Below are positions 1 through 64,000 of a DNA stretch of 64,000 nt, in pieces. The notes beneath the pieces were generated by a model. That model did not search any database. It was not told the DNA's origin and was given only the letters and a program-made list of their open reading frames with translations. This DNA comes from Candidatus Versatilivorator sp. Lineage in GTDB: Bacteria; Acidobacteriota; Terriglobia; Versatilivoradales; Versatilivoraceae. Made by a program: the position numbers and the translations under genes. The stretch lies in the NCBI GenBank assembly GCA_965207735.1, contig OZ242296.1:4672001-4736000 (forward strand), in the 5' to 3' direction. Position 1 is the first letter of the stretch, and each line of letters opens with the position of its first letter.

Positions 1-1116
1 TGGGGTTACGGTTGGGGCAACCGCCACCATCGCCCTCCCATGGACGTGGTTTCGGTGTACGTGGATCAAACTCCGGAGAACACCCTCATTCACGACCGCA
101 TGCGGCGATTCCCGAAGATGAAGAAGTACCCCACCATTGCCGAGGCCCTGACTCAGGGCGGGAGCCGGTTGGCCGTGGACGGCGTGCTGCTGATCGGCGA
201 GCACGGCAAGTATCCCAGGAACGAGAAGGGACAGACCCTCTATCCCCGCTACGAGTGGTTCAAGGAAATCACCCGAGTCTTCCGCGACAGCGGGAGGAGC
301 GTCCCCGTGTTCAACGACAAGCACCTTTCCTGGAAGTGGGAATGGGCCAAGGAGATGGTGGACATCTCCAGGGAGTTGGACTTTGCCTTCCTGGCCGGTT
401 CTTCGGTGCCGGTCACGCCCCGGCTGCCTTCCATCGACATGCCCCTGGGAGTGGAGATCGAGGAGGCGCTCTGCCTGGCCGTGGGAGGAATGGACGGATA
501 CGACATCCACGCCCTGGAAGGGCTGCAGTGCATGGTCGAGCGCCGGCGCGGGGGCGAAACCGGGGCGGCATCCATCCACGCCCTCAGGGGAGATCCAGTC
601 TACCAGGCCATGAAGGCCGGGTCCTGGCAGGCGGGCGGGTGGGATCCGGAGCTGTTGCAGGCCTGTCTCTGCCGCAGCCACAGCGTGACCCCCAGCCGCG
701 AGGGGTTCAACCACGTGCTGCCCAGCCTGGACGCGGTCCCGGAGCTGATCACTGAGAACACGCCACTCGCCTATCGCTTCGAATACCTCGATGGCCTCAA
801 GGGGACCATCCTGCTGATGGAAGGACTGGTGATGGACTTCACCTTCGCCGCCCGCCTCAAAGGGGGCGAGGTGATCTCCACCCAGATGTTTCTGCCGCCC
901 CGGGAGGTCTGCAACTTCTTCAATCCGCAGTGTCATCACGTGGAGCAGATGTTCCTGACGGGGAAGGCTGGCTACCCGGTGGAACGCACCCTGCTGACCA
1001 CCGGCCTGACGGCCGCCGGCGTCGAGTCCGTCTGGCAGGGGCAGAAGCGCCTGGAGACGCCCCACTTGAACATCCGCTACCAACCGACTCAAGAGTCCAC
1101 TTTCTGGAGGAGCTGA
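1..1116 (+). CDS. conserved uncharacterised protein, 5'-truncated by the window edge; paralog of the next gene
   Basis: The frame is open from base 1 (WGYGWGNRHHRPPMDVVSVYVDQ). It shares the motifs VPVFNDKHLS, AGSSxPVT and LExxQCMVERRRGGE with the next ORF. Confidence 0.85.
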   Translation, partial: WGYGWGNRHHRPPMDVVSVYVDQTPENTLIHDRMRRFPKMKKYPTIAEALTQGGSRLAVDGVLLIGEHGKYPRNEKGQTLYPRYEWFKEITRVFRDSGRSVPVFNDKHLSWKWEWAKEMVDISRELDFAFLAGSSVPVTPRLPSIDMPLGVEIEEALCLAVGGMDGYDIHALEGLQCMVERRRGGETGAASIHALRGDPVYQAMKAGSWQAGGWDPELLQACLCRSHSVTPSREGFNHVLPSLDAVPELITENTPLAYRFEYLDGLKGTILLMEGLVMDFTFAARLKGGEVISTQMFLPPREVCNFFNPQCHHVEQMFLTGKAGYPVERTLLTTGLTAAGVESVWQGQKRLETPHLNIRYQPTQESTFWRS

Positions 1117-2381
1117 TGCTCAGCAGACGGACCTTTCTGGAAATCGCCGCGGCCTCCGGACTGGCGGCCCATCTGGGCTGTGCGGGGGGGCCGTCCGCCA
1201 AGAAGCGGAAGAAGCTGGCCATCATCGCCTCTATTTGGAGGTACCTCTCCCATGCGCAGCATTTCGGGGACCGCTTTCTGGTGGGATACCCGAGCAAGGG
1301 GCGGTGGCACCTCCCGGAAATGGACGTGGTTTCTCTGTATGTCGACCAGAAGCCGGAAGGAGATCAAAGCCAGGCCCGGGCCGACGAGTTCGGCTTCCAG
1401 GTCTACCCCACTATCCAGGAGGCTTTGAGGTGCGGCGGCGACAAGCTGGCAGTGGATGCCGTGCTGCTGATCATCGAGCACGGAGACTATCCACGAAACG
1501 CCAAGGGACAGGTGCTCTATCCGCGCTATGAGTTCTTTCAGCAGGTGGTGGAGGTATTCGAGCAGGACGGGCGCGCTGTTCCGGTGTTCAACGACAAGCA
1601 CCTCTCTTACGACACGGCCAAGGCCAAGAAGATGGTGGCCGATTCCAAGCGGCTGGGGTTCCCCCTGCTGGCGGGATCTTCCCTGCCGGTCACCTGGAGA
1701 ATCCCGGCCATCGAGCTTCCGCTGGACTGCGTCATCGAGGAAGCCCTGATGGTGGGTGTGGGGTCCTCCGACGCCAGCGACTACCACGCTCTGGAGGCCA
1801 TGCAGTGCATGGTGGAGCGGCGCCGGGGCGGAGAATCCGGCGTCAAGTCGGTTCAGCTGATCCAGGGGGATGCCGTGTGGAAGGCCGGCGAGGAAGGCCG
1901 CTGGTCCAAGAGGCTGCTGGAGGCAGCGCTGGCGCGTTCCAACAAGCTGCTGGGAGAAACGCTGATCGATGCCCGGCCCCAGGACCTGGCCAACAACGGA
2001 CAGTTGCCGAAGATCGTCAAGGAACCGGCAGCCTACTTTATCGAGCATGCCGACGGCCTGCAGTCCACCCTGCTCATGCTGAACGGCGGCGTGCAGGACA
2101 GGACCTTTGCCGCCAAGCTGCAAGGGATGGCGGAACCGCAGTCGCTGCTGTTCCAACTGCCGCCCGTGCCCAACGTCACCTATTCCGCCTGCCTGGCGGA
2201 AAAGATCGAGGAAATGATCGAGACGGGCCAGGCTCCCTTTCCGGCGGAGCGGACCCTGATCGTCAGCGGGATCCTCGACCACTGCCTGGAGTCCAAAGTC
2301 CAGGGCAACCGCAAGCTGGAGACTCCCGAACTGCAGATCAGTTACCAGCCGCCAGAGGGCTCTCATTTCTGCAGGGCCTGA
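1116..2381 (+). CDS. conserved uncharacterised exported protein (Tat/lipoprotein signal), tandem paralog
   Basis: TGATG stop/start overlap at 1114-1118. The N-terminus MLSRRTFLEIAAASGLAAHLGC has a twin-arginine motif and a lipobox-like Cys. Confidence 0.85.
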   Translation: MLSRRTFLEIAAASGLAAHLGCAGGPSAKKRKKLAIIASIWRYLSHAQHFGDRFLVGYPSKGRWHLPEMDVVSLYVDQKPEGDQSQARADEFGFQVYPTIQEALRCGGDKLAVDAVLLIIEHGDYPRNAKGQVLYPRYEFFQQVVEVFEQDGRAVPVFNDKHLSYDTAKAKKMVADSKRLGFPLLAGSSLPVTWRIPAIELPLDCVIEEALMVGVGSSDASDYHALEAMQCMVERRRGGESGVKSVQLIQGDAVWKAGEEGRWSKRLLEAALARSNKLLGETLIDARPQDLANNGQLPKIVKEPAAYFIEHADGLQSTLLMLNGGVQDRTFAAKLQGMAEPQSLLFQLPPVPNVTYSACLAEKIEEMIETGQAPFPAERTLIVSGILDHCLESKVQGNRKLETPELQISYQPPEGSHFCRA

Positions 2382-2444
2382 TTCTGCCGGCAGGGACATT
2401 TCATTGGGTCCGGGTTCCAGGCCGGACAGGAAGGGAGATTGGAA

Positions 2445-4160
2445 ATGGAGCACACCCGCCGGACCTTTCTGGGAGCCGGGGCTCTGGGAGCCGCCGCTCT
2501 CGGAAATGCGCTGGCTGCCCCGACAGCGGCCTCCGGCACAAAGCCTGCCTCCCGTCCGGCCAGTGACGGACGCCCTAAGCCGCCTGCTTACCGCATCATC
2601 TACAACTGGGACGGAGCTCCCCACAACTACTCGGAATTTCCCCAGTCGCTGGACCAGTTCCTGGACAAGGTCTACGCCCCCATGAAGGACACCCAGGTCG
2701 GGGCCCACTTCTGGTGCCTGGGCACCCATGAGGCCAAGTGGGCGTCCCAATCCATGGAGATGGTGGGCGACACCGTGGATCGGGTCTACGACAGGGTCGG
2801 GTCCATGCGCCACAGCGAAGGGGTGCGGGCCATGCTCGAGCGGGGCGAGAATCCCTTCCAGGCCGTGGTGGACCGGGGGCACGAGCTGGGGATGCAGGTC
2901 TATGCCTCCATCCGAATGAACGACAACCATTTCCGGGGACTGCAGGTCTCCGAGATGGCGGGTACGCGCATGCAGGGACTGACTCAATTGCGGCGCGACC
3001 ACCCGGAGTGGTGCCTGGGCCCGCGCCAGGCCCCCAAGTGGTTCGCGGCCTCCTGGAACTTCGCCATCCCCGAGGTCCGGGAACACCGGCTGCGCCACGT
3101 GACCGAGGTCTGCCGCCTGGCCGACTGGGACGGCGTCGAGCTGGACTGGCAGCGGCACGCCTTCCACCTTCCCCTGGATGACGCCTACCGGCTGCGCTAT
3201 ACCCTCACCGACCTGCAGCGGGCGCTGCGCCGCATGACCGAGCAGGTGGGGCGGGAGCGGGGCAGACCCTTTCAGGTGGCGGTCCGGGTGGCCACCACCC
3301 TGGAATCCTGCGGGCGGATCGGCTATGACCTGCCGGTCTGGGTCAAGGAGGGGCTTTGCGACCTGGTGATCGCCGGGGGAGGAGCCGGCACCGACTACGG
3401 CGTCGAGGTGGAGGCCTTCCAGGACCTGCTCGAGGATTCGGGAATTCCCTTCTACCCGGGGTTCGACTCCGGCTTCTGGGGTCCCCACGAAAGCCTGCTG
3501 CCCCGCCAGCAGTGGAATACCGCCATGGTGCGAGCGGCCGCCAGCGCCTACTGGGAACGGGGAGCCGACGGCATGTACGTCTTCAACTGGCACGCCAACG
3601 AGAAGACCCGGCGGCCCCTGCTCACCACCATCGGAGCCCCGGAGACCCTGAAGCGGACCGACAAGGTCTACGCCACCCTCCACCGATACGTCGGAGGCTG
3701 GCCCTTCAGCGAACCCAAGGAGGGAGCCTGGGCCGGAGCCGATCTGCACGACCGCATCTACGGAGAGACTCCCGTCCAGCTCTATCCCACCCTGACCGAG
3801 GAGGGCCCCGGCTTTCAGGTGGGGGTCTACGACGACACCCGGAAGGAGGCCCGGGCCGGGAGCCTGGACAAGATCGAGTTGCAGTTGGAGCTCAAGAACC
3901 GTTCGGTGAACGACCGCGTCGAGGTGAAGCTGGATGGAAACCTGCTTCCCGAGCCCGAGATACGAAACGTGGCCGCGGAAGACCCGAACAATCCCTCCGA
4001 CGTGGCCGAAAACAGTTGGCTGGTGTGGCGGCTGTCGCCGGATCAGGCCGGCCGGGGTGTCCACCACGTCCAGGTGCGGCTGCTGAAGCGCGATCCCCGC
4101 ATCCGGCCGCCTCTGACGGTGCAGAGCGTCGAGATCCACCTGAGCTATCGCCGCGGGTAA
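2445..4160 (+). CDS. Tat-exported glycoside hydrolase-like protein (GHL10/DUF187-like TIM barrel)
   Basis: TRRTFL signal; motifs IIYNWDG, ASIRMND, DGVELDW, GADGMYVFNW; upstream AAGGGAG RBS. Confidence 0.7.
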   Translation: MEHTRRTFLGAGALGAAALGNALAAPTAASGTKPASRPASDGRPKPPAYRIIYNWDGAPHNYSEFPQSLDQFLDKVYAPMKDTQVGAHFWCLGTHEAKWASQSMEMVGDTVDRVYDRVGSMRHSEGVRAMLERGENPFQAVVDRGHELGMQVYASIRMNDNHFRGLQVSEMAGTRMQGLTQLRRDHPEWCLGPRQAPKWFAASWNFAIPEVREHRLRHVTEVCRLADWDGVELDWQRHAFHLPLDDAYRLRYTLTDLQRALRRMTEQVGRERGRPFQVAVRVATTLESCGRIGYDLPVWVKEGLCDLVIAGGGAGTDYGVEVEAFQDLLEDSGIPFYPGFDSGFWGPHESLLPRQQWNTAMVRAAASAYWERGADGMYVFNWHANEKTRRPLLTTIGAPETLKRTDKVYATLHRYVGGWPFSEPKEGAWAGADLHDRIYGETPVQLYPTLTEEGPGFQVGVYDDTRKEARAGSLDKIELQLELKNRSVNDRVEVKLDGNLLPEPEIRNVAAEDPNNPSDVAENSWLVWRLSPDQAGRGVHHVQVRLLKRDPRIRPPLTVQSVEIHLSYRRG

Positions 4161-4266
4161 ACAGTTCCTTTCCAGGGTCCCCTTCCCGCAACCGGGAACA
4201 AGAGGGCGCCCCGGAAATGTTCATTTGAGTGTTGCTTCGATTCCGATTAAAGAAGGAGTTTCCACT

Positions 4267-6168
4267 ATGAAGCGGGTACACCGAGATTCACCATTGTTGG
4301 TTCTGCTGGTCTGCGGGGTGCTGATCTCCGGCCTTGCCGGCTGCACCGCCGGAAACGGGTGGCGGGCCCTAAACCGGAAGGTCATCGAGGAGAACAACAT
4401 CAAGGGACGGGAGCGGGATATCCCCCATACCGAGGTTGCTCCCAGCCTGGAGGCGGGCAAGACCGTCCCCACGTCTGAGCTTCCGGTGATCCGGATCGCC
4501 GAAGGCGTCCAGGCCAGCGTCGCCTGGGGAGAGGGCGTCCTGATGGAGCGCCTCAGCATGGAGGCGGGCAGCAGCTATCCCGAGCAGGCGCTGGCTGAAG
4601 AGGTGATCACGCTGGTGGAGGCGGGCTCCGCGACCTGCACGGTCGGGGAGGAAACCTTCGAGTTGACCAAGGACAGCCTGCTCTACCTGACGCCCGGCAG
4701 CAAGCGTTCCCTCAAGGCGGGCGAGGAGGGGCTCAAGGCCATCGAGGTCTTCTCTCCGGTTCGGCTGGACCATTTGAGCCTGGCCGGAAAAGAGCACTCC
4801 GAGAACACCCGGGTGTCCTTCCCCGACCAGGGCGTGACTCCGTCCATCGAGCCCAACAAGGTGTACAACCTTAACGAGATCCAGTGGACGGGCCTGACAC
4901 CGCCGGCCAAGGACAAGACCTACAAGCGCAGCGCGGCCCTCTCCCGGTTGATCTGGGGGAAGAACGTCATGCTGAGTTGGATTCGCATGGATCCCAACTC
5001 CAATTTCCCCCTCCACATCCATCCCGAGGATCAGTTGATGGTCACCCTGCGGGGTTCGCTGGAGCAAGGCATTCTGGATGCCCGCCACCCTATTGACGGG
5101 AAAGAGCAGCACACGCACCTGCTGCCGGGCGGGATGGTCCACTCGGGCCACATGGGAGAGCATGGAGCCGATGCCCTGGACATCTTCTGGCCGGTCCGGC
5201 CCGACTACATTTCCTACGCGGAGAAGCAGAACGCTCTCTACCAGGAGGTCATCGACCCGGGTGTCAAGCCCGTCAAGCTGGCCGAGGGATTCGTCTTTAC
5301 CGAAGGCCCCACCTGGTTGAAAGGCAATCTCTATTTCTCCGACATGCACTTCCGCGCCGATTGGTCGGCCGATGTCAGCAAGAGTCGAACCATTCGCATG
5401 TCGCCCGACGGAAAATGGAAGGCGATCGCCACGGGGATGCAGACCAATGGAACCATTGCCTCCAAGCGCGGGCATCTGCTGGTCTGCGACATGTTCGGCC
5501 ATCGAGTCATCGAGATGAGTCGCCACAACGGCAGGATCCTGAAGACGGTGCTCTCCAGGGTCGGCGGCACCCGCATCGACGGTCCCAACGATATCGTGAT
5601 GGATTTGAAGGGTGGCATCTACGTCACCGATCCCCAGTTCATCCCGGACGCCAAGAAAATGCCGGGGACCCAGGTCTACTACCGCGACGCCAAGGGCAGG
5701 AGCAAGGTGGTGATCCCGGCGGGCGAGTTCGCCATGCCCAACGGGGTGGAGATTTCTCCCGACGGCAAGACTTTTTACGTCAACAACACCTGGCTGCAGC
5801 CCGGAGAAAATTTTGTCTGGGCCTACGACGTCCAGGCGGACGGTTCGCTCACCAACAAGCGCAAGTTCGCCAGTCTGAACCTGGGACCGGACGTGCTGGA
5901 TGCCGAGGAAGTGAAGGACCGCTTCAACTCCCAGGCCGACGGCATGGCGGTGGACATGGACGGCCGCATTTACGTGGCCACCCTCTCGGGAGCGCAGATC
6001 TTCGACGCCGACGGCAACTACGTGGGAACCATCTGGTGTCCGCAGTTTCCGGTCAGTCTGACCTTCGGCGGCGAGAACTACGACGTGCTCTACATGGTGG
6101 GGCAGTCCTCGGTCTGGTCCATCCAGACCAAGGTGAAGGGATTCCGCTACCCCGAGGGACTGAATTGA
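4267..6168 (+). CDS. lipoprotein fusing two cupin-like domains to an SMP-30/gluconolactonase beta-propeller
   Basis: AAGGAG RBS; LAGC lipobox; cupin motif PLHIHPEDQ...GMVHS; SMP-30 motifs FTEGPTW, GPNDI, PNGVEISPDG, ADGMAVD. Confidence 0.8.
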   Translation: MKRVHRDSPLLVLLVCGVLISGLAGCTAGNGWRALNRKVIEENNIKGRERDIPHTEVAPSLEAGKTVPTSELPVIRIAEGVQASVAWGEGVLMERLSMEAGSSYPEQALAEEVITLVEAGSATCTVGEETFELTKDSLLYLTPGSKRSLKAGEEGLKAIEVFSPVRLDHLSLAGKEHSENTRVSFPDQGVTPSIEPNKVYNLNEIQWTGLTPPAKDKTYKRSAALSRLIWGKNVMLSWIRMDPNSNFPLHIHPEDQLMVTLRGSLEQGILDARHPIDGKEQHTHLLPGGMVHSGHMGEHGADALDIFWPVRPDYISYAEKQNALYQEVIDPGVKPVKLAEGFVFTEGPTWLKGNLYFSDMHFRADWSADVSKSRTIRMSPDGKWKAIATGMQTNGTIASKRGHLLVCDMFGHRVIEMSRHNGRILKTVLSRVGGTRIDGPNDIVMDLKGGIYVTDPQFIPDAKKMPGTQVYYRDAKGRSKVVIPAGEFAMPNGVEISPDGKTFYVNNTWLQPGENFVWAYDVQADGSLTNKRKFASLNLGPDVLDAEEVKDRFNSQADGMAVDMDGRIYVATLSGAQIFDADGNYVGTIWCPQFPVSLTFGGENYDVLYMVGQSSVWSIQTKVKGFRYPEGLN

Positions 6169-6336
6169 GTGGATAGTGGCTAGTGGATAGTGGTTAGTGT
6201 TTTTGATCGATGCGTTTAGCATCCTGAGGGCCTCGGAGCAGTCCTACAAAGGGTGCAACCAGGTCACCAGGGGCTTGCCTTCCCCCGATTCGTTCCACTA
6301 ACCGCCACTAACCACTGACAACTAACCACTAATCAC
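6168..6336. repeat. inverted pair of 7-bp tandem repeats (AGTGGAT-type / CACTAAC-type)
   Basis: AGTGGAT AGTGGCT AGTGGAT AGTGGTT at 6168-6195 and the complementary CCACTAA tracts at 6295-6336. Confidence 0.75.
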
Positions 6337-6358
6337 AAACCACAGGAGTCGTGATCTC

Positions 6359-7117
6359 ATGCAAAACCGAATGAAGGCCTTGCTGCGTCAGGGCAAGGCG
6401 GTCTTTTCCTGCACCATTAGAACCCCTCATCCCAACCTGGCCGAGATCGCCGGTCTGGCCGGGTATGAGTGCATCATGCTGGACGCCGAGCATGGAACCG
6501 TCAGCAGCGACACCCTGGACGCCATGATTCTGGCCGTGCGGGCCACCGGGGCGACTCCCATCGTTCGGGTGCCGGGAGTGGACCGAACCCTGGTCAAGCA
6601 GGCCCTGGACCATGGGGCCGACGGCATCCTCTTTCCCCATATCCGCAGCGTCGAGGATGCCAGGGCGGCGGTATCGCTGTGCAAGTACCCCCCGCAGGGA
6701 AGGCGCGGCGCCGGGCCCGGACGCCCCATCGGCTATGGACTGGAGGACGCCCGCGCCTACCTGGATCAGGCCAACGATCAAGTCCTGGTGGCGCTCATGC
6801 TGGAGGAGCCGGCTGCCGTCGAGCAACTGGAGGACATTGGCGCCGTTCCCGGAATCGATATCTTCAACATGGGTCCCTGGGATCTGTCCACCGCCTATGG
6901 GCACCCCATCGAGACCCGCCATCCCCTGGTGTTGCAGGCCCTGGACAAGGCCCTGGAAGTCGGCAGGCGGCACGGCATCCATGTGGGCGTCTCGCCCGAG
7001 AGCGAAGAGCATGTCAAGCAGCTCTACGACAAGGGCGCCCGATTCTTCGAGTCGGTCAACCTGGAGGGATTCGTGGCGGAGCGACTGGCCGATTACCACC
7101 GGGCCTGCCAGCCGTAG
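6359..7117 (+). CDS. HpcH/HpaI aldolase family protein
   Basis: Motifs LDAEHG, PIVRVP, ALDHGADGILFPHI, YPPQGRRGAG, GPWDLS. Confidence 0.9.
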   Translation: MQNRMKALLRQGKAVFSCTIRTPHPNLAEIAGLAGYECIMLDAEHGTVSSDTLDAMILAVRATGATPIVRVPGVDRTLVKQALDHGADGILFPHIRSVEDARAAVSLCKYPPQGRRGAGPGRPIGYGLEDARAYLDQANDQVLVALMLEEPAAVEQLEDIGAVPGIDIFNMGPWDLSTAYGHPIETRHPLVLQALDKALEVGRRHGIHVGVSPESEEHVKQLYDKGARFFESVNLEGFVAERLADYHRACQP

Positions 7118-7166
7118 TCTAAAGCGGTGCCGGTAGACTTGTCTGAAACAACCTAAAAAGACAAAA

Positions 7167-8653
7167 GAGCCTTTTGCAAAATTCGCAGATAGCGGGAATT
7201 TTCACGTGGGGAAAGATCAAGGAGGGCAGGTGGAAGGAGGGGCAAGACCACTGTCTGTTGTATCATGAAGGTGTCTGAACCACATGATGAACGGAGGTGG
7301 AACTTGCCCCTTAGGGAAACCCTATCACGACACTGGTTCCGGTTTCAACGAGAGCTGTTTCCCCTGCTGGAGGAAGTTTTGGGGCCTCTGGGAGAGCGTT
7401 ACCAGCGGCTGGTGCAGGTATTGGAGTTGGTGCGGGTGGAGGAGTTGCTGCCTTACAGTCGGGGCTGGCGTGGCCGGCCGCTGGAGGATCGGGCAGTGCT
7501 GGCGCGAGCCTATCTGGCGAAGTCGATGCTGGAGGTGGCGACCACGCGGGGATTGGTGGAGCGGCTGAGGAGTGAGGGGAGGCTGCGGCGGCTGTGCGGC
7601 TGGGAGAGGGCGTGGGAGGTACCGAGCGAGTCGACCTTCTCGCGGGCCTTTGCGGAATTCGCTGAGAGCGACCTGCCGGGGCGTTTGCACGAGGCATTGC
7701 TGGAGGAGACGCTGAAGGGCCACTTGGCGGGGCATGTGTCGAGGGACTCGACGGCGATTGCGGGACGGGAAAAGCCAGCGGCCAAGGCTGCGCCGGAGGC
7801 CAAGCGGAAACGCCGGCGGGGCCGGCCGCCGAAGGGCGAGCGACGGCCCAAGCGGTTGAGCCGGCTGGAGCGGCAGGGGTCGATGACGCTGGAGGAAATG
7901 TTGAAGGAGTTGCCCAAGGCCTGCGACATCGGCGTCAAGCGCAACGCCAAGGGGCATCAGGAGAGCTGGACCGGCTACAAGCTACACCTCGACGCCATTG
8001 ACGGCGGGATTCCGGTCAGTTGTCTGCTGACCTCGGCCTCGGTGCATGACTCTCAGGCAGCCATTCCGCTGGCGACGCTGACGGCAAGGCGGGTCGAGAG
8101 TCTCTACGACTTGATGGACAGCGCCTACGATGCGCCGGAGATCCGGGCCTTCAGTGAGAAGCTGGGGCATGTGCCGATTATTGACGTCAACCCCCGCCGA
8201 AGAGCTACCTTGAAAGCCGAGCGGAAGCGGGAGGCACTGGCCCGGCGCTGTATCGGCCAAGTGACTCCCGAGGCGCGGCGCTACCGGGAACGCTCGACGG
8301 TGGAGCGGGTCAACGGACGGCTCAAGGAGGAGTTTGGCGGGAGGCAGGTGAGGGTTCGCGGCCCCGACAAGGTGAGGTGCCACCTGATGTTCGGCATTCT
8401 GGCCCTGACGGTGGATCAGTTGATGCGCCTGACGCTCTGAAGACCGGGTTGCCACCCCCAACCGCACAGCAGGTTCGCCCGCCTCAAGGCCGGGAGAGGG
8501 TAAGCTGTGCCTGCGTCCGGCGACCGCTGGCCATCCGGCCATCAGATTCGGGCTTTTTCCTTCAAAAGGGTCTTTGCAGCTGGGTAGTCACCGCCGGAAC
8601 ATCACTGTTGCCAGCCCAATGTCATGCCCGATTCCGAATTTTGCAAAAGGCTC
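7167..8653 (+). mobile_element. insertion sequence, IS1182/IS5-like DDE element, copy 1 (1487 bp)
   Basis: Perfect 19-bp terminal inverted repeat GAGCCTTTTGCAAAATTCG; AAAA on both flanks (apparent 4-bp target duplication); second copy at 54877-56363. Confidence 0.92.
7265..8440 (+). CDS. DDE transposase (IS1182/IS5-like)
   Basis: Motifs PSESTFSRAF, SRDSTAI, GYKLHL, DSAYD, YRERSTVERVNGRLKE. Confidence 0.92.
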   Translation: MKVSEPHDERRWNLPLRETLSRHWFRFQRELFPLLEEVLGPLGERYQRLVQVLELVRVEELLPYSRGWRGRPLEDRAVLARAYLAKSMLEVATTRGLVERLRSEGRLRRLCGWERAWEVPSESTFSRAFAEFAESDLPGRLHEALLEETLKGHLAGHVSRDSTAIAGREKPAAKAAPEAKRKRRRGRPPKGERRPKRLSRLERQGSMTLEEMLKELPKACDIGVKRNAKGHQESWTGYKLHLDAIDGGIPVSCLLTSASVHDSQAAIPLATLTARRVESLYDLMDSAYDAPEIRAFSEKLGHVPIIDVNPRRRATLKAERKREALARRCIGQVTPEARRYRERSTVERVNGRLKEEFGGRQVRVRGPDKVRCHLMFGILALTVDQLMRLTL

Positions 8654-8810
8654 AAAAGAAAAAGACATTTCCACGAAGGGGCACGAAGAACGACGAAGGG
8701 GCACTAAGGCGCTGAGGTTTGCCGCGACGGGGTACCAAGTTCGCGAAGGGGTGGTCGATTTCAGATTGTTTCACTCTATGTATGATCCGCACACTAGGGC
8801 GGGGGCCCGG

Positions 8811-8979
8811 CTTGCCTGAAACAACAGAAAAAAAGAGTTATCCACGAAGGGCCACGAAGGACGACGAAGGGACACTAAGGCGCTGAGGTTAACCGCGACG
8901 GGATACCAAGGTCATGAAAGGATTATCGATTTCCGATTGTTTCACTCTCGAATGATCCGCCCGACAGGGCGGGGCGAAA
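8811..8979 (-). mobile_element. IS110-end non-autonomous element E2 (169 bp), in tandem with E1
   Basis: CTTGCCTGAAACAAC is the exact reverse complement of 58053-58067. The other end TTGTTTCACTCTCGAATGATCCGCCC matches the IS110 left end. Internal CACGAAG decamer repeats. Confidence 0.85.
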
Positions 8980-9025
8980 CTTGTTAGCAATTGATAATCC
9001 CCGGGCGAACGCCCGGGCGACCCAT

Positions 9026-9131
9026 TGAGCCGCGGAGCGGCGGCAGCAGGTAGCCGTGGGCGTGAGCCCATGGAAAGGAGTAGCTCCACGTCGAGCCGCG
9101 AAGGCGGCGGCAGCAAATGCCGGTGAGCCCA
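9026..9131. repeat. REP-like palindrome cluster
   Basis: AGCCGCGGAGCGGC / AGCCGCGAAGGCGGC hairpins and CCGTGGGCGTGAGCCCATGG. Confidence 0.55.
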
Positions 9132-9158
9132 AGTGAAGCACAAGCCGACGCAATGATG

Positions 9159-9538
9159 TTTGTTTGAAACAATGCCTTGTGCCGGGAAACCGGTTCAAAG
9201 GCACGCATGGGTAGTTGGTTTATTAACATGGATGCACAGGATGCACAGGATTATTTTTCGAGAGATTCCACCGTGTTGAGTTCAACCATCGCCTCTGTTC
9301 CAACACAGATTTCCCAAAACCCGCTCCCAGGCTCTTGGATCACTTCCAACACCCACCCGATCATCAAGCGGGTCTGCTTCTGTGGTACAGCCTCTCGTGC
9401 TGTTAGTCCTGTTTATCCTGTGCATCCATGTTCAATAAGTAAAAACCGGTTTAGCACGACTTGGCCCTTGTTTCCGACAGGCCATGAAGATGCGTTGTTT
9501 CACACTCGTATGATCCGCCCACCAAGGCAGGGGCGGGA
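9159..9538 (-). mobile_element. IS110-end element E3 carrying ACAGGAT-type inverted repeat cargo (the outer end could instead be 8980)
   Basis: Degenerate end TTTGTTTGAAACAAT; conserved end GTTGTTTCACACTCGTATGATCCGCCC...GGGA|CT; internal AACATGGATGCACAGGAT...ATCCTGTGCATCCATGTT. Confidence 0.6.
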
Positions 9539-9625
9539 CTTATCAGAACAGTCGTGAGAGGGCGAACGATCCGGCGTCCGGCAGGGTGTGCGCGCCGGTG
9601 GATCGGCCCCGACCCGGGAGGCCCC

Positions 9626-12019
9626 ATGGAAGGGACATTCCTTCGCGTACGCCGGTGGGGGCCAGGGCTGCTGTTATTGCTGGCGGCCGCCTTCTGCCTG
9701 AGCCCAGCGAATGCCTCGACCGTTCCCGCGGCCGAGGAGGCTGCAACCCGGGATCGGTCCCTTCGCTGCTCCATTGTCCTGGGCCCCGAAGCGCCCGACC
9801 TGGAAGTCTTCGCTGCCCATGAGTTGATCCGCTATCTGAGAGAGCTCTACGGCATCCGGTCGGAGCTGGTCCGGTCGCTGGAGGACGGCTCGGGACTCGG
9901 CATCCTCCTGGGGAATCCCCAAACCAATCCCGCTTTTCAATCCATCTCGGCTCATCACACCTGGCCGCGGGTGAGCGACCAGGGCATCGTCCTGAAGCGG
10001 GTGAGCGCCGGAGACAGGGATCTGCTCATCCTGGGGGGAGGCAGCCCGGCGGCGACCCTGTGGGCGGTCTACGAGCTGGTGGAACGCTCGGGCGTCCGTT
10101 TCCTGCTGGAGAAAGACGTCTTCCCCGAAGTTGCGGAGCCGTTCCCGCCCCGGCAACTGGACCTGGTGCGGGAGCCCCGCTTCCGGTTTCGTTCCTACCG
10201 CGCCATCAACAACCTGGCCACCTCTCTCATCTTTTACGGAATGAAGGACTACCGACACCTGATCGACCAGTTGGCCAAGATGAAGTTCAATGTCCTCTAC
10301 GCGCAGATCTATCCGCACCAGCCCTTCGTTCACTACCAGATGCGGGACCAGCCCAAGGTCACCGGGGTTCTGCACTATGGTTGGAAGGTCCCGATTCATG
10401 CGGAGACCATCGGCCGGGAGCTTTTCGACGGGCGAAGCCAGCTGGTGAACCCGGAACTGGCCGGCGCCACCACCTACCGGGAACGGGTGCGAGCCGCCCA
10501 GGGACTGCTGCACGAACTGTTTGCCTATGCCAAGCGCCGCGGCATGCAGACCGGTCTGAACTTCAGGATCAACCAGTTCACCAACGAGTTCAACTGGAAG
10601 CTGCCCCAGTGGTCGGAGCACAAGTACTTTCCCGAGGAGGCCATGAAGGGTGCGCGCAATGCCCGCCTGGGAATCTCGGAATACGCCGTGGACCCGCGGG
10701 CGTTTCCCTACATGACGCCCGACAACCCCGCCGTCATGGAGCTGAACAAGACCATCATCCGGGCTCACGTCAACACCTATCCGGAAGCGGACTTCTATGG
10801 ATTGACCCAGCCGGAGCTGCCGGGAGGCGGAGAGAAGTACCGGGAGATGTGGGAGCGACTGGACCGCAAGTACCGGCTGGAACCGGAGTTCAGCCTGGAT
10901 CGGATGCTGGAGTCGGCCAAGGCCAACACCCTGCCGGTGGGCGTGCGCAGGGGGGACCGGCCGGTGGAAGAGCTCAAGGGAGCCCTGGCCAACGCCGATA
11001 CGCTGGACAAGCTGCTCAACGAGGGCGGGATCCTGAAAGGGACGGCCAATCCCGAGGCCACGGTGGTGGTGAGCACCTTCAGCGACGAATTCTATCCGGT
11101 CATGCCCAGGATCTTCCCGGGTCGGGTCATGTTGATGGTGCCCATGGACTACCTGACCTCACTGGCTGCCGAGCGCACCGAAATGCTGGCCTTTGCCGAG
11201 CACAGTCCCATGAAGGTGGCGATTCTGGCCACACTGGCCGACGACAACATCGGCATCCTCCCCCAGTTGCCCACCCAGCCGCTCCATCGCATCTTCCAGG
11301 CCATGGAGCGCTATAACGTCGTCGGCTACTTCGGCCGGCAGTTCCTGGTCACCAAGCTGGAGGCGGGAACCGCCTACATGGCTCAGGCCTCCTGGTCCTC
11401 CGGGGTCACCCCCGAGTCGGTCTACCGGGATCAGGTAAGGCAGGTGTGCGGGGAAGGGGCAGTTGCCGACATGCTCGAAGCCTACCGCATCCTGGAAGAG
11501 GCCACTCTCATTGGAGACCGGGTGGCCATGGGATTCCTTTTCCCGGTCACCACCATGATGCGCAAGCACTGGAATTCCGATTCCGGGCCCAACCCGGGAT
11601 GGGACGAGTTGCGGGCTCACTACCTCAAGGCGGCGCCGCTGGTGGAGTCGGCGCTGCAAAAGAGTCGCCCCCAGGGGAAGAGCTACTTGCAGCAGCTATT
11701 GGGACAATTGAATTTCGGCACCGACTACATCGCCGCCGTGCAGGAAGTGCGCCGGGCCAGGCTGTCCTACCTGCTATCCAGGAAGGCGCTGGCCGACAAG
11801 GACGCCCCGGGCTACGAACGAGTCATGAACGAAACCAATGACCGGCTGGAGAAGGCCCTGGCCCTGCTGAAGTCGGCCATCCGGCACTGGGCCGGAGCGG
11901 TCAGGGACCCCTCCGACCTTGGGGCCCTGGGCGCCCTCAACAGCTTTTGCTACGACTATCTCAAGGGCGTGGCCCTGGACGTCTACCTGGAGTCGGGAAC
12001 CTGGAGCATTCGGTTTTAA
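9626..12019 (+). CDS. large secreted glycoside hydrolase-like protein (GH20/GH115-like N-terminal domain plus barrel)
   Basis: GGAGG RBS; hydrophobic signal; motifs FAAHELIRYL, GGSPAATLWAVYELVE, PRFRFR, IDQLAKMKFN. Confidence 0.6.
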   Translation: MEGTFLRVRRWGPGLLLLLAAAFCLSPANASTVPAAEEAATRDRSLRCSIVLGPEAPDLEVFAAHELIRYLRELYGIRSELVRSLEDGSGLGILLGNPQTNPAFQSISAHHTWPRVSDQGIVLKRVSAGDRDLLILGGGSPAATLWAVYELVERSGVRFLLEKDVFPEVAEPFPPRQLDLVREPRFRFRSYRAINNLATSLIFYGMKDYRHLIDQLAKMKFNVLYAQIYPHQPFVHYQMRDQPKVTGVLHYGWKVPIHAETIGRELFDGRSQLVNPELAGATTYRERVRAAQGLLHELFAYAKRRGMQTGLNFRINQFTNEFNWKLPQWSEHKYFPEEAMKGARNARLGISEYAVDPRAFPYMTPDNPAVMELNKTIIRAHVNTYPEADFYGLTQPELPGGGEKYREMWERLDRKYRLEPEFSLDRMLESAKANTLPVGVRRGDRPVEELKGALANADTLDKLLNEGGILKGTANPEATVVVSTFSDEFYPVMPRIFPGRVMLMVPMDYLTSLAAERTEMLAFAEHSPMKVAILATLADDNIGILPQLPTQPLHRIFQAMERYNVVGYFGRQFLVTKLEAGTAYMAQASWSSGVTPESVYRDQVRQVCGEGAVADMLEAYRILEEATLIGDRVAMGFLFPVTTMMRKHWNSDSGPNPGWDELRAHYLKAAPLVESALQKSRPQGKSYLQQLLGQLNFGTDYIAAVQEVRRARLSYLLSRKALADKDAPGYERVMNETNDRLEKALALLKSAIRHWAGAVRDPSDLGALGALNSFCYDYLKGVALDVYLESGTWSIRF

Positions 12020-12049
12020 CCTGAATCCAGACAAGGCAAGGAGGACCTC

Positions 12050-12940
12050 TTGCAGACCGTCAGAGTGGCCGCAATTCAAATGAATGGATACCTGGGGCAG
12101 GCCGAGCGAAATCTGGCGGAGGTGGAATGCTGGACCCGCAAGGCCGCCGAGCAGGGCGTGGAGATGGCTCTTTTCCCGGAGCTTGCCATCCACGGCCACT
12201 GGATGGCGGAGGAGTGCTGGTCGTCGGCCGAGCCGGTGCCGGGAGGCCCCAGCGTCCGGCGCCTGGAGCAGATCGCCCGCGAGTTCCGCATGGTGCTGGC
12301 GGTGGGCATGTCGGAGAAGGAGAGGGATCTGGTCTACAACTGCCAGGTCCTGGTCGGCCCCGACGGCTATCTGGGCAAATCCCGCAAGGTGCACATGTCC
12401 GAGGACGAGGGTCTGATGTACGTGGGGGGCGGCGCACTGCCCGTGCACGACGTGGGGAAATGCAAGGTGGGCGTCATCGTCTGTTACGACGCCATGTACC
12501 CCGAGGTTGCCCGCGTCCTGACCCTCAAGGGGGCTGAAGTTTTCCTGATGGCAAGCGCCGGCCGCAGCGGTCCCTGGACCAAGGAAACCGAGGAGGCGGT
12601 GGCGCGCCGGACCAAGGAACAGCTCAGTCTCTATCGCTTCCGCGCCATCGAAAATGGAGTCTTCGCCGTGATCACCAACCAGGCCGGTGCGGCAGGCACG
12701 GTGGAGTTCTATCGTCCCGAATATCGCCGCCAGCCCTACCACGCCGGTGGATCGCTGATCTTTGCTCCGGACGGCAAACTGCTGGCGGAGTCCCGGACCC
12801 GGAAGATCGAAGCCGACATGGCCGTGGCCGACCTGACGGCCGAATCCTTTGCCAAAGCCCGCGCCAATACCAACTTTACCCTGCGCAAGCGCCGCCCCGA
12901 TCTCTACCAGGAACTGCTGAGACCGATCACCAGGGATTGA
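12050..12940 (+). CDS. carbon-nitrogen hydrolase (nitrilase/amidase family)
   Basis: Catalytic E-K-C motifs FPEL, RKVH, CYD; TTG start preceded by AAGGAGG. Confidence 0.88.
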   Translation: MQTVRVAAIQMNGYLGQAERNLAEVECWTRKAAEQGVEMALFPELAIHGHWMAEECWSSAEPVPGGPSVRRLEQIAREFRMVLAVGMSEKERDLVYNCQVLVGPDGYLGKSRKVHMSEDEGLMYVGGGALPVHDVGKCKVGVIVCYDAMYPEVARVLTLKGAEVFLMASAGRSGPWTKETEEAVARRTKEQLSLYRFRAIENGVFAVITNQAGAAGTVEFYRPEYRRQPYHAGGSLIFAPDGKLLAESRTRKIEADMAVADLTAESFAKARANTNFTLRKRRPDLYQELLRPITRD

Positions 12941-13089
12941 GGGGTGGATGATGGCGCTTCCGGGAGCGAACCGGAATCCCGGGAGAGTCCCCCAATAACA
13001 GACGCTGAAGGGGGGGGCTTTCATCGACTGAAGGGAAGAGAGCCGGGAATGCGGTGTTTCACCGATCCGGACGACCGCGGGGGGCTCGG

Positions 13090-13488
13090 TCAGTTCAGGG
13101 TGTCCACAAGCCCCGCGTCCACGATTCTTCGGTCCTGAGTCAACAGGGTCGCCCCCAGAACCCGGGCGGTGGCCACGATTATCCGGTCTGCCGGGTCACG
13201 GTGGAAGGAGTCCGGAAGTGCGGCCACCTCCGTCGCAATTGCCGGAGTGATGCTCTGGGTCTTGACCAGCGGAGGCGCTACTGCCTTACTCAGCCACTCT
13301 CTCAGCGGCATCGCCAGCCTGATTCTGTCCAGGTTGTGCAACATGGCCACTTCCCAGAGCGAAATGTCCGACACCAGCAAGGGCGATTTTTCGCCAGCCA
13401 GCCCGAGGGCCTCCCGTTGGCCGGCCGAGAGTCGGCCTGAATGGTTGAGCCACCAGAGCAGCACGTGGGTGTCGAGCAGTAACCTCAT
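13090..13488 (-). CDS. vapC: type II toxin, VapC/PIN domain
   Basis: LLLDTHVLLWW, SDISLWEV, HRDPADRIIVATA, LLTQD. Confidence 0.92.
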   Translation of the reverse strand: MRLLLDTHVLLWWLNHSGRLSAGQREALGLAGEKSPLLVSDISLWEVAMLHNLDRIRLAMPLREWLSKAVAPPLVKTQSITPAIATEVAALPDSFHRDPADRIIVATARVLGATLLTQDRRIVDAGLVDTLN

Positions 13489-13724
13489 GGCCGCAGGCTT
13501 TCCCAATCCTCATCAGGAAACACCGGACCGACGACGTCGCCGACCTCGCGGACCGTTCCGGCCAGTTCCAACTGAGGGTACTTGGAAGGACTTCCGCTTG
13601 CGGGAAAGAGCTCGGCAACAGGCCGCCCACGCTTCAGGATGACCACGGGCTCGCCGGTCGCCTGAACGCGGTCGAGGATCGCCAGGCAGCGGGCTTTGAA
13701 ATCGGATGCATTGATGGTTTCCAT
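13485..13724 (-). CDS. Phd/YefM family antitoxin
   Basis: INASDFKARCLAILDRV...VVILKRGRPVAEL; ATGA overlap with the toxin. Confidence 0.92.
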   Translation of the reverse strand: METINASDFKARCLAILDRVQATGEPVVILKRGRPVAELFPASGSPSKYPQLELAGTVREVGDVVGPVFPDEDWESLRP

Positions 13725-13759
13725 GTGACTAGATTATGTGACTAGTCACTAACAGTCAA
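13725..13759 (-). promoter_or_regulatory. sigma70 promoter with palindromic operator for the TA pair (leaderless)
   Basis: On the minus strand TTGACT-N17-TAATCT-N6-ATG; palindrome GTGACTAGTCAC at 13738-13749 plus a half site at 13725-13732. Confidence 0.75.
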
Positions 13760-14028
13760 TAGAACTCTGTTACTTTGGTTCCGTCCTTCGATTCGCTTCG
13801 GGAAGTTGTCCCCATCCGTGTCGAGATCTTGGGGGGTTGCGGCTTGGCGATGAGCCCTCAGGGTGAACGATGAAACTCCATCTGTAAGATTTCCTCGTGA
13901 GCGCCGGCAATACGCCATTGGCTCAAGGGGGTGGAAACCCCGATCCGGCGGGGATGGAGGATGGCCGGAATCGCACTCCCGGCGCGGTGTTTCGCGGATT
14001 TCACGAGGTCCGCCAACGCAACTCTTCA

Positions 14029-14060
14029 AGCCTCTCTCCGGGGGGCTTTTTTTTCTTTCA
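14029..14060 (+). terminator. possible intrinsic terminator
   Basis: Imperfect stem GCCTCTCTCCGGGGGGC followed by a T tract. Confidence 0.4.
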
Positions 14061-14237
14061 TTTTTTTCTATTCAAATCGATGAAGCCTTGATATATATCT
14101 CCCACTCACGCTGCGCAACATTTACTTGAAGCCCCTTGATGGCAGCTGGTTTCCATTGCTGATGGGGGGCTTGTCTTCATTGCGGGAAGTCGGTGGTGTG
14201 CGGCAACATACACTTGTGAATACAAGGGGAGAAGAAA

Positions 14238-14564
14238 ATGCTAACTAGGATTCTCGTTGCTATAGTGACAGTCGTGGCGATTGTGAAAGCCTTTGCCCCC
14301 AACTTGGAGGATCAAGGTGCTCTTGGGATCATTCTGGTCCTTGCGGGCTTGGTTTATGGCGCCACGGCCGTTAACGCCGAGGATGCCACCGACTACCTGG
14401 TGGTTGCCGTCGCGGCCTCGGTTGCAGCAGGAGCCGACGTGCTGGGTGCCATCCCCGGGATCGGCGGTTATCTGGACGCCATCATCGATCAGATCAGCAT
14501 GGCACTGATCGCCTCAGTCGCCACCGTTCTGGCAGTAAGGACGATCAACCGCATCAAGGGCTGA
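14238..14564 (+). CDS. small multi-pass membrane hypothetical protein
   Basis: AAGGGGAG RBS; about four hydrophobic segments. Confidence 0.75.
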   Translation: MLTRILVAIVTVVAIVKAFAPNLEDQGALGIILVLAGLVYGATAVNAEDATDYLVVAVAASVAAGADVLGAIPGIGGYLDAIIDQISMALIASVATVLAVRTINRIKG

Positions 14565-14799
14565 CCCTCATACTCAAAGGAAGCCACCCGCCGGACCAGC
14601 GTTCCTTGACCGCTGGTCCGGCTGTATTTTTTCCGGCAAGGACGCAGGGCAGTGCGGGGTCGTACCCGAACGGCATACACGCACGGACCCGGCTAGGGTT
14701 GGGATTCCGAACCCCGACTTGCCCGCGGCCCACGACGGAAATCCTCCTTGACGATACTTCCGTTCGCCCGCGTTCACCGGAGCTGGTCTGTTCTGTCTT

Positions 14800-15180
14800 T
14801 CAGTACGGAAACCTGCGCCCGGGAAAGAGCGTCAGGACGGCCATCCACAAGCCGACCAGTATCAGGCCGACCATCTCCCGAATTTCCTCCACCTCCAGGC
14901 TCGCCATCTCGAAGGTGGCCAGCAGCTCCCAGGCCGGCAACGCGCCGGACACCCGTGCAGCCAGCATCCCGGCCCAGCCCAGGGACCCCAGGGCCAATAC
15001 CAGGGGAATGATTCGAGGCAGTCGTCCCTTGGTGGCCAGCCAGCAGCTCAGGGCGGCCAGACCGTAGAGTCCGGCCCAGCGCCAGGGGTCGGGATCGTTG
15101 TACTGGACGGCCAGGCAGAAAAGGTACAGCAATGCCATGACCAGGTTCGGCCAGCGCATAGTCTTGACGAATGGCCTCAT
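14800..15180 (-). CDS. transmembrane 220 family protein
   Basis: AVQYNDPDPWRW motif and EEIREMVGL. Confidence 0.8.
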   Translation of the reverse strand: MRPFVKTMRWPNLVMALLYLFCLAVQYNDPDPWRWAGLYGLAALSCWLATKGRLPRIIPLVLALGSLGWAGMLAARVSGALPAWELLATFEMASLEVEEIREMVGLILVGLWMAVLTLFPGRRFPY

Positions 15181-15211
15181 GGTCGGTTTCGGGGAAGGAC
15201 CGGCCGCGCCT

Positions 15212-17500
15212 TCAGGGCTGGTTTGAGGCGACTTCAGCTTCAGCCGGCAGGCTGGAGATCCACTTCCGGATCAGCTCCACGGCCTCCCGGTCAACCACGT
15301 TGGAGGCAATGTGCGGCATGCGGCCCAGGCCCAGCTTGGTCATGCGGTGGAGGATCAGGGACCGCTCAGGGTTTCCCGGAGCCAGCAAGCGGCCGTCTGC
15401 GATGCCGAAATCTCCGTGGCCGGGCGTCACGCCCAACGTCTTGGTCTCTTTCAAGGAGATCGTTGCGTGCAGTAGAAAGTCGGCGTTGCCGCCTCCCCAT
15501 TTCTGGTGGCAGTGGGCGCAGTTGGAGTGCAGGTAGGCCCGGGCCCGCTCGTCCAGAGAACGGCTCGGGTCAAGGTGATTGTAGATTCTGGGAAGCTCCG
15601 CCGGCGACTTGGGCAACGGCTCGGTGAACACCCCCAACCGGTGCAGCACCTCCAGCTGGTTGGCCGTGGTCCATCCGTAGTCGTGCTCCTTGTTCAACTG
15701 CAGGGTGTTCAAGCCCAGGACGTACTTGGCGGGCACGGTGTGGCAGAGCGTGCATTCGGCACGGCTGGGGAATCGCCAGACCTGCTCGCGCTTTCCACCA
15801 GGGGCTTCCGGGTCGGCAATGGTGTAGGTTCGATTCAGGCCCCGCGTCTCGACCAGAGTGGCGTCGGTCTGGTCCTCGTTCCAGACGTAGGAGTATCCCT
15901 TCCAGTACTGGTCTCCCACCTCCTCGGTTCCCCCCAGGGCCTCCTGGTGGAGCAGGCGGGTCTCCACCCGGTGGAGGCTGTCCGGATTTCCCGTCTCCAG
16001 TTCCAGCGAGAAGGTCTTGACGATCACGGTGCCGTCGGGGAAGCGCCAGCCAAAAGGGGCGCCGGGCGCGGGTTGCGGGTACTCCACCGTATCGAATTCC
16101 ACCTGGGAGTTTCCGGGGATGGCGATCCAGCGCTCCTTGACGGCGGCGTCGGACCAGAGCTCCGAGTTCACCGAGTAGGGAATCAGGCCGGGGGCGGGCT
16201 TGTGCTCCCGCACCGAGGAGAAGAGCCCCGTCTGACTGAGACGAAGGGGAAACTGATTGGGTTGGTGCACGACTTGAGAGCGGACCAGTCGGTGGATCTG
16301 GCCGCCGATGAAGTCCATCACATAGAGTTCGCCCTGGTGGCTCTGTCCGAAATCGATGATGCGGAAGGAGGTGTCGACCAGCTCCCGGTGGTCGCTGACC
16401 TGGTCCCCGTCGTGGCGGAACCCCCAGATACGTCCTGTGTCGTAGTCTCCGTAGACGTAGGTGCCGGCGATTTCCGGCAGCCGCTTGCCGCGGTAGACGA
16501 ACCCTCCGGTAATGGAGCGGAAATCGGAGTGGCCGTGCTCGACAACGGGCTTCAGAATGGGCGACGGCCCCAGGCGGCGCTCGGGCCGGAAGGGGTGGCT
16601 GCCTTCCTGGACGCTCCAGCCGTAGTTGCCTCCCCGCTGGATGAGATAGATCATTTCCCACAGGTCCTGACCCACTTCTCCGGCCCAGAGATTTCCGGTC
16701 TGGCGGTCGAAGTTCATCTTCCAGATCTGACGCAGTCCGTAAGCCCAGATCTCCGGACGGGCGCCCTGCCGCCCCATGAAGGGGTTGTCCTTGGGAATCC
16801 CATATTTCCTGCCGGGATCGGGACGATCGACGTCGATCCTCAAGATGGAGGCCAGCAGGTCGGAGACATCCTGTCCGGTGTCGAGTTCGTCGGCGATGCC
16901 GCTGCCGTCGCCCGTGGCGATATAGAGATAGCCGTCGGGCCCGAACCTGAGACACCCCCCGTTGTGTCCGCCGGAAGGCCATTCAAAGATGATGGTTTCC
17001 GAGGCGGGATCGGCTTGGTAGCGGTTGTCGGGCCGAACCTGGAAGCGTGAAATCCGGGTGCCCTTGGGGAGGGTCTTGAGGGGGTCCAGCACGTAAGTGA
17101 CGTAGAAGTAGCCGTTGTCCTGGAACCGGGGGTGGAACGCCAACCCGTAGGTGGTCTTCTCGAGATCGATCAGTAGCTCCGCCTTGGTGGTTTCCCGATT
17201 CACTTCAAAAGAAAAAATCTTACCGAATCGTTCCGCCACGAACAGGCGATCGCTGCCGGGAGCGATGGTCAACTCCAGCGGCTGCTCGAACCTCAGGTGG
17301 GGGAAGGCCACCTCGGTGCGGAAGGGGTTGGGGGGATCGGGAGATCCCTTGACGCGAGAGGTGGTCCACAGGGTTCGTTTGAGACTGGCAAAGGAGTCTC
17401 GAAACCCGTTCTCCTTGTTGGACCCATCCTCTGCGACAGCCAGGGTGGCGCCACCGACCGCCGCCCAAAGCATTCCGGCAAGCACGACTGTTCCACGCAT
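15212..17500 (-). CDS. PQQ-dependent glucose/sorbosone dehydrogenase fused to a di-heme cytochrome c domain
   Basis: HNGGCLRFGPDGYLYIATGDG, EIWAYGLR, GGNYGW; CxxCH twice (CTLCH, CAHCH); signal peptide. Confidence 0.85.
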   Translation of the reverse strand: MRGTVVLAGMLWAAVGGATLAVAEDGSNKENGFRDSFASLKRTLWTTSRVKGSPDPPNPFRTEVAFPHLRFEQPLELTIAPGSDRLFVAERFGKIFSFEVNRETTKAELLIDLEKTTYGLAFHPRFQDNGYFYVTYVLDPLKTLPKGTRISRFQVRPDNRYQADPASETIIFEWPSGGHNGGCLRFGPDGYLYIATGDGSGIADELDTGQDVSDLLASILRIDVDRPDPGRKYGIPKDNPFMGRQGARPEIWAYGLRQIWKMNFDRQTGNLWAGEVGQDLWEMIYLIQRGGNYGWSVQEGSHPFRPERRLGPSPILKPVVEHGHSDFRSITGGFVYRGKRLPEIAGTYVYGDYDTGRIWGFRHDGDQVSDHRELVDTSFRIIDFGQSHQGELYVMDFIGGQIHRLVRSQVVHQPNQFPLRLSQTGLFSSVREHKPAPGLIPYSVNSELWSDAAVKERWIAIPGNSQVEFDTVEYPQPAPGAPFGWRFPDGTVIVKTFSLELETGNPDSLHRVETRLLHQEALGGTEEVGDQYWKGYSYVWNEDQTDATLVETRGLNRTYTIADPEAPGGKREQVWRFPSRAECTLCHTVPAKYVLGLNTLQLNKEHDYGWTTANQLEVLHRLGVFTEPLPKSPAELPRIYNHLDPSRSLDERARAYLHSNCAHCHQKWGGGNADFLLHATISLKETKTLGVTPGHGDFGIADGRLLAPGNPERSLILHRMTKLGLGRMPHIASNVVDREAVELIRKWISSLPAEAEVASNQP

Positions 17501-17721
17501 GAGACCCTCGATTTCCAAATTCAGGTTCGACCGCTTCTTCTCCGAATCCAATCCAGCCAACGGTAAGATTCTAACCTCCCTACCCGGTCGGGGCAAGGAA
17601 GCCGCGGTGGGGAACCGGCCATCGTACGCTGAACCCCCCAACCGCAGAGGCAACCCCTGTGGTTGCCGGTTGTTCCCGTTCGCCCGGTCATCCCCGCGTT
17701 GGGCGCCCACAAGCGGCGCTC

Positions 17722-18849
17722 CTACTCGGCAAATCCCAGGTCGAAGCGCGAGAAGGTCAGGAAGGCGTAACCGCCCCGCTCCCAGATGACTCCGATGCTC
17801 CGGTCAGCCAGCAGGGTGAGGTCGGAATAGGCCGCCTTCTCTTCGGAAACGATCCGTTCGTTGGTGAAGGTCTCTCCTTCGTCATAGCTGAGGCGCACAA
17901 CCAGGGTCTGCCGCCCGGGGCCCTTGGGCCCGGTCCAGAGGATCCGGTCTCGGTCGTCACCGGCCGACGCCAGCGAGTAACGCTCGATGGCGGAGGCGAT
18001 GGGCGGCACCACCTGCCCGGTCCTGGGGGGAGACCAGGTTTCGCCGCCGTCGCTGCTGAGGAAGATCCACCGGGTCGAACCCTCGTCCTGGCGGGCGTCC
18101 ATCAGGAGGCTGCCGTCTGCCAACTCGACCAGTTGGTTCTCGCTGCTGGCAGAGGAGGCCAACTGGCCCCGAGTCCAGGTCTCACCGTGGTCGTCGCTGT
18201 AGATGGTGAACGCCGTCCAGGTGGTGGGAGTGGACCTTTCGTCACCGTCGCCCATTCCGGTTGTCTGGGAGACCGGAACGATCAGGCGCCCCTCGGAGTT
18301 CTGAACGGCGCCCCCCGGACCGAAGAAAGCGCTTCCCCAGTGCTCGATGTCACGGGCGATTGCGGTGAGGTCCATGGGCTCCGACCAGGTGAGACCGTTG
18401 TCCTGGCTGTAGCGTGCCCAGGCCTGAGAGTCGTCGGTCCCGACCCTGGCGCTCGAACTGCTGCGGTCCGGCTTGGTGCGGTTGTGGAACAGCCACACCC
18501 GCTTGGTGGCTCGATCCAGCAGGGTGACCGGGTTGCAGGAGGCCCAGCGCTCCCCGGGGTTGTCCAGCACCCTCATCTCCGACCAGGTCTTGCCCCCGTC
18601 CGTGCTGCGTTTGTAGACCAGGTCGATGTCGTTGCCGTGCGTTCCGGGATCGTGGCTGTTGTACTTGCGAGCCTCGGTAAACACCAGCAGCGACCCGTCC
18701 GGGGCGGTTTCCACGGCTGGGATGCGGTAGGTGTGATAGCCGTCCTGCCCCGAGGTGAAAACATCCACCTGGGTGATCTCCTGCTTGGCCGCGCATCCCT
18801 GCAGGAGGGGCCAGAGAGACAGCAGTATCAATGCCCGGTAACCGTTCAT
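17722..18849 (-). CDS. sialidase family (GH33-like) lipoprotein
   Basis: YRIP motif; Asp boxes STDGGKTW, SQDNGLTW, SDDHGETW, SSDGGETW; AYSDL; LQGC lipobox. Confidence 0.88.
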   Translation of the reverse strand: MNGYRALILLSLWPLLQGCAAKQEITQVDVFTSGQDGYHTYRIPAVETAPDGSLLVFTEARKYNSHDPGTHGNDIDLVYKRSTDGGKTWSEMRVLDNPGERWASCNPVTLLDRATKRVWLFHNRTKPDRSSSSARVGTDDSQAWARYSQDNGLTWSEPMDLTAIARDIEHWGSAFFGPGGAVQNSEGRLIVPVSQTTGMGDGDERSTPTTWTAFTIYSDDHGETWTRGQLASSASSENQLVELADGSLLMDARQDEGSTRWIFLSSDGGETWSPPRTGQVVPPIASAIERYSLASAGDDRDRILWTGPKGPGRQTLVVRLSYDEGETFTNERIVSEEKAAYSDLTLLADRSIGVIWERGGYAFLTFSRFDLGFAE

Positions 18850-18975
18850 GTCGACCTTCCCTTTTTTTGCCTGCCGTTTCGTCGGCCGGCCATCGATGGC
18901 GAGCCGATCCAGTCCTGATGGATTGATTTCCGGCAAGGATACAACGTTTTGGCCGGACTGGCGAAGGTCTGTAGG

Positions 18976-19130
18976 CTTGTCTTGAACAATTGAGCGTTAT
19001 CCACAAAGCCAAAAAGAGTTATCCACGAAGGGCCACGAAGGACGACGAAGGGCCACTAAGGCGTTGAGGTTAACCGCGACGGGGTACCAAGGTCGCGAAA
19101 GGATGGTCGATTTCCGATGGTTTCACTCTT
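18976..19130 (-). mobile_element. IS110-end element E4, truncated
   Basis: CTTGTCTTGAACAAT start; body closely matches E2; stops at GTTTCACTCTT where an IS-like inverted repeat begins. Confidence 0.75.
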
Positions 19131-19504
19131 GAGCCTCTTGCAAGATTCAGCAGCGGGACCTTTGCCGGGAATGGCCACAAAAGGCACAAAAACACAAAGA
19201 AAGCAGAACACTGAAAGCCAGCAAGGGGTCGACTCCCGAACCTGTCTGCTGTTTATCCTGTGCATCCATGTTCAATAATCCGGAATTTCGTGCTTCCTCT
19301 TCATTTCCAAGACAAAAACGGCTGGCTGTTTATCCTGTCTATCCTGTGCATCGATGTTCAACTTATAGTCCTTCTCGATTCGTGGTTCGTTTTCATGAAC
19401 GGCCAGCCGTCAAACCTCGCGGCTGGCATATAATTGAATCCTGTAAACAGCTACCTCCCGGGAAAGGCAGGGACCAGAACTCTGCCCGCAGGAAAGGAAA
19501 CTCC

Positions 19505-20836
19505 ATGAGCATGGAAAACCAGTCCCTCGGTTCAATCATCAACCGGCGAGCCTTCGTGAAATCCGGTGCGGTCGCCGGACTTGGCCTGGCAGTCGGACAT
19601 CGGGCCATGGCCCACCAACCCTCCATGGATACGGTCCGGGTGGGATTCGTGGGCGTGGGCGGCATGGGGACCGGCCACATCCGGAACCTGGTCCGCATCG
19701 AGGGTGCGGCAATTACGGCTATCTGCGACATCCGGGAAGAGCACGCCAGGCGGGCCGCCGCCATGGTGCAGCAGGCCGGGCAGCCGGCGCCCAGGCTCTA
19801 TACCGGCGGCGAGCGCGATTTCGAGCGTTTGTGCGCCGAGGAAGACCTGGACCTGGTCTACACCGCCACGCCCTGGCGCTGGCATGTCCCGGTCTGCGTC
19901 GCCGCCATGAAGAACGGCAAGCATGCCGCCACCGAAGTGCCGGCGGCGGTCACGCTGGAGGAGTGCTGGCAGTTGGTGGAGACCTCGGAGAGTACCGGCA
20001 GGCACTGCGTCATGATGGAGAACTGCTGCTACGACCGGGTGGAGCTGATGATCCTGAAGATGGTTCGCCAGGGCCTGCTGGGAGAGCTGCTCCACGCCGA
20101 GTGCGGCTATCTGCACGACCTGCGCGACATGAAGTTCAGCGACGAAGGGGAGGGCCTATGGCGGCTGGCCCATTCGGTGACGCGCAACGGGGACCTCTAT
20201 CCGACACACGGGCTGGGGCCGGTGGCTCAGTGCATGAACATCAACCGCGGCAACCAGTTCGCCCGCCTGGTCTCCATGAGCAGTCCCTCCCGGGGACTCA
20301 ATCTGTTTGCGGAAAAGAAATTCGGCCCGGACAGCCCGGAGGCCCGAAAAAAGTATGCGCTCGGGGACGTGGTCACCACCCTGATCCGGACTGTCGAGGG
20401 ACAGACCATCGTGGTGCAACACGATACCGACTCCCCCCGGCCCTACAGCCGGGATATCAACGTGCAAGGGACCCGGGGCCTGGTGCGAAAATATCCCGAG
20501 GAGAAGATCTACATCGAGGGGCGCTCCCCGGAGCACCAGTGGGAACCGCTTTCCAACTTTGGCCCGGAGTTTGAGCACCCCTTGTGGAAGGCTATGCAAG
20601 AACAGTCCAGGGGAGCCGGCCACGGAGGCATGGACTACATCGAGGACTACCGTCTGATCCAGTGCCTGCGCCGGGGCACGCCGCTCGACATGGACGTGTA
20701 CGACGCCGCGGCCTTGAGTGCCGTATCTCCCCTGAGCGAGCGCTCCATCGCCAGCCGGAACCAACCGGTCCATTTTCCCGATTTCACCCGCGGCGCCTGG
20801 AAGAAGAGACAGCCCCTGGGCATCGTCTCCGCTTGA
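19505..20836 (+). CDS. Gfo/Idh/MocA oxidoreductase, GH109 alpha-N-acetylgalactosaminidase-like
   Basis: Tat motif NRRAFV; GVGGMG; ATPWRWH; EVPAA; YPTHGLGPV; GHGGMD. Confidence 0.9.
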   Translation: MSMENQSLGSIINRRAFVKSGAVAGLGLAVGHRAMAHQPSMDTVRVGFVGVGGMGTGHIRNLVRIEGAAITAICDIREEHARRAAAMVQQAGQPAPRLYTGGERDFERLCAEEDLDLVYTATPWRWHVPVCVAAMKNGKHAATEVPAAVTLEECWQLVETSESTGRHCVMMENCCYDRVELMILKMVRQGLLGELLHAECGYLHDLRDMKFSDEGEGLWRLAHSVTRNGDLYPTHGLGPVAQCMNINRGNQFARLVSMSSPSRGLNLFAEKKFGPDSPEARKKYALGDVVTTLIRTVEGQTIVVQHDTDSPRPYSRDINVQGTRGLVRKYPEEKIYIEGRSPEHQWEPLSNFGPEFEHPLWKAMQEQSRGAGHGGMDYIEDYRLIQCLRRGTPLDMDVYDAAALSAVSPLSERSIASRNQPVHFPDFTRGAWKKRQPLGIVSA

Positions 20837-20964
20837 GGGAGCAGGGCCAGGCACCTCTTTGCCTCCCTTGGTTTCTTGGAAAGACAAGACTCACCATATT
20901 GCAATTGCCGTTGAAAGGAAGCATCCTATCCTTGTTTCCTTACCCTCACTGCGAAGCGGATACC

Positions 20965-21189
20965 ATGCTTGCCAAGCTAACGTCCAAGAACCAGTTGACC
21001 CTGCCCAAAGCCGTGGTCTCCAACTTCCAGGGCACCGAGTACTTCGATGTCACTAAAGAAAATGGCCGCATCGTGCTGACACCGGTGCGTGTGAACCGCG
21101 CCGATGCCGTGCGCGCCAAGTTGGCTGAACTCGGCCTGTCCGAGGCCGATGTGTCCGAAGCCGTGGCATGGGCTCGTCGGGCACCATGA
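20965..21189 (+). CDS. AbrB/MazE/SpoVT family antitoxin
   Basis: MLAKLTSKNQLTLPK...GRIVLTPV. Confidence 0.9.
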   Translation: MLAKLTSKNQLTLPKAVVSNFQGTEYFDVTKENGRIVLTPVRVNRADAVRAKLAELGLSEADVSEAVAWARRAP

Positions 21190-21596
21190 CCGAGCTGCGC
21201 GTGGTGCTCGACACCATTGTGCTGCTGTCGGCCCTGCTGTTCCCCGCCGGATCGTTGTCCTGGTTGCGCCATGCCTGGCAGTCGGAAGCCATCCTCCCAC
21301 TGGTAAGCCGTGATACGACGGAGGAACTGCTCCGGGTGCTGTGCTATCCGAAGTTCCGCCTGACCGCCGCCGAACGAGAAGACCTGTTGGCCGATTACCT
21401 GCCCTGGTGCGAGACCGTGATCGTGTCGAAGCCTGCGGTGGTGCTGGAATGCCGCGATTCGGCTGACAGGCCTTTTCTCGAACTCGCGCTGGCGGGCAAA
21501 GCCGATGCCTTGGTGACAGGCGACGACGACCTGCTCGCCCTGGCATCGGTGTTTTCGGTTCCGATCCTTACCCCGAATGCAATAAGAGATCGCTGA
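21186..21596 (+). CDS. PIN family toxin
   Basis: VVLDT, CRDSADRPFLELA, ALVTGDDDLL; ATGA overlap with the antitoxin. Confidence 0.9.
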   Translation: MTELRVVLDTIVLLSALLFPAGSLSWLRHAWQSEAILPLVSRDTTEELLRVLCYPKFRLTAAEREDLLADYLPWCETVIVSKPAVVLECRDSADRPFLELALAGKADALVTGDDDLLALASVFSVPILTPNAIRDR

Positions 21597-21768
21597 AACA
21601 AAAGAAAAAGACAAAAGGAAAAGAGTTATCCACGAAGGGACACGAAGAACGACGAAGGGCCACTAAGGCGTTGAGGTTCACCGCGACGGGGTACCAAAGT
21701 CGCGAGAGGACTATCGATTTCCGATTGTTTCACTCTCGTATGAACCGCCCACCAGGGCGGGGGCCGAA
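21589..21768 (-). mobile_element. IS110-end element E5 (IS-free version of E1/E7)
   Basis: CTGAAACAAAAGAAAAAGACAAAAGGAAAAGAGTTATCCACG...TTGTTTCACTCTCGTATGAACCGCCCACCAGGGCGGGGGC. Confidence 0.8.
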
Positions 21769-21796
21769 CTCATTGGAAAACGTCTCCCGCTTTCCC

Positions 21797-23020
21797 CTAT
21801 TGCCGCTCGAGACGCCAGAAGACTCCGGTGACGGTTGCCGTGCCGGCAGCGATGCTCCCGTGGAGATAGGGAGTCAGGAACCGGTCCCGGGACAGTTCCA
21901 GGGTGGGTGCGGTAAAGGAGTGGCCAGGAGGCTTGGGAACCAGCTGGAAGCGGGTGGATTGGTTCATCCGGGACGTTCCTGAGGGAGTCCCATCCGCCCA
22001 GGTCTTTCCTCCGTCCAGGCTGATCCGCGCGAAAAGAGCCCCGTAACGCGGGCTCTGGTTGCTCGCCTGGTGGGTCACCACCACCAGGTTGTTCCCGGTC
22101 CAGAGAATGGTCCCCCGGTGCTCGTAGTAGCCGGTGAGGCTGCCGGGCACCTCCCGGAAGGTGCGGCCGCGGTCGTGGGACTCCAGCAGGAGGCCGTTCT
22201 TGTAGATGGAGGGCTCGTGGGAGGGCACATCGGCAGGGCTTCCGGTTTTCTCCAGCGTGGTCTTTCGATCCTCACCAGCCAGCAGCGGCCTCTGGATGCG
22301 GGTCATGGCCAGCAGATGGTCCGGGTTGGAGGGGTCGGCTGCCAGACCGACTTCACACACGAAGGGATGCATCAGGGTCGGATCTCCCCAGCTGGCCCCG
22401 CCGTCGGTGCTGCGAATCAGAAATAGACCCCCGATGTCCGCGTCCGGCCGGACCAGGCCTTCCTGCAGGAGGTTGGGGTCTCGATAATACCAAGGCAGAT
22501 AGCGGGCGCCGACGCCCAGCATCAAGGCCCCGTCGGGACTTTCCAGGAAGGTGTTGTAGTCGTCTCCCACCCAGTCGTAGGGCCGCTTTGAACCCGGGGC
22601 CAAGCCGGCGCCGTCCACCAGGGCCGCCGTCCAGCTCCGTCCCCGGTCCCCCGAATAGGAAACCGAAACCGCATCCTGAGCCGTCTGACCGGCCAGCCAC
22701 AGCCGGCCGTCTCGGGTGACCCCCAGGGCGAAGGCATTCTCCGCCTCGATCGCCTCCCAGGTCCGTCCGTTGTCGGTGCTCCTCACCAGCCCCCGTGTCT
22801 GGGTGTTGACATAGATCGACCCGTCGGGATGGCGGACGATCCCCAGCATCCCCCGCCCCTGCCCGCTTCCCGGAGGAACGATCTCCACCTGCCCCTCGAT
22901 TTCGACCCGCACCCGATGGTCCTCGGCCCGAGGGCCGCAGCCCGCACCACTGGCGCTGAGGACGGCGAACAGCGCAGTAAGAACCACGCTTTCCACGGAT
23001 ACAGGAATTAACCGGAACAT
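21797..23020 (-). CDS. BNR/Asp-box (sialidase-like) protein
   Basis: Asp boxes STDNGRTW, SGDRGRSW, STDGGASW, SHDRGRTF, SLDGGKTW; lipobox-like GAGC. Confidence 0.7.
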   Translation of the reverse strand: MFRLIPVSVESVVLTALFAVLSASGAGCGPRAEDHRVRVEIEGQVEIVPPGSGQGRGMLGIVRHPDGSIYVNTQTRGLVRSTDNGRTWEAIEAENAFALGVTRDGRLWLAGQTAQDAVSVSYSGDRGRSWTAALVDGAGLAPGSKRPYDWVGDDYNTFLESPDGALMLGVGARYLPWYYRDPNLLQEGLVRPDADIGGLFLIRSTDGGASWGDPTLMHPFVCEVGLAADPSNPDHLLAMTRIQRPLLAGEDRKTTLEKTGSPADVPSHEPSIYKNGLLLESHDRGRTFREVPGSLTGYYEHRGTILWTGNNLVVVTHQASNQSPRYGALFARISLDGGKTWADGTPSGTSRMNQSTRFQLVPKPPGHSFTAPTLELSRDRFLTPYLHGSIAAGTATVTGVFWRLERQ

Positions 23021-23077
23021 GATCGTGCCGCTTGTTTTTAACCCCCGAGGAATGACCTGCCTTGGTTGGCCCCCGTA

Positions 23078-23290
23078 TTTCAGGCCGGTCCGCCCCCCGC
23101 TCCGGGGATCATACAGAGGAGGAACAATCGACCGCCAATAAGGGCGAACCACGAATGAACACGAATAAGCACGAATGCGGATGGAGCTCCTTCAATGACG
23201 AGCGGCACCCGAATGCTGCAGCAATTATGTGACGTTGGTGCGACGACGTCGTGGGAGGAAGCCCCCCGGGAGCGCGGGCGTCCCGCCCGC
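23078..23290 (+). repeat. degenerate IS110-end junction followed by CACGAAT decamer repeats and a REP-like hairpin
   Basis: TTTCAGGCCGGTCCGCCCCCCGC...GGATCATACAGAGGAGGAACAATC; CACGAAT at 23150, 23160 and 23170; GCGGGCGTCCCGCCCGC. Confidence 0.6.
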
Positions 23291-23355
23291 ACGAATCCTG
23301 GCACAGCCTCGGCGATCTTCTCCACCCGGATCGACCGGACCCGACGCCATGGCTC

Positions 23356-24927
23356 TCATTCGGCCGGGCCGAACCTGAACGAATAGAGCCGGGCCTGCTG
23401 CAGGGTGAACCTCAATTGAATGACCTGTCCCTGCAGGTGACCGAGGCTGTCCTTTCCGTTCCACTCCACCACCTGGCGGGTCCGATCGAAGCGCTCCATC
23501 AGGCAATCATCCTTGCCGTAGCCCTTCAGGGGGAGGCCGTCGCTGCCAAGGATTTCCACATGAACCCTTCCCTTGGGGGCGGCGGCGTTGATGGTCAGGC
23601 GTTTCCCCTCGAAGGTGAAGGCCCTGGTGGTGAGGCTTCCCTCAGTCTTTCCGGCCTGGAGTGACACGAATCCGTCCATTCTGAGCTTGGCGAGACCGAT
23701 GCCGTTGGCCACGCGAGATACTCCGGTCGGGAGTCTGTGGTTGTGGTCCACCCCGAAGCCGGTGTAGTAGATCCAGATCTCGTCTCCCACCAGCAACGGC
23801 GCCTGCAGGGGATAGATGCTGCCCCAGTCGAAGTCTCCCGGCCTTTGGGAGAGCGGCAGGAACACCTGGCGGTCGCCGGCCCTCTGCCAGTGCCTGCCGT
23901 CCCGGCTGTAGGTGAGCTGCACCGCTCCCCGGCAATACTCGGGGTCGTAGCTGAAGACCGTCATCAGGCCCAGGCGCAGCCCCTCGTAAGCCAGAACCTC
24001 CATGTTGTAGAACTGGTCCCGATTGAGGGGATCTTGGGTGTCCGCTCCCAGGATGGGGCGGTAGTCGGTCCAGTGGATGAAATCCCGGCTGAGCGCCTGT
24101 CCCACTCGACGCAGGCTGTGGTTGCGGGGATGGCGCTCGCGCCCCGGGTCCCAGAGCTGCCGCCAGGTCTCCACCGCCTCCGGGTCGGTGGTGAGTTGGG
24201 GCCGCACCTCCGGGATGCGTCCGGTGCGGTCCCGCACGATGGCCACGTACTTGCCGAGCAGCCCGTCCCAATAGGGCACCATGTGGCTGTCGTGGCCGGG
24301 TGAAACGAACAGCACCGGATTCCCCTGGTTGTAGGGGGTCCAGTTCAAGCCGTCGGCCGAGTGAGAGGCGTAGACCTTGTATCCCTGCCACATGTGCAGC
24401 ATCTTGTACCGCCGGTCGGGATCGGGCTCCCTTTCGTCGAGGAAAACCCCGCTCGTCACCCCACTGTGGGGCATCACGATGTTGTTGTCCTTGCTGCCGC
24501 CCGATTCCACCCTTCCCAGCAGGGGCTTCTGCCAGTGGATACCGTCCCGGCTGGTGGCGTAGCAGAGCCGGGCCAGTTCGTCCCCTCCCTCTCCGGGATG
24601 CAGGCTGTACCAGATCTTGAACAGGCCCTCCCGCTGGTCGTAGAGGACGCTGGAAAACCCGATGAACATGCCGGCATCCCAGGCGGTGCTCTCCTTGGGA
24701 ATGCGGGACAGCAGGGGGTTGCCGGAGACCCTTTCCGGTTGATGCAGAACGCGGGAAAGCCCGGTCATCGATTGGGTGAGGGTGTCGTCGAGGAAGAGTT
24801 GCCGCCGGTTGCCCAGGGCCGGCGCCTCTTCGGGGGCGGTGCCGGGCGTTGGGGAACAGGCTGGAAACAGGCTGGAGGCCAGAAAGAGCAGGGCCGTACC
24901 GAGGGTCCACGGCTGCTTGAGCGTCAC
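23356..24927 (-). CDS. five-bladed beta-propeller glycoside hydrolase-like lipoprotein (GH32/43/130-like)
   Basis: RQLFLDD, ATSRDGIHW, SADGLNW, SRDGRHW, LRMDGFVSL; FPAC lipobox. Confidence 0.7.
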   Translation of the reverse strand: MTLKQPWTLGTALLFLASSLFPACSPTPGTAPEEAPALGNRRQLFLDDTLTQSMTGLSRVLHQPERVSGNPLLSRIPKESTAWDAGMFIGFSSVLYDQREGLFKIWYSLHPGEGGDELARLCYATSRDGIHWQKPLLGRVESGGSKDNNIVMPHSGVTSGVFLDEREPDPDRRYKMLHMWQGYKVYASHSADGLNWTPYNQGNPVLFVSPGHDSHMVPYWDGLLGKYVAIVRDRTGRIPEVRPQLTTDPEAVETWRQLWDPGRERHPRNHSLRRVGQALSRDFIHWTDYRPILGADTQDPLNRDQFYNMEVLAYEGLRLGLMTVFSYDPEYCRGAVQLTYSRDGRHWQRAGDRQVFLPLSQRPGDFDWGSIYPLQAPLLVGDEIWIYYTGFGVDHNHRLPTGVSRVANGIGLAKLRMDGFVSLQAGKTEGSLTTRAFTFEGKRLTINAAAPKGRVHVEILGSDGLPLKGYGKDDCLMERFDRTRQVVEWNGKDSLGHLQGQVIQLRFTLQQARLYSFRFGPAE

Positions 24928-24931
24928 GGGG

Positions 24932-25222
24932 TCACCCGTTTCCCTGTCCCGGGCCCTTTCGCCGCTGACCCCTGAGACTCCTGACCGAGAAGAGGATAAG
25001 GGTGATTGACAGCACCAGGCCGATCGCTATCCCGGAAAGGAGACCGTTGCCGAGCAGGAGATCGCTCCAGAGCTCTCCGTTGTGCAGACCCACCAACCAC
25101 TCCTTGGTCTGTTCGGAGTACCAGCCCTCACTTTCGTTGTGTGGGCGGAAGTAGAGAATCAGTCCGCTGAGCGCGGTCAGGCAGAAATGGATCGCAGTGA
25201 AGCGGTAGAACCAGATTTTCAT
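24932..25222 (-). CDS. small membrane protein (PepSY-associated TM-like)
   Basis: Two hydrophobic helices with LTALSG and LHNGE motifs; lies in the same operon. Confidence 0.55.
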   Translation of the reverse strand: MKIWFYRFTAIHFCLTALSGLILYFRPHNESEGWYSEQTKEWLVGLHNGELWSDLLLGNGLLSGIAIGLVLSITLILFSVRSLRGQRRKGPGQGNG

Positions 25223-25284
25223 CCCAGTCAGGTTCCTGCTGGCTCAGTCCCCGGCGGAGAGGACTAAAGGCTCGGTGAGGCAAT

Positions 25285-26124
25285 TCAGCTCGAAGGCAAG
25301 CTCAGCAGCTCCTCGGGGACATCCAGGTCGGCTCCGCCCTCCGGGGCCGGCAGCCGCAGCGCCCAGAGCACGGCCTGGACCGCCAGCCGGCGGTAGGGCT
25401 CCAGTCGCCAGTTCCTGTGGAAGTGCAAGCCGCTGAAGCCGAACGAGCGCCCCCCGTCGCCGCGTTCCCAGGCCCAGGCAACGGTCTCTCGTTGCTCCTC
25501 GATGTCCGCCTGCACCAGGGGGAAGATGCTCGAGGTGGGCTGCACGAACTTGAGGCGGTAGTAGAACTCGTCGTGCACGGTAAAATCGGAAATGCCGTGG
25601 GTGACCGGGTGGTTGGGCGCCGGGATCTTGGCCGTCACCTCCAGGGTGTCGTGCTTGCGGTCCGGTCCGCCATGGCAGCCGCCGAACAACTTGACGAAAG
25701 CGGCGATGTTCTTTGCCTCGACCGTGCCCATGCCCCAATGAAGCACTACCATTGCCCCGCCTTTGCGGGCGAATCGCTGCATGGCCGCCAGACGGTCGGG
25801 GTCGTTGCTCAACCACTTGGCCCCCTCAGACACGAAGAGCACCAGGCCGTCGGCCGAATCCAGCAAGGCCGGACCTTCGCTCCAGGGCTCGTCGGCCGCG
25901 ACCACTTCCGCCTCCAGGTCCGGAAACTGCTTCAGGCAGTGATCCAGGATCCGCACCCCCGGCAGGAACTCGTGGGTCCCGGGGGGATGGCCGTCAGGCC
26001 CCTGGCCGATCAGCAGCAGGCGGGTCTTATCGGGAGTAGCCGGCTCCTCGGGGCCACAGCCGGCAGACGCGACCACTGCCAGCAGAACCGCCAGCAAGCA
26101 GAAGTGAATTCTTGAATGACGCAT
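25285..26124 (-). CDS. ThuA domain-containing protein
   Basis: HPPGTHE, HPVTHGISDFTVHDEFYY, GRSFGFSGLHFH. Confidence 0.85.
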   Translation of the reverse strand: MRHSRIHFCLLAVLLAVVASAGCGPEEPATPDKTRLLLIGQGPDGHPPGTHEFLPGVRILDHCLKQFPDLEAEVVAADEPWSEGPALLDSADGLVLFVSEGAKWLSNDPDRLAAMQRFARKGGAMVVLHWGMGTVEAKNIAAFVKLFGGCHGGPDRKHDTLEVTAKIPAPNHPVTHGISDFTVHDEFYYRLKFVQPTSSIFPLVQADIEEQRETVAWAWERGDGGRSFGFSGLHFHRNWRLEPYRRLAVQAVLWALRLPAPEGGADLDVPEELLSLPSS

Positions 26125-26218
26125 GGCCTCGATCCTCAGCGAAACCGGAAGAGCCGTGCCCGATTCGCACCCGCCCGGACCGGGAAAGCTCCCCGGCAAC
26201 GGAACCCTTCACTAGGCT

Positions 26219-27244
26219 TTAGAAGTTGTAGTTGTCGATATTGTCGGCGTCGAAATTGAGCGGCGGGCCCAGGAGGACTTCCCCCTCCCGAACCTCCACC
26301 CCCGTGAGCCTGCCGAAGTCGTAGCGTCCCGGAGGCAGCGGTCCCTGCTTGAGCCGGTGAGCCACCCGAATGGTCAGATAACCCAGATCAACCGGATCCC
26401 AGAGGCAGAACTTCCGGACGGTGCCGTCCTTGACAAATTCCCGCATCTGCTCGGGCATGCCCAGCCCTGTCACCTCGATCTGCCCCACCTTGTCGGCGTC
26501 GCGCACGGCCTTGGCCACGGCGGGAAAGGAGACGGAAGTGATGCCCCAGATGCCTTTCAGATTCGGGTAGGCGCTGAGGGCCTCGGCCGTCTGCTCCTGG
26601 CATTTCTGCTGGTCCTCCCCGGGGGTCAGATGCTGGAGCAGATGCATCTCGGGATATTTCTCTCGAATCCGCTCTCGCATGTACTTCATCCAGGTGTTCT
26701 GGTTGGAGGCCGTGGGAGTGCCGCTGACGATGAGGTAGTCGCCCGGCAGAGAGGCGCCCTGGGCCCGGACGCCTTCGGCCATCAGATCCACCAGGGTGTG
26801 GCCGATGGCCCGATTGGGGGCCTGGTTCACGAAAACGGACCGCCGCGAGAGCTCGGGATTGGCATCGGTGTCCCAGGTGAGGACCAGGGCGCCTCTCTCC
26901 CCGGCGCTGCGTAGCGTCCGGGAGATGGCCTCGGGGTCGTTGGGAGCCACCGCGATCACGTCGAATCCCTGGGCCATCCACCCGTCGATCATCTTGATCT
27001 GGTCCTCGGTGCGGGCATCGGTGGGGCCGTCATAGACGAGCTCGACATCCAGCTCCCGGGCCGCTTCCCGGGCGCCCCGCTCGGTCGCTTCGAAATAACC
27101 GATCCCCACCAGCTTGGGGATCATGGCGATCCGCAGGGCTGCATCCCGATCGGGTCCGGCGCACTGGAGGCCCAGGGCGGCCAGCAGGACGGCCAACACA
27201 AAGCGCCCGGATCTCCTGCCACCGATGATGGTTCCGCGCTTCAT
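26219..27244 (-). CDS. sugar ABC transporter substrate-binding protein (RhaS/LsrB-like)
   Basis: PKLVGIGYF, VAPND, TWDTD, NQNTW, LWDPVDLGY. Confidence 0.9.
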   Translation of the reverse strand: MKRGTIIGGRRSGRFVLAVLLAALGLQCAGPDRDAALRIAMIPKLVGIGYFEATERGAREAARELDVELVYDGPTDARTEDQIKMIDGWMAQGFDVIAVAPNDPEAISRTLRSAGERGALVLTWDTDANPELSRRSVFVNQAPNRAIGHTLVDLMAEGVRAQGASLPGDYLIVSGTPTASNQNTWMKYMRERIREKYPEMHLLQHLTPGEDQQKCQEQTAEALSAYPNLKGIWGITSVSFPAVAKAVRDADKVGQIEVTGLGMPEQMREFVKDGTVRKFCLWDPVDLGYLTIRVAHRLKQGPLPPGRYDFGRLTGVEVREGEVLLGPPLNFDADNIDNYNF

Positions 27245-27282
27245 TGTCCCCCCTTCCCTCCGGCCCTGCAATAACAGCGGGT

Positions 27283-28275
27283 TTAGCCTTCCTTCTGGCT
27301 CCGTTGGTTCCAGACGGCAACCAGGATGAGCAGAATGCCGATGACGATCAGCCGGGATTCGGCAGTCAACCAGGACAATCTGGAGCTGAGGAACTGAAGG
27401 CCCACGTCCAGATGGGAGATGACGGCCAGTCCCAGCAACGAGCGGGGCACGCTGCCGCGGCCGCCGGTGATCAGAGTGCCTCCCACCACCACGCAGGCAA
27501 TCACCTGCAGCTCGGTTCCGATGTGGGCGTCCGGGATGGACGCGTCGTGCCGCATGGCTCCCAGAATGGCTACCGAGGCGGCCACCAGACCGTTGATAGT
27601 ATACAGAACACCGTCGACTTTGTTGACGGGAACGGCGGCAAAGCGCGCAGCCTGGCGGTTGTCACCCACGGCGTAGCACCAGCGCCCGAAGCGAGTGTGG
27701 TGCACCAGCAGAACCATGCCCAGGAAAACCAGCCCGGCCAGCCAGAACTGGCTCGGCACCCCCAGGAGCCGGCCCATATCCAGGAAGGACTGGGGAAAGC
27801 CGGCGATGCGGTCGCCGCCGGCGACGGTGATGGCCAGTCCACGATAGAGAGCCATGGTGGCCAGGGTCGCCACCAGGGGAGAGAGGCCGGCCACCACCAG
27901 CAGGCCGTTCAATCCCCCGGCCAGGGCACCGGCCAGCAGGGCGCCCCCGGCCGCGGCTTCAATGGGCCATCCCCAATCCTGCCACAGGATGGCTTGAACC
28001 ATGCCGGTGAGAGCCACCATGGACCCCACCGAGAGGTCGATGCCACCGGTGAGGATGATGGCCGTCATGACGAAGGCCAGGATTCCCACTTCGACCCATG
28101 GAACCCAGACCTCCATCAGCAGTTCCGGCCGCCGGACCTGGGAGAAGACCAGCAACAAAGCCAGGGCCAGCAGACCCCAGGGAAGCAGGCCGAACAACCG
28201 GCGGTTGGAGCGTTCGCCCGGCGGCGCGGGCGGGGAGGGCGCGGCTGCCGCACTCTCCTGTCTTGGCTGACTCAT
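27283..28275 (-). CDS. sugar ABC transporter permease
   Basis: GGIDLSVGS, ELQVIACVVVGGT; ATGA overlap with the upstream gene. Confidence 0.9.
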   Translation of the reverse strand: MSQPRQESAAAAPSPPAPPGERSNRRLFGLLPWGLLALALLLVFSQVRRPELLMEVWVPWVEVGILAFVMTAIILTGGIDLSVGSMVALTGMVQAILWQDWGWPIEAAAGGALLAGALAGGLNGLLVVAGLSPLVATLATMALYRGLAITVAGGDRIAGFPQSFLDMGRLLGVPSQFWLAGLVFLGMVLLVHHTRFGRWCYAVGDNRQAARFAAVPVNKVDGVLYTINGLVAASVAILGAMRHDASIPDAHIGTELQVIACVVVGGTLITGGRGSVPRSLLGLAVISHLDVGLQFLSSRLSWLTAESRLIVIGILLILVAVWNQRSQKEG

Positions 28276-30773
28276 CGCTTCCATCCTCGCCAGGCAAGAT
28301 CCAGCAGCAGCGCCGCCAGGATCAAGCCGCCCACCACCAGGTCGGTCTGTTGATCCGAGACTCCCCAACGCACCAGGGCGCTGTTGACCAGCCTCAACAG
28401 CAGAGCCCCCAGCACCACACCCAGCACCGTGCCCCGGCCGCCGGTGATGCCCACGCCGCCGATGACGGCCACGGCGATGGCGCTCAGTTCCCATCCGGCT
28501 CCCAGGCGGGCCTGCATCTGCTGGCCCATGGAGAGCTGGAGGACTCCCGCCAGTCCGGCCAGCAGCCCGCCCAGGCCGAAGGTGACCGGCCAGAGACGTG
28601 CCTTGGAAAGACCCAGCAGGCCGGCGGCTCGAGGAGCCGAGCCCAGCGCGTAGACATGACGGCCGCTGCGGGTGTGGGCCATCCAGATATAAACCAGCAG
28701 AACCACCAGCGCGGCCACCGCCACCGCGCCCCGGAAGCCGGTTGCCGGATCGATGGTTAGCCGGCCGAACTCGGGCGGCAGTCCGGTCATGGACTTGCCT
28801 CCCAGCATGGTGATCACCAGTCCGCGGTAGATGGTCAGAGTTCCCAGGGTCACCACAATGGGGTGAAGTCCTCCCAACAGTGACAGAACCGCGTTCAGAA
28901 CCCCTGCCGCGGTTCCCGCCAGAAGTCCGGCCACGATTGCGACGGGAATCAGGAACTCGGGCGAATAGGGCAGCTTAAGCACCAAGGCGGCGGAGGCCGC
29001 CGACAGAGCCACCATGGAGCCGATCGAAATGTCGATTCCCCGGCCCACGATGACCGAGGCGGCCGCCAAGCCCAGAATGGCCCAGAGGGAGGCGTGGGTC
29101 AGCAGATTCAACAGGCTGAACCCCTCGGTGGAAACCGTCAGCCACAGGCCCAGCCCGGCCACGCACAGCAGCAGCGCCAGCTCGTTGAAGGACCGTCCCT
29201 GAAACCGCGAAGCGCTGGACCGGAGCCGGCCGGCGGACGCTTCTTCGGAACCCTGCCGGGGCAGGGCCGCGGCGGCAATGCGGGCAGGGCCGGCCTGGCG
29301 GGGATCGAACTCCCCGGCAATCTCCCCCTCGCGAAAGACCACCACCCGGTCGGAATGTTTCAGGATCTCGGGCAGTTCGGAAGAGATCAGGAGGATGGCG
29401 CAACCCTCCCGGGCCAGGTGGCGCAAGTGCCGATGGATCTCGGCCTTGGCGCCCACGTCCACGCCGCGGGTGGGCTCGTCCAGAATGAGAACACTGGGCT
29501 GGGCCAGCAGCCAGCGCCCCAGGACCACCTTCTGCTGATTGCCGCCCGACAGTTGTTGGACCGGCTGTTCGGTGGATCGGTAGCGCACCTCCAGCCGGCC
29601 GGCGACCTGGCGGGTCGCCTGCTGTTCCCGGGTCCTGCTGGCCAGAAGGCCACGGGTCCAGCGACGCAGCGTCGAGAGCACCGCGTTGGAGCGGACGGGC
29701 AGACCCAGGCAGAGTCCCTGGCTCAGGCGGTCCTCGGGAACGTAGGCGATTCCGGCCTTGAGAGCCTCCCGAGGCCGGTCGATTTCGCACTGGTTGCCGT
29801 CTATTCGGACCAGTCCCTCGGCGGGCCTCAGACCGAACACCGCCCGGGCAAACTCGCTGCGTCCGGCGCCCACCAGCCCATAAATCCCCACGATTTCACC
29901 CGATCCGGCCTTGAGATCGAGCTGTCGAAAGCGGCCGCCCCGGTCGGTGAACCCGCTGACCTGGAAGCGGAGGGGCGCTTCCCGGGCGATGGGGGCGCTT
30001 GCCCGACTGGAGGAAGTGGTCCCCAGAGTCGAGGCCGCCCGTCCCACCATGGCCTCGATGGTCTCCTCGGGACCCACGGACTTCCTGGACCGGGTCCACA
30101 CCTTGAGGCCGTCCCGCAATACCGTAATGCGATCGGCCAGGCGAAAGATCTCTTCCTGGCGATGGGAGATATAGAGGATGCCGGCGCCGTCCGCCTTCAG
30201 GCGGGCGATCTGCTGGAACAGCCAGCGGGCCTCCTCCCCGCTCAAGGCGCTGGTGGGCTCGTCCAGCACCACCACCCTGGCGTTCTGCAGGATGGCAGCC
30301 GCCACCTGGATCATCTGGCGGTGAGCCACGCTGAGCCGGGAGGCGGGCTGGCGGACGTCGATTGTCTCGCCGATCTGCCGAACCGTCTCCCGGGCCTGGC
30401 GGTGCACCTGGTTCCAATCCACCAGTCCGGGGCCGCGGAGCGGGAGCCCGGCGGCCAGCGCCATGTTCTCCGCAACCGAAAGGGTGGGGAAGAGCTCCAC
30501 CTCCTGGTGGACGGTGACCATTCCCTGGGCGCGGGCGGCGACCGGCGTGGGCCAACGCACTTCGCGGCCCTGGAAGAACAGCTTTCCGGAGTCGGGAGCC
30601 AATGCTCCACAGATGATCTTGATCAGGGTGCTCTTTCCGGCGCCGTTCTCGCCCACCAGGGCATGGACTTCGCCCGGATGGAGATCCAGGGACACCCCAC
30701 CGAGGGCCACGACCCCTGGAAAGGTCCGCCGGATATTTACCACCTGAAGGATGGGACGGTTATCGTTTTCCAT
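28272..30773 (-). CDS. sugar ABC transporter: tandem ATPase fused to a permease
   Basis: GENGAGKS, LSGGNQQK, DEPTRGVD, followed by permease motifs IDISIGS and ELSAIAVAVIGG. Confidence 0.9.
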   Translation of the reverse strand: MENDNRPILQVVNIRRTFPGVVALGGVSLDLHPGEVHALVGENGAGKSTLIKIICGALAPDSGKLFFQGREVRWPTPVAARAQGMVTVHQEVELFPTLSVAENMALAAGLPLRGPGLVDWNQVHRQARETVRQIGETIDVRQPASRLSVAHRQMIQVAAAILQNARVVVLDEPTSALSGEEARWLFQQIARLKADGAGILYISHRQEEIFRLADRITVLRDGLKVWTRSRKSVGPEETIEAMVGRAASTLGTTSSSRASAPIAREAPLRFQVSGFTDRGGRFRQLDLKAGSGEIVGIYGLVGAGRSEFARAVFGLRPAEGLVRIDGNQCEIDRPREALKAGIAYVPEDRLSQGLCLGLPVRSNAVLSTLRRWTRGLLASRTREQQATRQVAGRLEVRYRSTEQPVQQLSGGNQQKVVLGRWLLAQPSVLILDEPTRGVDVGAKAEIHRHLRHLAREGCAILLISSELPEILKHSDRVVVFREGEIAGEFDPRQAGPARIAAAALPRQGSEEASAGRLRSSASRFQGRSFNELALLLCVAGLGLWLTVSTEGFSLLNLLTHASLWAILGLAAASVIVGRGIDISIGSMVALSAASAALVLKLPYSPEFLIPVAIVAGLLAGTAAGVLNAVLSLLGGLHPIVVTLGTLTIYRGLVITMLGGKSMTGLPPEFGRLTIDPATGFRGAVAVAALVVLLVYIWMAHTRSGRHVYALGSAPRAAGLLGLSKARLWPVTFGLGGLLAGLAGVLQLSMGQQMQARLGAGWELSAIAVAVIGGVGITGGRGTVLGVVLGALLLRLVNSALVRWGVSDQQTDLVVGGLILAALLLDLAWRGWKR

Positions 30774-30852
30774 TTCGGCTTGGCTTGTGACCTATGGACT
30801 CGTCACTAAACCCTTGTCTACCTGCCCGGTTAGGTCCCCGCTAACGTCAATT

Positions 30853-30896
30853 CACTGACCACTGACCACTGACCACTGGCCACTGTCTCTCCACTG
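30853..30896. repeat. CACTGAC heptamer tandem repeat
   Basis: CACTGAC three times, then CACTGGC and CACTG. Confidence 0.7.
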
Positions 30897-30898
30897 TC

Positions 30899-32026
30899 TC
30901 ACCGAAACACGTCGCCCATCGACTGGCCGGCGTAGCCGGTCATCTCCAGATATCCGCGGCCTGAAACCGGCTCGGCGCCCCGGGCGCCTGTCACCACCAC
31001 CGCACCCTCCCAGTAGGTCACCCCGGTGGACCACCGGGTACGCAACTCCTGGTCCGGTTGGGCGGCGGTCACCGTCAGGCTCAGTCCCTGGCGGGGAAGC
31101 CTCAGGCGCCATTGAATGGGGTAACGGGCTCCGCTGTGAGGCGACTGCCAGGTCCGCACCGGTTCCAGACTGAAGTCGGACCTGCCCAGGGCTTGGGGTT
31201 TTCCGGAGGCGTCCAGCAGCGTACCGCCGGAATTGGGATCGCGCCGTCCGTCGGACCGGCGCAGTTGGAACACCATCAGGTCCTGGCCGCTGTCCAACTG
31301 GAGGGCGAACCAGTCCCAACCGATCTGTTCCGGCTCCAGAAAGCTGGTGCCGAATTCATGGTCCATCCAGCTCGAGCCGGTGATTTCGAATTCCCGGCCG
31401 TCAACTCGGATGCTGCCTCGGGTGGGCATCCGCGTGAGGGAATAGTAATGGGAGGCGTTCCCCTCCTGAGCTCCTTTTTGACTGAGTCCGGCCTGGCCGT
31501 GCAGGAGGGGTTGCCGGCCGGGCTCCAGTACCAGGTCGATTCCGAAATCCCCGTCCCGGGCCCGCAGCCGGTGGCGGCCGTCGCTGTCGAGCCCGGCTTC
31601 CCAGCTCTGGTTCCAGACGCGGTAGGTTTCGGTAGAGGCTCCGGCCCATCCCGGTCCGGCGCGGTTCAACCGTTCGGCAAAATGGAAACGGCCGGTCTCG
31701 AGGTCGCTCAGCGCCAGGTGGGCCATGAAGAGGTCGCGGACCGCCCAGCGGGAGGGGTTTTCCGGACGGGTTCGGACCCCTGCCCGAAAGAAGGTGAGCT
31801 GGAAGCCGAACCGCCGCGAGCTGCTGTCCACCAGGTTCCCGGTGTAGTACCACCACTCGATCCGGTACTCGGGGTGGCTGGCGTGGTCACGGGGAAATTG
31901 CAGGCGGTAGCCAGGACTGGCCTGCCGCCAGGTTTGAGCCCAGCCCAGGGTTGCCAGCAGGCAGGGAACCAGGATCGCCGCCGGCAGGAGCCACGGCCGC
32001 CATCGCGGCCAGACCGGAAACTTCAT
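30899..32026 (-). CDS. lipocalin-like/carotenoid 1,2-hydratase (CrtC/AttH-like) protein
   Basis: FPRDHASHPEYRIEWWYYTG, WMDHEF, GWDWF, YWEGAV, GYLEMTGY. Confidence 0.88.
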   Translation of the reverse strand: MKFPVWPRWRPWLLPAAILVPCLLATLGWAQTWRQASPGYRLQFPRDHASHPEYRIEWWYYTGNLVDSSSRRFGFQLTFFRAGVRTRPENPSRWAVRDLFMAHLALSDLETGRFHFAERLNRAGPGWAGASTETYRVWNQSWEAGLDSDGRHRLRARDGDFGIDLVLEPGRQPLLHGQAGLSQKGAQEGNASHYYSLTRMPTRGSIRVDGREFEITGSSWMDHEFGTSFLEPEQIGWDWFALQLDSGQDLMVFQLRRSDGRRDPNSGGTLLDASGKPQALGRSDFSLEPVRTWQSPHSGARYPIQWRLRLPRQGLSLTVTAAQPDQELRTRWSTGVTYWEGAVVVTGARGAEPVSGRGYLEMTGYAGQSMGDVFR

Positions 32027-32120
32027 CCGGCGACGGAGCTCCTTGCCGGGACCGCGACTCGGCCCGAACCGCTCACCTGGAAGCCGGAGCAGCATGAACA
32101 CGATTTCCTTTCCGTGATTC

Positions 32121-34694
32121 TCAGGCTTCCCGGGACGGCGGCACCCGTCCGGCCCGGTAGGCGGGATAGATGCCCGAAAGCGCCGTGGCCAGCAGGATCA
32201 GAAGCGATGACTGCAGCAGGAAGCCCGCGGGCAGGTGATACTGGATGGTCCAGCCGAAACTCTGGACGTTGATCACAAAAATGAGAATCAGAGAGAGCAG
32301 AATTCCGGCCGCCACTCCCAGGCCCTGGCTTATCGCACCCAACAGCGCTGCCTCGATGACCACCATCTTCCGGATTTGCCGCTGTTCCGCTCCGGTCCAG
32401 CGCAGCAAAGCCAATTCCGGTTTGCGGTCCAGGATCAGGGTGATGAGGGTGGCGGCCACGCCGAGAATGGCCACGGCCACGGCGATGATCTCCAGAGCAT
32501 AGGTAATCGTAAAGGTATTGTCGAAAATTCTCAGGACTTCCGTTTTCAGAGAAGCGTTGGTATGCACGAAAACACGCGATTGGGGAGGAAGTCCCGCAAG
32601 GATCTCCGAGCGGACCCGTTCCGGGTCGAGTCCCTCATTCAGATAGACCGCCAGGCTGCGGGGAGGCTGGTCTCCGTAATATTTCCGGAAGGTGCTGCGG
32701 TCCAGAGCCACAATGCCCTGATCGCTCGAGTAGTCGTAGTAGACGGCGGCGACCCGAAAGGCACGCTGCCCCCGGGGCGTGTTGAGCACCACTGCGTCCC
32801 CCACCGTCTTCCGGTGCCGGAGCGCGAAACTCTCCGAGACCACCGCCGCATCTTGTCCGATGGCTGCCCTCACGGCCGATCTCCCATCCCGTGGGGCTTT
32901 GAACAGCAGTCCCGCGCGGTCCAACTGGACCGCAAAGTCGCCTGATCCCAGCAGCGCTTGGCGGCCCTGGTAGTCGATGGTGAAGCTGGTGAAGCGGTCC
33001 ACGGCGGCCACCCCGGGGTTTGCGGCAACCAACCGCACCAACTCGGGAGAAAGGCTCGACTCCGAATAGATGTTGGAACGGGTGGCCGGCGCCAGATAGA
33101 GGTCGGCTTGCAGTGTCTGCTGCACCCAGTACTGAACCGTCTCCCGGAAGCTGCCGATCATGACGGCAATGGCCGTGAGCATGGAAAGGCTCACCGCCAG
33201 GGCCGCCACCGAGATCGATATGCGGGGAATGGATCCGCTGAGATTGGCGTTGGCCAGCAGTGCCTCCACCCCCGTCCATCGCCGAGTGAGCCGGGAGCCG
33301 GCCCGCCCCGAGACATGCAGCACCGCCGGTACCAGAAAGGCCACCGCGAAGACGGTGGCCAGGCAGGCCGCGTAGCCGAAGAGGGGGATGCCGTCGACCG
33401 AATCCAGGCAGGCGAACCCCAGGGCCAGGGCGGCCAGGATCGGAGGAATCCAGCGTTGCCTCCAGCTCAGGCGGTAACGGCTTTCGAGCCGGTCGGCGCC
33501 GCGGACCGCTTCGGTCGGAGCCACCCGCGAAGCCTCCAGGGCGGGGACCAGCGCAGCCAGCAGCGCCAGGGGGATGCCCACCGCAAACGCCAGAACCAGA
33601 TGTTCCACGCCTACTGGCACCGGTTCGGCGGCCGATCTGATGTAGAGCCGATCCAGGGTTGAACTTGTCAGACTCAGGGCGCCGCGGGCCAGCCAGCCTC
33701 CCAACAGGATTCCGAGAGCACATCCCAGGGTCGCCAGCAGGCCGGCTTCCGCCAGGAACAACCCCGCCACCTGCCGCCGGGAGCCGCCCACGGCCCGCAG
33801 GATCCCGATTTCCCGGCGGCGGGTGATGACCGAGAGCGACACCGTGTTGTAGATGAGAAACAGGCCGACCAGCAGGGCGATGTGGGAGAGGGCGGTCAGG
33901 TTGAAGTGGAAGGCCTCCAGCATCTTCTCCACTTGCCTCCCACGCCGGGATGGCCGCTGGACGGTCAATCCCTGTGGCAGCCGGGCCGCGATGGCGGCTT
34001 CGGCCTGTTCGATCCCGGTCCCCGGCTTCAAGCGCAGGTCGACGCGGTCGATCCGACCCAGGCGCCCCAGAAGCCACTGGGCGGCCGCGATGTCCATCAG
34101 GGCAAAGGTCCCGTTCAGGGCCCGGGCCGGCCCCCGGTCCAGAAGCAGTCCGCGCACCGTCAGGGTTTCCCGGCGATCCCTGACGTCGAGGTCGAGGCTG
34201 GAATCCGGGTCCAGGCCATGGCGGCGGGCCAACTTCTGTGTCAGCAGAATGGCGCTGGGGTCGCTGAGCAGTTGCAGAAACTCGCGGGGGCCGGGGGATT
34301 GCGACTGGCCGGTGAACCGCACCAGCCGGTAGTCGCGAAAACTCTCGTCCCTGAGAATGTCGACCCCGAGGATTCTTAGCCACTCCCTGTCCCCCGAGGG
34401 AAATGAAGCCCGGGCTTCGCCTTCGATGATGGGGCTGATCCGTCCGAACTGCTCCAGCCAGTCCAGTTCCAGCAGCCGCTCTTCCCTTAGACCGGGGCCT
34501 GTCCCCACGATCTCCAGCGAGGTCTTGCCGGCCACCATTTCCAGAGCGGTCTCGAAGCTCCGGACCGAGCTCTGATTGGCCATCCAAACCGCCAGCACCA
34601 CGGCGATGCCCAGGGCGACGCCTAACACCGTGGCCAGGGAGCGCAGCTTTTCCTCTCGCAGTCGGCGCAGGATGAATGTCCGGAAAAGGAACAT
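32121..34694 (-). CDS. FtsX-like ABC transporter permease
   Basis: GLFLIYNT...[12 protein letters not shown], with a duplicated C-terminal FtsX domain. Confidence 0.88.
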
Positions 34695-34728
34695 CAGAGG
34701 CTTCGGCTGAGGAGCGCGGGCAGGGGGC

Positions 34729-35460
<732 letters not shown>

Positions 35461-35893
35461 CCCCCGGCTCTCAAACGGGGCTATGATAGTGCAAAATCGG
35501 ACCGATTGAGGGGTTATCCGCACCGGGAATCGAAGCACCCAAATGGAAATCCAAAAAGAGTGATCCACGAAGAGGCGCCCAGCGCGGAAATTCCAGTGAT
35601 GCAATAACGTCCCCCGGTTGTCATCAATGCGTTAGGGCCCTTCAATCCCTCCCTGCCCTCGTTGGGCTCCGAAATCAAAGCTGCGTCCCAGCCGCCGCCC
35701 GCCGTCCGGTCGGATAAGCCTGTTGCGAGACAAGCTGAGATCGATAGCTGCCTACATCGGGATCTCGGCCATGAAAGTCATGAAGATAACGCGAAAAGGC
35801 CTGATTATTCACACTATTGACATGCAGCTTTTTTGCACAATTAGACTCGATGACGGGGCGGCTTGGTGCGTTGAACTCAAGGGAGGTTTTCGG

Positions 35894-38533
35894 ATGTCCG
35901 GACGAGTAATCGCAAGGGGTGTCTTGGGAGTCTGGATGGGGTGTTTCACGGCTGCGGCCGGGCTGCTTCCCGAGGCCCGGGGTCAAAGCCCTGCAGCCGA
36001 CAGGGTGGCTCTGGCGGCCCTCTTCGAAGCCACCGGTGGCGCCACTTGGAGTAATAACCGAAACTGGCTGAGTGACGAGCCTTTGGAGGAGTGGCACGGC
36101 GTCACCGTCGACGAGGGGCGGGTCACCATGCTGGATCTCAACAACAACCAACTGACGGGCGCCGTTCCGTCTGAACTGGGGGACCTCGCCGATCTGCAGG
36201 AGCTGGTTATGTCCCACAACCAACTGACGGGCGCCATCCCGGCGGAGCTGGGGAATCTCTCTAACCTGCAGCGACTGATTCTCGACAACAACCAGTTGAC
36301 GGGCTCCACCCCGGCCGAACTGGGAGACCTCGCCGACCTGCAGCAGCTGTGGCTCGACCACAACCAACTGACGGGCACCATTCCGGCCGAGTTGGGGAAG
36401 CTCGCCGACCTCCAGCTGCTGATTCTCGACCACAACCAATTGACGGGCGCCATCCCGGCCGAGCTGGGAGACCTCGCCGACCTGCAGCAGCTGTGGCTCG
36501 ACCACAACCAACTGACGGGCGCCATCCCGGCGGAACTGGGGAAGCTTGCCAACCTGCAGCATTTGGTTCTCGACAACAACGAACTGACGGGCGAGATTCC
36601 GGGGGAACTGGGGGACCTCGCCAACCTGCAGCAGCTGTGGCTCAACTTCAACGAACTGACAGGCGAGATTCCGGCCGAACTGGGAGACCTTGCCAACCTG
36701 AAGTGGCTGGTTCTCGACAACAACGAACTGACGGGCGAGATTCCGGGGGAACTGGGGGACCTCGCCAACCTGCAGCAGCTGTGGCTCAACTTCAACCAAC
36801 TGACAGGCGCGATTCCGGCTGAGCTGGGGAATCTCGCCAACCTGCAGCTGCGGTATCTCGACAACAACCAACTGACGGGCGCCATTCCGTCCGAGCTGGG
36901 AAAGCTCGCCAACCTGCAGCAGCTAGCTCTCCACGGCAACCAACTGACGGGTCCCATTCCACTGTCTTTCACCAACCTGGGGTCATTGGAATTGTTCTGG
37001 TTTCATCTGAACCCTGGTCTGTGCCATCAGCCGGGCCCCTCCATTCGGGCTTGGCTCGATGGTATCGGAGACGTCCAAGTCGCGAGCTGCCCTTTCATGT
37101 TCGTCCCCGTGCTGCTGACCTCGGCTGGGCGCAACGACGCTTTCTTCACCTCCGAGCTGACCCTGACCAACCGGGGGAGCGAAGAGGCCACCCTCGACTA
37201 CACCTACACGGCCGATGCGGGAGGCGGCAGCGGCACCGCCACCGACACCCTGCCCCCGGGGCAGCAGCGTATCCAATCCAACGCCATCGACTACCTGGCC
37301 GGCCTCGGCATCCCTATTCCCGACTCCGGAAACCGCATTGGGACCCTGAGAGTGGAGGTTTCTGGTTCCCTCGAGGTGAGCCTGACCACCCGCACCACCA
37401 CCGCCGTCCCCGACGGTCGGGCCGGCCTGGCCTACCCCTCCATCGCCGAGGAGGAGGGCTTCCAGGAAGCCGTTTACCTGTGTGGGCTGCGCCAGAACAC
37501 TCAGGATCGCTCCAACGTGGCCTTCCAGCACATGGGAGCTCCCGATGAGGGTCCCATCACCCTGAGGACCACCGCCTATTACGGGGAGGCCGACGACACC
37601 GGCTCCCTGGTGGTGGGAGAGGTGGAGCTGCAGCCGGGAGGCTTCCACCAGTACTCGGGACTGCTGGGAAGGCTGGGCACTCCGGCCCAGGGCTACGTGA
37701 AGGTGGAAAAGGTCTCCGGAGAGGCCCCGTTCTACGCCTACGGGGTCATCAACGACAACTTCAACTCGGACGGCTCCTTCGTATTTCCCCTGACCGCATC
37801 CTCCCTGGTGGGCACGACGGGACAGACCCTGCCGGTCATCATCGAGACCGGAAACTTCCAGAGCGAGCTGACGGTGACCAACTTCTCGGCCACGGACAAG
37901 ACCGTGACCTTCAGCTTCGTGGCCGAAGGGGTCGACAGAGGAGACGACACGGCCACCTTCAGCCTGAGGCTCAAGGCGGGAGAACAGCACATCCTGCCCG
38001 GTATCGTGGAGGAACTGCGACGGCGGGAGGTGGAGGGGATCGGCGGGGCTGACCGGGCCTACGTGGGAGCGCTGTTCGCCACGCCTGCCGAGGGGGACAT
38101 GAGCGGCATCGTGATCGGGGCGAGGACGGGGGCGCCGGACCAGAGAGGGGGACAGTACAGCCTCTTCTACAACGGGGTGCCCTATGGCTCGGCTTCCGTA
38201 GAGAGCGCCTGGATCTACGGGCTGCAGCAGAACGCGGAGAACCGCAGCAACCTGGCCCTGGTGAATACGGGGGAGATCGACGATACCCCCAGCACCTTCG
38301 AGATCACGATTTATGACGGCAGCGGGGAGTCTCAGCCGAGGGGCATTACCAGGACCGTCGGTCCCCACCGCTGGCACCAAGTCAACGGGATTCTGAGCAA
38401 CACCAGCCAGGGATATGTGCAGGTGCGAAAGGTTTCGGGCAACAACCCGTTCATTTCCTACGGCGTGATCAACGACGGCGGGAGGCCCGGGGAACGCAGC
38501 GGGGACGGCGCCTTCCTGCCTGCCCAGGAGTAG
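35894..38533 (+). CDS. secreted leucine-rich repeat protein (plant-type LRR) with a duplicated C-terminal beta-rich domain
   Basis: GGAGG RBS; signal peptide; LRR N-cap DRVALAALFEATGG..W..NW; twelve 24-aa LxLxxNQLTGxIPxELGxLxxL repeats. Confidence 0.9.
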   Translation: MSGRVIARGVLGVWMGCFTAAAGLLPEARGQSPAADRVALAALFEATGGATWSNNRNWLSDEPLEEWHGVTVDEGRVTMLDLNNNQLTGAVPSELGDLADLQELVMSHNQLTGAIPAELGNLSNLQRLILDNNQLTGSTPAELGDLADLQQLWLDHNQLTGTIPAELGKLADLQLLILDHNQLTGAIPAELGDLADLQQLWLDHNQLTGAIPAELGKLANLQHLVLDNNELTGEIPGELGDLANLQQLWLNFNELTGEIPAELGDLANLKWLVLDNNELTGEIPGELGDLANLQQLWLNFNQLTGAIPAELGNLANLQLRYLDNNQLTGAIPSELGKLANLQQLALHGNQLTGPIPLSFTNLGSLELFWFHLNPGLCHQPGPSIRAWLDGIGDVQVASCPFMFVPVLLTSAGRNDAFFTSELTLTNRGSEEATLDYTYTADAGGGSGTATDTLPPGQQRIQSNAIDYLAGLGIPIPDSGNRIGTLRVEVSGSLEVSLTTRTTTAVPDGRAGLAYPSIAEEEGFQEAVYLCGLRQNTQDRSNVAFQHMGAPDEGPITLRTTAYYGEADDTGSLVVGEVELQPGGFHQYSGLLGRLGTPAQGYVKVEKVSGEAPFYAYGVINDNFNSDGSFVFPLTASSLVGTTGQTLPVIIETGNFQSELTVTNFSATDKTVTFSFVAEGVDRGDDTATFSLRLKAGEQHILPGIVEELRRREVEGIGGADRAYVGALFATPAEGDMSGIVIGARTGAPDQRGGQYSLFYNGVPYGSASVESAWIYGLQQNAENRSNLALVNTGEIDDTPSTFEITIYDGSGESQPRGITRTVGPHRWHQVNGILSNTSQGYVQVRKVSGNNPFISYGVINDGGRPGERSGDGAFLPAQE
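36131..36994 (+). repeat. 72-bp coding tandem repeat, 12 units
   Basis: Recurring AACCAACTGACGGGC core at a 72-bp period. Confidence 0.9.
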
Positions 38534-38646
38534 CCCATTGCTTGCTGGCGCCGCCGGATGTCCTTGTGTCGAGAGTCAATCGCACGCCACAGAGCCAGAC
38601 CAATCCCCAAGATGGCAACGATGATCGCAATGGTGTCAGCGTTCAT
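38534..38646 (-). pseudogene. remnant of a small single-TM protein gene
   Basis: MNADTIAIIVAILGIGLALWRAID... runs into the 3' end of the LRR gene without its own stop codon. Confidence 0.35.
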
Positions 38647-39138
38647 GAAGTCCATCAAATCATGTAGGATCCCTTGCCTCCAGGTGTTCGGGTCGTCGGA
38701 ACCCGAGAAGATGCAGTAGAGGGCAACTGAGGACCTCTTTTTTCGCCCAGGACGGCCAAGATTCGCCCAGGAAGCGTTTTCGGGGTGTTAGGGTACTTCG
38801 GAAGCCGAGAAACCGTAGCCCGGCCCACAAAGCTCAAGAATTTTGGGGTAATAGTGGAATTCCTTGTCCTCCTGGTCGCCTCTCTATTTTTCTTCAAACT
38901 CTTCAGGTGTCTATTCCTTCGGCCACAGCTCCGACACTTCAAGTCCTTCAAGAGAACGAGAAAGAGACGCTACAGCCCCAAGAAACAGTCTGAGGCGAAC
39001 GATTACCGGCAGGGCAACGACTATTGGAAAGGCCTAGATCAACAGTCAGAAATCGTCAATCAACAATTCATTGGCCAATCCCCTAGCGTCCCTTGGTGGA
39101 TCTTCGTGCCCCTTCGCGGATAACTCTTTTCATCATCC

Positions 39139-40311
39139 ATGCTTCGACGTGAGCTGAAATTCTACTGGATTGCACTGTCGTCCGACTTCGCCTACATGTT
39201 GTTCGTCTTCACGGTGACCCGGCTGATGGCCGAAAATCAGGCCAGCCTGATGTCTCTGGGAATCCTGGGGGCCGTCTCCTCGCTTGGCTTCGGCCTGGGG
39301 GCTCCGATCGGAGGCTGGGCGTCCGACGTCTGGGGAGGGCGCCGCGTCGTCGCTGTCGGCGCCACCGCCCAGGCGTTGGTCCTGCTGGCGTGCATCCAAT
39401 GGCATTCCGACCATCAATGGTTCTACCTGTATGCGCCGATTTCAGGGGCCTCGGTCGGGGTAATGCTTCCCCCGGTCATAGCCTGGTTGACCCGAGGAGG
39501 GCTGGCCCAGCTTGGCCCCAGGCTGCTGGGGCGGCGGCTCTTCCGGTTCTGTCTGTCCTGGAACCTGGGAATGATCGCGGGGCAGGCCGCAGGAGGCTGG
39601 CTCTATCCGTCCGGTCCCACCCTGCCCCTGCTGGTGGGGGTGGTGCTGATGCTGGGCGTGCTGGTTAGGACCGGTTTTCCGATCGCAGCTCCCACTCCCG
39701 CCGCCTTGCCGCCGTCCGAGCGGGAGGCGGTCGTGGTTCCCAAGTCCGCCCGCACCTTCGTCTACCTGGGATGGCTGGCCAACGTGGCCAGCGCCATGGG
39801 AGTGAGCGTCATCATCCACCTCTTTCCCCATCTGGCCACCGAGTTGGAGATCAGTGCTCCCATCCACGGCTTGATGGTGGCCACCAACCGGTCGGTGGTC
39901 ATCGTCACCTATTCGCTGATGTTCTGGTTGACCTTCTGGCGTTACCGATTTTCCGCCGCCCTGCTGGCGCAACTGTGCGCCCTGGCCGGCTTGGCGCTTC
40001 TCGCCACCAGTCGGAGCGTCGCCTTTTTAATTCTGGGCCTGGTCTTGTTTGCTTTGCTATCGGGCTACAACTACTTTTCCAGCATTTTCTACAGCACCAC
40101 TACCTTCGACCGGCAGCGGCAGGGACTGTTCAGCGGAATGCACGAAGCCAGCCTGGCGGTGGGCTTCGCCGCGGGCGCCCTGGGCGGGGGCCTGGTGAGC
40201 CTGTGGCTGGGGTCGCGGGCGCCTTACCAGACAGTAGCCGTGGTGGTGGTGTTGACGACAGCGGCCCAGGCCTGGGTCCACTGGAAGGGGAGGAGACGCC
40301 CTACTATCTGA
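39139..40311 (+). CDS. MFS transporter
   Basis: GWASDVWGGRR motif A; about 12 hydrophobic segments. Confidence 0.85.
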   Translation: MLRRELKFYWIALSSDFAYMLFVFTVTRLMAENQASLMSLGILGAVSSLGFGLGAPIGGWASDVWGGRRVVAVGATAQALVLLACIQWHSDHQWFYLYAPISGASVGVMLPPVIAWLTRGGLAQLGPRLLGRRLFRFCLSWNLGMIAGQAAGGWLYPSGPTLPLLVGVVLMLGVLVRTGFPIAAPTPAALPPSEREAVVVPKSARTFVYLGWLANVASAMGVSVIIHLFPHLATELEISAPIHGLMVATNRSVVIVTYSLMFWLTFWRYRFSAALLAQLCALAGLALLATSRSVAFLILGLVLFALLSGYNYFSSIFYSTTTFDRQRQGLFSGMHEASLAVGFAAGALGGGLVSLWLGSRAPYQTVAVVVVLTTAAQAWVHWKGRRRPTI

Positions 40312-40582
40312 CACGAGGTCATTTTCGCCTTGAATACCGTAGCAACCAGTTGCTACCTTTCGCGCAGCCAGGGCCAGTCGATCGCACTGGCCAGCTACGA
40401 CCGACGGATGATCGCCATCGCCCGCGCCATGAACATCTCCCTGTTCGACCTGGAAAACTCCTGATCCATGCATTCGCGATATTACAATAGAGAGCTTCTT
40501 GCCTCAGAGGGTGCGCTCCCTCCGAAAGGCAGCCGCCGACCGGTGGCTTCGGTCGGTCATACACCACCGCCATTGGAGAACC

Positions 40583-42643
40583 ATGTCCGTCCGAATCGGA
40601 GTTGACGTCGGGGGAACCTTCACCGACATCGTCTGCTTTGACGAGCAAGAAGGAGACTTCAGGCTGCTGAAGATTCCCAGCACACCCGATCGGCCCAGCA
40701 CGGCCGTCGTCGAGGGAACCCGCCGGGTCCTGAGCCAGTTCGAGGTTCCCGCCGAGTCGGTGGGGTTCTTCATACACGGGACCACCGTGGCCACCAACAC
40801 CATCCTGGAGCGCAAGGGGGCCGAGGTGGCCCTGCTGGTCACCGCCGGCTTCCGGGACGTGCCCTACATCATGCGGCAGGACCGGCCCCGCCTCTACGAC
40901 TACTTCCAGCAGCGTCCCCAGCCCCTGATCCCGCGAGAGCGCCGCTTTGAAGTCCCGGAGCGCATGCTCTACACCGGACAAGTCAGCCGGCCGCTGCAGG
41001 AGGAGCCCACCAGACAACTGCTGCGCCGGCTGAAAGAACTGGAAATCCGGGACATCGCCGTTTGCCTGTTGCACTCCTACGTCAACCCTTCCCACGAAAA
41101 GGCGCTCCGGGACTGGATCCGGCAGGAGATCCCGGAAGCCCGGGTCTCGCTCTCTTCGGACATTCTGCCCGAGTTCAAGGAGTTCGAGAGGTTGAGCACC
41201 ACGGCCGTCAACGCCTACGTCATGCCCTCGGTGGGCAGCTACCTCCAGCGGCTCGAGGAGGGTCTGGACTCCCTGAAAATTCCCTCGGGGCTCCATATCA
41301 TGCAGTCCAACGGCGGTATCATGACCTCGGAGACCGCCCAGAGCCACTGTGTGCACATGGTGCTGTCGGGCCCGGCCGCCGGAGCCCTGAGCGGACTGGT
41401 CCTGGGACGGAAGGCCGGACTGGACCACATCATTTCCATCGACGTGGGGGGCACCAGCGCCGACGTGGCCGTGGCCCGTGACGGCAACCTTCACTTTGCC
41501 GAAGAAAGCGAGATCGCCGGGCAGATCCTCAAGATCCCGGCCATTGAAATCAATACGGTCGGCGCCGGCGGCGGCAGCATCGCCTGGGTCGATTCCGGAG
41601 GAGCCCTGCAGGTCGGACCCCAGAGCGCCGGCGCCCATCCGGGACCCGCCTGCTACCGGCGGGGAGGCAGCCGGCCCACCGTTACCGACGCCAACGTGGT
41701 CCTGGGTCGCTTGAATGCCAGCCATTTGCTGGGGGGCGAGATGGCCATCGATGCGGAGCTCTCCGCAAAGGCCATCGGGGAGGGCATTGCCGCTCCCCTG
41801 GGCCTGGAGCTGGTGGAGGCGGCCGAAGGGATCATTCGGGTGATCAATGCCGTCATGGCCAAGGCCATTCGGCGGCTCTCGGTGGAGAAGGGCTACGATC
41901 CCAGGGAGTTCACTCTGGTCAGCTTCGGTGGCGGGGGTCCCCTGCATGCGGCCGAGCTGGCAGCCGACCTGCAGATCCCCCGGGTGCTGGTGCCGCCGGT
42001 CCCCGGGGTCAGTTCGGCGCTGGGCCTGATCACGGCCGACTTTCGCCACGACTACGTGCGCACGGTGCTGTGGAAGCAGCAACAGGCCTCCCTGGGTCAA
42101 TTCAAGGCCCAGTTGGGAGAAATGCAGGCTGCGGCCCGGGCCCAGATGAAAAAGGAAGGTGTTGCCTCGGACCTGGTGGTCTTTGTCACCGCTTCCGACC
42201 TCCGCTATGAAGGGCAGGGGTTCTCCCTTCCCGTCTCGTTCGATCTGGGGGAACTCTCCACCTGGAACGACCTGACTCCACTGATCCAGCGATTCCACCA
42301 GCGGCACCAGGAAACCTACGGATACCACGACCCGCAGGCCGCCATCGAAGTGGTCAACCTTCGGCTGGCAGCCATCGGACGACTCGCGCCGGCCACCCTG
42401 GTTCGACTCCCCCGGAGGCAACCCGATCCGGCGCCGGCCCTGGAGGGAACCAGGAAGATCTACGTGGAGGGCCGATTCACCGACGCCAACGTCTACCGGC
42501 GCTCCGGACTGGGGTGGGGCTCGGTGGTGACCGGGCCGGCCATCGTGGAGCAACTGGACTCGACCACCCTCATCCTGCCCGGCCAGCGGGCCGAAACCGA
42601 TGAATTCGGCAATCTGATGATCGCCTGGGAGAACCACCAATGA
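40583..42643 (+). CDS. hyuA: hydantoinase/oxoprolinase subunit A (N-methylhydantoinase A-like)
   Basis: DVGGTFTD, HGTTVATN, SGPAAG, SAGAHPGPACY, TVTDAN. Confidence 0.9.
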   Translation: MSVRIGVDVGGTFTDIVCFDEQEGDFRLLKIPSTPDRPSTAVVEGTRRVLSQFEVPAESVGFFIHGTTVATNTILERKGAEVALLVTAGFRDVPYIMRQDRPRLYDYFQQRPQPLIPRERRFEVPERMLYTGQVSRPLQEEPTRQLLRRLKELEIRDIAVCLLHSYVNPSHEKALRDWIRQEIPEARVSLSSDILPEFKEFERLSTTAVNAYVMPSVGSYLQRLEEGLDSLKIPSGLHIMQSNGGIMTSETAQSHCVHMVLSGPAAGALSGLVLGRKAGLDHIISIDVGGTSADVAVARDGNLHFAEESEIAGQILKIPAIEINTVGAGGGSIAWVDSGGALQVGPQSAGAHPGPACYRRGGSRPTVTDANVVLGRLNASHLLGGEMAIDAELSAKAIGEGIAAPLGLELVEAAEGIIRVINAVMAKAIRRLSVEKGYDPREFTLVSFGGGGPLHAAELAADLQIPRVLVPPVPGVSSALGLITADFRHDYVRTVLWKQQQASLGQFKAQLGEMQAAARAQMKKEGVASDLVVFVTASDLRYEGQGFSLPVSFDLGELSTWNDLTPLIQRFHQRHQETYGYHDPQAAIEVVNLRLAAIGRLAPATLVRLPRRQPDPAPALEGTRKIYVEGRFTDANVYRRSGLGWGSVVTGPAIVEQLDSTTLILPGQRAETDEFGNLMIAWENHQ

Positions 42644-44415
42644 CCGCCGGAAATCCGAGTTCCCAAGTCAGCACCGACCCCGTCACCCTGCAGGTCATGA
42701 CCAATGCCGTCTACTCGGTGGCGGATGAAATGGTGGCGGCTCTGATTCGGACTTCCTTCTCCACCAATATCAAGGACCGCAGGGACTGCAGCGGGGCCGT
42801 CTTCACCCGGGACGGACAACTGGTGGCCCAGGGCGAGGTGGGCACACCCCTCCATCTGGGAGTCATGCTGCCGGCGGTTCAGACAGCCATCGCCGCCGTG
42901 CTCCCCGAGACCCTGGAGCCCGGGGACGACATCATCGTCAACACCCCCTACCCTGAAGGCCCCGGCCATCTCAACGATGTCACCCTGGTCTCACCCGTGT
43001 TCGACGGCCCTCACCTGGTGGCTTACGTGGCCAACATGTCCCACCACGTGGACGTGGGCGGCTTCGCTCCCGGCAGCATGGCCTTCGGTGTCTGGGAGCA
43101 CTTTCAGGAGGGCTTGCAGATTCCCCCGCTGAAGCTGGTCAAGCGGGGGCGCATCGATGAGGACCTGGTGCGCCTCATCACCGCCAACCTGCGGACCCCG
43201 GTGGAGTTCCGGGGCGACCTGGCGGCTCAGATCGCAGCCAACAACGTGGGCGAGGAGCGGCTTCAGGGCCTCATGCGAAAGTACGGCCGGGAGACGGCGC
43301 TCCACTACATGAACGAGATCATGGATTACTCGGAGCGGCGGCTTTCGGCGGCCATCGGGCAACTGCCCCAGGGTTCCTTTTCCTCGCAGGACTATCTGGA
43401 AGGGGACGGGATCTCCACCGAGAAAATCGCCATCCGGGTGACGGTCACCGTTGAGGGGTCGGAGCTGGTGGCCGACTTCCGGGAGAGCGATCCTCAGGCC
43501 CTGGGTCCCATCAACTGCCGTCCGCCCTCGGTGAAGGCCTGCGCCTACTACCTGGCCAAGGCCCTGCTGGATCCGGGCCTGCCCCCCAACTCGGGAGCCT
43601 TTCGCCCCATCCGGGTGCTGACCAAACCCGGCACGCTCATGGAGGTTCAGTTTCCCGGGGCTCTCTGCAACGCCAACATCGTGACCACCCAGAGAATCGT
43701 AGACGCCCTCATGGGCGCCTTTCTCCAGATCATTCCCGAGCGGGCCGCGGCCGCCTGTTCGGGGACCATGAACCTGTTGAACATCGGAGGCCGCGACCCC
43801 CGCAGCGGGGCCCTCTTCAACTACATCGAGACCTACGGCGGCGGCCAGGGCGCCCTGGTGGACCGCGACGGAACCTCGGCGGTGCAGATGCACATGACCA
43901 ACACCCGCAACGCCCCGGTGGAGGTGATCGAATCGACCTATCCTTTTTTCATCCGCGGCTATGGGTTGGTTTCGGAAAGCGCCGGGGCCGGCGAGTTCAG
44001 GGGAGGTTACGGCATGCGGCGCGAGTTCGAGATCGAAGCGGAGAGGGTGACGGTCACCCTCAGCTCGGATCGATTCGAGCTGGCTCCCTGGGGAATCTTC
44101 GGCGGCCTCAGCGCTTCCACCGGGGACTGCAAGGTGGTGCTGCCCGACGGATCCGTGGAGCAACTCCCCTCCAAAGTGACCCGGGTCCTGACCAAGGGGT
44201 CCCGGCTGATCAGCACCACTCCCGGGGGCGGAGGATGGGGAGAGCCTTGCCAACGCCCTGCCGAAAAGGTCCGTCAGGACGTCGTTCAGGAACTGCTCTC
44301 GAGGGAGTCGGCTCTGAGCATCTACGGGGTCGTTCTCAATGACGATCTGTCACTGGACTCGCAGGCCACCGCCGAGGAGAGGGACAAGCGCCGGTCCGCG
44401 TCGGGACTTGAATAG
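42640..44415 (+). CDS. hyuB: hydantoinase B/oxoprolinase subunit
   Basis: GHLND, HHVDVGG, EGLQIPP, GAGEFRGG, TPGGGGWG; ATGA overlap. Confidence 0.9.
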   Translation: MTAGNPSSQVSTDPVTLQVMTNAVYSVADEMVAALIRTSFSTNIKDRRDCSGAVFTRDGQLVAQGEVGTPLHLGVMLPAVQTAIAAVLPETLEPGDDIIVNTPYPEGPGHLNDVTLVSPVFDGPHLVAYVANMSHHVDVGGFAPGSMAFGVWEHFQEGLQIPPLKLVKRGRIDEDLVRLITANLRTPVEFRGDLAAQIAANNVGEERLQGLMRKYGRETALHYMNEIMDYSERRLSAAIGQLPQGSFSSQDYLEGDGISTEKIAIRVTVTVEGSELVADFRESDPQALGPINCRPPSVKACAYYLAKALLDPGLPPNSGAFRPIRVLTKPGTLMEVQFPGALCNANIVTTQRIVDALMGAFLQIIPERAAAACSGTMNLLNIGGRDPRSGALFNYIETYGGGQGALVDRDGTSAVQMHMTNTRNAPVEVIESTYPFFIRGYGLVSESAGAGEFRGGYGMRREFEIEAERVTVTLSSDRFELAPWGIFGGLSASTGDCKVVLPDGSVEQLPSKVTRVLTKGSRLISTTPGGGGWGEPCQRPAEKVRQDVVQELLSRESALSIYGVVLNDDLSLDSQATAEERDKRRSASGLE

Positions 44416-44419
44416 CGGG

Positions 44420-44566
44420 AGTCGGACAGACCGGCACATTACGCTAAGGCTGGATGCCGACGTGGTAGCGTGGTTCAAGACCAACGCCCCTGGTGGACGG
44501 GGGTACCAGACTGAAATCAACCGTGTGCTTCGCCAACACGCCAAAATGGCTTTGCACCGTACTTGA
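44420..44566 (+). pseudogene. BrnA-type antitoxin C-terminal fragment
   Basis: ITLRLDADVVAWFK...GYQTEINRVLR, with no proper start and no toxin partner. Confidence 0.7.
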
Positions 44567-44569
44567 GTT

Positions 44570-45916
44570 TCAACAGTTGCGGCTCCCCGGAATCCAGTCG
44601 GTTCCGGCCAGGGGGAGCTTGGCCATGGCGGCCGCTTCCACCGTGAGTGCGACCAGGTCTTCACGCTCCAGGTGGTGGACGTTGGATTTGCCGCAGGCCC
44701 TGGCCAGGGTCGTCAACTCCATGGTCAGTGTTTGCAGGTAGTTCTTGAGGCGGCGGGCTCCCCAATCGGGCTGCAATCGCTTTTCCAGCTCGGGGATCTG
44801 GGTGGTCACTCCCACCGGACACAGCCCCGTGTGACAGTGGTGGCAGTAGCCGGGTCCCGTACCCAGCTTGGCGTACTCATCGCTGACGTCCACCGGCTCC
44901 TGCCCATCGAAGTACGAGGGGCTGTTGCAGCCCAGCGCCATCAGCACGGCCTGGCCCAGAGACACGGCGTCCGCCCCCATGGCCAGGGCCTTGGCCACGT
45001 CGGCCCCTGTGCGAATCCCCCCGGAAACCACCAGCTGCACCTCGCCCAGGACATCCATTTCGTCCAGCGCCTCCACCGCCTGCCGCACGGCCGGCAGGGT
45101 GGGGATCCCCGCGTGCTCGATAAACACCTGCTGGGTGGCCGCCGTGCCTCCCTGCATGCCGTCCACCACCACTACGTCGGCGCCGGCCTTGACCGCCAGC
45201 TTGACGTCGTCCCGCACCCGGGTGGCTCCCAGCTTGACGTAGATGGGGATTTGCCAGTCGGTGATTTCCCGCAGCTCGTTGATCTTGATGGTGAGGTCGT
45301 CGGGCCCGGTCCAATCGGGGTGGCGACAGGCCGAACGCTGGTCGATGCCCTCGGGCAAGGTCCGCATTTGGGCCACCCGCGGGCTGACCTTGAGCCCCAG
45401 CAGCATGCCGCCTCCTCCGGGCTTGGCCCCCTGGCCGATCACCATCTCGATGGCGTCGGCCTGCTTCAGATCCTGGGGATTGAACCCGTAGCGGGAGGGC
45501 AGGCACTGGTAGACCAGCGTCTTGGAGGAAGCCCGCTCCTCCCGGGTCATGCCCCCGTCGCCGGTGGTGGTGGAGGTGCCCACCTCAGAGGCCGCCCGCC
45601 CGATAGCTTCCTTGACGTTGGCCGAAAGCGAGCCGAAGCTCATGCCGGCGATGGTGATGGGAATGTCCAGCGTGATGGGCTTCTTGGCCCGTCGGGTGCC
45701 GAGGACGGTCCGGGTGAGGCACTTCTCCCGGTAGCCCTCCAGGGGATAGCGGGAAGCCGAGGCCGTCAGGAAGACCAGGTCGTCGAAGTTGGGCACCTTT
45801 CTCTTGGCGCCCAAACCCCGAATGTCGTAGAGGCCGTGCTCCGAGGCCCGGTGAATGTACTCCAGCACGTGCCGGTCGTAGAGAGAACTTTCTTCCAGAT
45901 CGATCTTCTTCGTCAT
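44570..45916 (-). CDS. glxD: FMN-binding glutamate synthase family protein (N-methylglutamate synthase subunit C)
   Basis: GMSFGSLS, GQGAKPGGGGML, RHPDWTGPDDL, CHHCHTGLCPVG. Confidence 0.92.
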   Translation of the reverse strand: MTKKIDLEESSLYDRHVLEYIHRASEHGLYDIRGLGAKRKVPNFDDLVFLTASASRYPLEGYREKCLTRTVLGTRRAKKPITLDIPITIAGMSFGSLSANVKEAIGRAASEVGTSTTTGDGGMTREERASSKTLVYQCLPSRYGFNPQDLKQADAIEMVIGQGAKPGGGGMLLGLKVSPRVAQMRTLPEGIDQRSACRHPDWTGPDDLTIKINELREITDWQIPIYVKLGATRVRDDVKLAVKAGADVVVVDGMQGGTAATQQVFIEHAGIPTLPAVRQAVEALDEMDVLGEVQLVVSGGIRTGADVAKALAMGADAVSLGQAVLMALGCNSPSYFDGQEPVDVSDEYAKLGTGPGYCHHCHTGLCPVGVTTQIPELEKRLQPDWGARRLKNYLQTLTMELTTLARACGKSNVHHLEREDLVALTVEAAAMAKLPLAGTDWIPGSRNC

Positions 45917-45973
45917 GGCTCGATGCAACCCAATGGACTCTCAGTCATGTCTTCCTCTGGAAACCCGTTCCCG

Positions 45974-46672
45974 TTAGTAGTCCTGATCGGCGTCCACATT
46001 CCAGTGATAGAGCGTCTTGGCCGAGGCCACCCGCTTGAATTCCCGGGGAGAACAGTCCAGCCCCGTCCGGTCCAGCAGTTGTCCGACCGTGGCGTAGTCC
46101 TCCTCGGCCATGGGCTCTTCCCGGGCTTCGGCTCCCAGCGAGTGAATGCGCCCCCGGACATAGATCACGGCTTCATAGAGCGAATCGCCCAGCCCGGCGC
46201 CGGCGTCGCCGCAAACCACCAGGTGTCCGGCCTGGGCCATGAAGGCGGACATGTGGCCCACGTGGCCTCCCACCACGATGTCGCCGCCCTTCAGTGAAAT
46301 ACCGCAGCGGGAGGAAGCGCTTCCCTCGATGAAGAGCAGGCCCCCGTGGGCCGAGGCCCCGGCGCACTGGGAGGCGTATCCCTTGACCCGCACTTCCCCC
46401 GACATCATGTTCTCGGCGACGCTCCAGCCCACGTTCCCGTGGACCACGATCCGGGCTTGCCGGTTCATGCCTCCCAGGAAGTATCCCGTGTGGCCCCGGA
46501 CATCCACTTGGACCGGCGCGTCCAGGCCCACGGCAATGTTGTGAAGCCCGTTGGGGTTGAGGATCTCGATCCGGGAAAGGGACTTGGTCCCGATTTCATG
46601 ATGGAGGAAGTGGTTCAGCTGGCGGACCGACAGCTCTTGGAGGTCGAGTGACTGGAGGTCTATAGACTCCAC
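45974..46672 (-). CDS. glxC: GXGXG-motif protein (N-methylglutamate synthase subunit B)
   Basis: HNIAVG, AENMMSG, RCGISLKG, LGDSLYE. Confidence 0.9.
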   Translation of the reverse strand: MESIDLQSLDLQELSVRQLNHFLHHEIGTKSLSRIEILNPNGLHNIAVGLDAPVQVDVRGHTGYFLGGMNRQARIVVHGNVGWSVAENMMSGEVRVKGYASQCAGASAHGGLLFIEGSASSRCGISLKGGDIVVGGHVGHMSAFMAQAGHLVVCGDAGAGLGDSLYEAVIYVRGRIHSLGAEAREEPMAEEDYATVGQLLDRTGLDCSPREFKRVASAKTLYHWNVDADQDY

Positions 46673-47556
46673 GAGTAGATCTCCTCCGGCACCGGCTCGA
46701 ACAGCTCCGCCGACCGGATGCCCGGCAGGTGGGCCAGGGAGCGGAACTCCGAGCTCACGGCCACGTAATCCTCGGTTTCCGCAACCACCGCCGGCTTGCA
46801 GGCGAAGGCGTCCCGAACCAGGACCACCTTCTCGGCCGTGGCCATCAGCAGCGTGTAGAACCCGTCGAGTTGGATGAAGGCTTCCTTCAAGGCATCTTCC
46901 AGGGATTCTCCCTCGCTCATCCGCCACTCCAGGAAGCGGCAGGCAGCTTCGGTGTCGTTGTCGGTCTCGAAATCAATGCCCCGCTTCTCCAGGCGCCGGC
47001 GTAAGCTCCAGGGATTTGAGAGGGACCCGTTGTGCACCAGGCAGAAGTCTTCGCCGGCGGTGAAGGGATGGGCGTGAGCGGGCGAGACCGCCGATTCGGT
47101 GGCCATGCGGGTGTGACCGACGCAGTGGCTGGCCGCCAACCCGCCAAACCCGTAGCGCCGGGCGATCTCGGCGGGATGGCCCATGTCCTTGTAGACCTCG
47201 ATGGACCGGCCCGTCGAGAGCAGGTGCACGGAGGGGAACTCCCGGGACAGCCACTCCTCCAGGCTCCGGGGCGCGATCGAGGAAATCAGCCGTCCATGAT
47301 TTTCGATCCAGCTCAGATCGCCCTGGCAAGCGGTGTCCCGCTCGAAGGCCTGCCCCAGTTCCTGCCAGTCGAACCCCTTCTGGCCGCAGAACAGGCTGAA
47401 TCTCCGCAACGGGCCGTCCCCGACCGGGACAAAGACCGCCAGACCGGCTGAATCGGGCCCGCGATCCCCCATGCATTCCATCATGGGCGTGACCCATTCA
47501 CCCAACCGGTCCCGCTTGGACTCGGGCTTGATCAGCAATCCGATAATGCCGCACAT
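46660..47556 (-). CDS. glxB: class II glutamine amidotransferase (N-methylglutamate synthase subunit A)
   Basis: MCGIIG N-terminus, RGPDSAG, GHTRMATES, HNGSLSN. Confidence 0.92.
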   Translation of the reverse strand: MCGIIGLLIKPESKRDRLGEWVTPMMECMGDRGPDSAGLAVFVPVGDGPLRRFSLFCGQKGFDWQELGQAFERDTACQGDLSWIENHGRLISSIAPRSLEEWLSREFPSVHLLSTGRSIEVYKDMGHPAEIARRYGFGGLAASHCVGHTRMATESAVSPAHAHPFTAGEDFCLVHNGSLSNPWSLRRRLEKRGIDFETDNDTEAACRFLEWRMSEGESLEDALKEAFIQLDGFYTLLMATAEKVVLVRDAFACKPAVVAETEDYVAVSSEFRSLAHLPGIRSAELFEPVPEEIYSWSL

Positions 47557-47584
47557 GCGGATCCTCCGGTAAGTGACCTTGGTG

Positions 47585-48919
47585 CTAGTAGAACTCCAGG
47601 TAGCGCTGGACTTCCCAATCGGAGACGTGACGCTGGTACTCGGTCCACTCCATCTCCTTCAGATCCGTGAACTCCTGCAGAAACGCCTCTCCCAGTTGTT
47701 CGGCAAACAGGGGATCGGCCTTGAGGGCGCCCACGGCTTCGATCAGGGTTTGGGGAAGCAGGCCGATGCCCATCTCCCGCAGAGCGTCCGGGGTGTAGCG
47801 GTAGTGGTTGATGTTGTGGGGCGGTCCGGGGTCCAGCTTGCGCTCGATACCGTCCAGGCCGGCCGCGATCACCGCCGCCGTGGCCAGATAGGGGTTGCAG
47901 CTGGAGTCGCACAGCCTCAATTCCAGCCGCCCGTAGGGGACCCGCACCATCGAGGTCCGGTTGTTGTCCCCATAGGAGATATAGGCCGGAGCCCAGGTGG
48001 CTCCCGACAGCGAGCGGCCCACTACCAGCCGTTTGTAGGAGTTGACCGAGGGCGCCACCAGGGCGGTCAGGGCCGGCCCGTGGGCCAGCAACCCTCCCAG
48101 GAAGTGGTAGGCCAGCTCCGACAGACCCAGTCGGTTCTTGTCGGAGTCGTCCTGGAAGAGGTCGTTGCCCTGGCCGTCCCAGATCGACATGTGGATATGG
48201 CTGCCGGTCCCGGTGCGGTTGGACATGGGCTTGGGCATGAAGGAACAGATCACCCCGAATTCACGGGCGATCTCTCCGGCGGCCATCCGGAACAGCACGT
48301 AGCGGTCCGCCGAGGTGAGGGCCGTCGAGAAGGCAAAGTTGATCTCGAACTGGCCGTTGGCGTCCTCGTGGTCGATCTGGTAGACGTCGAATCCGATCGA
48401 CTGCAGCGAGCCCACCAGCTTCTCCAGGAAGGCCCGGCTTCGCGAGAGTCCCTTGTAGTCGTAGCAGGGCTTCTCCAGAGTGTCGGTGTCGTCGGCGGGC
48501 CGGATGGAACCGTCCGGATTTCGGCTCAACAGCATGAACTCGGGTTCCAGGCCGGTGTTCAAAGTCCAGCCCCTTTGCTCCAGGCGCTTCACCTGCTGCT
48601 GGAGAATGTGGCGGGTGTCGAAAGGGTAGGGCTCTCCGTTCACCCGGCCGGTGCAGACGATGCGGGCATATCCGGGCTGCCAGGGCACCAGCGTCAGGGT
48701 GTCCAGATCCCCCACGGCCATGAAATCCGGATCGTGCGGTTCCTGTCCCAGACCCCATACGGCGAACCCGGCAAACCCGGCGCCGTCGGTCAGGATATCC
48801 TCGAAGTGGCTGACCGGAACCGACTTGGTCTTGGCCACTCCGTGGACGTCCACAAACTGGGCCAGGACGAACTTGACATCGTTTTCCTTCAATAAGGTCT
48901 GGGCTTGGTTGAGATTCAT
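47585..48919 (-). CDS. glnT: type III glutamine synthetase / gamma-glutamylmethylamide synthetase (GmaS)
   Basis: [37 protein letters not shown]. Confidence 0.92.
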
Positions 48920-48924
48920 GGACG

Positions 48925-49623
48925 CTATCCTTTCAGTGAACTCGCCGGAGAGAGGCCGGGATAGAGGCAGCCCAGCCCCACCGCATCGCCGCCGTCTTCC
49001 CTGACGATGCCCAGCAGCGTTTTCCAAAGATACACACTATAGCTCGGGTCCAGCCAAATTCGAAGCCCGGCGATGCCGGACGCCTCCACCCGCAGCAGCC
49101 GGCAGGAGACTCCGGCCACCCGGCTCAGGACCACCTGTCCCGCCGATTCCCGAAAATCGTGGCCGCAGGTCTGGCTGAGAACCTCATCGGTCCGTGACCC
49201 GATCAGCAGAAACGAGGCCTCCTGCCGCTCCACCCGGTAGACCTCCGGGGGATTAGTCGAGAGTCCCTCCTGGATGCGGGAGACCACCTGCCCCCGAAGC
49301 CCGTCTTCCAGAATCACTTCCTCCCTGTCGATGCGAACCAGTATCCCACGCTCTTCAATGGGTGTGACCGCATAGAGGGCGGCTCCCGTCTGCAGGCCGT
49401 TCTCCCGGAGCCAGGCCAGGACGCCTGCTCCCTTCAGACCCAGCCGGGGCAGGCAGCTCAGGTCGGCCAGGGCAAGGTGTTGCTTGAGACGGTCTTCTTG
49501 CTCGGGGTCGGCGAATCGGAGAGCCGCGGCCATGCCTTGAACCTCGGTCCAGACGGGGTGCATCGGTTCCAGCAGGTCATGGACCGGGCTTCGCCTGGTG
49601 AGTCTTGGGATCGAAAGATTCAT
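48925..49623 (-). CDS. soxG: sarcosine oxidase gamma-like subunit (MgdD)
   Basis: [20 protein letters not shown]; position in the operon. Confidence 0.8.
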
Positions 49624-49627
49624 GGAG

Positions 49628-49986
49628 TGGCGCGGCCCTCCGACGGGGCGGATCATTCGAGGGTGAAACAACCCAACATCATCAGGTTTCGGCAACAGGG
49701 AAATTTTCCGTCAAACCGGTCGGCTGCATGAGGGAACATGGATAGACAGGATGAACAGGATATAGAGGACGAAACGCTGCTGCAGAGGAAGCTGACTGGC
49801 GCGAAACGAGACGCAGGATGCCCGCAATCGGGGCAAGGCGGTTTAGGACGACAATCCTGTAAATCCTGTGCATCCATGTTAAACAACTCTTTTTGCGCTC
49901 GGGGCCGAGACCAAACGCCGGAACTTGAAGGGCGTCACTTCGTGTGTCTTCGTGGATAACTCTTTTTTTCTGTTGTTTCAGACAAT
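49628..49986 (+). mobile_element. IS110-end element E6 inserted between soxA and soxG
   Basis: CGACGGGGCGGATCATTCGAGGGTGAAACAAC is identical to the IS110 left end; right end GTTGTTTCAGACAAT; internal ACAGGAT inverted repeats. Confidence 0.85.
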
Positions 49987-52893
49987 CCGCTCTTTCTGCC
50001 GCAGGTTCCCGGGATCGTAAAAGGGCAGCTCCACCACCCGGGCCGTGAACAGCCAGCGGCCGCCGGTTCGGATGCGGACGGGCGTGCCGGGTGCGGACAG
50101 TTCCGGCTGTACGTAGGCCAGGCCGATGACCTGCTTCAGGGTGGGGCTGAAAGCGGCGCTGGTGACCCGGCCCGCAATCTCTCCCCCATGGATCACCAGC
50201 TCGCATTCCCGGGGCACGGGTCCCCCATAGGACTCGGGGAAGGCGAACCCCACCAAGCGGCGTTTGAGGGGCCTGGTCTTCAGAATGGAGAGGCTGCGCT
50301 GGCCCAGAAAGAAGGGTTTGTCGCCCTTGACCGCCCAGTCCATCCCCGCCTCGGCCGGATAGGAAAGCCCGTCCGAATCCTGGCCCATGATCAGGTGCCC
50401 CTTCTCCAGCCGCAGCAGGCGTTGGGCCTCCACGCCGAAGGGGCGAATGCCGGCGCCCCGCCCGGCCTCCAGGAGCCGGTCCCAGACCCCCACGGCGGCA
50501 TCGGCGGGCAGGTGGATCTCGTAGCCCCACTCGCCCACGAATCCGACTCGCAGGACGCGGGCGGGCGCCCCGGCAACCCGGCCCTGGCGAACGCCCAGGT
50601 AGGGGAAGGCCTCCGGATCCAGATCGATGTCGGTCAACGGTTGCAAGACCTCAAGGGATTGGGGGCCGGCCAGGTTCATGGCCCCGTAGGCGCCCGTCAG
50701 GTTGAGAACCATCACCTTTAGCGACCAGACCAAGGCCCAGCGGGTCATCTCCCGAGCAACCGCGTCGGAGGCCCCGCTGGTGGTGGTCACGTAGAAGCGG
50801 TCGGAGGCCAGCCGGGCCGCCACCCCGTCGTCCACCATCATGCCGCTCTCGTCGCACATCAGGAGATAGCGGCTTCTGCCTTCCTTCAGCTTGGCAAACC
50901 GACCCGTGTACATCCTCTCAATGAAGGCTACGGCGTCCGGGCCGCAGATTTCCAGCTTGCCCAGGGTGCCCACGTCCACCAGGCCCACCCGGCCGCGAAC
51001 AGCCTCGGCTTCCGCCTGGATGGCTGCCCTCCGGTCGGTTCCGGGGACCTGGTAGTATTCCGGCCGCAGCCAGCTTCCCGCAACCATGAAACGGGCGCCC
51101 AGTTGACGGTGGCGGGTATGGATGGGGGTTCGGCGTTGGGGGCTGAAGATGCGCCCGGCCAGATGGCTCAAGGGCACCGGGCTGGTGAAGGGCCGGGACG
51201 TGGTGAGTCCGGTCGACGCCAGCGATTTCCGCTTGAGGCGAGCCAGGATGCGGCTGCCATTGAGGTTGGAGTGCTTGCCCTGGCTGGGTCCCATGCCCAG
51301 GGTCGAGTAGCGTTTCAGCAGCTCGGCGCTGTCGAATCCCTCCTGGATGCTGTGCCGAATGTCATCCAGCTGGATGTCCTCGTCCAAGTCCACGAAAACC
51401 TTGCCGCGTGGGTGGGGAACCACCGGGTAGGGGTGGCTGAAGGCCGGCCCCCGGCGTGGGGGCTCCGCCGGCGCTTCGGAACCGGCTTTCCCCAAAAAGG
51501 TTGCCGCCTGGCGGCCGGCGCGTCGGCCGTCCTCTAGCTGATCTTCCAGGGCATAGACCCCGTTGACCCGTCCGGCGGCAAAGACCCCGGCCGGCAGTTG
51601 GTCCGGGACATACTGTTCCAGACGTTCATCGTAGGCCATGCGGGCTCCGGCTTGCCGGAGGATGCCGTCGGCAGGGGCCCATCCCACACTCATGGCGATG
51701 CCGTCGCAGGCAATGGGCTCGGATTGTTCGGTCAGGGCCTCGCCGCGGCCATCCAGAGAACAGAGCCGGGCTCCGCGGATGGCTCGCTTGCCGGGAGCCG
51801 TCAGGGCTTCATGGACGGCGGTGCCGTGGCGAATGGGGATCCCGAGGCCGACCACTTCCTTTCTCCAGCCTGAAGTCTCCCCTTGCGGGCGCAGATCGGA
51901 GACCAGCGCCACCCTCACCCCGGCCCGGTGCAGGTCGACCGCCGCCCGGTAACCGTCGGAGTTGGCCGCCAACACCACCGCTTGCCGGAAGGGCTTTACC
52001 GCATACTGGTGGATCAGACGCTGCGCCGCCGAGGCCAGCATGACTCCGGGGAGGTCGTTGTTGCGAAATACGGCGGGTTGGTCGTAACAGCCGGCCGCCA
52101 CCACCAGGCCGCCGGCACGCAGCTTGGTTAGCCGCCGGGAGTCGAACAGGGATACCCAGCGGTCGGCGTAGCAGCCGGCGGCGGTAGTTCCGGTGCGCAA
52201 TTCCAGGTTGGGCAGGGACTCGGCCTTGTCCAGCAGTTCTTCCAACAGGCCCCCGGCTTTCGGCTCTCCAGGCAACTGGAACGCCAGGCTCCCGCCCGGC
52301 CGGCGATCCTCTTCCACCAACAGGACCTTCAACCCCAGCTCGGCCGCCGCGATGGCCGCCGAGAGGCCGGCGGGGCCGGAGCCCACCACCAGCAGATCGC
52401 AGAAGTCGTAGCGCTTGGGGGTCGGTTCCAGCGGCTGATCCGGCTGGATGTTGCCCAGCCCGGCAATACGGCGCATGCGGCGCTCGAAAAAGGGAAAGAG
52501 TGCGCGGGGTCGGTGGAAGGCCTTGTAGTAGAAGCCAACCGGAAGGAAGGCTGAAAAGAGCTCGGTGAAGCGGTAGAGGTCCGACTGCACGCCTCCCCAG
52601 GTATTGACCGCCCTTACCTTCAGCCCCGGCTCGATGGGGGCGGTGTCCATCCTCAGGTTGGTCGAGTCCCGACTTTCGGCCAGGGCGTTGCAGTCCAGAC
52701 CGCACAAGCTGAAGATGCCGCGGGGCCGATGGTACTTGAAGCTGCGTCCCAGCACCCGCACGCCCGAGGCCCACAGGGCCGTGCTGAGGGTGTCCCCCCG
52801 AAATCCCTGGTAGCGGCGGCCTTCAAAGGAGAAGCCGACCGGCTGCTCCCGATCGATTCGTTCACCGGGTTGGGGGCCGAGGCGTTCACTCAT
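49978..52893 (-). CDS. soxA: sarcosine oxidase alpha-like subunit (N-methylglutamate dehydrogenase MgdC)
   Basis: RSFKYHRPRG, VGSGPAG, LKRYSTLGMGPSQGK, plus a GcvT-like C-terminal domain. Confidence 0.92.
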   Translation of the reverse strand: MSERLGPQPGERIDREQPVGFSFEGRRYQGFRGDTLSTALWASGVRVLGRSFKYHRPRGIFSLCGLDCNALAESRDSTNLRMDTAPIEPGLKVRAVNTWGGVQSDLYRFTELFSAFLPVGFYYKAFHRPRALFPFFERRMRRIAGLGNIQPDQPLEPTPKRYDFCDLLVVGSGPAGLSAAIAAAELGLKVLLVEEDRRPGGSLAFQLPGEPKAGGLLEELLDKAESLPNLELRTGTTAAGCYADRWVSLFDSRRLTKLRAGGLVVAAGCYDQPAVFRNNDLPGVMLASAAQRLIHQYAVKPFRQAVVLAANSDGYRAAVDLHRAGVRVALVSDLRPQGETSGWRKEVVGLGIPIRHGTAVHEALTAPGKRAIRGARLCSLDGRGEALTEQSEPIACDGIAMSVGWAPADGILRQAGARMAYDERLEQYVPDQLPAGVFAAGRVNGVYALEDQLEDGRRAGRQAATFLGKAGSEAPAEPPRRGPAFSHPYPVVPHPRGKVFVDLDEDIQLDDIRHSIQEGFDSAELLKRYSTLGMGPSQGKHSNLNGSRILARLKRKSLASTGLTTSRPFTSPVPLSHLAGRIFSPQRRTPIHTRHRQLGARFMVAGSWLRPEYYQVPGTDRRAAIQAEAEAVRGRVGLVDVGTLGKLEICGPDAVAFIERMYTGRFAKLKEGRSRYLLMCDESGMMVDDGVAARLASDRFYVTTTSGASDAVAREMTRWALVWSLKVMVLNLTGAYGAMNLAGPQSLEVLQPLTDIDLDPEAFPYLGVRQGRVAGAPARVLRVGFVGEWGYEIHLPADAAVGVWDRLLEAGRGAGIRPFGVEAQRLLRLEKGHLIMGQDSDGLSYPAEAGMDWAVKGDKPFFLGQRSLSILKTRPLKRRLVGFAFPESYGGPVPRECELVIHGGEIAGRVTSAAFSPTLKQVIGLAYVQPELSAPGTPVRIRTGGRWLFTARVVELPFYDPGNLRQKERIV

Positions 52894-53152
52894 GGTGGTC
52901 ATCTTCCCCATACAGGTAGGTTCGCAGGATCTCGTCGCTGGAGGTGTTGCGTTCGGCGATGAACCAGACGCCGCTGGCCAGGTGGCACCACCACTCCTTC
53001 TTGACGGCGGCGGCCCCGGAGCGGTGGAACACGTAGCCGGCCCACTGCCGGTCGGAGCATTCACCGGGCGGGGGCATCGGCCGGAAGGTGCCGCCGTAGG
53101 AAAACTCCTGAACGGGCCGCCAGCCGTTGACGGGGCAATGCATCAGCTTCAT
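52886..53152 (-). CDS. soxD: sarcosine oxidase delta-like subunit (MgdB)
   Basis: CPVNGWRPVQEF, EWWCH, ERNT. Confidence 0.9.
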   Translation of the reverse strand: MKLMHCPVNGWRPVQEFSYGGTFRPMPPPGECSDRQWAGYVFHRSGAAAVKKEWWCHLASGVWFIAERNTSSDEILRTYLYGEDDHHE

Positions 53153-53183
53153 CTGCCGTAATCCTCAGGTCCGCTGGAAGCCG

Positions 53184-54425
53184 TCAGTGCCCGACCGAGG
53201 CCGCTCCCTTTTCGCCCACCAGATCGAACTCCTCGAATCGGGAGAGTCGAAAGGGCACGATCAGGGGATGGGGCCGGTCGGTGGCCAGGGTGTGGGCCAT
53301 GGTCTTGCCGCATACCGGGGTTGCCTTGAATCCCCAGGTGCCCCAGCCGGCGTCCAGGTAGAGTCCTTCCACCGGGGTCTTCCCCATGATGGGGGAGAAA
53401 TCGGGAGTCATGTCAGCCAGGCCTGCCCACTGGCGCAGCACCCGCACCTGGCCCAGGAAGGGGAACAGCTCCAGAAGGTGTCCCGCCAGGCCCTCCACGA
53501 AATCCAGGGTCGAGCGGGTGGAGTGCAGCTCGTAGGGGTCCAGAGCGGCTCCCATGACCAGCTCGCCGCGGGACGACTGGCTGACGTAGAGGTGCAGGTT
53601 GGCCGAAACGATGATGGTGTCCAGCCAGGGCTTCAAGGGCTCGCTCACGCAGGCCTGCAGGGGGTGCACCTCCAGCGGCGTGCGAACGCCCACCATCTCC
53701 ATCACAGCCGGCGTGTATCCGGCCACCGCCGACAGGACCTTGCCGGTTTCGACAAACCCCCGGTTGGTTTCCACCCCGGCCACCCGCCCGCCCTGGACAC
53801 GGATCCCGGTGACCTCGGTCTGCTGGTGGATCTCGACGCCTCTTTGGCTAGCGGCGCGGCCATACCCCCAGGCCACCGCATCGTGGCGTGCGATGGCTCC
53901 GGGAGGGTGGTAGAGGGCTCCCAGCACCGGGGTATGCCCACCACAGCTGAGGTCCAGTTGGGGGCATTCCCGGCGGATCACCTCCGGCCCCACCAGTTCG
54001 CTGTCCACCCCCAGGTGCTTGTTGACCTCGGCCCGCCAGCGCATGGTCCGCAGGGTGGCGTCGCTGTGGGCCAGGGTGAAATGCCCCCTGCGGGAATAGA
54101 AGAGGTTCAAGTCCAGGTCGGCCGACAGATCCTGAAACAGGCGCAGGCTCTCGTCGTAGAACCGAACGCCCTCGGCCGTCAGGTAGTTGGAACGGATGAT
54201 GGCGGTGTTGCGTCCGGTTCCGCCGGCGCCCAGGTAGCTTTTCTCCAGGACGGCCACCTCCCGGATTCCGTGGTCCCGGGCCAGGTAGTAGGCGGCCGCC
54301 AGGCCATGTCCACCGGCCCCGATGATGACGGCGTCGTAGTGGGGCTTCAGCCGGTCGGGGCAACGGAACATGCGCGGTTCCGGATAGCGCCGGCTCATTC
54401 CGAATCGTAGCAAACCAAAGGGCAT
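53184..54425 (-). CDS. soxB: sarcosine oxidase beta-like FAD oxidoreductase (MgdA)
   Basis: IGAGGHG, GRNTAIIRSNY, WGTWGFKATP. Confidence 0.92.
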   Translation of the reverse strand: MPFGLLRFGMSRRYPEPRMFRCPDRLKPHYDAVIIGAGGHGLAAAYYLARDHGIREVAVLEKSYLGAGGTGRNTAIIRSNYLTAEGVRFYDESLRLFQDLSADLDLNLFYSRRGHFTLAHSDATLRTMRWRAEVNKHLGVDSELVGPEVIRRECPQLDLSCGGHTPVLGALYHPPGAIARHDAVAWGYGRAASQRGVEIHQQTEVTGIRVQGGRVAGVETNRGFVETGKVLSAVAGYTPAVMEMVGVRTPLEVHPLQACVSEPLKPWLDTIIVSANLHLYVSQSSRGELVMGAALDPYELHSTRSTLDFVEGLAGHLLELFPFLGQVRVLRQWAGLADMTPDFSPIMGKTPVEGLYLDAGWGTWGFKATPVCGKTMAHTLATDRPHPLIVPFRLSRFEEFDLVGEKGAASVGH

Positions 54426-54462
54426 GAAGTTATCCGGCGTGCGCTCCTTCGGGGCGGGGGCA

Positions 54463-54716
54463 CCACTGGCCTGAAACAACCCTGTGTCGCCGGTTCTGAG
54501 CCGCCTCGTCGTATGGGACGGCGGCGCAACCAAGTGAAAAGTGCAAAGTGAATAGTGGAGAGTGGAGAGCTATTTGATCGACCGGCACAGCATCTTGCCG
54601 GTATCGGTTCAGTCCTACAAATTAGCTCAGTCAGTTCATCAGGTGCTTGCCTGTTCCCGAAACGCTCGGCTGAGCACTCTCCACTCTCCACTGGCCTGAA
54701 ACAGCGGTGTTTCAGG
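54463..54716. repeat. heptamer inverted-repeat module bounded by 16-bp direct repeats related to the IS110 right end
   Basis: CCACTGGCCTGAAACA at 54463 and 54688; AGTGNAN tandem at 54533-54569 against CACTCTC tandem at 54675-54692; palindrome CCTGAAACA-GCGG-TGTTTCAGG. Confidence 0.7.
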
Positions 54717-54876
54717 TAGCTCCTGCCGCGCCCTACCGGGCGGATCATACATAGAGTGAAACAATCAGAAATCGATAGTCTCTTCGTGAACTTGGTATCC
54801 CGTCGCGGTCAACCTCAGCGCCTTAGTGGCCCTTCGTCGTTCTTCGTGCCCCTTCGTGGATAAGTCTTTTTCTTTT

Positions 54877-56363
54877 GAGCCTTTTGCAAAATTCGGAATC
54901 GGGCATGACATTGGGCTGGCAACAGTGATGTTCCGGCGGTGACTACCCAGCTGCAAAGACCCTTTTGAAGGAAAAAGCCCGAATCTGATGGCCGGATGGC
55001 CAGCGGTCGCCGGACGCAGGCACAGCTTACCCTCTCCCGGCCTTGAGGCGGGCGAACCTGCTGTGCGGTTGGGGGTGGCAACCCGGTCTTCAGAGCGTCA
55101 GGCGCATCAACTGATCCACCGTCAGGGCCAGAATGCCGAACATCAGGTGGCACCTCACCTTGTCGGGGCCGCGAACCCTCACCTGCCTCCCGCCAAACTC
55201 CTCCTTGAGCCGTCCGTTGACCCGCTCCACCGTCGAGCGTTCCCGGTAGCGCCGCGCCTCGGGAGTCACTTGGCCGATACAGCGCCGGGCCAGTGCCTCC
55301 CGCTTCCGCTCGGCTTTCAAGGTAGCTCTTCGGCGGGGGTTGACGTCAATAATCGGCACATGCCCCAGCTTCTCACTGAAGGCCCGGATCTCCGGCGCAT
55401 CGTAGGCGCTGTCCATCAAGTCGTAGAGACTCTCGACCCGCCTTGCCGTCAGCGTCGCCAGCGGAATGGCTGCCTGAGAGTCATGCACCGAGGCCGAGGT
55501 CAGCAGACAACTGACCGGAATCCCGCCGTCAATGGCGTCGAGGTGTAGCTTGTAGCCGGTCCAGCTCTCCTGATGCCCCTTGGCGTTGCGCTTGACGCCG
55601 ATGTCGCAGGCCTTGGGCAACTCCTTCAACATTTCCTCCAGCGTCATCGACCCCTGCCGCTCCAGCCGGCTCAACCGCTTGGGCCGTCGCTCGCCCTTCG
55701 GCGGCCGGCCCCGCCGGCGTTTCCGCTTGGCCTCCGGCGCAGCCTTGGCCGCTGGCTTTTCCCGTCCCGCAATCGCCGTCGAGTCCCTCGACACATGCCC
55801 CGCCAAGTGGCCCTTCAGCGTCTCCTCCAGCAATGCCTCGTGCAAACGCCCCGGCAGGTCGCTCTCAGCGAATTCCGCAAAGGCCCGCGAGAAGGTCGAC
55901 TCGCTCGGTACCTCCCACGCCCTCTCCCAGCCGCACAGCCGCCGCAGCCTCCCCTCACTCCTCAGCCGCTCCACCAATCCCCGCGTGGTCGCCACCTCCA
56001 GCATCGACTTCGCCAGATAGGCTCGCGCCAGCACTGCCCGATCCTCCAGCGGCCGGCCACGCCAGCCCCGACTGTAAGGCAGCAACTCCTCCACCCGCAC
56101 CAACTCCAATACCTGCACCAGCCGCTGGTAACGCTCTCCCAGAGGCCCCAAAACTTCCTCCAGCAGGGGAAACAGCTCTCGTTGAAACCGGAACCAGTGT
56201 CGTGATAGGGTTTCCCTAAGGGGCAAGTTCCACCTCCGTTCATCATGTGGTTCAGACACCTTCATGATACAACAGACAGTGGTCTTGCCCCTCCTTCCAC
56301 CTGCCCTCCTTGATCTTTCCCCACGTGAAAATTCCCGCTATCTGCGAATTTTGCAAAAGGCTC
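54877..56363 (-). mobile_element. insertion sequence, IS1182/IS5-like, copy 2
   Basis: Same 19-bp inverted repeats as copy 1, TTTT flanks and identical ORF translations. Confidence 0.92.
55090..56265 (-). CDS. DDE transposase (IS1182/IS5-like)
   Basis: Protein identical to that at 7265-8440. Confidence 0.92.
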   Translation of the reverse strand: MKVSEPHDERRWNLPLRETLSRHWFRFQRELFPLLEEVLGPLGERYQRLVQVLELVRVEELLPYSRGWRGRPLEDRAVLARAYLAKSMLEVATTRGLVERLRSEGRLRRLCGWERAWEVPSESTFSRAFAEFAESDLPGRLHEALLEETLKGHLAGHVSRDSTAIAGREKPAAKAAPEAKRKRRRGRPPKGERRPKRLSRLERQGSMTLEEMLKELPKACDIGVKRNAKGHQESWTGYKLHLDAIDGGIPVSCLLTSASVHDSQAAIPLATLTARRVESLYDLMDSAYDAPEIRAFSEKLGHVPIIDVNPRRRATLKAERKREALARRCIGQVTPEARRYRERSTVERVNGRLKEEFGGRQVRVRGPDKVRCHLMFGILALTVDQLMRLTL

Positions 56364-56443
56364 TTTTGTCTTTTTTCGTTTGTTTCAGGCGAGTCCCGCC
56401 CCCGCCCCCCACGACGGGGCGGATCATTCGAGGGTGAAACAAC

Positions 56444-56640
56444 GGATCATTGTGAAAGAATAAGCACCTGGCGAGACTCCGGCAGCTACGCCCCGTTTCA
56501 GCATTGGTGCCCCGTGCCCCAAGGCAAGTCTGGGTCCGAGCAGGTCATCATTCATTAGTGAGGCTTCCCGGGAAGTTCTCCTCAAGGCAAGAATCCGAAC
56601 GACCACGCCAACTCGGGCCGGAGCCCTCGCTCTCGAGGAG
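56444..56640 (+). ncRNA. candidate bridge RNA of the IS110 element
   Basis: About 200 nt of non-coding sequence upstream of the recombinase, with hairpins and two CAAGGCAAG motifs matching the element end. Boundaries are inferred. Confidence 0.5.
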
Positions 56641-56649
56641 GCCAATCTC

Positions 56650-58044
56650 ATGCAAAAGAGCAGGAAAGTCAACACGAAGGCGAAGAAGAAGCGCAGCCGT
56701 TCGACGGCCTTGTCGCGGATCCACCCCGAGGTGGCAGGGATCGACCTGGGGAGTCGGGAGCACTGGGTGTGCGCTCCGGAGGTAACCCCAGGGAAGCCGA
56801 ACGTGCGCACCTTCGGCACCACCATGCCGCAGTTGCAGCATCTGGCCGACTGGTTGCTGGAACAAGGGGTGGAGTCGGTGGCGATGGAGAGCACCAACGT
56901 GTATTGGATTCCCCTCTACGAACTGCTGGAGTCCTGCGGCATCGAGGTGCTGCTGGTCAACGCCCGGCAGTTGCGCTACGTTCCGGGCCGCAAGACCGAC
57001 ATGCGGGACTGCCAGTGGATCCAGTTGCTGCACAGCTGCGGCTTGCTGCGGGGATCCTTCCGTCCGCACGAGGCGATCGTCCGGGTTCGGACCCTGCACC
57101 GGCAACTGAGCACTCTGGGGGCCGAGAGTACCCGCTTTGTGCAGTGGATGCAGAAGGCGCTGGATCAGATGAACGTCCAGATCCATCGTGCGGTCACCGA
57201 TCTGACCGGTCAGACGGGGATGGCGATCGTGCGGGCGATTGTCGACGGCGAACGGGACCCGGTCCGTCTGGCGGGTCTGCGGGACCGACGGTGCAAGAAG
57301 TCCAGCCGGGAGTTTGCCGAGCACCTCACGGGCAACTGGCGCGACGAGCATCTGTTCAACCTCAAGTCGGCGCTGAAGCTCTACGACATGACTCAACGCG
57401 AGATTGCGGCCTATGAGGCCCGCATTCTGGAGGAAATCCAAGCGCTGCAACCGGTGGAGCGCCGCGACCAGCCCGTGCCGAAGCATCCCAATGCGATCAA
57501 GGAAAAGGCGATTAGCCGCCGAGGCGGGCACCACCTGCGCACCGAACTGTGGCGCTTTGCCGGGGTCGATCTGACGCGCATCGACGGCATCGGCACCGAA
57601 GCGGCCCTGACCCTGCTGACTGAGGCCGGCCTCGACCTGACGGCCTTCCCCTCGGAGAAGCACTTTGTATCCTGGCTGCGCCTGGCTCCAAAAACGGCCG
57701 TCTCCGCAGGCAAGCCGCTCCACTACAAGAAGGCCAACAGCACCGGGTCTACTCGCGCCGCCGCCGTCCTGCGCATGGCAGCCGTCTCTCTGAAGCACTC
57801 CAAGACCGCTCTGGGGGCCGCCTTCCGTCGCAAGGCCCGCCACAAGGGATGGACCGTCGCCGTCTTCTCCATGGCCCGCCGGCTGGCCGTTCTCGTCTAC
57901 CGCATGCTGCGCTACGGCCAGGACTACATCGACATCGGGGAAGCGTGCTACGAAGACCGGTTCCGGAGACGCCGCCTCGCGGGCCTCAAAGATGCTGCTA
58001 AGTCTCTTGGTTTCAACCTAGTTCCACAAATCGCAGCCGCTTGA
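56650..58044 (+). CDS. IS110 family transposase (DEDD recombinase)
   Basis: GIDLG, AMEST, KTDMRD, IDGIG, SAGK; GAGGAGG RBS. Confidence 0.95.
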   Translation: MQKSRKVNTKAKKKRSRSTALSRIHPEVAGIDLGSREHWVCAPEVTPGKPNVRTFGTTMPQLQHLADWLLEQGVESVAMESTNVYWIPLYELLESCGIEVLLVNARQLRYVPGRKTDMRDCQWIQLLHSCGLLRGSFRPHEAIVRVRTLHRQLSTLGAESTRFVQWMQKALDQMNVQIHRAVTDLTGQTGMAIVRAIVDGERDPVRLAGLRDRRCKKSSREFAEHLTGNWRDEHLFNLKSALKLYDMTQREIAAYEARILEEIQALQPVERRDQPVPKHPNAIKEKAISRRGGHHLRTELWRFAGVDLTRIDGIGTEAALTLLTEAGLDLTAFPSEKHFVSWLRLAPKTAVSAGKPLHYKKANSTGSTRAAAVLRMAAVSLKHSKTALGAAFRRKARHKGWTVAVFSMARRLAVLVYRMLRYGQDYIDIGEACYEDRFRRRRLAGLKDAAKSLGFNLVPQIAAA

Positions 58045-58073
58045 ACTGCGGGGTTGTTTCAGGCAAGCTCAGC

Positions 58074-59237
58074 TCAGGAAATCATCACGGTCCGCGCGAA
58101 CTGGGAGTTGTCCTCCCAGTAGGTCTTCTTCAGCTCCAGATCTCCGGCTTCGGGCTGAACCCTGCCGTAGGCATCGATGGCCCTCGACACGATGGTGTGG
58201 GTTCCCGGGGTGACGTCTTCCCAAAGGCAGGTAAAGAGCTTCCAGGAATGGGCCGTGGAATGCCGGTCGACGGCGGCCGGTCGCCAGGGCCCCCCGTCGA
58301 TCTTGACCTCAACGGCCTTCAGGGGCGTGCCGTCGTTGAGCGCGAACCCCAGGATCCTGCAGCGGGAGCCGCTGCGGGTCACCCGGGCCACCATGGACTT
58401 CAGGCGCATGCGGCTGACCGAGGTTTCATTCCAGATGGCGCCTTTTCCGTCAGGCATGCCCCGCAGGGTGACATACTCGCGGGCCATGTACTTCCCCATG
58501 AAGCGCCGGTCCTGCACGTGGATGTGGGTCAGCCACTTGACGTTGGCCACTCCGTACCAGCCGGGCACGATCAGGCGGGCCGGGGCGCCCTGATAGTGGG
58601 AGAGCGGCTCGCCGTTCATCTCGTAGGCCACCAGCACTTCCGATTTCATGGCGTCCGCCAGGGCCAGGCTCCTTCCGAAGGATTGCTCCACGTTGACCGT
58701 GGTTCCGCCGTGATAGATCTCCTCGGTCCCCTTGTCCGCCCCCCAGAAAACGACTTCTCGGGCGTAGGCCTTGATTCCCGCCTCCTTGAGCAGGCTGGTC
58801 AGGCTGACCCCAACCCAGCGGGCGTTGCCCACCAGCCCGTTGATTCTGCGGGGGCTGTTCCCGGAGCACTCGAACCCCGCCGTGTGGGTGGACCGCGGCC
58901 GCCCCCTCAGCTCCTCCAGAGTCAGTTCCCGGGGGGAATCCACCAGCCCGTCGATGCGGAGACGGTAGCCGGCCGGGTCCACGGTCGGCTGGCCGTAATG
59001 CTGGACGGTGAAGAACCGGTTGGCGGGAGTCAGAAAGCTCTGAATCTTGCGCGTGTCCAGATAGCGAACGCCGGGCCGGGGATTGGGATTGAAATCGGCC
59101 GGGAAATCGGTGAAGGGGACCACCGTCTCGTCCGCCTCCAGGGGAGGCAGCCCCAGTGTAAGAATCGCCGAGGCGGCCCATCCGGCCAAGGCGGCGCTCC
59201 CTTGCAACAGATGTCTGCGGCTGATGCTTCTTGGCAT
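58074..59237 (-). CDS. Tat-exported sulfite oxidase-like molybdopterin oxidoreductase
   Basis: SRRHLL, ECSGN, GNARWVG, YEMNGEPL, PGWYGVANVKWL. Confidence 0.9.
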   Translation of the reverse strand: MPRSISRRHLLQGSAALAGWAASAILTLGLPPLEADETVVPFTDFPADFNPNPRPGVRYLDTRKIQSFLTPANRFFTVQHYGQPTVDPAGYRLRIDGLVDSPRELTLEELRGRPRSTHTAGFECSGNSPRRINGLVGNARWVGVSLTSLLKEAGIKAYAREVVFWGADKGTEEIYHGGTTVNVEQSFGRSLALADAMKSEVLVAYEMNGEPLSHYQGAPARLIVPGWYGVANVKWLTHIHVQDRRFMGKYMAREYVTLRGMPDGKGAIWNETSVSRMRLKSMVARVTRSGSRCRILGFALNDGTPLKAVEVKIDGGPWRPAAVDRHSTAHSWKLFTCLWEDVTPGTHTIVSRAIDAYGRVQPEAGDLELKKTYWEDNSQFARTVMIS

Positions 59238-59299
59238 TTCACTCCTCCATGTCGGCGGGAAACGCCCGCCTCCCGATGCTACTCGAAATACGGGCAATT

Positions 59300-60211
59300 T
59301 CACTGCTGTTTCAGTCTGTCGGCGTGGACTCGGGCCACGTCCCCCATGTAGTGCTTGACGGGATAGCGCTCGGCGGCCAGGACCAGATTCCGACGGGCCT
59401 CGGTCTCGTCTCCCAGGGCTTCATGGTACAACCCCAGGTAGAGGTGGGCGTAAAAGAGTTGCCGGTTGCGAACCTCGGGGTCGCTGTCTCCTGCCTGGGC
59501 CGCCCGCATGACTTCATCGATGGTTCCTTCTCCCTTGAACAATCGATAGATCTCCATCATGGGGACCCGCCGATCCCCTTCGATATTCAGGAGGGACTGA
59601 CGGGCATTCCTCACCCCCTCCAGTCGCGCCCCGCAGAGAAAGTGCCACACGGCGTTCTCCACGTCGTTGGCGTTGACCTGCTGATGGGATTGGAACTGAG
59701 CCCGGCCCTTGCGATAGAGACCGGCGTAGTAATAGGAGATGCCGCGCTGCCAATGGTAGGGTTCCTGATTGGGCTCGAGTTCAATCGCCCGGTCGAAATC
59801 GGCGATGGAAGCCTCGATCTGGCCCAGCTTGAAGTGCTCGCTGCCACGACGGTTGTAGACCTCCACCGCTTTGGGATCGAGCTTCACCACGGCATCGTAA
59901 TCGGCAATGGCCCGGCGGTGTCGTCCCTGCGTCTCATGGAGCCGCCCGCGGATATAGAAACACTGCGGGTTTTGAGGGTCCCGTTCAACGGCTCGGGTTG
60001 CGAGTGAGAGGGCCTGGGCCAGGTCCCCGCGTTGATAGGCGCTGCGGGCTTGCGACAGCAGGTCGGTCACGGACACATCCTCGGCCAGGAGGACGCTCCC
60101 CAGAACCGCAAGGGACGCGATGACGCCCAGGAACCGAGACCATTGCGGACACCGCCGTCTCTGTTGCTGCGATGGGATGCTTCGCGGCCGAACCGACGAT
60201 CCTCCACCCAT
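59300..60211 (-). CDS. tetratricopeptide repeat protein (NlpI-like)
   Basis: TPR helices AIADYDAVV and SIADFDRAIEL; WQRGISYYY; NDVENAVW. Confidence 0.85.
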   Translation of the reverse strand: MGGGSSVRPRSIPSQQQRRRCPQWSRFLGVIASLAVLGSVLLAEDVSVTDLLSQARSAYQRGDLAQALSLATRAVERDPQNPQCFYIRGRLHETQGRHRRAIADYDAVVKLDPKAVEVYNRRGSEHFKLGQIEASIADFDRAIELEPNQEPYHWQRGISYYYAGLYRKGRAQFQSHQQVNANDVENAVWHFLCGARLEGVRNARQSLLNIEGDRRVPMMEIYRLFKGEGTIDEVMRAAQAGDSDPEVRNRQLFYAHLYLGLYHEALGDETEARRNLVLAAERYPVKHYMGDVARVHADRLKQQ

Positions 60212-60353
60212 ACTGTCCCTCCTCAAGCCGGAACCTGGCTAGTTTAAAACCCCCTCGGAACATCCTCAACAGATATTGTTGTTCCTTCCTCTGTATATAA
60301 TTGGCAATAGTAGAGTCTATTGACAATCGTTGGTTCCAAGAAAAGGAGTTTTC

Positions 60354-61124
60354 ATGAAACGCCTATCCATCCTGCTTCCTTCCCTGGCGGTCGGGCTTTG
60401 CCTGGTCCTCATTCTGCTGTCACGGCTCGGCCCCGCTTCGGGAGCCGCCGCACAGCCGGGGGCCGAAGGCCTCACCCAGGCTCAAATCATCGAGGCCCTC
60501 AAGAAAGCCAGCACCGGCAACCTGGCGGATGCCATCGAGACTACTACCGGAAGGGCCGGATTCATGACCCACGACATGAAGCCCATCTTTCGGGCCAAGG
60601 TGGTGGGTCCGGCGGCGACGGCGCTGTTGAGGCCGATCCTGACCACCGACAAACGCAAGTATCCCAACTACCACCTCCAGGTACTGGACGAGGCCCCGGC
60701 GGGGAGCGTTCTGGTTTATGTCCTGGAAAACGGCCTGCACGTTTCCGGAATCGGCAACCTGATGGCCACCACCGCCACGGTCCGGGGTCTGGCGGGGGCG
60801 GTGATCGACGGAGCCGCCAGGGACATCGAGGAGATCGAACGCATCGGCTTTCCGGTCTACAGCCGAGCGGTCAGTCCCGCCACGGTGGTCGGGCGCTACG
60901 TGAGCGTTTCCATGCAGGAACCCGTGATCTGCGCCGGTGTGCCGGTGAGGCCGGGCGACTACATCGTGGGGGACAGCGATGGTGTGGTGGTCGTGCCCGC
61001 CGACAGGGCCGAGGATGTGCTGGCGCTGATCCGGGAATACGATGAGAAGGAGAGCGCCATGATTCCCTTGATCAAGGAGACCAGGTCCATGCTCAAAGCC
61101 CTGGCGAAATACGGCCGGTACTGA
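60354..61124 (+). CDS. RraA family / HMG aldolase-like protein with signal peptide
   Basis: LADA, GAVIDGAARD, VRPGDYIVGDSDGVVVVP; AAGGAG RBS. Confidence 0.88.
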   Translation: MKRLSILLPSLAVGLCLVLILLSRLGPASGAAAQPGAEGLTQAQIIEALKKASTGNLADAIETTTGRAGFMTHDMKPIFRAKVVGPAATALLRPILTTDKRKYPNYHLQVLDEAPAGSVLVYVLENGLHVSGIGNLMATTATVRGLAGAVIDGAARDIEEIERIGFPVYSRAVSPATVVGRYVSVSMQEPVICAGVPVRPGDYIVGDSDGVVVVPADRAEDVLALIREYDEKESAMIPLIKETRSMLKALAKYGRY

Positions 61125-61138
61125 GGGTGTTGGCCTTA

Positions 61139-62401
61139 TTAATTCGCGGTTTCCGGCAGCTGCCAGCGGACGATCTCCAGGTGAGTCTTCTCGTCCGGTG
61201 TGCGGTAGGAGTAGCTGGTGACCAGCGTTTTGTCCTCCAGTTGAACCGTCGGCCCGAACCCGCCGCCGCTGAGCATCCCGACGGGGTTCTTGGCATCCAG
61301 AACGATACGGTCATTGCCGAAGTCCAGTTGGAAGCCCTCCGGAACTTCCCGTCCCAGCACCGCCCGAACGCCCGGGGGCGGGGTGTTGGGAGGCACGGCT
61401 GCCCTCAGGGTGAAGGTGAACAGCAGGCGGCCATCCCGCAAGCGCATCAGGGCGGGGTACATTTCTCCGTAGTAGCTGCCGAACTCCTCCAGCGACCACT
61501 GGTGCCCGCCGTCTCGAGAGCGGTAGAGGACCATCCTCTCGTAATGGTCGATCTTCTCGGCGGGAATTTCCGTTCCCGGCAGGGGCGGAAAGTACTTGGG
61601 AGTGATCCGGCAGATAGCCAGCAGGTCGCCGGCGGGGGCCTGCCAGAGAAAAGCCTCTCCCAGGATGGGGAAGGGCAGGGCGCTCTGCTCCACACCCTCG
61701 AAGCGGCAAGCCATGGACTTGTCCCAGGTCTCGCCGCCGTCGTTCGATCTCCAGAGGAATTCGTGGCCCCCCTTGCCCCCGACCGCAAAGACCAGCGCTC
61801 CGGTGTCCAGCTCCAGTACGTTGCGGCCGGTGACTACCGTACCCGGACCCTCCATCCCCTTCAGGTCCTGGAAGCCGATTCGCTGTCCCTCCCAACTGTC
61901 TCCGCCGTCGGTGGACCGGTAGAGGAAGCTTTGGGTATAGCCTTCCCGGTTTCCCCTGGCCCGGGGCAGGAGATGGGTGCTGACGAAAATGGTGCCGTCC
62001 GAGGTGACCGACAGATAGGGTTCCCGTCCCAGCACCTCCAGCCTCCGGCGCCGCGACCAGTTGCGGCCCCCGTCTCGGGAGCGGTAGAGGAAGGCGTACT
62101 CTTCAGGGACTCCGCCCTCCCGGGGCGCGTGGAAGGCTACCAGCAGCAGTTGCCCGTCGGGCAGCCGGGCGATGCAGGGCTTGTAGTCCTCCGGGATGCC
62201 GATGGGAACCCGCTCCGAAGCCAGCCGGGTCTTACCGATGACGTTGGGATTCACTACCCGGACCGGGTCGGCAGGCTGTAGAGCCCCGGGACCGCATCCT
62301 CCCGTGGCCACCACCGTTGTCGCGGTGGCTGCCAGGACAAGACTCCGAAGCCGGGAGAGGCGCGGGCAGCCCCTGGCCGATCGGGGAGAAGTCGCGAACA
62401 T
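61139..62401 (-). CDS. BNR/Asp-box (sialidase-like) lipoprotein; start approximate
   Basis: SRDGGRNW, STDGGDSW, SNDGGETW, SRDGGHQW. Confidence 0.75.
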   Translation of the reverse strand: MFATSPRSARGCPRLSRLRSLVLAATATTVVATGGCGPGALQPADPVRVVNPNVIGKTRLASERVPIGIPEDYKPCIARLPDGQLLLVAFHAPREGGVPEEYAFLYRSRDGGRNWSRRRRLEVLGREPYLSVTSDGTIFVSTHLLPRARGNREGYTQSFLYRSTDGGDSWEGQRIGFQDLKGMEGPGTVVTGRNVLELDTGALVFAVGGKGGHEFLWRSNDGGETWDKSMACRFEGVEQSALPFPILGEAFLWQAPAGDLLAICRITPKYFPPLPGTEIPAEKIDHYERMVLYRSRDGGHQWSLEEFGSYYGEMYPALMRLRDGRLLFTFTLRAAVPPNTPPPGVRAVLGREVPEGFQLDFGNDRIVLDAKNPVGMLSGGGFGPTVQLEDKTLVTSYSYRTPDEKTHLEIVRWQLPETAN

Positions 62402-62607
62402 GAAAGCCTCCATTCTGATCGAGCGGCTCGCGGAGCAGGCGGGTTCCCTTGGCGAGCTTCCCAAGCTGCCTGCAGATGTTATCTCCGGCGGGGTTGGGGA
62501 GGAAGGGGAATCGGCAAAATAACCCTTGGAAACGATTCCTTATGTCTCTAGGATGGACTCGGAGACCGGCTTTTCAGCCAGGGGCCGGCTCGGAAAGGAT
62601 TCCAGCC

Positions 62608-63714
62608 ATGCCGCCCATCCGGATGGTGGATCTGCAACGCCAGCACAGCAGCCTCAGGGAGCCCATCGAGGCCGCCGTACGGGAGGTTCTGGAAGATTGC
62701 GACTTCGTGATGGGCCGGGCCGTGGCCGAGTTCGAGGCCGAGCTGAGCCGTTATCTGGGGGCCGGCTTTGCGGTGGGGTGCGCCTCGGGCACCGACGCTC
62801 TGCGGATTGCGCTGATGGCCCTGGAGATCGGCCCGGGCGACGAGGTCGTCACCACTCCCTTTACCTTCGCCGCTACGGTCGAGGCCATCGTGCTGCAGGG
62901 GGCACGTCCCGTCTTCGTGGATATCGATCCCCGCACCTACAACCTGGACCCCGGCCGGATCGAAGAACGGATCACCCCCAGGACCAAGGCCATCCTGCCG
63001 GTTCACCTCTTTGGCCATCCCGCCGATATGGCGCCCATCCTGGCGCTCGCCCGGGAGAGACAATTGCGGGTCATTGAAGATGCCGCCCAGGCCGTGGGCG
63101 CCCGCTATCGGGGGCAATTCGCCGGGACCGTGGGCGATATCGGCTGTCTCAGCTTCTATCCAGCCAAGCATCTGGGCGCTTGCGGAGACGCGGGAGCACT
63201 GCTGGCCAACGATCCCGATCTCGCCCGAAAGTGCCGCATGATCAGCCTGCATGGCGCCGATAAGCGGTACCGGCATGAGTTCCTCGGCCTCAACAGCCGG
63301 CTGGATTCCCTGCAGGCAGCCATCCTCAAGGTCAAGCTTTCCCATCTGGAGTCCTGGGTCGAGAGGCGGATACGGATTGCGGAGGCTTACGACCGGACCC
63401 TGGAGCCTCTCCCGCCAACCCCGCCCTACCGTGCTCCGGAGGTCAGGCACGTCTACAACCAGTACTCCATTCGCTCCCCCCGCCGTGACCGGCTGGCCGA
63501 GTTTCTCCGGGCCGGAGGCGTGGATTGCGCCATTCACTACCCCCTGCCGCTCCATCTGCAGCCGGCCTACCGGCGTTGGGCAGAGGGGGAGGGGTCCTTT
63601 CCCCATGCCGAAGCCCTGGCCGGAGAGATCCTTTCCCTGCCGGTTTATCCGGAACTGACATCGGAGGAGACGGACCGGGTCGCCGACACGGTCCGCGATT
63701 TCTGGAAGAGCTGA
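62608..63714 (+). CDS. DegT/DnrJ/EryC1/StrS family aminotransferase
   Basis: SGTDAL, PVHLFG, EDAAQA, SFYPAKHLG, NSRLD. Confidence 0.93.
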   Translation: MPPIRMVDLQRQHSSLREPIEAAVREVLEDCDFVMGRAVAEFEAELSRYLGAGFAVGCASGTDALRIALMALEIGPGDEVVTTPFTFAATVEAIVLQGARPVFVDIDPRTYNLDPGRIEERITPRTKAILPVHLFGHPADMAPILALARERQLRVIEDAAQAVGARYRGQFAGTVGDIGCLSFYPAKHLGACGDAGALLANDPDLARKCRMISLHGADKRYRHEFLGLNSRLDSLQAAILKVKLSHLESWVERRIRIAEAYDRTLEPLPPTPPYRAPEVRHVYNQYSIRSPRRDRLAEFLRAGGVDCAIHYPLPLHLQPAYRRWAEGEGSFPHAEALAGEILSLPVYPELTSEETDRVADTVRDFWKS

Positions 63715-63741
63715 CGCCATTCCCGAATTTGAAACAGCAGC

Positions 63742-64000
63742 TCAGCGTTTCGGAGAGGAGGGAGTTTTGTCGCTCTTGGTTCCGGCGTCGGAGGGCTTGC
63801 CGCCATTGCCGGAACCGGAGGATTCGCCGGAGGACTTGGACTCGGCGCCGGCTTTGGCGTCAGCGCCGGATTTGGAATCGGCGGCAGGCTTGGATTCGGC
63901 CTCGGACTTGGCCTTGGATTCCGGCTTGCGGGCGTAGTCGGTGACATACCAGCCGGTGCCCTTGAACTGGAAGGAAGTCCTGGAGATCAGCTTGGTCAAT
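63742..64000 (-). CDS. FmdB-family zinc-ribbon protein, C-terminal part (start lies outside the window)
   Basis: [13 protein letters not shown] motif followed by a low-complexity Ser/Lys tail. Confidence 0.8.

Follow-up and report, generated by a model that had tools for sequence, protein, structure and literature searches.

The window (the whole stretch of 64,000 nucleotides analysed) carried an autonomous IS110 element together with short units bearing its two ends, and in the whole genome 10 intact IS110 copies were accompanied by 241 complete transposase-less units with both of the same ends. These minis are probably mobilised in trans by the resident IS110, whose equal predicted target and donor guides would regenerate the landing site, so that units stack. 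The first-pass annotation had proposed that the element mobilises variable cassettes in trans and stacks them in an integron-like manner; its observation was confirmed and its interpretation partly supported. IS110 ends had been assigned to seven short elements of the window (Table 1), five of which displayed both ends; no left end was detectable at 18976-19130 and the right end at 21589-21768 was truncated. The degenerate traces reported at 23078 and 54466 were recovered as worn traces, and the joins through one AG/CT (8811-8812 and 56392-56393) were as described.

Table 1. IS110-related features of the window and the transposons nested in them.
Feature	Position	Strand	Remarks
Class A mini, 2nd unit of two-unit array	7138-8810	-	both ends found
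DDE transposon, second copy, unrelated to IS110	7167..8653	+	independent insertion inside mini 7138-8810
Class A mini, 169 bp, 1st unit of two-unit array	8811-8979	-	both ends found
Class B mini, 380 bp	9159-9538	-	both ends, right one worn; GxxExxY-gene 5' flank and first codons inside
Empty target CCAGACAAG	12027..12035	+	138-bp mini at this AG in relative G002
Class A body and worn right end	18976-19130	-	no left end detected
Class A mini, good left end	21589-21768	-	truncated right end, stopping at TTGTTTCAG
Worn right-end/left-end junction, then class C body	23078..23127	+	
359-bp mini, ACAGGAT repeats and CACGAAG tail	49628-49986	+	both ends found
Worn minimal element, about 65 bp	54466..54530	-	
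Second right-end trace	54691-54705		near worn element 54466..54530
Class A mini	54720-56393	+	both ends found; head-to-tail with IS110 via AG 56392-56393
DDE transposon, IS5/IS1182-like, 391 aa, unrelated to IS110	54877..56363	-	inside mini 54720-56393, 4-bp duplication
Autonomous IS110, 1674 bp	56394..58067	+	among 10 full genomic copies, mutual nucleotide identity 97-100%
IS110 left end	56394..56443	+	8 nt after the AG core, then GC hairpin, GATCATTC site, GTGAAACAAC repeat
GATCATTC site in left end	56422-56429	+	
GTGAAACAAC subterminal repeat in left end	56434-56443	+	
Predicted bridge RNA, two-armed fold	56471..56628	+	compensatory changes in 15/31 predicted pairs, 29 homologs
Predicted left target guide AAGGCAAG	56521..56528	+	covaries with sequence left of insertion, 31 homologs
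Predicted second donor guide CATCATTC	56546..56553	+	same sense as left-end site behind hairpin
Predicted left donor guide AAGGCAAG, equal to target guide	56584..56591	+	fits own right end, 10/10 copies and 30 homologs
IS110 DEDD recombinase, 464 aa	56650..58044	+	PF01548 and PF02371; NF033542 220 bits (cut-off 140)
IS110 right end GTTGTTTCAGGCAAG	58053..58067	+	AG core last

The recombinase displayed the DEDD RuvC-like and Transposase_20 domains of the IS110 family, with D32, E80, D117, D120 and S352 invariant across homologs (n = 11). Non-coding DNA amounted to 256 bp upstream of the gene and 23 bp downstream; the downstream non-coding region of the IS1111 group was lacking, and the subterminal inverted repeats of that group were present (GTGAAACAAC / GTTGTTTCA, left copy 40 nt inside). 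As to whether the ends belong to the element, they were found in 10/10 of its genomic copies.

Right-end motifs with at most one mismatch were found at 268 positions (5.3 expected by Markov simulation), and the left-end profile matched 376 times in the genome and once in the reversed genome. A left end immediately followed a right end in 135 of 337 cases, and in 10/10 IS110 copies, whereas 86 of the 337 had no paired right end. The head-to-tail stacking noticed in the window was general: 162 units formed 56 dispersed arrays of up to seven units, joined via one AG, of which 35 mixed unit types and 10 contained a helper. Complete units were of at least six kinds, constituted about 2% of the genome and lay mostly far from any helper. 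Tandem duplication was ruled out as the main source of arrays, since adjacent class A units (87% alike, none at 97% or above) hardly exceeded random pairs (85%). Identical single units occurred at different loci with differing neighbours; class A copies, with a median nearest-neighbour identity of 0.92 and 4/154 identical, were mostly old or mosaic.

By sequence only, a structured non-coding RNA like those of the IS110 family was recognised, its guides fitting both target and donor. Of 56 homolog sequences, 13 were unparsed and a further 9 were left out as close kin or truncated loci; in the remainder, the target guide covaried with the left boundary (139; permuted mean 77, maximum 96) and the donor guide with the right end (148; permuted mean 71, maximum 98), the guide cross-controls not being significant. 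The second donor guide covaried with a left-end site displaced 19-28 nt, behind the hairpin (201 vs. 152.7 permuted), and its reverse complement gave no signal against that site. The base after the target guide equalled the first left-end base in 30/31 homologs, resembling a handshake guide, and the search for a right target guide gave no clear signal (at best 104 of 5000 permutations, with no correction for the 12 tests made). An IS621-type four-guide RNA, with right guides complementary to the core-adjacent top strand, was not found. The non-coding end had no Rfam bridge RNA match, a sigma-70 promoter scan found nothing, and single-sequence folding gave a z of 0.34. Both predicted guides read AAG(G/A)CAAG in all 10 genomic copies. 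The G/A position of the donor guide followed the element's own right end in 10/10 genomic copies and 14/15 close homologs (in homolog L035 the guide mismatched its right end), and that of the target guide equalled the left neighbour in only 7/10 copies. Since the two guides are the same word, insertion likely regenerates the target.

The chances are about even that this clade uses a non-canonical layout, with a one-sided target guide and two donor guides reading one DNA strand across an extruded hairpin, in which equal guides would allow self-priming, RNA-programmed stacking of anything between 60 bp of ends, stacking and dispersal being switchable by a few RNA bases. If true, this layout would represent a different mode of DNA reading by a bridge RNA and would suggest an iterative, ordered DNA insertion tool with a 60-bp donor.

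Comparison of filled and empty sites in relatives, which had been suggested as a check, revealed precise empty sites. Among 25 ortholog comparisons, 6 exact and 1 near empty site kept one AG, as in dinucleotide-core recombination without target duplication, and 7/14 right-end-bounded indels were clean empty sites, four of them shared with the ortholog comparisons; clean cases included units added at the right end of an older unit. Within the genome, empty sites were mostly confounded by repeats and one paralog family was usable. In the mechanism that we propose, the IS110 recombinase and the predicted bridge RNA, once expressed, would excise mini units and reinsert them in trans through a circular intermediate; with equal guide words each inserted unit would present a rebuilt landing site at its right end, where successive units would pile up head to tail, and interiors may have been captured from neighbouring repeats. 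A left end was carried by 123/224 right-end sites vs. 13/1214 other AG(G/A)CAAG sites, use of real right ends exceeding that of other guide matches about 50-fold, and site choice is not accounted for by the guide match alone. The target would be one-sided, consisting of left half and core, and real right ends would be favoured further through their TTTC motif; right flanks of insertions had no consensus beyond a CC lean.

This preference for real right ends would also be expected if the same enzyme and minis stacked by donor-loop half-match recombination, donor with donor, the equal target guide being incidental. IS621 is reported to undergo half-match reactions (10.64898/2026.08.31.748434), and left-donor matches persist in tandem units next to IS110s (10.64898/2026.08.14.744561). 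We consider this explanation unlikely. Left ends without a preceding right end favoured the target guide, 32/100 matching it at 4-5/5 bases vs. 3% of random AG sites. A sister variant, 80% identical and with its own minis, has a donor guide that matches its right ends and a different target guide (AAGGTCAG), and in the two related genomes that make up this control none of the 30 left ends examined (44 found) followed its own right end, the donor-guide fit notwithstanding; 26 followed GGTCAG, 2 GGTTAG and 2 GATCAG, in agreement with the target guide, and 23 belonged to minis of 64-65 bp. No such stacking thus occurred in this variant with unequal guides, and the sister element constitutes a built-in control for regeneration of the target by equal guides. 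If the target-guide model is true, recoding the guide to GGTCAG would shift insertion from right ends to GTGGTCAG sites.

Exact junctions numbered 96 in this genome, 75, 52 and 165 in relatives with an equal-guide element and 7 in G008; G009 (102) and G011 (14) had junctions and no detectable helper, and arrays were missing in G001 and G010. It is very unlikely that the minis represent an older repeat of REP/BIME type, spread by another route (other transposase, gene conversion or tandem duplication), which the IS110 targets and from which it took its ends. The occurrence of interiors outside the ends, the helper-less arrays of G009 and the diversity of class A would fit such an origin; against it, the end layout was common to homologs down to 53% identity and their guides covaried with it, minis in G004, G013 and G008 bore the left-end variant of the resident helper, array neighbours were scarcely more alike than random pairs, and empty sites broke exactly at the AG.

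Unit interiors derived from GxxExxY-gene flank repeats. The 51 non-IS110 units of at least 290 bp contained no recognisable passenger gene, long ORFs recognised inside paired ends belonged only to nested mobile elements, and intact GxxExxY genes lay outside the ends, with a left end at 0/20 loci. A G009 gene preceded by a left end and bridge RNA was considered as gene cargo and rejected, no right end being present within 12 kb. The interiors are, as judged from their sequence, GxxExxY-gene flank debris and not gene cassettes, and the label integron-like therefore applies to geometry only. Integrons use attI/attC sites and a tyrosine integrase. Like them, the system stacks unlike units site-specifically, at a site that is regenerated; the enzyme class is different here, guidance is predicted to be by RNA, insertion is possible at any junction, and scattered arrays stand in place of the single platform on which an integron unites integrase, attI and promoter. 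A true integron-like system, with arrays kept by the host because regulatory RNA or DNA sites in them are of use to it, has a slighter probability still than an older repeat: it would accommodate the variable interiors, the regenerated site and the way in which stacks at one intergenic site differ between species, but neither the want of passenger genes nor the scattering of arrays and their absence from two relatives. The system is selfish DNA with no passenger function evident.

The closest known system is ISPpu9/MITEPpu9 (ssr9 module) of Pseudomonas putida KT2440, where an IS110 helper likewise accompanies a gene-less, transposase-less unit sharing both of its ends, the two being joined via one AG core (PMC12288879). 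Both systems share AG, 8 nt, a GCCC-N4-GGGC hairpin and AAAC at the left, and TTT-N6-AG at the right end (PMC12288879, Tables S2, S4, S5), and MITE circles depend on the transposase in MITEPpu9 (PMC12288879). The ISPpu9 protein was not among the plasmid matches listed. ISPpu9 targets REPs, its left target CTGTAGGAG being unlike its right end TTTGATGAGAG (PMC12288879, Table S6), whereas no insertion into REP palindromes was seen here, the target being the right-end word itself; its MITE has 8 copies of one kind (PMC12288879), in contrast to the numerous kinds and mixed arrays described above. With IS621 (PMC11208160) the element shares a DEDD recombinase of only remote similarity (E 2e-11), a long left non-coding end, a dinucleotide core and a predicted two-loop RNA that carries guides for target and donor; it differs in that target and donor guides are equal, that the second donor guide is displaced and of the same sense, and that the search for a right-target guide gave none. 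As in the reported tandem expansion of IS110 loci, non-coding units accrue beside IS110 and their boundaries keep left-donor matches (10.64898/2026.08.14.744561); units here, however, differ from their neighbours, move singly, are mostly distant from a helper and would regenerate the target. That 2026 bioRxiv preprint states that IS110 insertion does not regenerate its target and speculates on in-place duplication (10.64898/2026.08.14.744561), against which the present system is a natural case of insertion apparently rebuilding its own target. It also provides a testable account of how hypervariable intergenic mosaics, and the tandem non-coding arrays found beside IS110s, arise.

The elements at 7138-8810 and 54720-56393, listed earlier among the short ones, each proved to be a mini of about 185 bp split by a DDE transposon of 1487 bp, which has inverted repeats and a 4-bp duplication of its own and occurs in 43 genomic copies. 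The two transposon copies were identical and the host minis differed at about 25/160 positions; a 1.67-kb cassette moved whole was ruled out by these differences and because only 15 of the 43 copies lay in class A sequence. The units also attract other mobile elements.

All 10 full IS110 copies in the 5.26 Mb genome under study (G000; one contig), 97-100% identical to one another, carried both ends, and each sat directly behind the right end of a mini, a transposase-less element sharing these ends. The recombinase had its nearest homologs in Terriglobia or Candidatus Versatilivorator records, and its acidic residues and serine, which we take to be catalytic, were unchanged across 11 homologs. 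The short elements on which the first-pass annotation had seen the IS110 ends recur were present in the window, although two were only partial and two were minis split by a 1487-bp DDE transposon; the case named there as refuting, other genomic copies of this IS110 lacking the ends, did not arise.

Profile searches located 337 left ends (at least 14 bits) and 335 right ends (at least 16 bits; 6 in the control), with 251 left/right pairs within 3.6 kb, 241 of them without recombinase. Classes assigned from the sequence behind the left end were A (192 units, about 180 bp), B (52), C (17), D (11) and E (9), together with 20 minimal units of 57-68 bp consisting of two ends and nothing else. A left end stood immediately behind a right end in 135 of 337 cases, and 56 head-to-tail arrays of 2-7 units (162 units in total) were found, 35 of them mixing classes, with unlike classes at 62 of 106 junctions. 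Class A units adjoining in an array (39 pairs) were 87% alike and random pairs 85% (P = 0.03), and no adjoining pair reached 97%. Near-identical units did occur, in 19 pairs (fully identical for some units of 182 and 183 bp), but they lay at separate loci with unlike neighbours, every one right behind a right end. This indicated that units move singly, and ruled out an origin of the arrays by duplication. Extra GCAAG or ACAAG behind several terminal right ends in four arrays possibly reflects use of the AG 5 bases upstream.

Gene cassettes as the content of the units were rejected; the long ORFs recognised inside paired ends belonged to nested elements. Class A sequence flanked 15 of 43 near-identical DDE copies (with 4-bp duplications), 10 of 15 copies of an element presumed from its protein (a 456-aa RT) to be a group II intron, and 4 of 21 and 3 of 16 copies of elements that we likewise named IS1380-like and IS1634-like from their protein sequences, against a share of about 1.3% of the genome for minis; the 10 intron-like copies shared an identical CTTCG|TG site. 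Class A corresponded to the CACGAAG repeats around intact GxxExxY (PF13366) genes of relatives (154/154 matches), and class B spanned flank and first codons of the GxxExxY gene (11/11, about 75% identity); none of 20 GxxExxY loci had the left end. Around GxxExxY genes of the genus (L346-L365) lay repeats of the CACGAAG, ACAGGAT or CACGAAT type; remnants without a gene adjoined them, and the whole looks like a separate repeat system. From its sequence, class E looks like class A carrying a miniature DDE element inside the left end. Interiors could have been captured by insertion into a minimal unit or by use of a distant right end, both being possible.

The 256-bp left non-coding end and its homologs were predicted to form a two-armed fold (compensatory changes at 15 of 31 pairs, 29 sequences). 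Guides were parsed in 43 of 56 sequences, and 34 were kept after removal of 9 close kin or truncated loci. The first variable 8-mer matched DNA left of the insertion (score 139; permuted mean 77, maximum 96; n = 31) and the last matched the element's own right end (148; permuted mean 71, maximum 98; n = 30), in homologs that are not independent of one another and with boundaries placed using the guides, so that some bias may remain although permutations re-optimised the match. Swapped guide/site controls for these two gave no significance. For a third 8-mer the match was same-sense and lay behind a GC hairpin, 19-28 nt in from the left end (201; permuted 153, maximum 172), and the first left-end base equalled the base behind the target guide in 30 of 31 homologs; no right-target guide was found in this covariation test. 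In G000, target and donor guide both read AAG(G/A)CAAG. The G/A of the donor guide agreed with the own right end in 10/10 G000 copies and 14/15 close homologs, that of the target guide with the left neighbour in just 7/10 G000 copies.

Among right ends with AG(G/A)CAAG, 123 of 224 bore a left end, vs. 13 of 1214 other such sites (counted with a strict pattern recovering 220 left ends). Site choice takes more than a guide match, and the conserved TTTC is probably also read on the target by the protein. In the proposed mechanism, bridge RNA would be made, the recombinase would close the unit at the AG, right end onto left end, and the resulting circle would go into TTTCAG(G/A)CAAG; the same word would then stand at the new right end, so that the site would remain usable.

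Filled and empty sites, proposed earlier as a check, were found in relatives, the precise empty sites retaining one AG. In 2.0 Mb compared from three relatives, both flanks were found for 10 of 120 G000 arrays (2 exact empty, 1 near, 1 of same length, 6 with other content) and, in G000, for 15 of 32 arrays of the relatives; of these 15, G000 was exactly empty at 4, the same at 2 and had other content at 9. A flank-anchored scan of 2.4 Mb gave 121 indels, 14 terminated by the right-end motif, of which 7 were clean left-end-to-right-end insertions at one AG (4 overlapping the ortholog cases). The left side of empty sites was CAG(G/A)CAAG or near it, and the right half had no common sequence. In three cases a unit had been added at a pre-existing right end. 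At the site of the window's IS110, G013 had only GGTTCAGGCAAG|CTC, and the other 12 relatives mostly different repeat stacks or none. The edge ATTGCTAACAAG of a repeat bearing an Acido-Lenti-1 match was a recurrent landing site of arrays' first units.

A sister variant, 80% identical, has unequal guides (target AAGGTCAG, donor GAGACAAG). Its left end occurred 44 times in G008 and G013; the 30 examined (23 minis of 64-65 bp, 7 helpers, i.e., autonomous IS110) were preceded by GGTCAG (26), GGTTAG (2) or GATCAG (2), never by their own right end; one of the 30 follows the right-end-like GTTTCAGGTTAG. Exact junctions numbered 96 in G000, 75, 52 and 165 in other equal-guide genomes, 16 in G013 (carrying both variants) and 7 in G008. 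No helper was found in G009 (102 junctions) or G011 (14), which argues against a simple link between the equal-guide element and stacking; in G009 a left end and its bridge RNA persist as an orphan, consistent with past activity, among ORFs that look to us like PIN-domain toxin-antitoxin genes. TTTC occupied the right-end position of the left flank in 8 of 30 distant homologs; L055 sits behind another IS110 and L299 behind a mini. Thus, end-targeting recurs.

The element belongs to the ISPpu9/MITEPpu9 kind, which shares the end layout (PMC12288879), AG core and joints with one AG, and whose MITE circles depend on transposase; ISPpu9, in contrast, targets REPs and has only 8 MITEs. Probable self-targeting, high copy, mixed arrays and an unusual predicted guide layout set the present system apart, and the system is selfish, not integron-like, in function. 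Other sources describe tandem non-coding units next to IS110 (468 cases), stating that insertion leaves no regenerated target (10.64898/2026.08.14.744561), half-match reactions, on which a rival to target-guide stacking is based (10.64898/2026.08.31.748434), a target stem-loop for ISPpu10 (10.64898/2026.03.19.712850) and many bridge RNA fold variants (10.64898/2026.10.21.760802). Neither equal guides nor a same-sense displaced donor guide was described in the sections available of the latter two, PMC11208160 or PMC13626964, nor found in literature outside subscription journals, ISfinder and bioRxiv supplements (variant-fold catalogues). Distant homologs (L290, L292, L296, L297, L305-L307) target short tandem repeats GTGTCAG or GTTCAG, or a palindromic repeat ending GGAATCCAG.

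Positions of elements, sites and neighbouring features (window = G000:C1:4672001-4736000)
Location	Feature	Remark
Window 56650-58044	IS110 recombinase ORF	
Window 7167-8653, 54877-56363	DDE transposon	IS5/IS1182-like, below NCBIfam cut-offs
Window 12027-12035	Empty target	Occupied in G002 by 138-bp mini
Window 9028-9073	Rfam Acido-Lenti-1 match	Inside repeat
Window 6169-6336, 54546-54690	Inverted repeat modules AGTGGATAGTGG / CACTCTCCACT	Sister variant's target class
Window 35723-38533	Leucine-rich-repeat protein	936 aa, ten 72-bp repeats
G000:C1 1237201, 4519506, 409339	Group II intron-like element	Examples
G000:C1 4521617, 758739, 3821730, 4930007	Arrays with extra GCAAG or ACAAG	
G000 3240157, 3895033, 3185263	Unit added at right end	
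G013:C1:313510-316576	L020/L024, whole IS110 pair	Head to tail via single AG, as at L055
G009:C1:3636664-3636898	L111/L265, orphan left end	Intact-looking bridge RNA, no recombinase behind; unrelated gene next

What the first reader, a model, noticed from the sequence alone, without database searches (positions are those of the whole stretch)
56444..56640. Candidate self-targeting bridge RNA: two guide-like motifs both match the element's own right end
Seen: CAAGGCAAG occurs twice, at 56520-56528 and 56583-56591, with a hairpin (GAGGCTTCC-CG-GGAAGTTCTC) between them. AGGCAAG equals the last 7 nt of the element. The sequence left of the insertion site (TTTCAGGCGAG) is itself a right-end look-alike. 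Known: bridge RNAs have separate target-binding and donor-binding loops. Inference: if both loops read the same left half-site, every insertion regenerates a target, which would explain the tandem arrays. I could not assign the right-hand guides with confidence.
Basis: partly seen in the sequence, partly recalled or inferred. Interest (0 to 1): 0.82.

Follow-up and report, generated by a model that had tools for sequence, protein, structure and literature searches.

The report
Jumping gene aimed at own end
This is the predicted guide RNA of an RNA-guided jumping gene (IS110) whose target guide matches the sequence of the element's own right end, so each jump likely rebuilds a landing site and feeds chains of gene-less mini-copies, and its fourth guide matches DNA about 30 bases away behind a hairpin, on the strand opposite to the textbook one.

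Summary
The motifs lie in a conserved ~150-nt RNA upstream of an IS110 recombinase (10 copies in the genome), both in internal loops of a covarying fold. Motif 1 tracks the left insertion flank (43 of 56 exact) and motif 2 the element's right end (51 of 59) across 61 distinct homologous RNAs, so they are the left target and left donor guides (7 nt, AG core). Most relatives have different guides. In this clade they have converged, and 26 of 26 copies sit on a right-end-type flank. A sister clade with the same donor end but another target guide does so in 0 of 9. The arrays are mostly ~182-nt mini-elements carrying both IS ends. The right guides are now assigned. The right target guide is a loose 4-mer. 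The right donor guide does not match the bases beside the core; it matches a box at +30 to +36 behind a hairpin, same-sense (54 of 54 at its most variable base), which suggests a folded donor. ISPpu9/MITEPpu9 is the closest precedent. No activity was tested.

The parts
56394..58067 (+). IS110-family element, 1,674 bp including one AG core; 10 full copies in the genome in three guide subtypes
56650..58044 (+). IS110 recombinase, 464 aa (DEDD_Tnp_IS110 + Transposase_20); candidate catalytic D32/E80/D117/D120 and S352 by recalled motif
56475..56625 (+). Predicted bridge RNA scaffold: outer stem enclosing a target loop and a donor loop of near-duplicate design
56498..56502 (+). Right target guide (4 nt plus invariant C), reverse complement of target +1..+4, loosely enforced; 5' strand of the target loop
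56522..56528 (+). Left target guide AGGCAAG (motif 1); 3' strand of the target loop
56547..56553 (+). Right donor guide ATCATTC; same-sense copy of the left-end box at 56423-56429, so it would pair with the bottom strand there
56557..56582 (+).
56585..56591 (+). Left donor guide AGGCAAG (motif 2)
56382..56393 (+). Left flank: right end of a mini-element (GTTTC, 5 nt, AG core), one mismatch to the target guide
56402..56422 (+). GC-rich DNA hairpin in the left end; starts at +8/+9 in 39 of 53 homologues, 13-21 nt long where the box-adjacent stem was called, sequence variable
56423..56429 (+). Distal left-end box matched by the right donor guide (+30 to +36 from the core)
56436..56443 (+). Left-end arm of the 8-bp sub-terminal inverted repeat
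58053..58067 (+). Right end: inverted-repeat arm (58053-58060), left donor (58061-58065) and AG core; with the right flank it forms a regenerated target
54720..56393 (+). ~182-nt mini-element with IS-like left and right ends, on whose right end the IS110 landed; interrupted by a DDE IS
54877..56363 (-). Unrelated DDE insertion sequence (43 near-identical full-length BLAST hits) inside the mini-element

Best explanation
The stretch is the predicted bridge RNA of an IS110 element whose left target guide matches the element's own right end, so each insertion likely leaves a fresh target at the new right end, where further IS copies and gene-less mini-elements likely land in turn. Shown from sequence: the fold; four guide segments that covary with their DNA partners; an AG core; all close-clade copies sitting on right ends; mini-elements with both IS ends inserted at AG; arrays of mixed units. 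Inferred: the recombinase binds this RNA and moves IS and mini-elements through circles; the target loop selects AGRCAAG and reads the right side only loosely; the inverted-repeat arm and the neutrality of these sites add preference for right ends. Also inferred: the donor is read in two separated halves, the left donor beside the core and a box 30 nt into the left end, both by pairing with the bottom strand, which a fold-back through the hairpin and the inverted repeat would bring together.
For: Fold: 33 pairs, 95.6% of cells paired, 23 pairs with two-sided changes, 0 of 500 shuffles as high, on 50 of the 61 RNAs. Guides, with ends called without using the guides: motif 1 = left flank in 43 of 56 (52 within 1 mismatch); motif 2 = right end in 51 of 59; the crossed tests are at or near chance. 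Within the genome, motif 2 and the right end switch G/A together in 10 of 10 copies. Close clade: 26 of 26 copies follow GTTTC plus a right-end-type 7-mer. Sister clade with the same donor end but target guide AGGTCAG: 0 of 9, three of them on the same contig as close-clade copies. Where the two guides differ by one base the flank follows motif 1 in 12 of 16. Mini-elements: 170 near-full units. 134 of 148 left ends, called without AG, follow AG; 15 of 27 unique flanks are within 1 mismatch of the guide against 3% background. Empty orthologous sites reading AGGCAAG: L138 for the window's site, L166 and L170 for a mini-element site. Array neighbours are each other's best match in only 6 of 80 cases. 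A direct IS-IS tandem is seen in L004. The 10 copies are the only PF01548 matches in the genome.
Against: No activity, circle or RNA end was observed (contigs only). Right ends are occupied about 8 times more often than bare guide matches, which the 7-nt guide alone does not explain. In 4 of 16 discordant copies the flank follows motif 2. Among distant relatives L063 sits on its own donor-type end, and 2 of 40 testable ones (L032, L075) carry a left-end-like unit on their right end although their guides differ. L015 and L030 have right ends matching motif 1 rather than motif 2. Array neighbours are slightly more alike than random pairs (84.8% versus 81.7%, 0.4% of resamplings). One mini-element site is empty in three relatives with a flank that does not match the guide. 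Exactly equal guides occur in only 2 of 61 RNAs. Homologues and copies are related, so counts overstate independence.
Confidence: 0.76

Rival explanations
1. Arrays grow by donor-loop half-match reactions or in-place duplication at the left-donor boundary, and the target guide's likeness to the right end is a later adaptation or incidental.
For: IS621 recombines at half-matches and donor-donor complexes (10.64898/2026.08.31.748434, abstract and discussion). Tandem units next to IS110s keep mostly left-donor matches and are ascribed to in-place duplication (10.64898/2026.08.14.744561, section 8 and passages). Here right ends are strongly over-used and neighbours slightly more alike than chance; L063, L032 and L075 show stacking with unlike guides.
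Against: The sister clade has the same donor guide yet 0 of 9 copies sit on right ends, against 26 of 26. The flank follows the target guide in 12 of 16 discordant copies, and L014's flank matches its target guide, not its donor guide. No adjacent pair of units exceeds 96.1% identity, and the neighbour's median rank is 71.5 of 162.
Confidence: 0.13
2. The 182-nt repeat is a host REP/REPIN-type repeat spread by another enzyme, and the IS110 has come to resemble and target it.
For: IS621, ISPpu9 and ISPpu10 target host REPs. The genome holds one weak Y1 transposase match.
Against: The units carry the family's own end anatomy, which is conserved in distant relatives that do not sit on such ends. 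They insert at AG behind guide-like flanks and are absent at orthologous sites. The Y1 match is more than 83 kb from the nearest called end.
Confidence: 0.06
3. The two motifs are only a by-product of an ancient duplication of one RNA loop, or chance.
For: The two loops share scaffold motifs, and some repeated 9-mer occurs in 8% of shuffles.
Against: The motifs differ by 2 or more bases in 51 of 61 RNAs, and each follows its own DNA partner.
Confidence: 0.02

Closest known systems
ISPpu9 and MITEPpu9 (ssr9 module), Pseudomonas putida KT2440 (PMC12288879: passages and the whole supplementary file; preprint 10.1101/2025.01.17.633520: abstract, sections 3, 11 part 1, 17, 18, 19)
   Same: AG core; 43-bp left box with a GC hairpin and 16-bp right box; a non-autonomous module with both ends that sits in tandem behind the IS and forms circles. 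My reading of their Table S2: the left box also has hairpin, 6 nt, CG, 5 nt and a 6-bp inverted repeat to the right box. The preprint reports three hexamers shared between the 5'-UTR and the ends, two of them named for the left box.
   Different: ISPpu9 targets a host REP whose left arm differs from its own right end at 3 of 7 bases in KT2440 (Tables S2, S6); one tandem copy is listed. It has 8 mini-copies against about 170 here. In the parts I read the guides are not assigned to loops. Mutating its hairpin still gave circles by end-point PCR. Relatedness of the proteins was not tested.
IS621 bridge RNA (PMC11208160: passages and section 12; PMC13626964: abstract and passages)
   Same: RNA in the left end upstream of a DEDD recombinase; target loop 5' of donor loop; left guides same-sense with the top strand and including a 2-nt core.
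   Different: Here the right guide precedes the left guide in each loop; the core is AG; the inverted repeat is 6-9 bp rather than 2-3; target and donor left arms are the same; and the right donor guide matches a distal box on the other strand.
IS1111-group seekRNAs (PMC11187229: abstract and passages)
   Same: Top-strand match 5' of bottom-strand match in the target loop; clear sub-terminal inverted repeats.
   Different: Their RNA usually lies downstream of the gene and the repeats (11-13 bp) lie 7 and 3 bp from the ends; here the RNA is upstream and the left arm lies about 43 nt in.
Expanded IS110 loci (10.64898/2026.08.14.744561: section 8 and passages)
   Same: Tandem non-coding units and tandem IS copies beside IS110 genes, bounded by left-donor matches.
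   Different: [quoted passage not shown]
Integron attC sites (recalled, no call) and the ISPpu10 target stem-loop (10.64898/2026.03.19.712850: abstract and passages)
   Same: DNA secondary structure as part of a recombination site.
   Different: attC is read by a tyrosine recombinase without RNA; the ISPpu10 stem-loop is in the target and its guides pair in the IS621 way.

Membership tests
IS110 family | DEDD RuvC-like domain plus Transposase_20 domain | tested here: met
   (E 9e-22, 2e-12)
IS110 family | Short core at both boundaries, precise insertion into an otherwise intact target | tested here: met
   AG at both junctions in 10 of 10 copies; empty site L138
IS110 family | Circular intermediate | tested here: inconclusive
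   no end-to-end joint in contigs of 8 runs; contigs drop rare forms
Bridge RNA | Conserved structured RNA with two internal loops in a non-coding end | tested here: met
Bridge RNA | Left target and left donor guides covary with the left arms, same-sense with the top strand | tested here: met
Bridge RNA | Right target guide complementary to the top strand just right of the core | tested here: met
   weak: 73 of 192 bases, 45 expected, 0 of 20000 permutations
Bridge RNA (IS621 type) | Right donor guide complementary to the top strand just right of the core | tested here: not met
   27 of 212 bases, 35 expected; the segment matches the +30 box same-sense instead
Bridge RNA (IS621 type) | [quoted passage not shown] | tested here: not met
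   left guides are on the 3' side, as in IS1111 seekRNAs
Bridge RNA | Expressed as a discrete RNA and bound by the recombinase | not testable with these tools
   RNA-library contigs of variants cover the region in 4 studies, without strand or ends
IS1111 group | RNA downstream of the gene; inverted repeats close to both ends | tested here: not met
   RNA upstream, left arm at +43
ISPpu9-like elements | AG core, ~43-bp hairpin-bearing left box, ~16-bp right box, end-sharing mini-element | tested here: met
ISPpu9-like elements | Recombinase in the same clade as ISPpu9 | not tested
   ISPpu9 protein not fetched
IS110-dependent mini-element | Both IS ends, no gene, insertion at the core, polymorphic presence | tested here: met
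   movement by this enzyme is inferred

The most novel reading that the evidence does not exclude
This IS110 subgroup reads a folded donor. The bottom strand of the joined ends folds back through the inverted repeat and a variable GC hairpin into a false duplex with a pre-opened bubble, and both donor guides pair with that one strand, as integron integrases read attC. One lineage has also turned its target guide onto its own right end, which makes the element a self-perpetuating, ordered array builder. ISPpu9 shares the end anatomy, so the model is testable in an existing system.
Probability: 0.45. Interest if true: 0.87.

Novelty: new variant of a known kind. Interest (0 to 1): 0.72.

Why it matters
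Bridge recombinases are being developed as editing tools on the IS621 model, in which target and donor differ, insertion destroys the target, and each loop grips opposite strands beside the core. This natural lineage appears to break two of those rules. A target guide equal to the donor end gives a concrete cause for some of the tandem arrays reported beside IS110s, and would be a natural sequential-insertion landing pad. A right donor guide displaced by 30 nt and switched to the other strand would be missed by covariation screens that look only near the core (inferred from the 25-nt donor windows in 10.64898/2026.10.21.760802). It implies a different donor geometry for a subgroup that likely includes ISPpu9. 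It also accounts for at least one abundant intergenic repeat family of this genome.

Tried and rejected
Single-sequence folding was uninformative (z 0.72); Rfam gave no match; PDB sequence search gave none; the sigma-70 scan found no promoter in 56380-56700. A canonical right donor guide beside the core was rejected. The variable segment 56597-56606 showed no diagonal against target or donor; its role and the pairing of 56543-56545 (two alternatives) stay open. The reverse-complement test of the right donor guide against the box window was also above permutation (4.2 versus 3.9 of 7), but far below the same-sense fit (6.6 versus 5.1), probably because the box is partly palindromic. The first end calls used the guides or AG and were circular; they were replaced by guide-independent calls (34, 52, 80, 87). 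41 of 121 loci examined gave no RNA hit: 4 lacked upstream DNA, one was at 57% identity and 36 were under 50%. Six loci with doubtful right-end calls were dropped from the right-guide test. The hairpin finder picked a longer alternative stem in about 15 of 53 loci. The junction folded was off by one base and was redone; both strands fold alike, so energy does not pick the strand. Of six empty-site searches, one hit a repeat and two were unresolved. The tree is the quick version only. No circle joint was seen in contigs. The plasmid search gave only relatives under 48% identity.

Full report
Observation. Both 9-mers, the hairpin and the right-end likeness are present at the stated places. They lie upstream of a 464-aa IS110 recombinase. 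The genome has 10 full copies and no other PF01548 match. Aligning the copies fixes the element at 56394-58067 with an AG core at both junctions. A repeated 9-mer is not rare by itself (392 of 5000 shuffles); two copies of the right-end 7-mer are (3 of 5000).

The RNA. From 130 homologous loci, 121 loci including the window had upstream DNA to test; 80 gave a hit, making 61 distinct RNAs at 55-100% protein identity. A 33-pair model counted on 50 of them has 95.6% of cells paired and 23 pairs with two-sided changes; no shuffle of 500 reached this, and slid controls fall to 31-59%. The model was drawn from the alignment itself, so this leans in its favour, but the top mutual-information pairs are the same pairs. 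An outer stem encloses two loops of near-duplicate design: a 5' guide strand, an inner stem, then a 3' guide strand ending in AG.

Guides. With ends called without the guides, motif 1 equals the left flank in 43 of 56 RNAs and motif 2 equals the right end in 51 of 59. The crossed comparisons are at or near chance (2528 and 384 of 10000 permutations). Several misses are mis-called ends (compare); L015 and L030 are real exceptions. Collapsed to distinct guide types, 153 of 155 and 54 of 60 bases match. Motif 1 is therefore the left target guide and motif 2 the left donor guide. The right target guide is the 4 nt before an invariant C on the 5' strand of the target loop; it pairs weakly with target +1..+4 (73 of 192, 45 expected). 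This order, top-strand match first, is the one described for IS1111 seekRNAs (PMC11187229, passages).

Self-targeting. The two left guides are identical in 2 of 61 RNAs and within one base in 10. In a quick tree the window's element falls in a 7-row clade with target guides AGRCAAG or AGGTAAG and donor ends AGRCAAG. All 26 copies of this clade follow GTTTC plus a right-end-type 7-mer. The sister clade has the same donor end but target guide AGGTCAG, and 0 of 9 copies do so; they sit in short CAGTGGT-type repeats, three on the same contig as close-clade copies. Where the guides differ by one A/G, the flank follows the target guide in 12 of 16 copies. Because the right side is read loosely, a new right end followed by almost any flank is again a target (inference). 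A relative holds the window's site empty as AGGCAAG followed by the same right flank (L138), two others hold their own arrays there, and the remaining 8 of 11 differ in ways I did not resolve.

The arrays. What the IS lands on is a ~182-nt gene-less unit whose start copies the IS left end and whose end copies the right end: 391 profile hits, 170 near full length, 56 clusters of two or more hits, plus 60-65-nt and other variants. 134 of 148 left ends follow AG when called without AG. Of 27 with unique flanks, 15 are within one mismatch of the target guide (background 3%). 126 of 203 right ends are followed by another left end. One site is cleanly empty in two of five relatives; another is empty with variant flanks in three and independently filled in at least one; a third is empty in three relatives with a non-matching flank, which I cannot explain. 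Neighbouring units are only slightly more alike than random pairs and are each other's best match in 6 of 80 cases, so arrays mostly grow by arrival of outside units. Against a guide-only account, right ends are occupied in 83 of 109 cases outside long ORFs and bare matches in 23 of 234 (crude ORF mask). A few distant relatives with unlike guides also show stacking. Protein contact with the inverted repeat, selection for harmless sites and a minor donor-loop route probably contribute (inference).

The displaced right donor guide. The segment in the donor loop that corresponds to the right target guide does not pair with the bases beside the core (27 of 212, 35 expected). It matches, same-sense, a box 30-36 nt into the left end: 53, 54, 51 and 54 of 54 at positions 3-6, with 14 expected at the most variable one, and 61 of 64 bases over 16 distinct guide types. 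Between core and box lie about 8 nt and a GC hairpin of variable sequence and 13-21 nt. After the hairpin come 12-14 nt to an inverted-repeat arm (37 of 39 called) that covaries with the right-end arm (mean 6.8 bp versus 5.3 permuted, 36 loci). Fixed spacers around a hairpin of variable length suggest that the hairpin is extruded. Read on the bottom strand, the distal part is repeat arm, about 5 nt, YG, then the 4 nt that the guide complements, which is the register the right target guide uses. A fold-back of the bottom strand would place it opposite the true core as a false top strand; the joined ends do fold this way by energy, on either strand. This model is inference. Against it, IS621 and CazIS110-1 exchange the top strand (passages), and an ISPpu9 hairpin mutant still gave circles by end-point PCR. 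An alternative is that the RNA holds the bottom strand at two places while the freed top strand folds and is transferred.

Comparison. It works like a bridge RNA and the element is an IS110-family member, but it fails two IS621-type features and is not IS1111. The nearest described system is ISPpu9 with MITEPpu9, which shares the AG core, the box anatomy and tandem mini-elements but targets a host REP unlike its own end. A 2026 preprint documents tandem units beside IS110s, states that insertion does not regenerate a target, and favours half-match duplication. Seven full-text searches and the passages read showed no description of a target guide equal to the donor end, or of a distal same-strand donor guide. 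The ISPpu9 preprint's shared hexamers come closest. Figures, bioRxiv supplements (for example the RNA classes in Fig. S12 of 10.64898/2026.10.21.760802) and most subscription papers were not visible, so this may be partly in print.

Expression. RNA-library contigs of variants cover the region in runs of four studies. Contigs give no strand, ends or level, and DNA carry-over was not controlled.

Verdict. It is a new variant of a known kind; interest 0.72, carried by the clade contrast and by the displaced donor guide.

Noticed in passing
window 54877-56363: A DDE insertion sequence with 43 near-identical full-length hits; several copies sit in the T-rich tail of the same mini-element, so two unrelated mobile elements share these arrays.
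   Followed up: partly
L017-L025 flanks; L054, L072, L103 right flanks: Sister-clade elements sit in 7-9-nt microsatellites (CAGTGGT/CAGTGAT type) that match their target guide; other relatives also have short repeats at the junction. Whether the element makes or only uses these repeats is unknown.
   Followed up: no
G000 right ends, e.g. C1:466511, 758920, 3825076: 12 of 77 array-terminal right ends are followed by a further RCAAG, a 5-nt repeat of the end; this may reflect use of the first AG of AGRCAAG or a staggered exchange.
   Followed up: partly
G000 C1:2633157 versus L162, L164, L165: The empty site in three relatives has five different bases where G000 has GCAAG, as if the insertion converted the left arm to the donor sequence.
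   Followed up: partly
L035, L073, L080, L098 left flanks: Distant relatives whose flank is a family-type right end; in L035 and L073 it matches the target guide and another member's donor end, not their own. Elements may piggy-back on relatives' ends. The sister clade's target guide equals the family's commonest donor end.
   Followed up: partly
L001-L016, left end +1..+5: The first five bases after the core vary between otherwise near-identical copies (L001 versus L002; L010 versus L007), consistent with their not being read by a guide.
   Followed up: partly
window 54455-54719: A different repeat mosaic, with inverted right-end-like arms ending AGGCCAG and GGAGAGT-type short repeats, lies left of the mini-element.
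   Followed up: no
window 36058-37005: A 72-nt tandem repeat array, not examined.
   Followed up: no
L005 right end: An IS copy whose right end is missing just after the gene.
   Followed up: no
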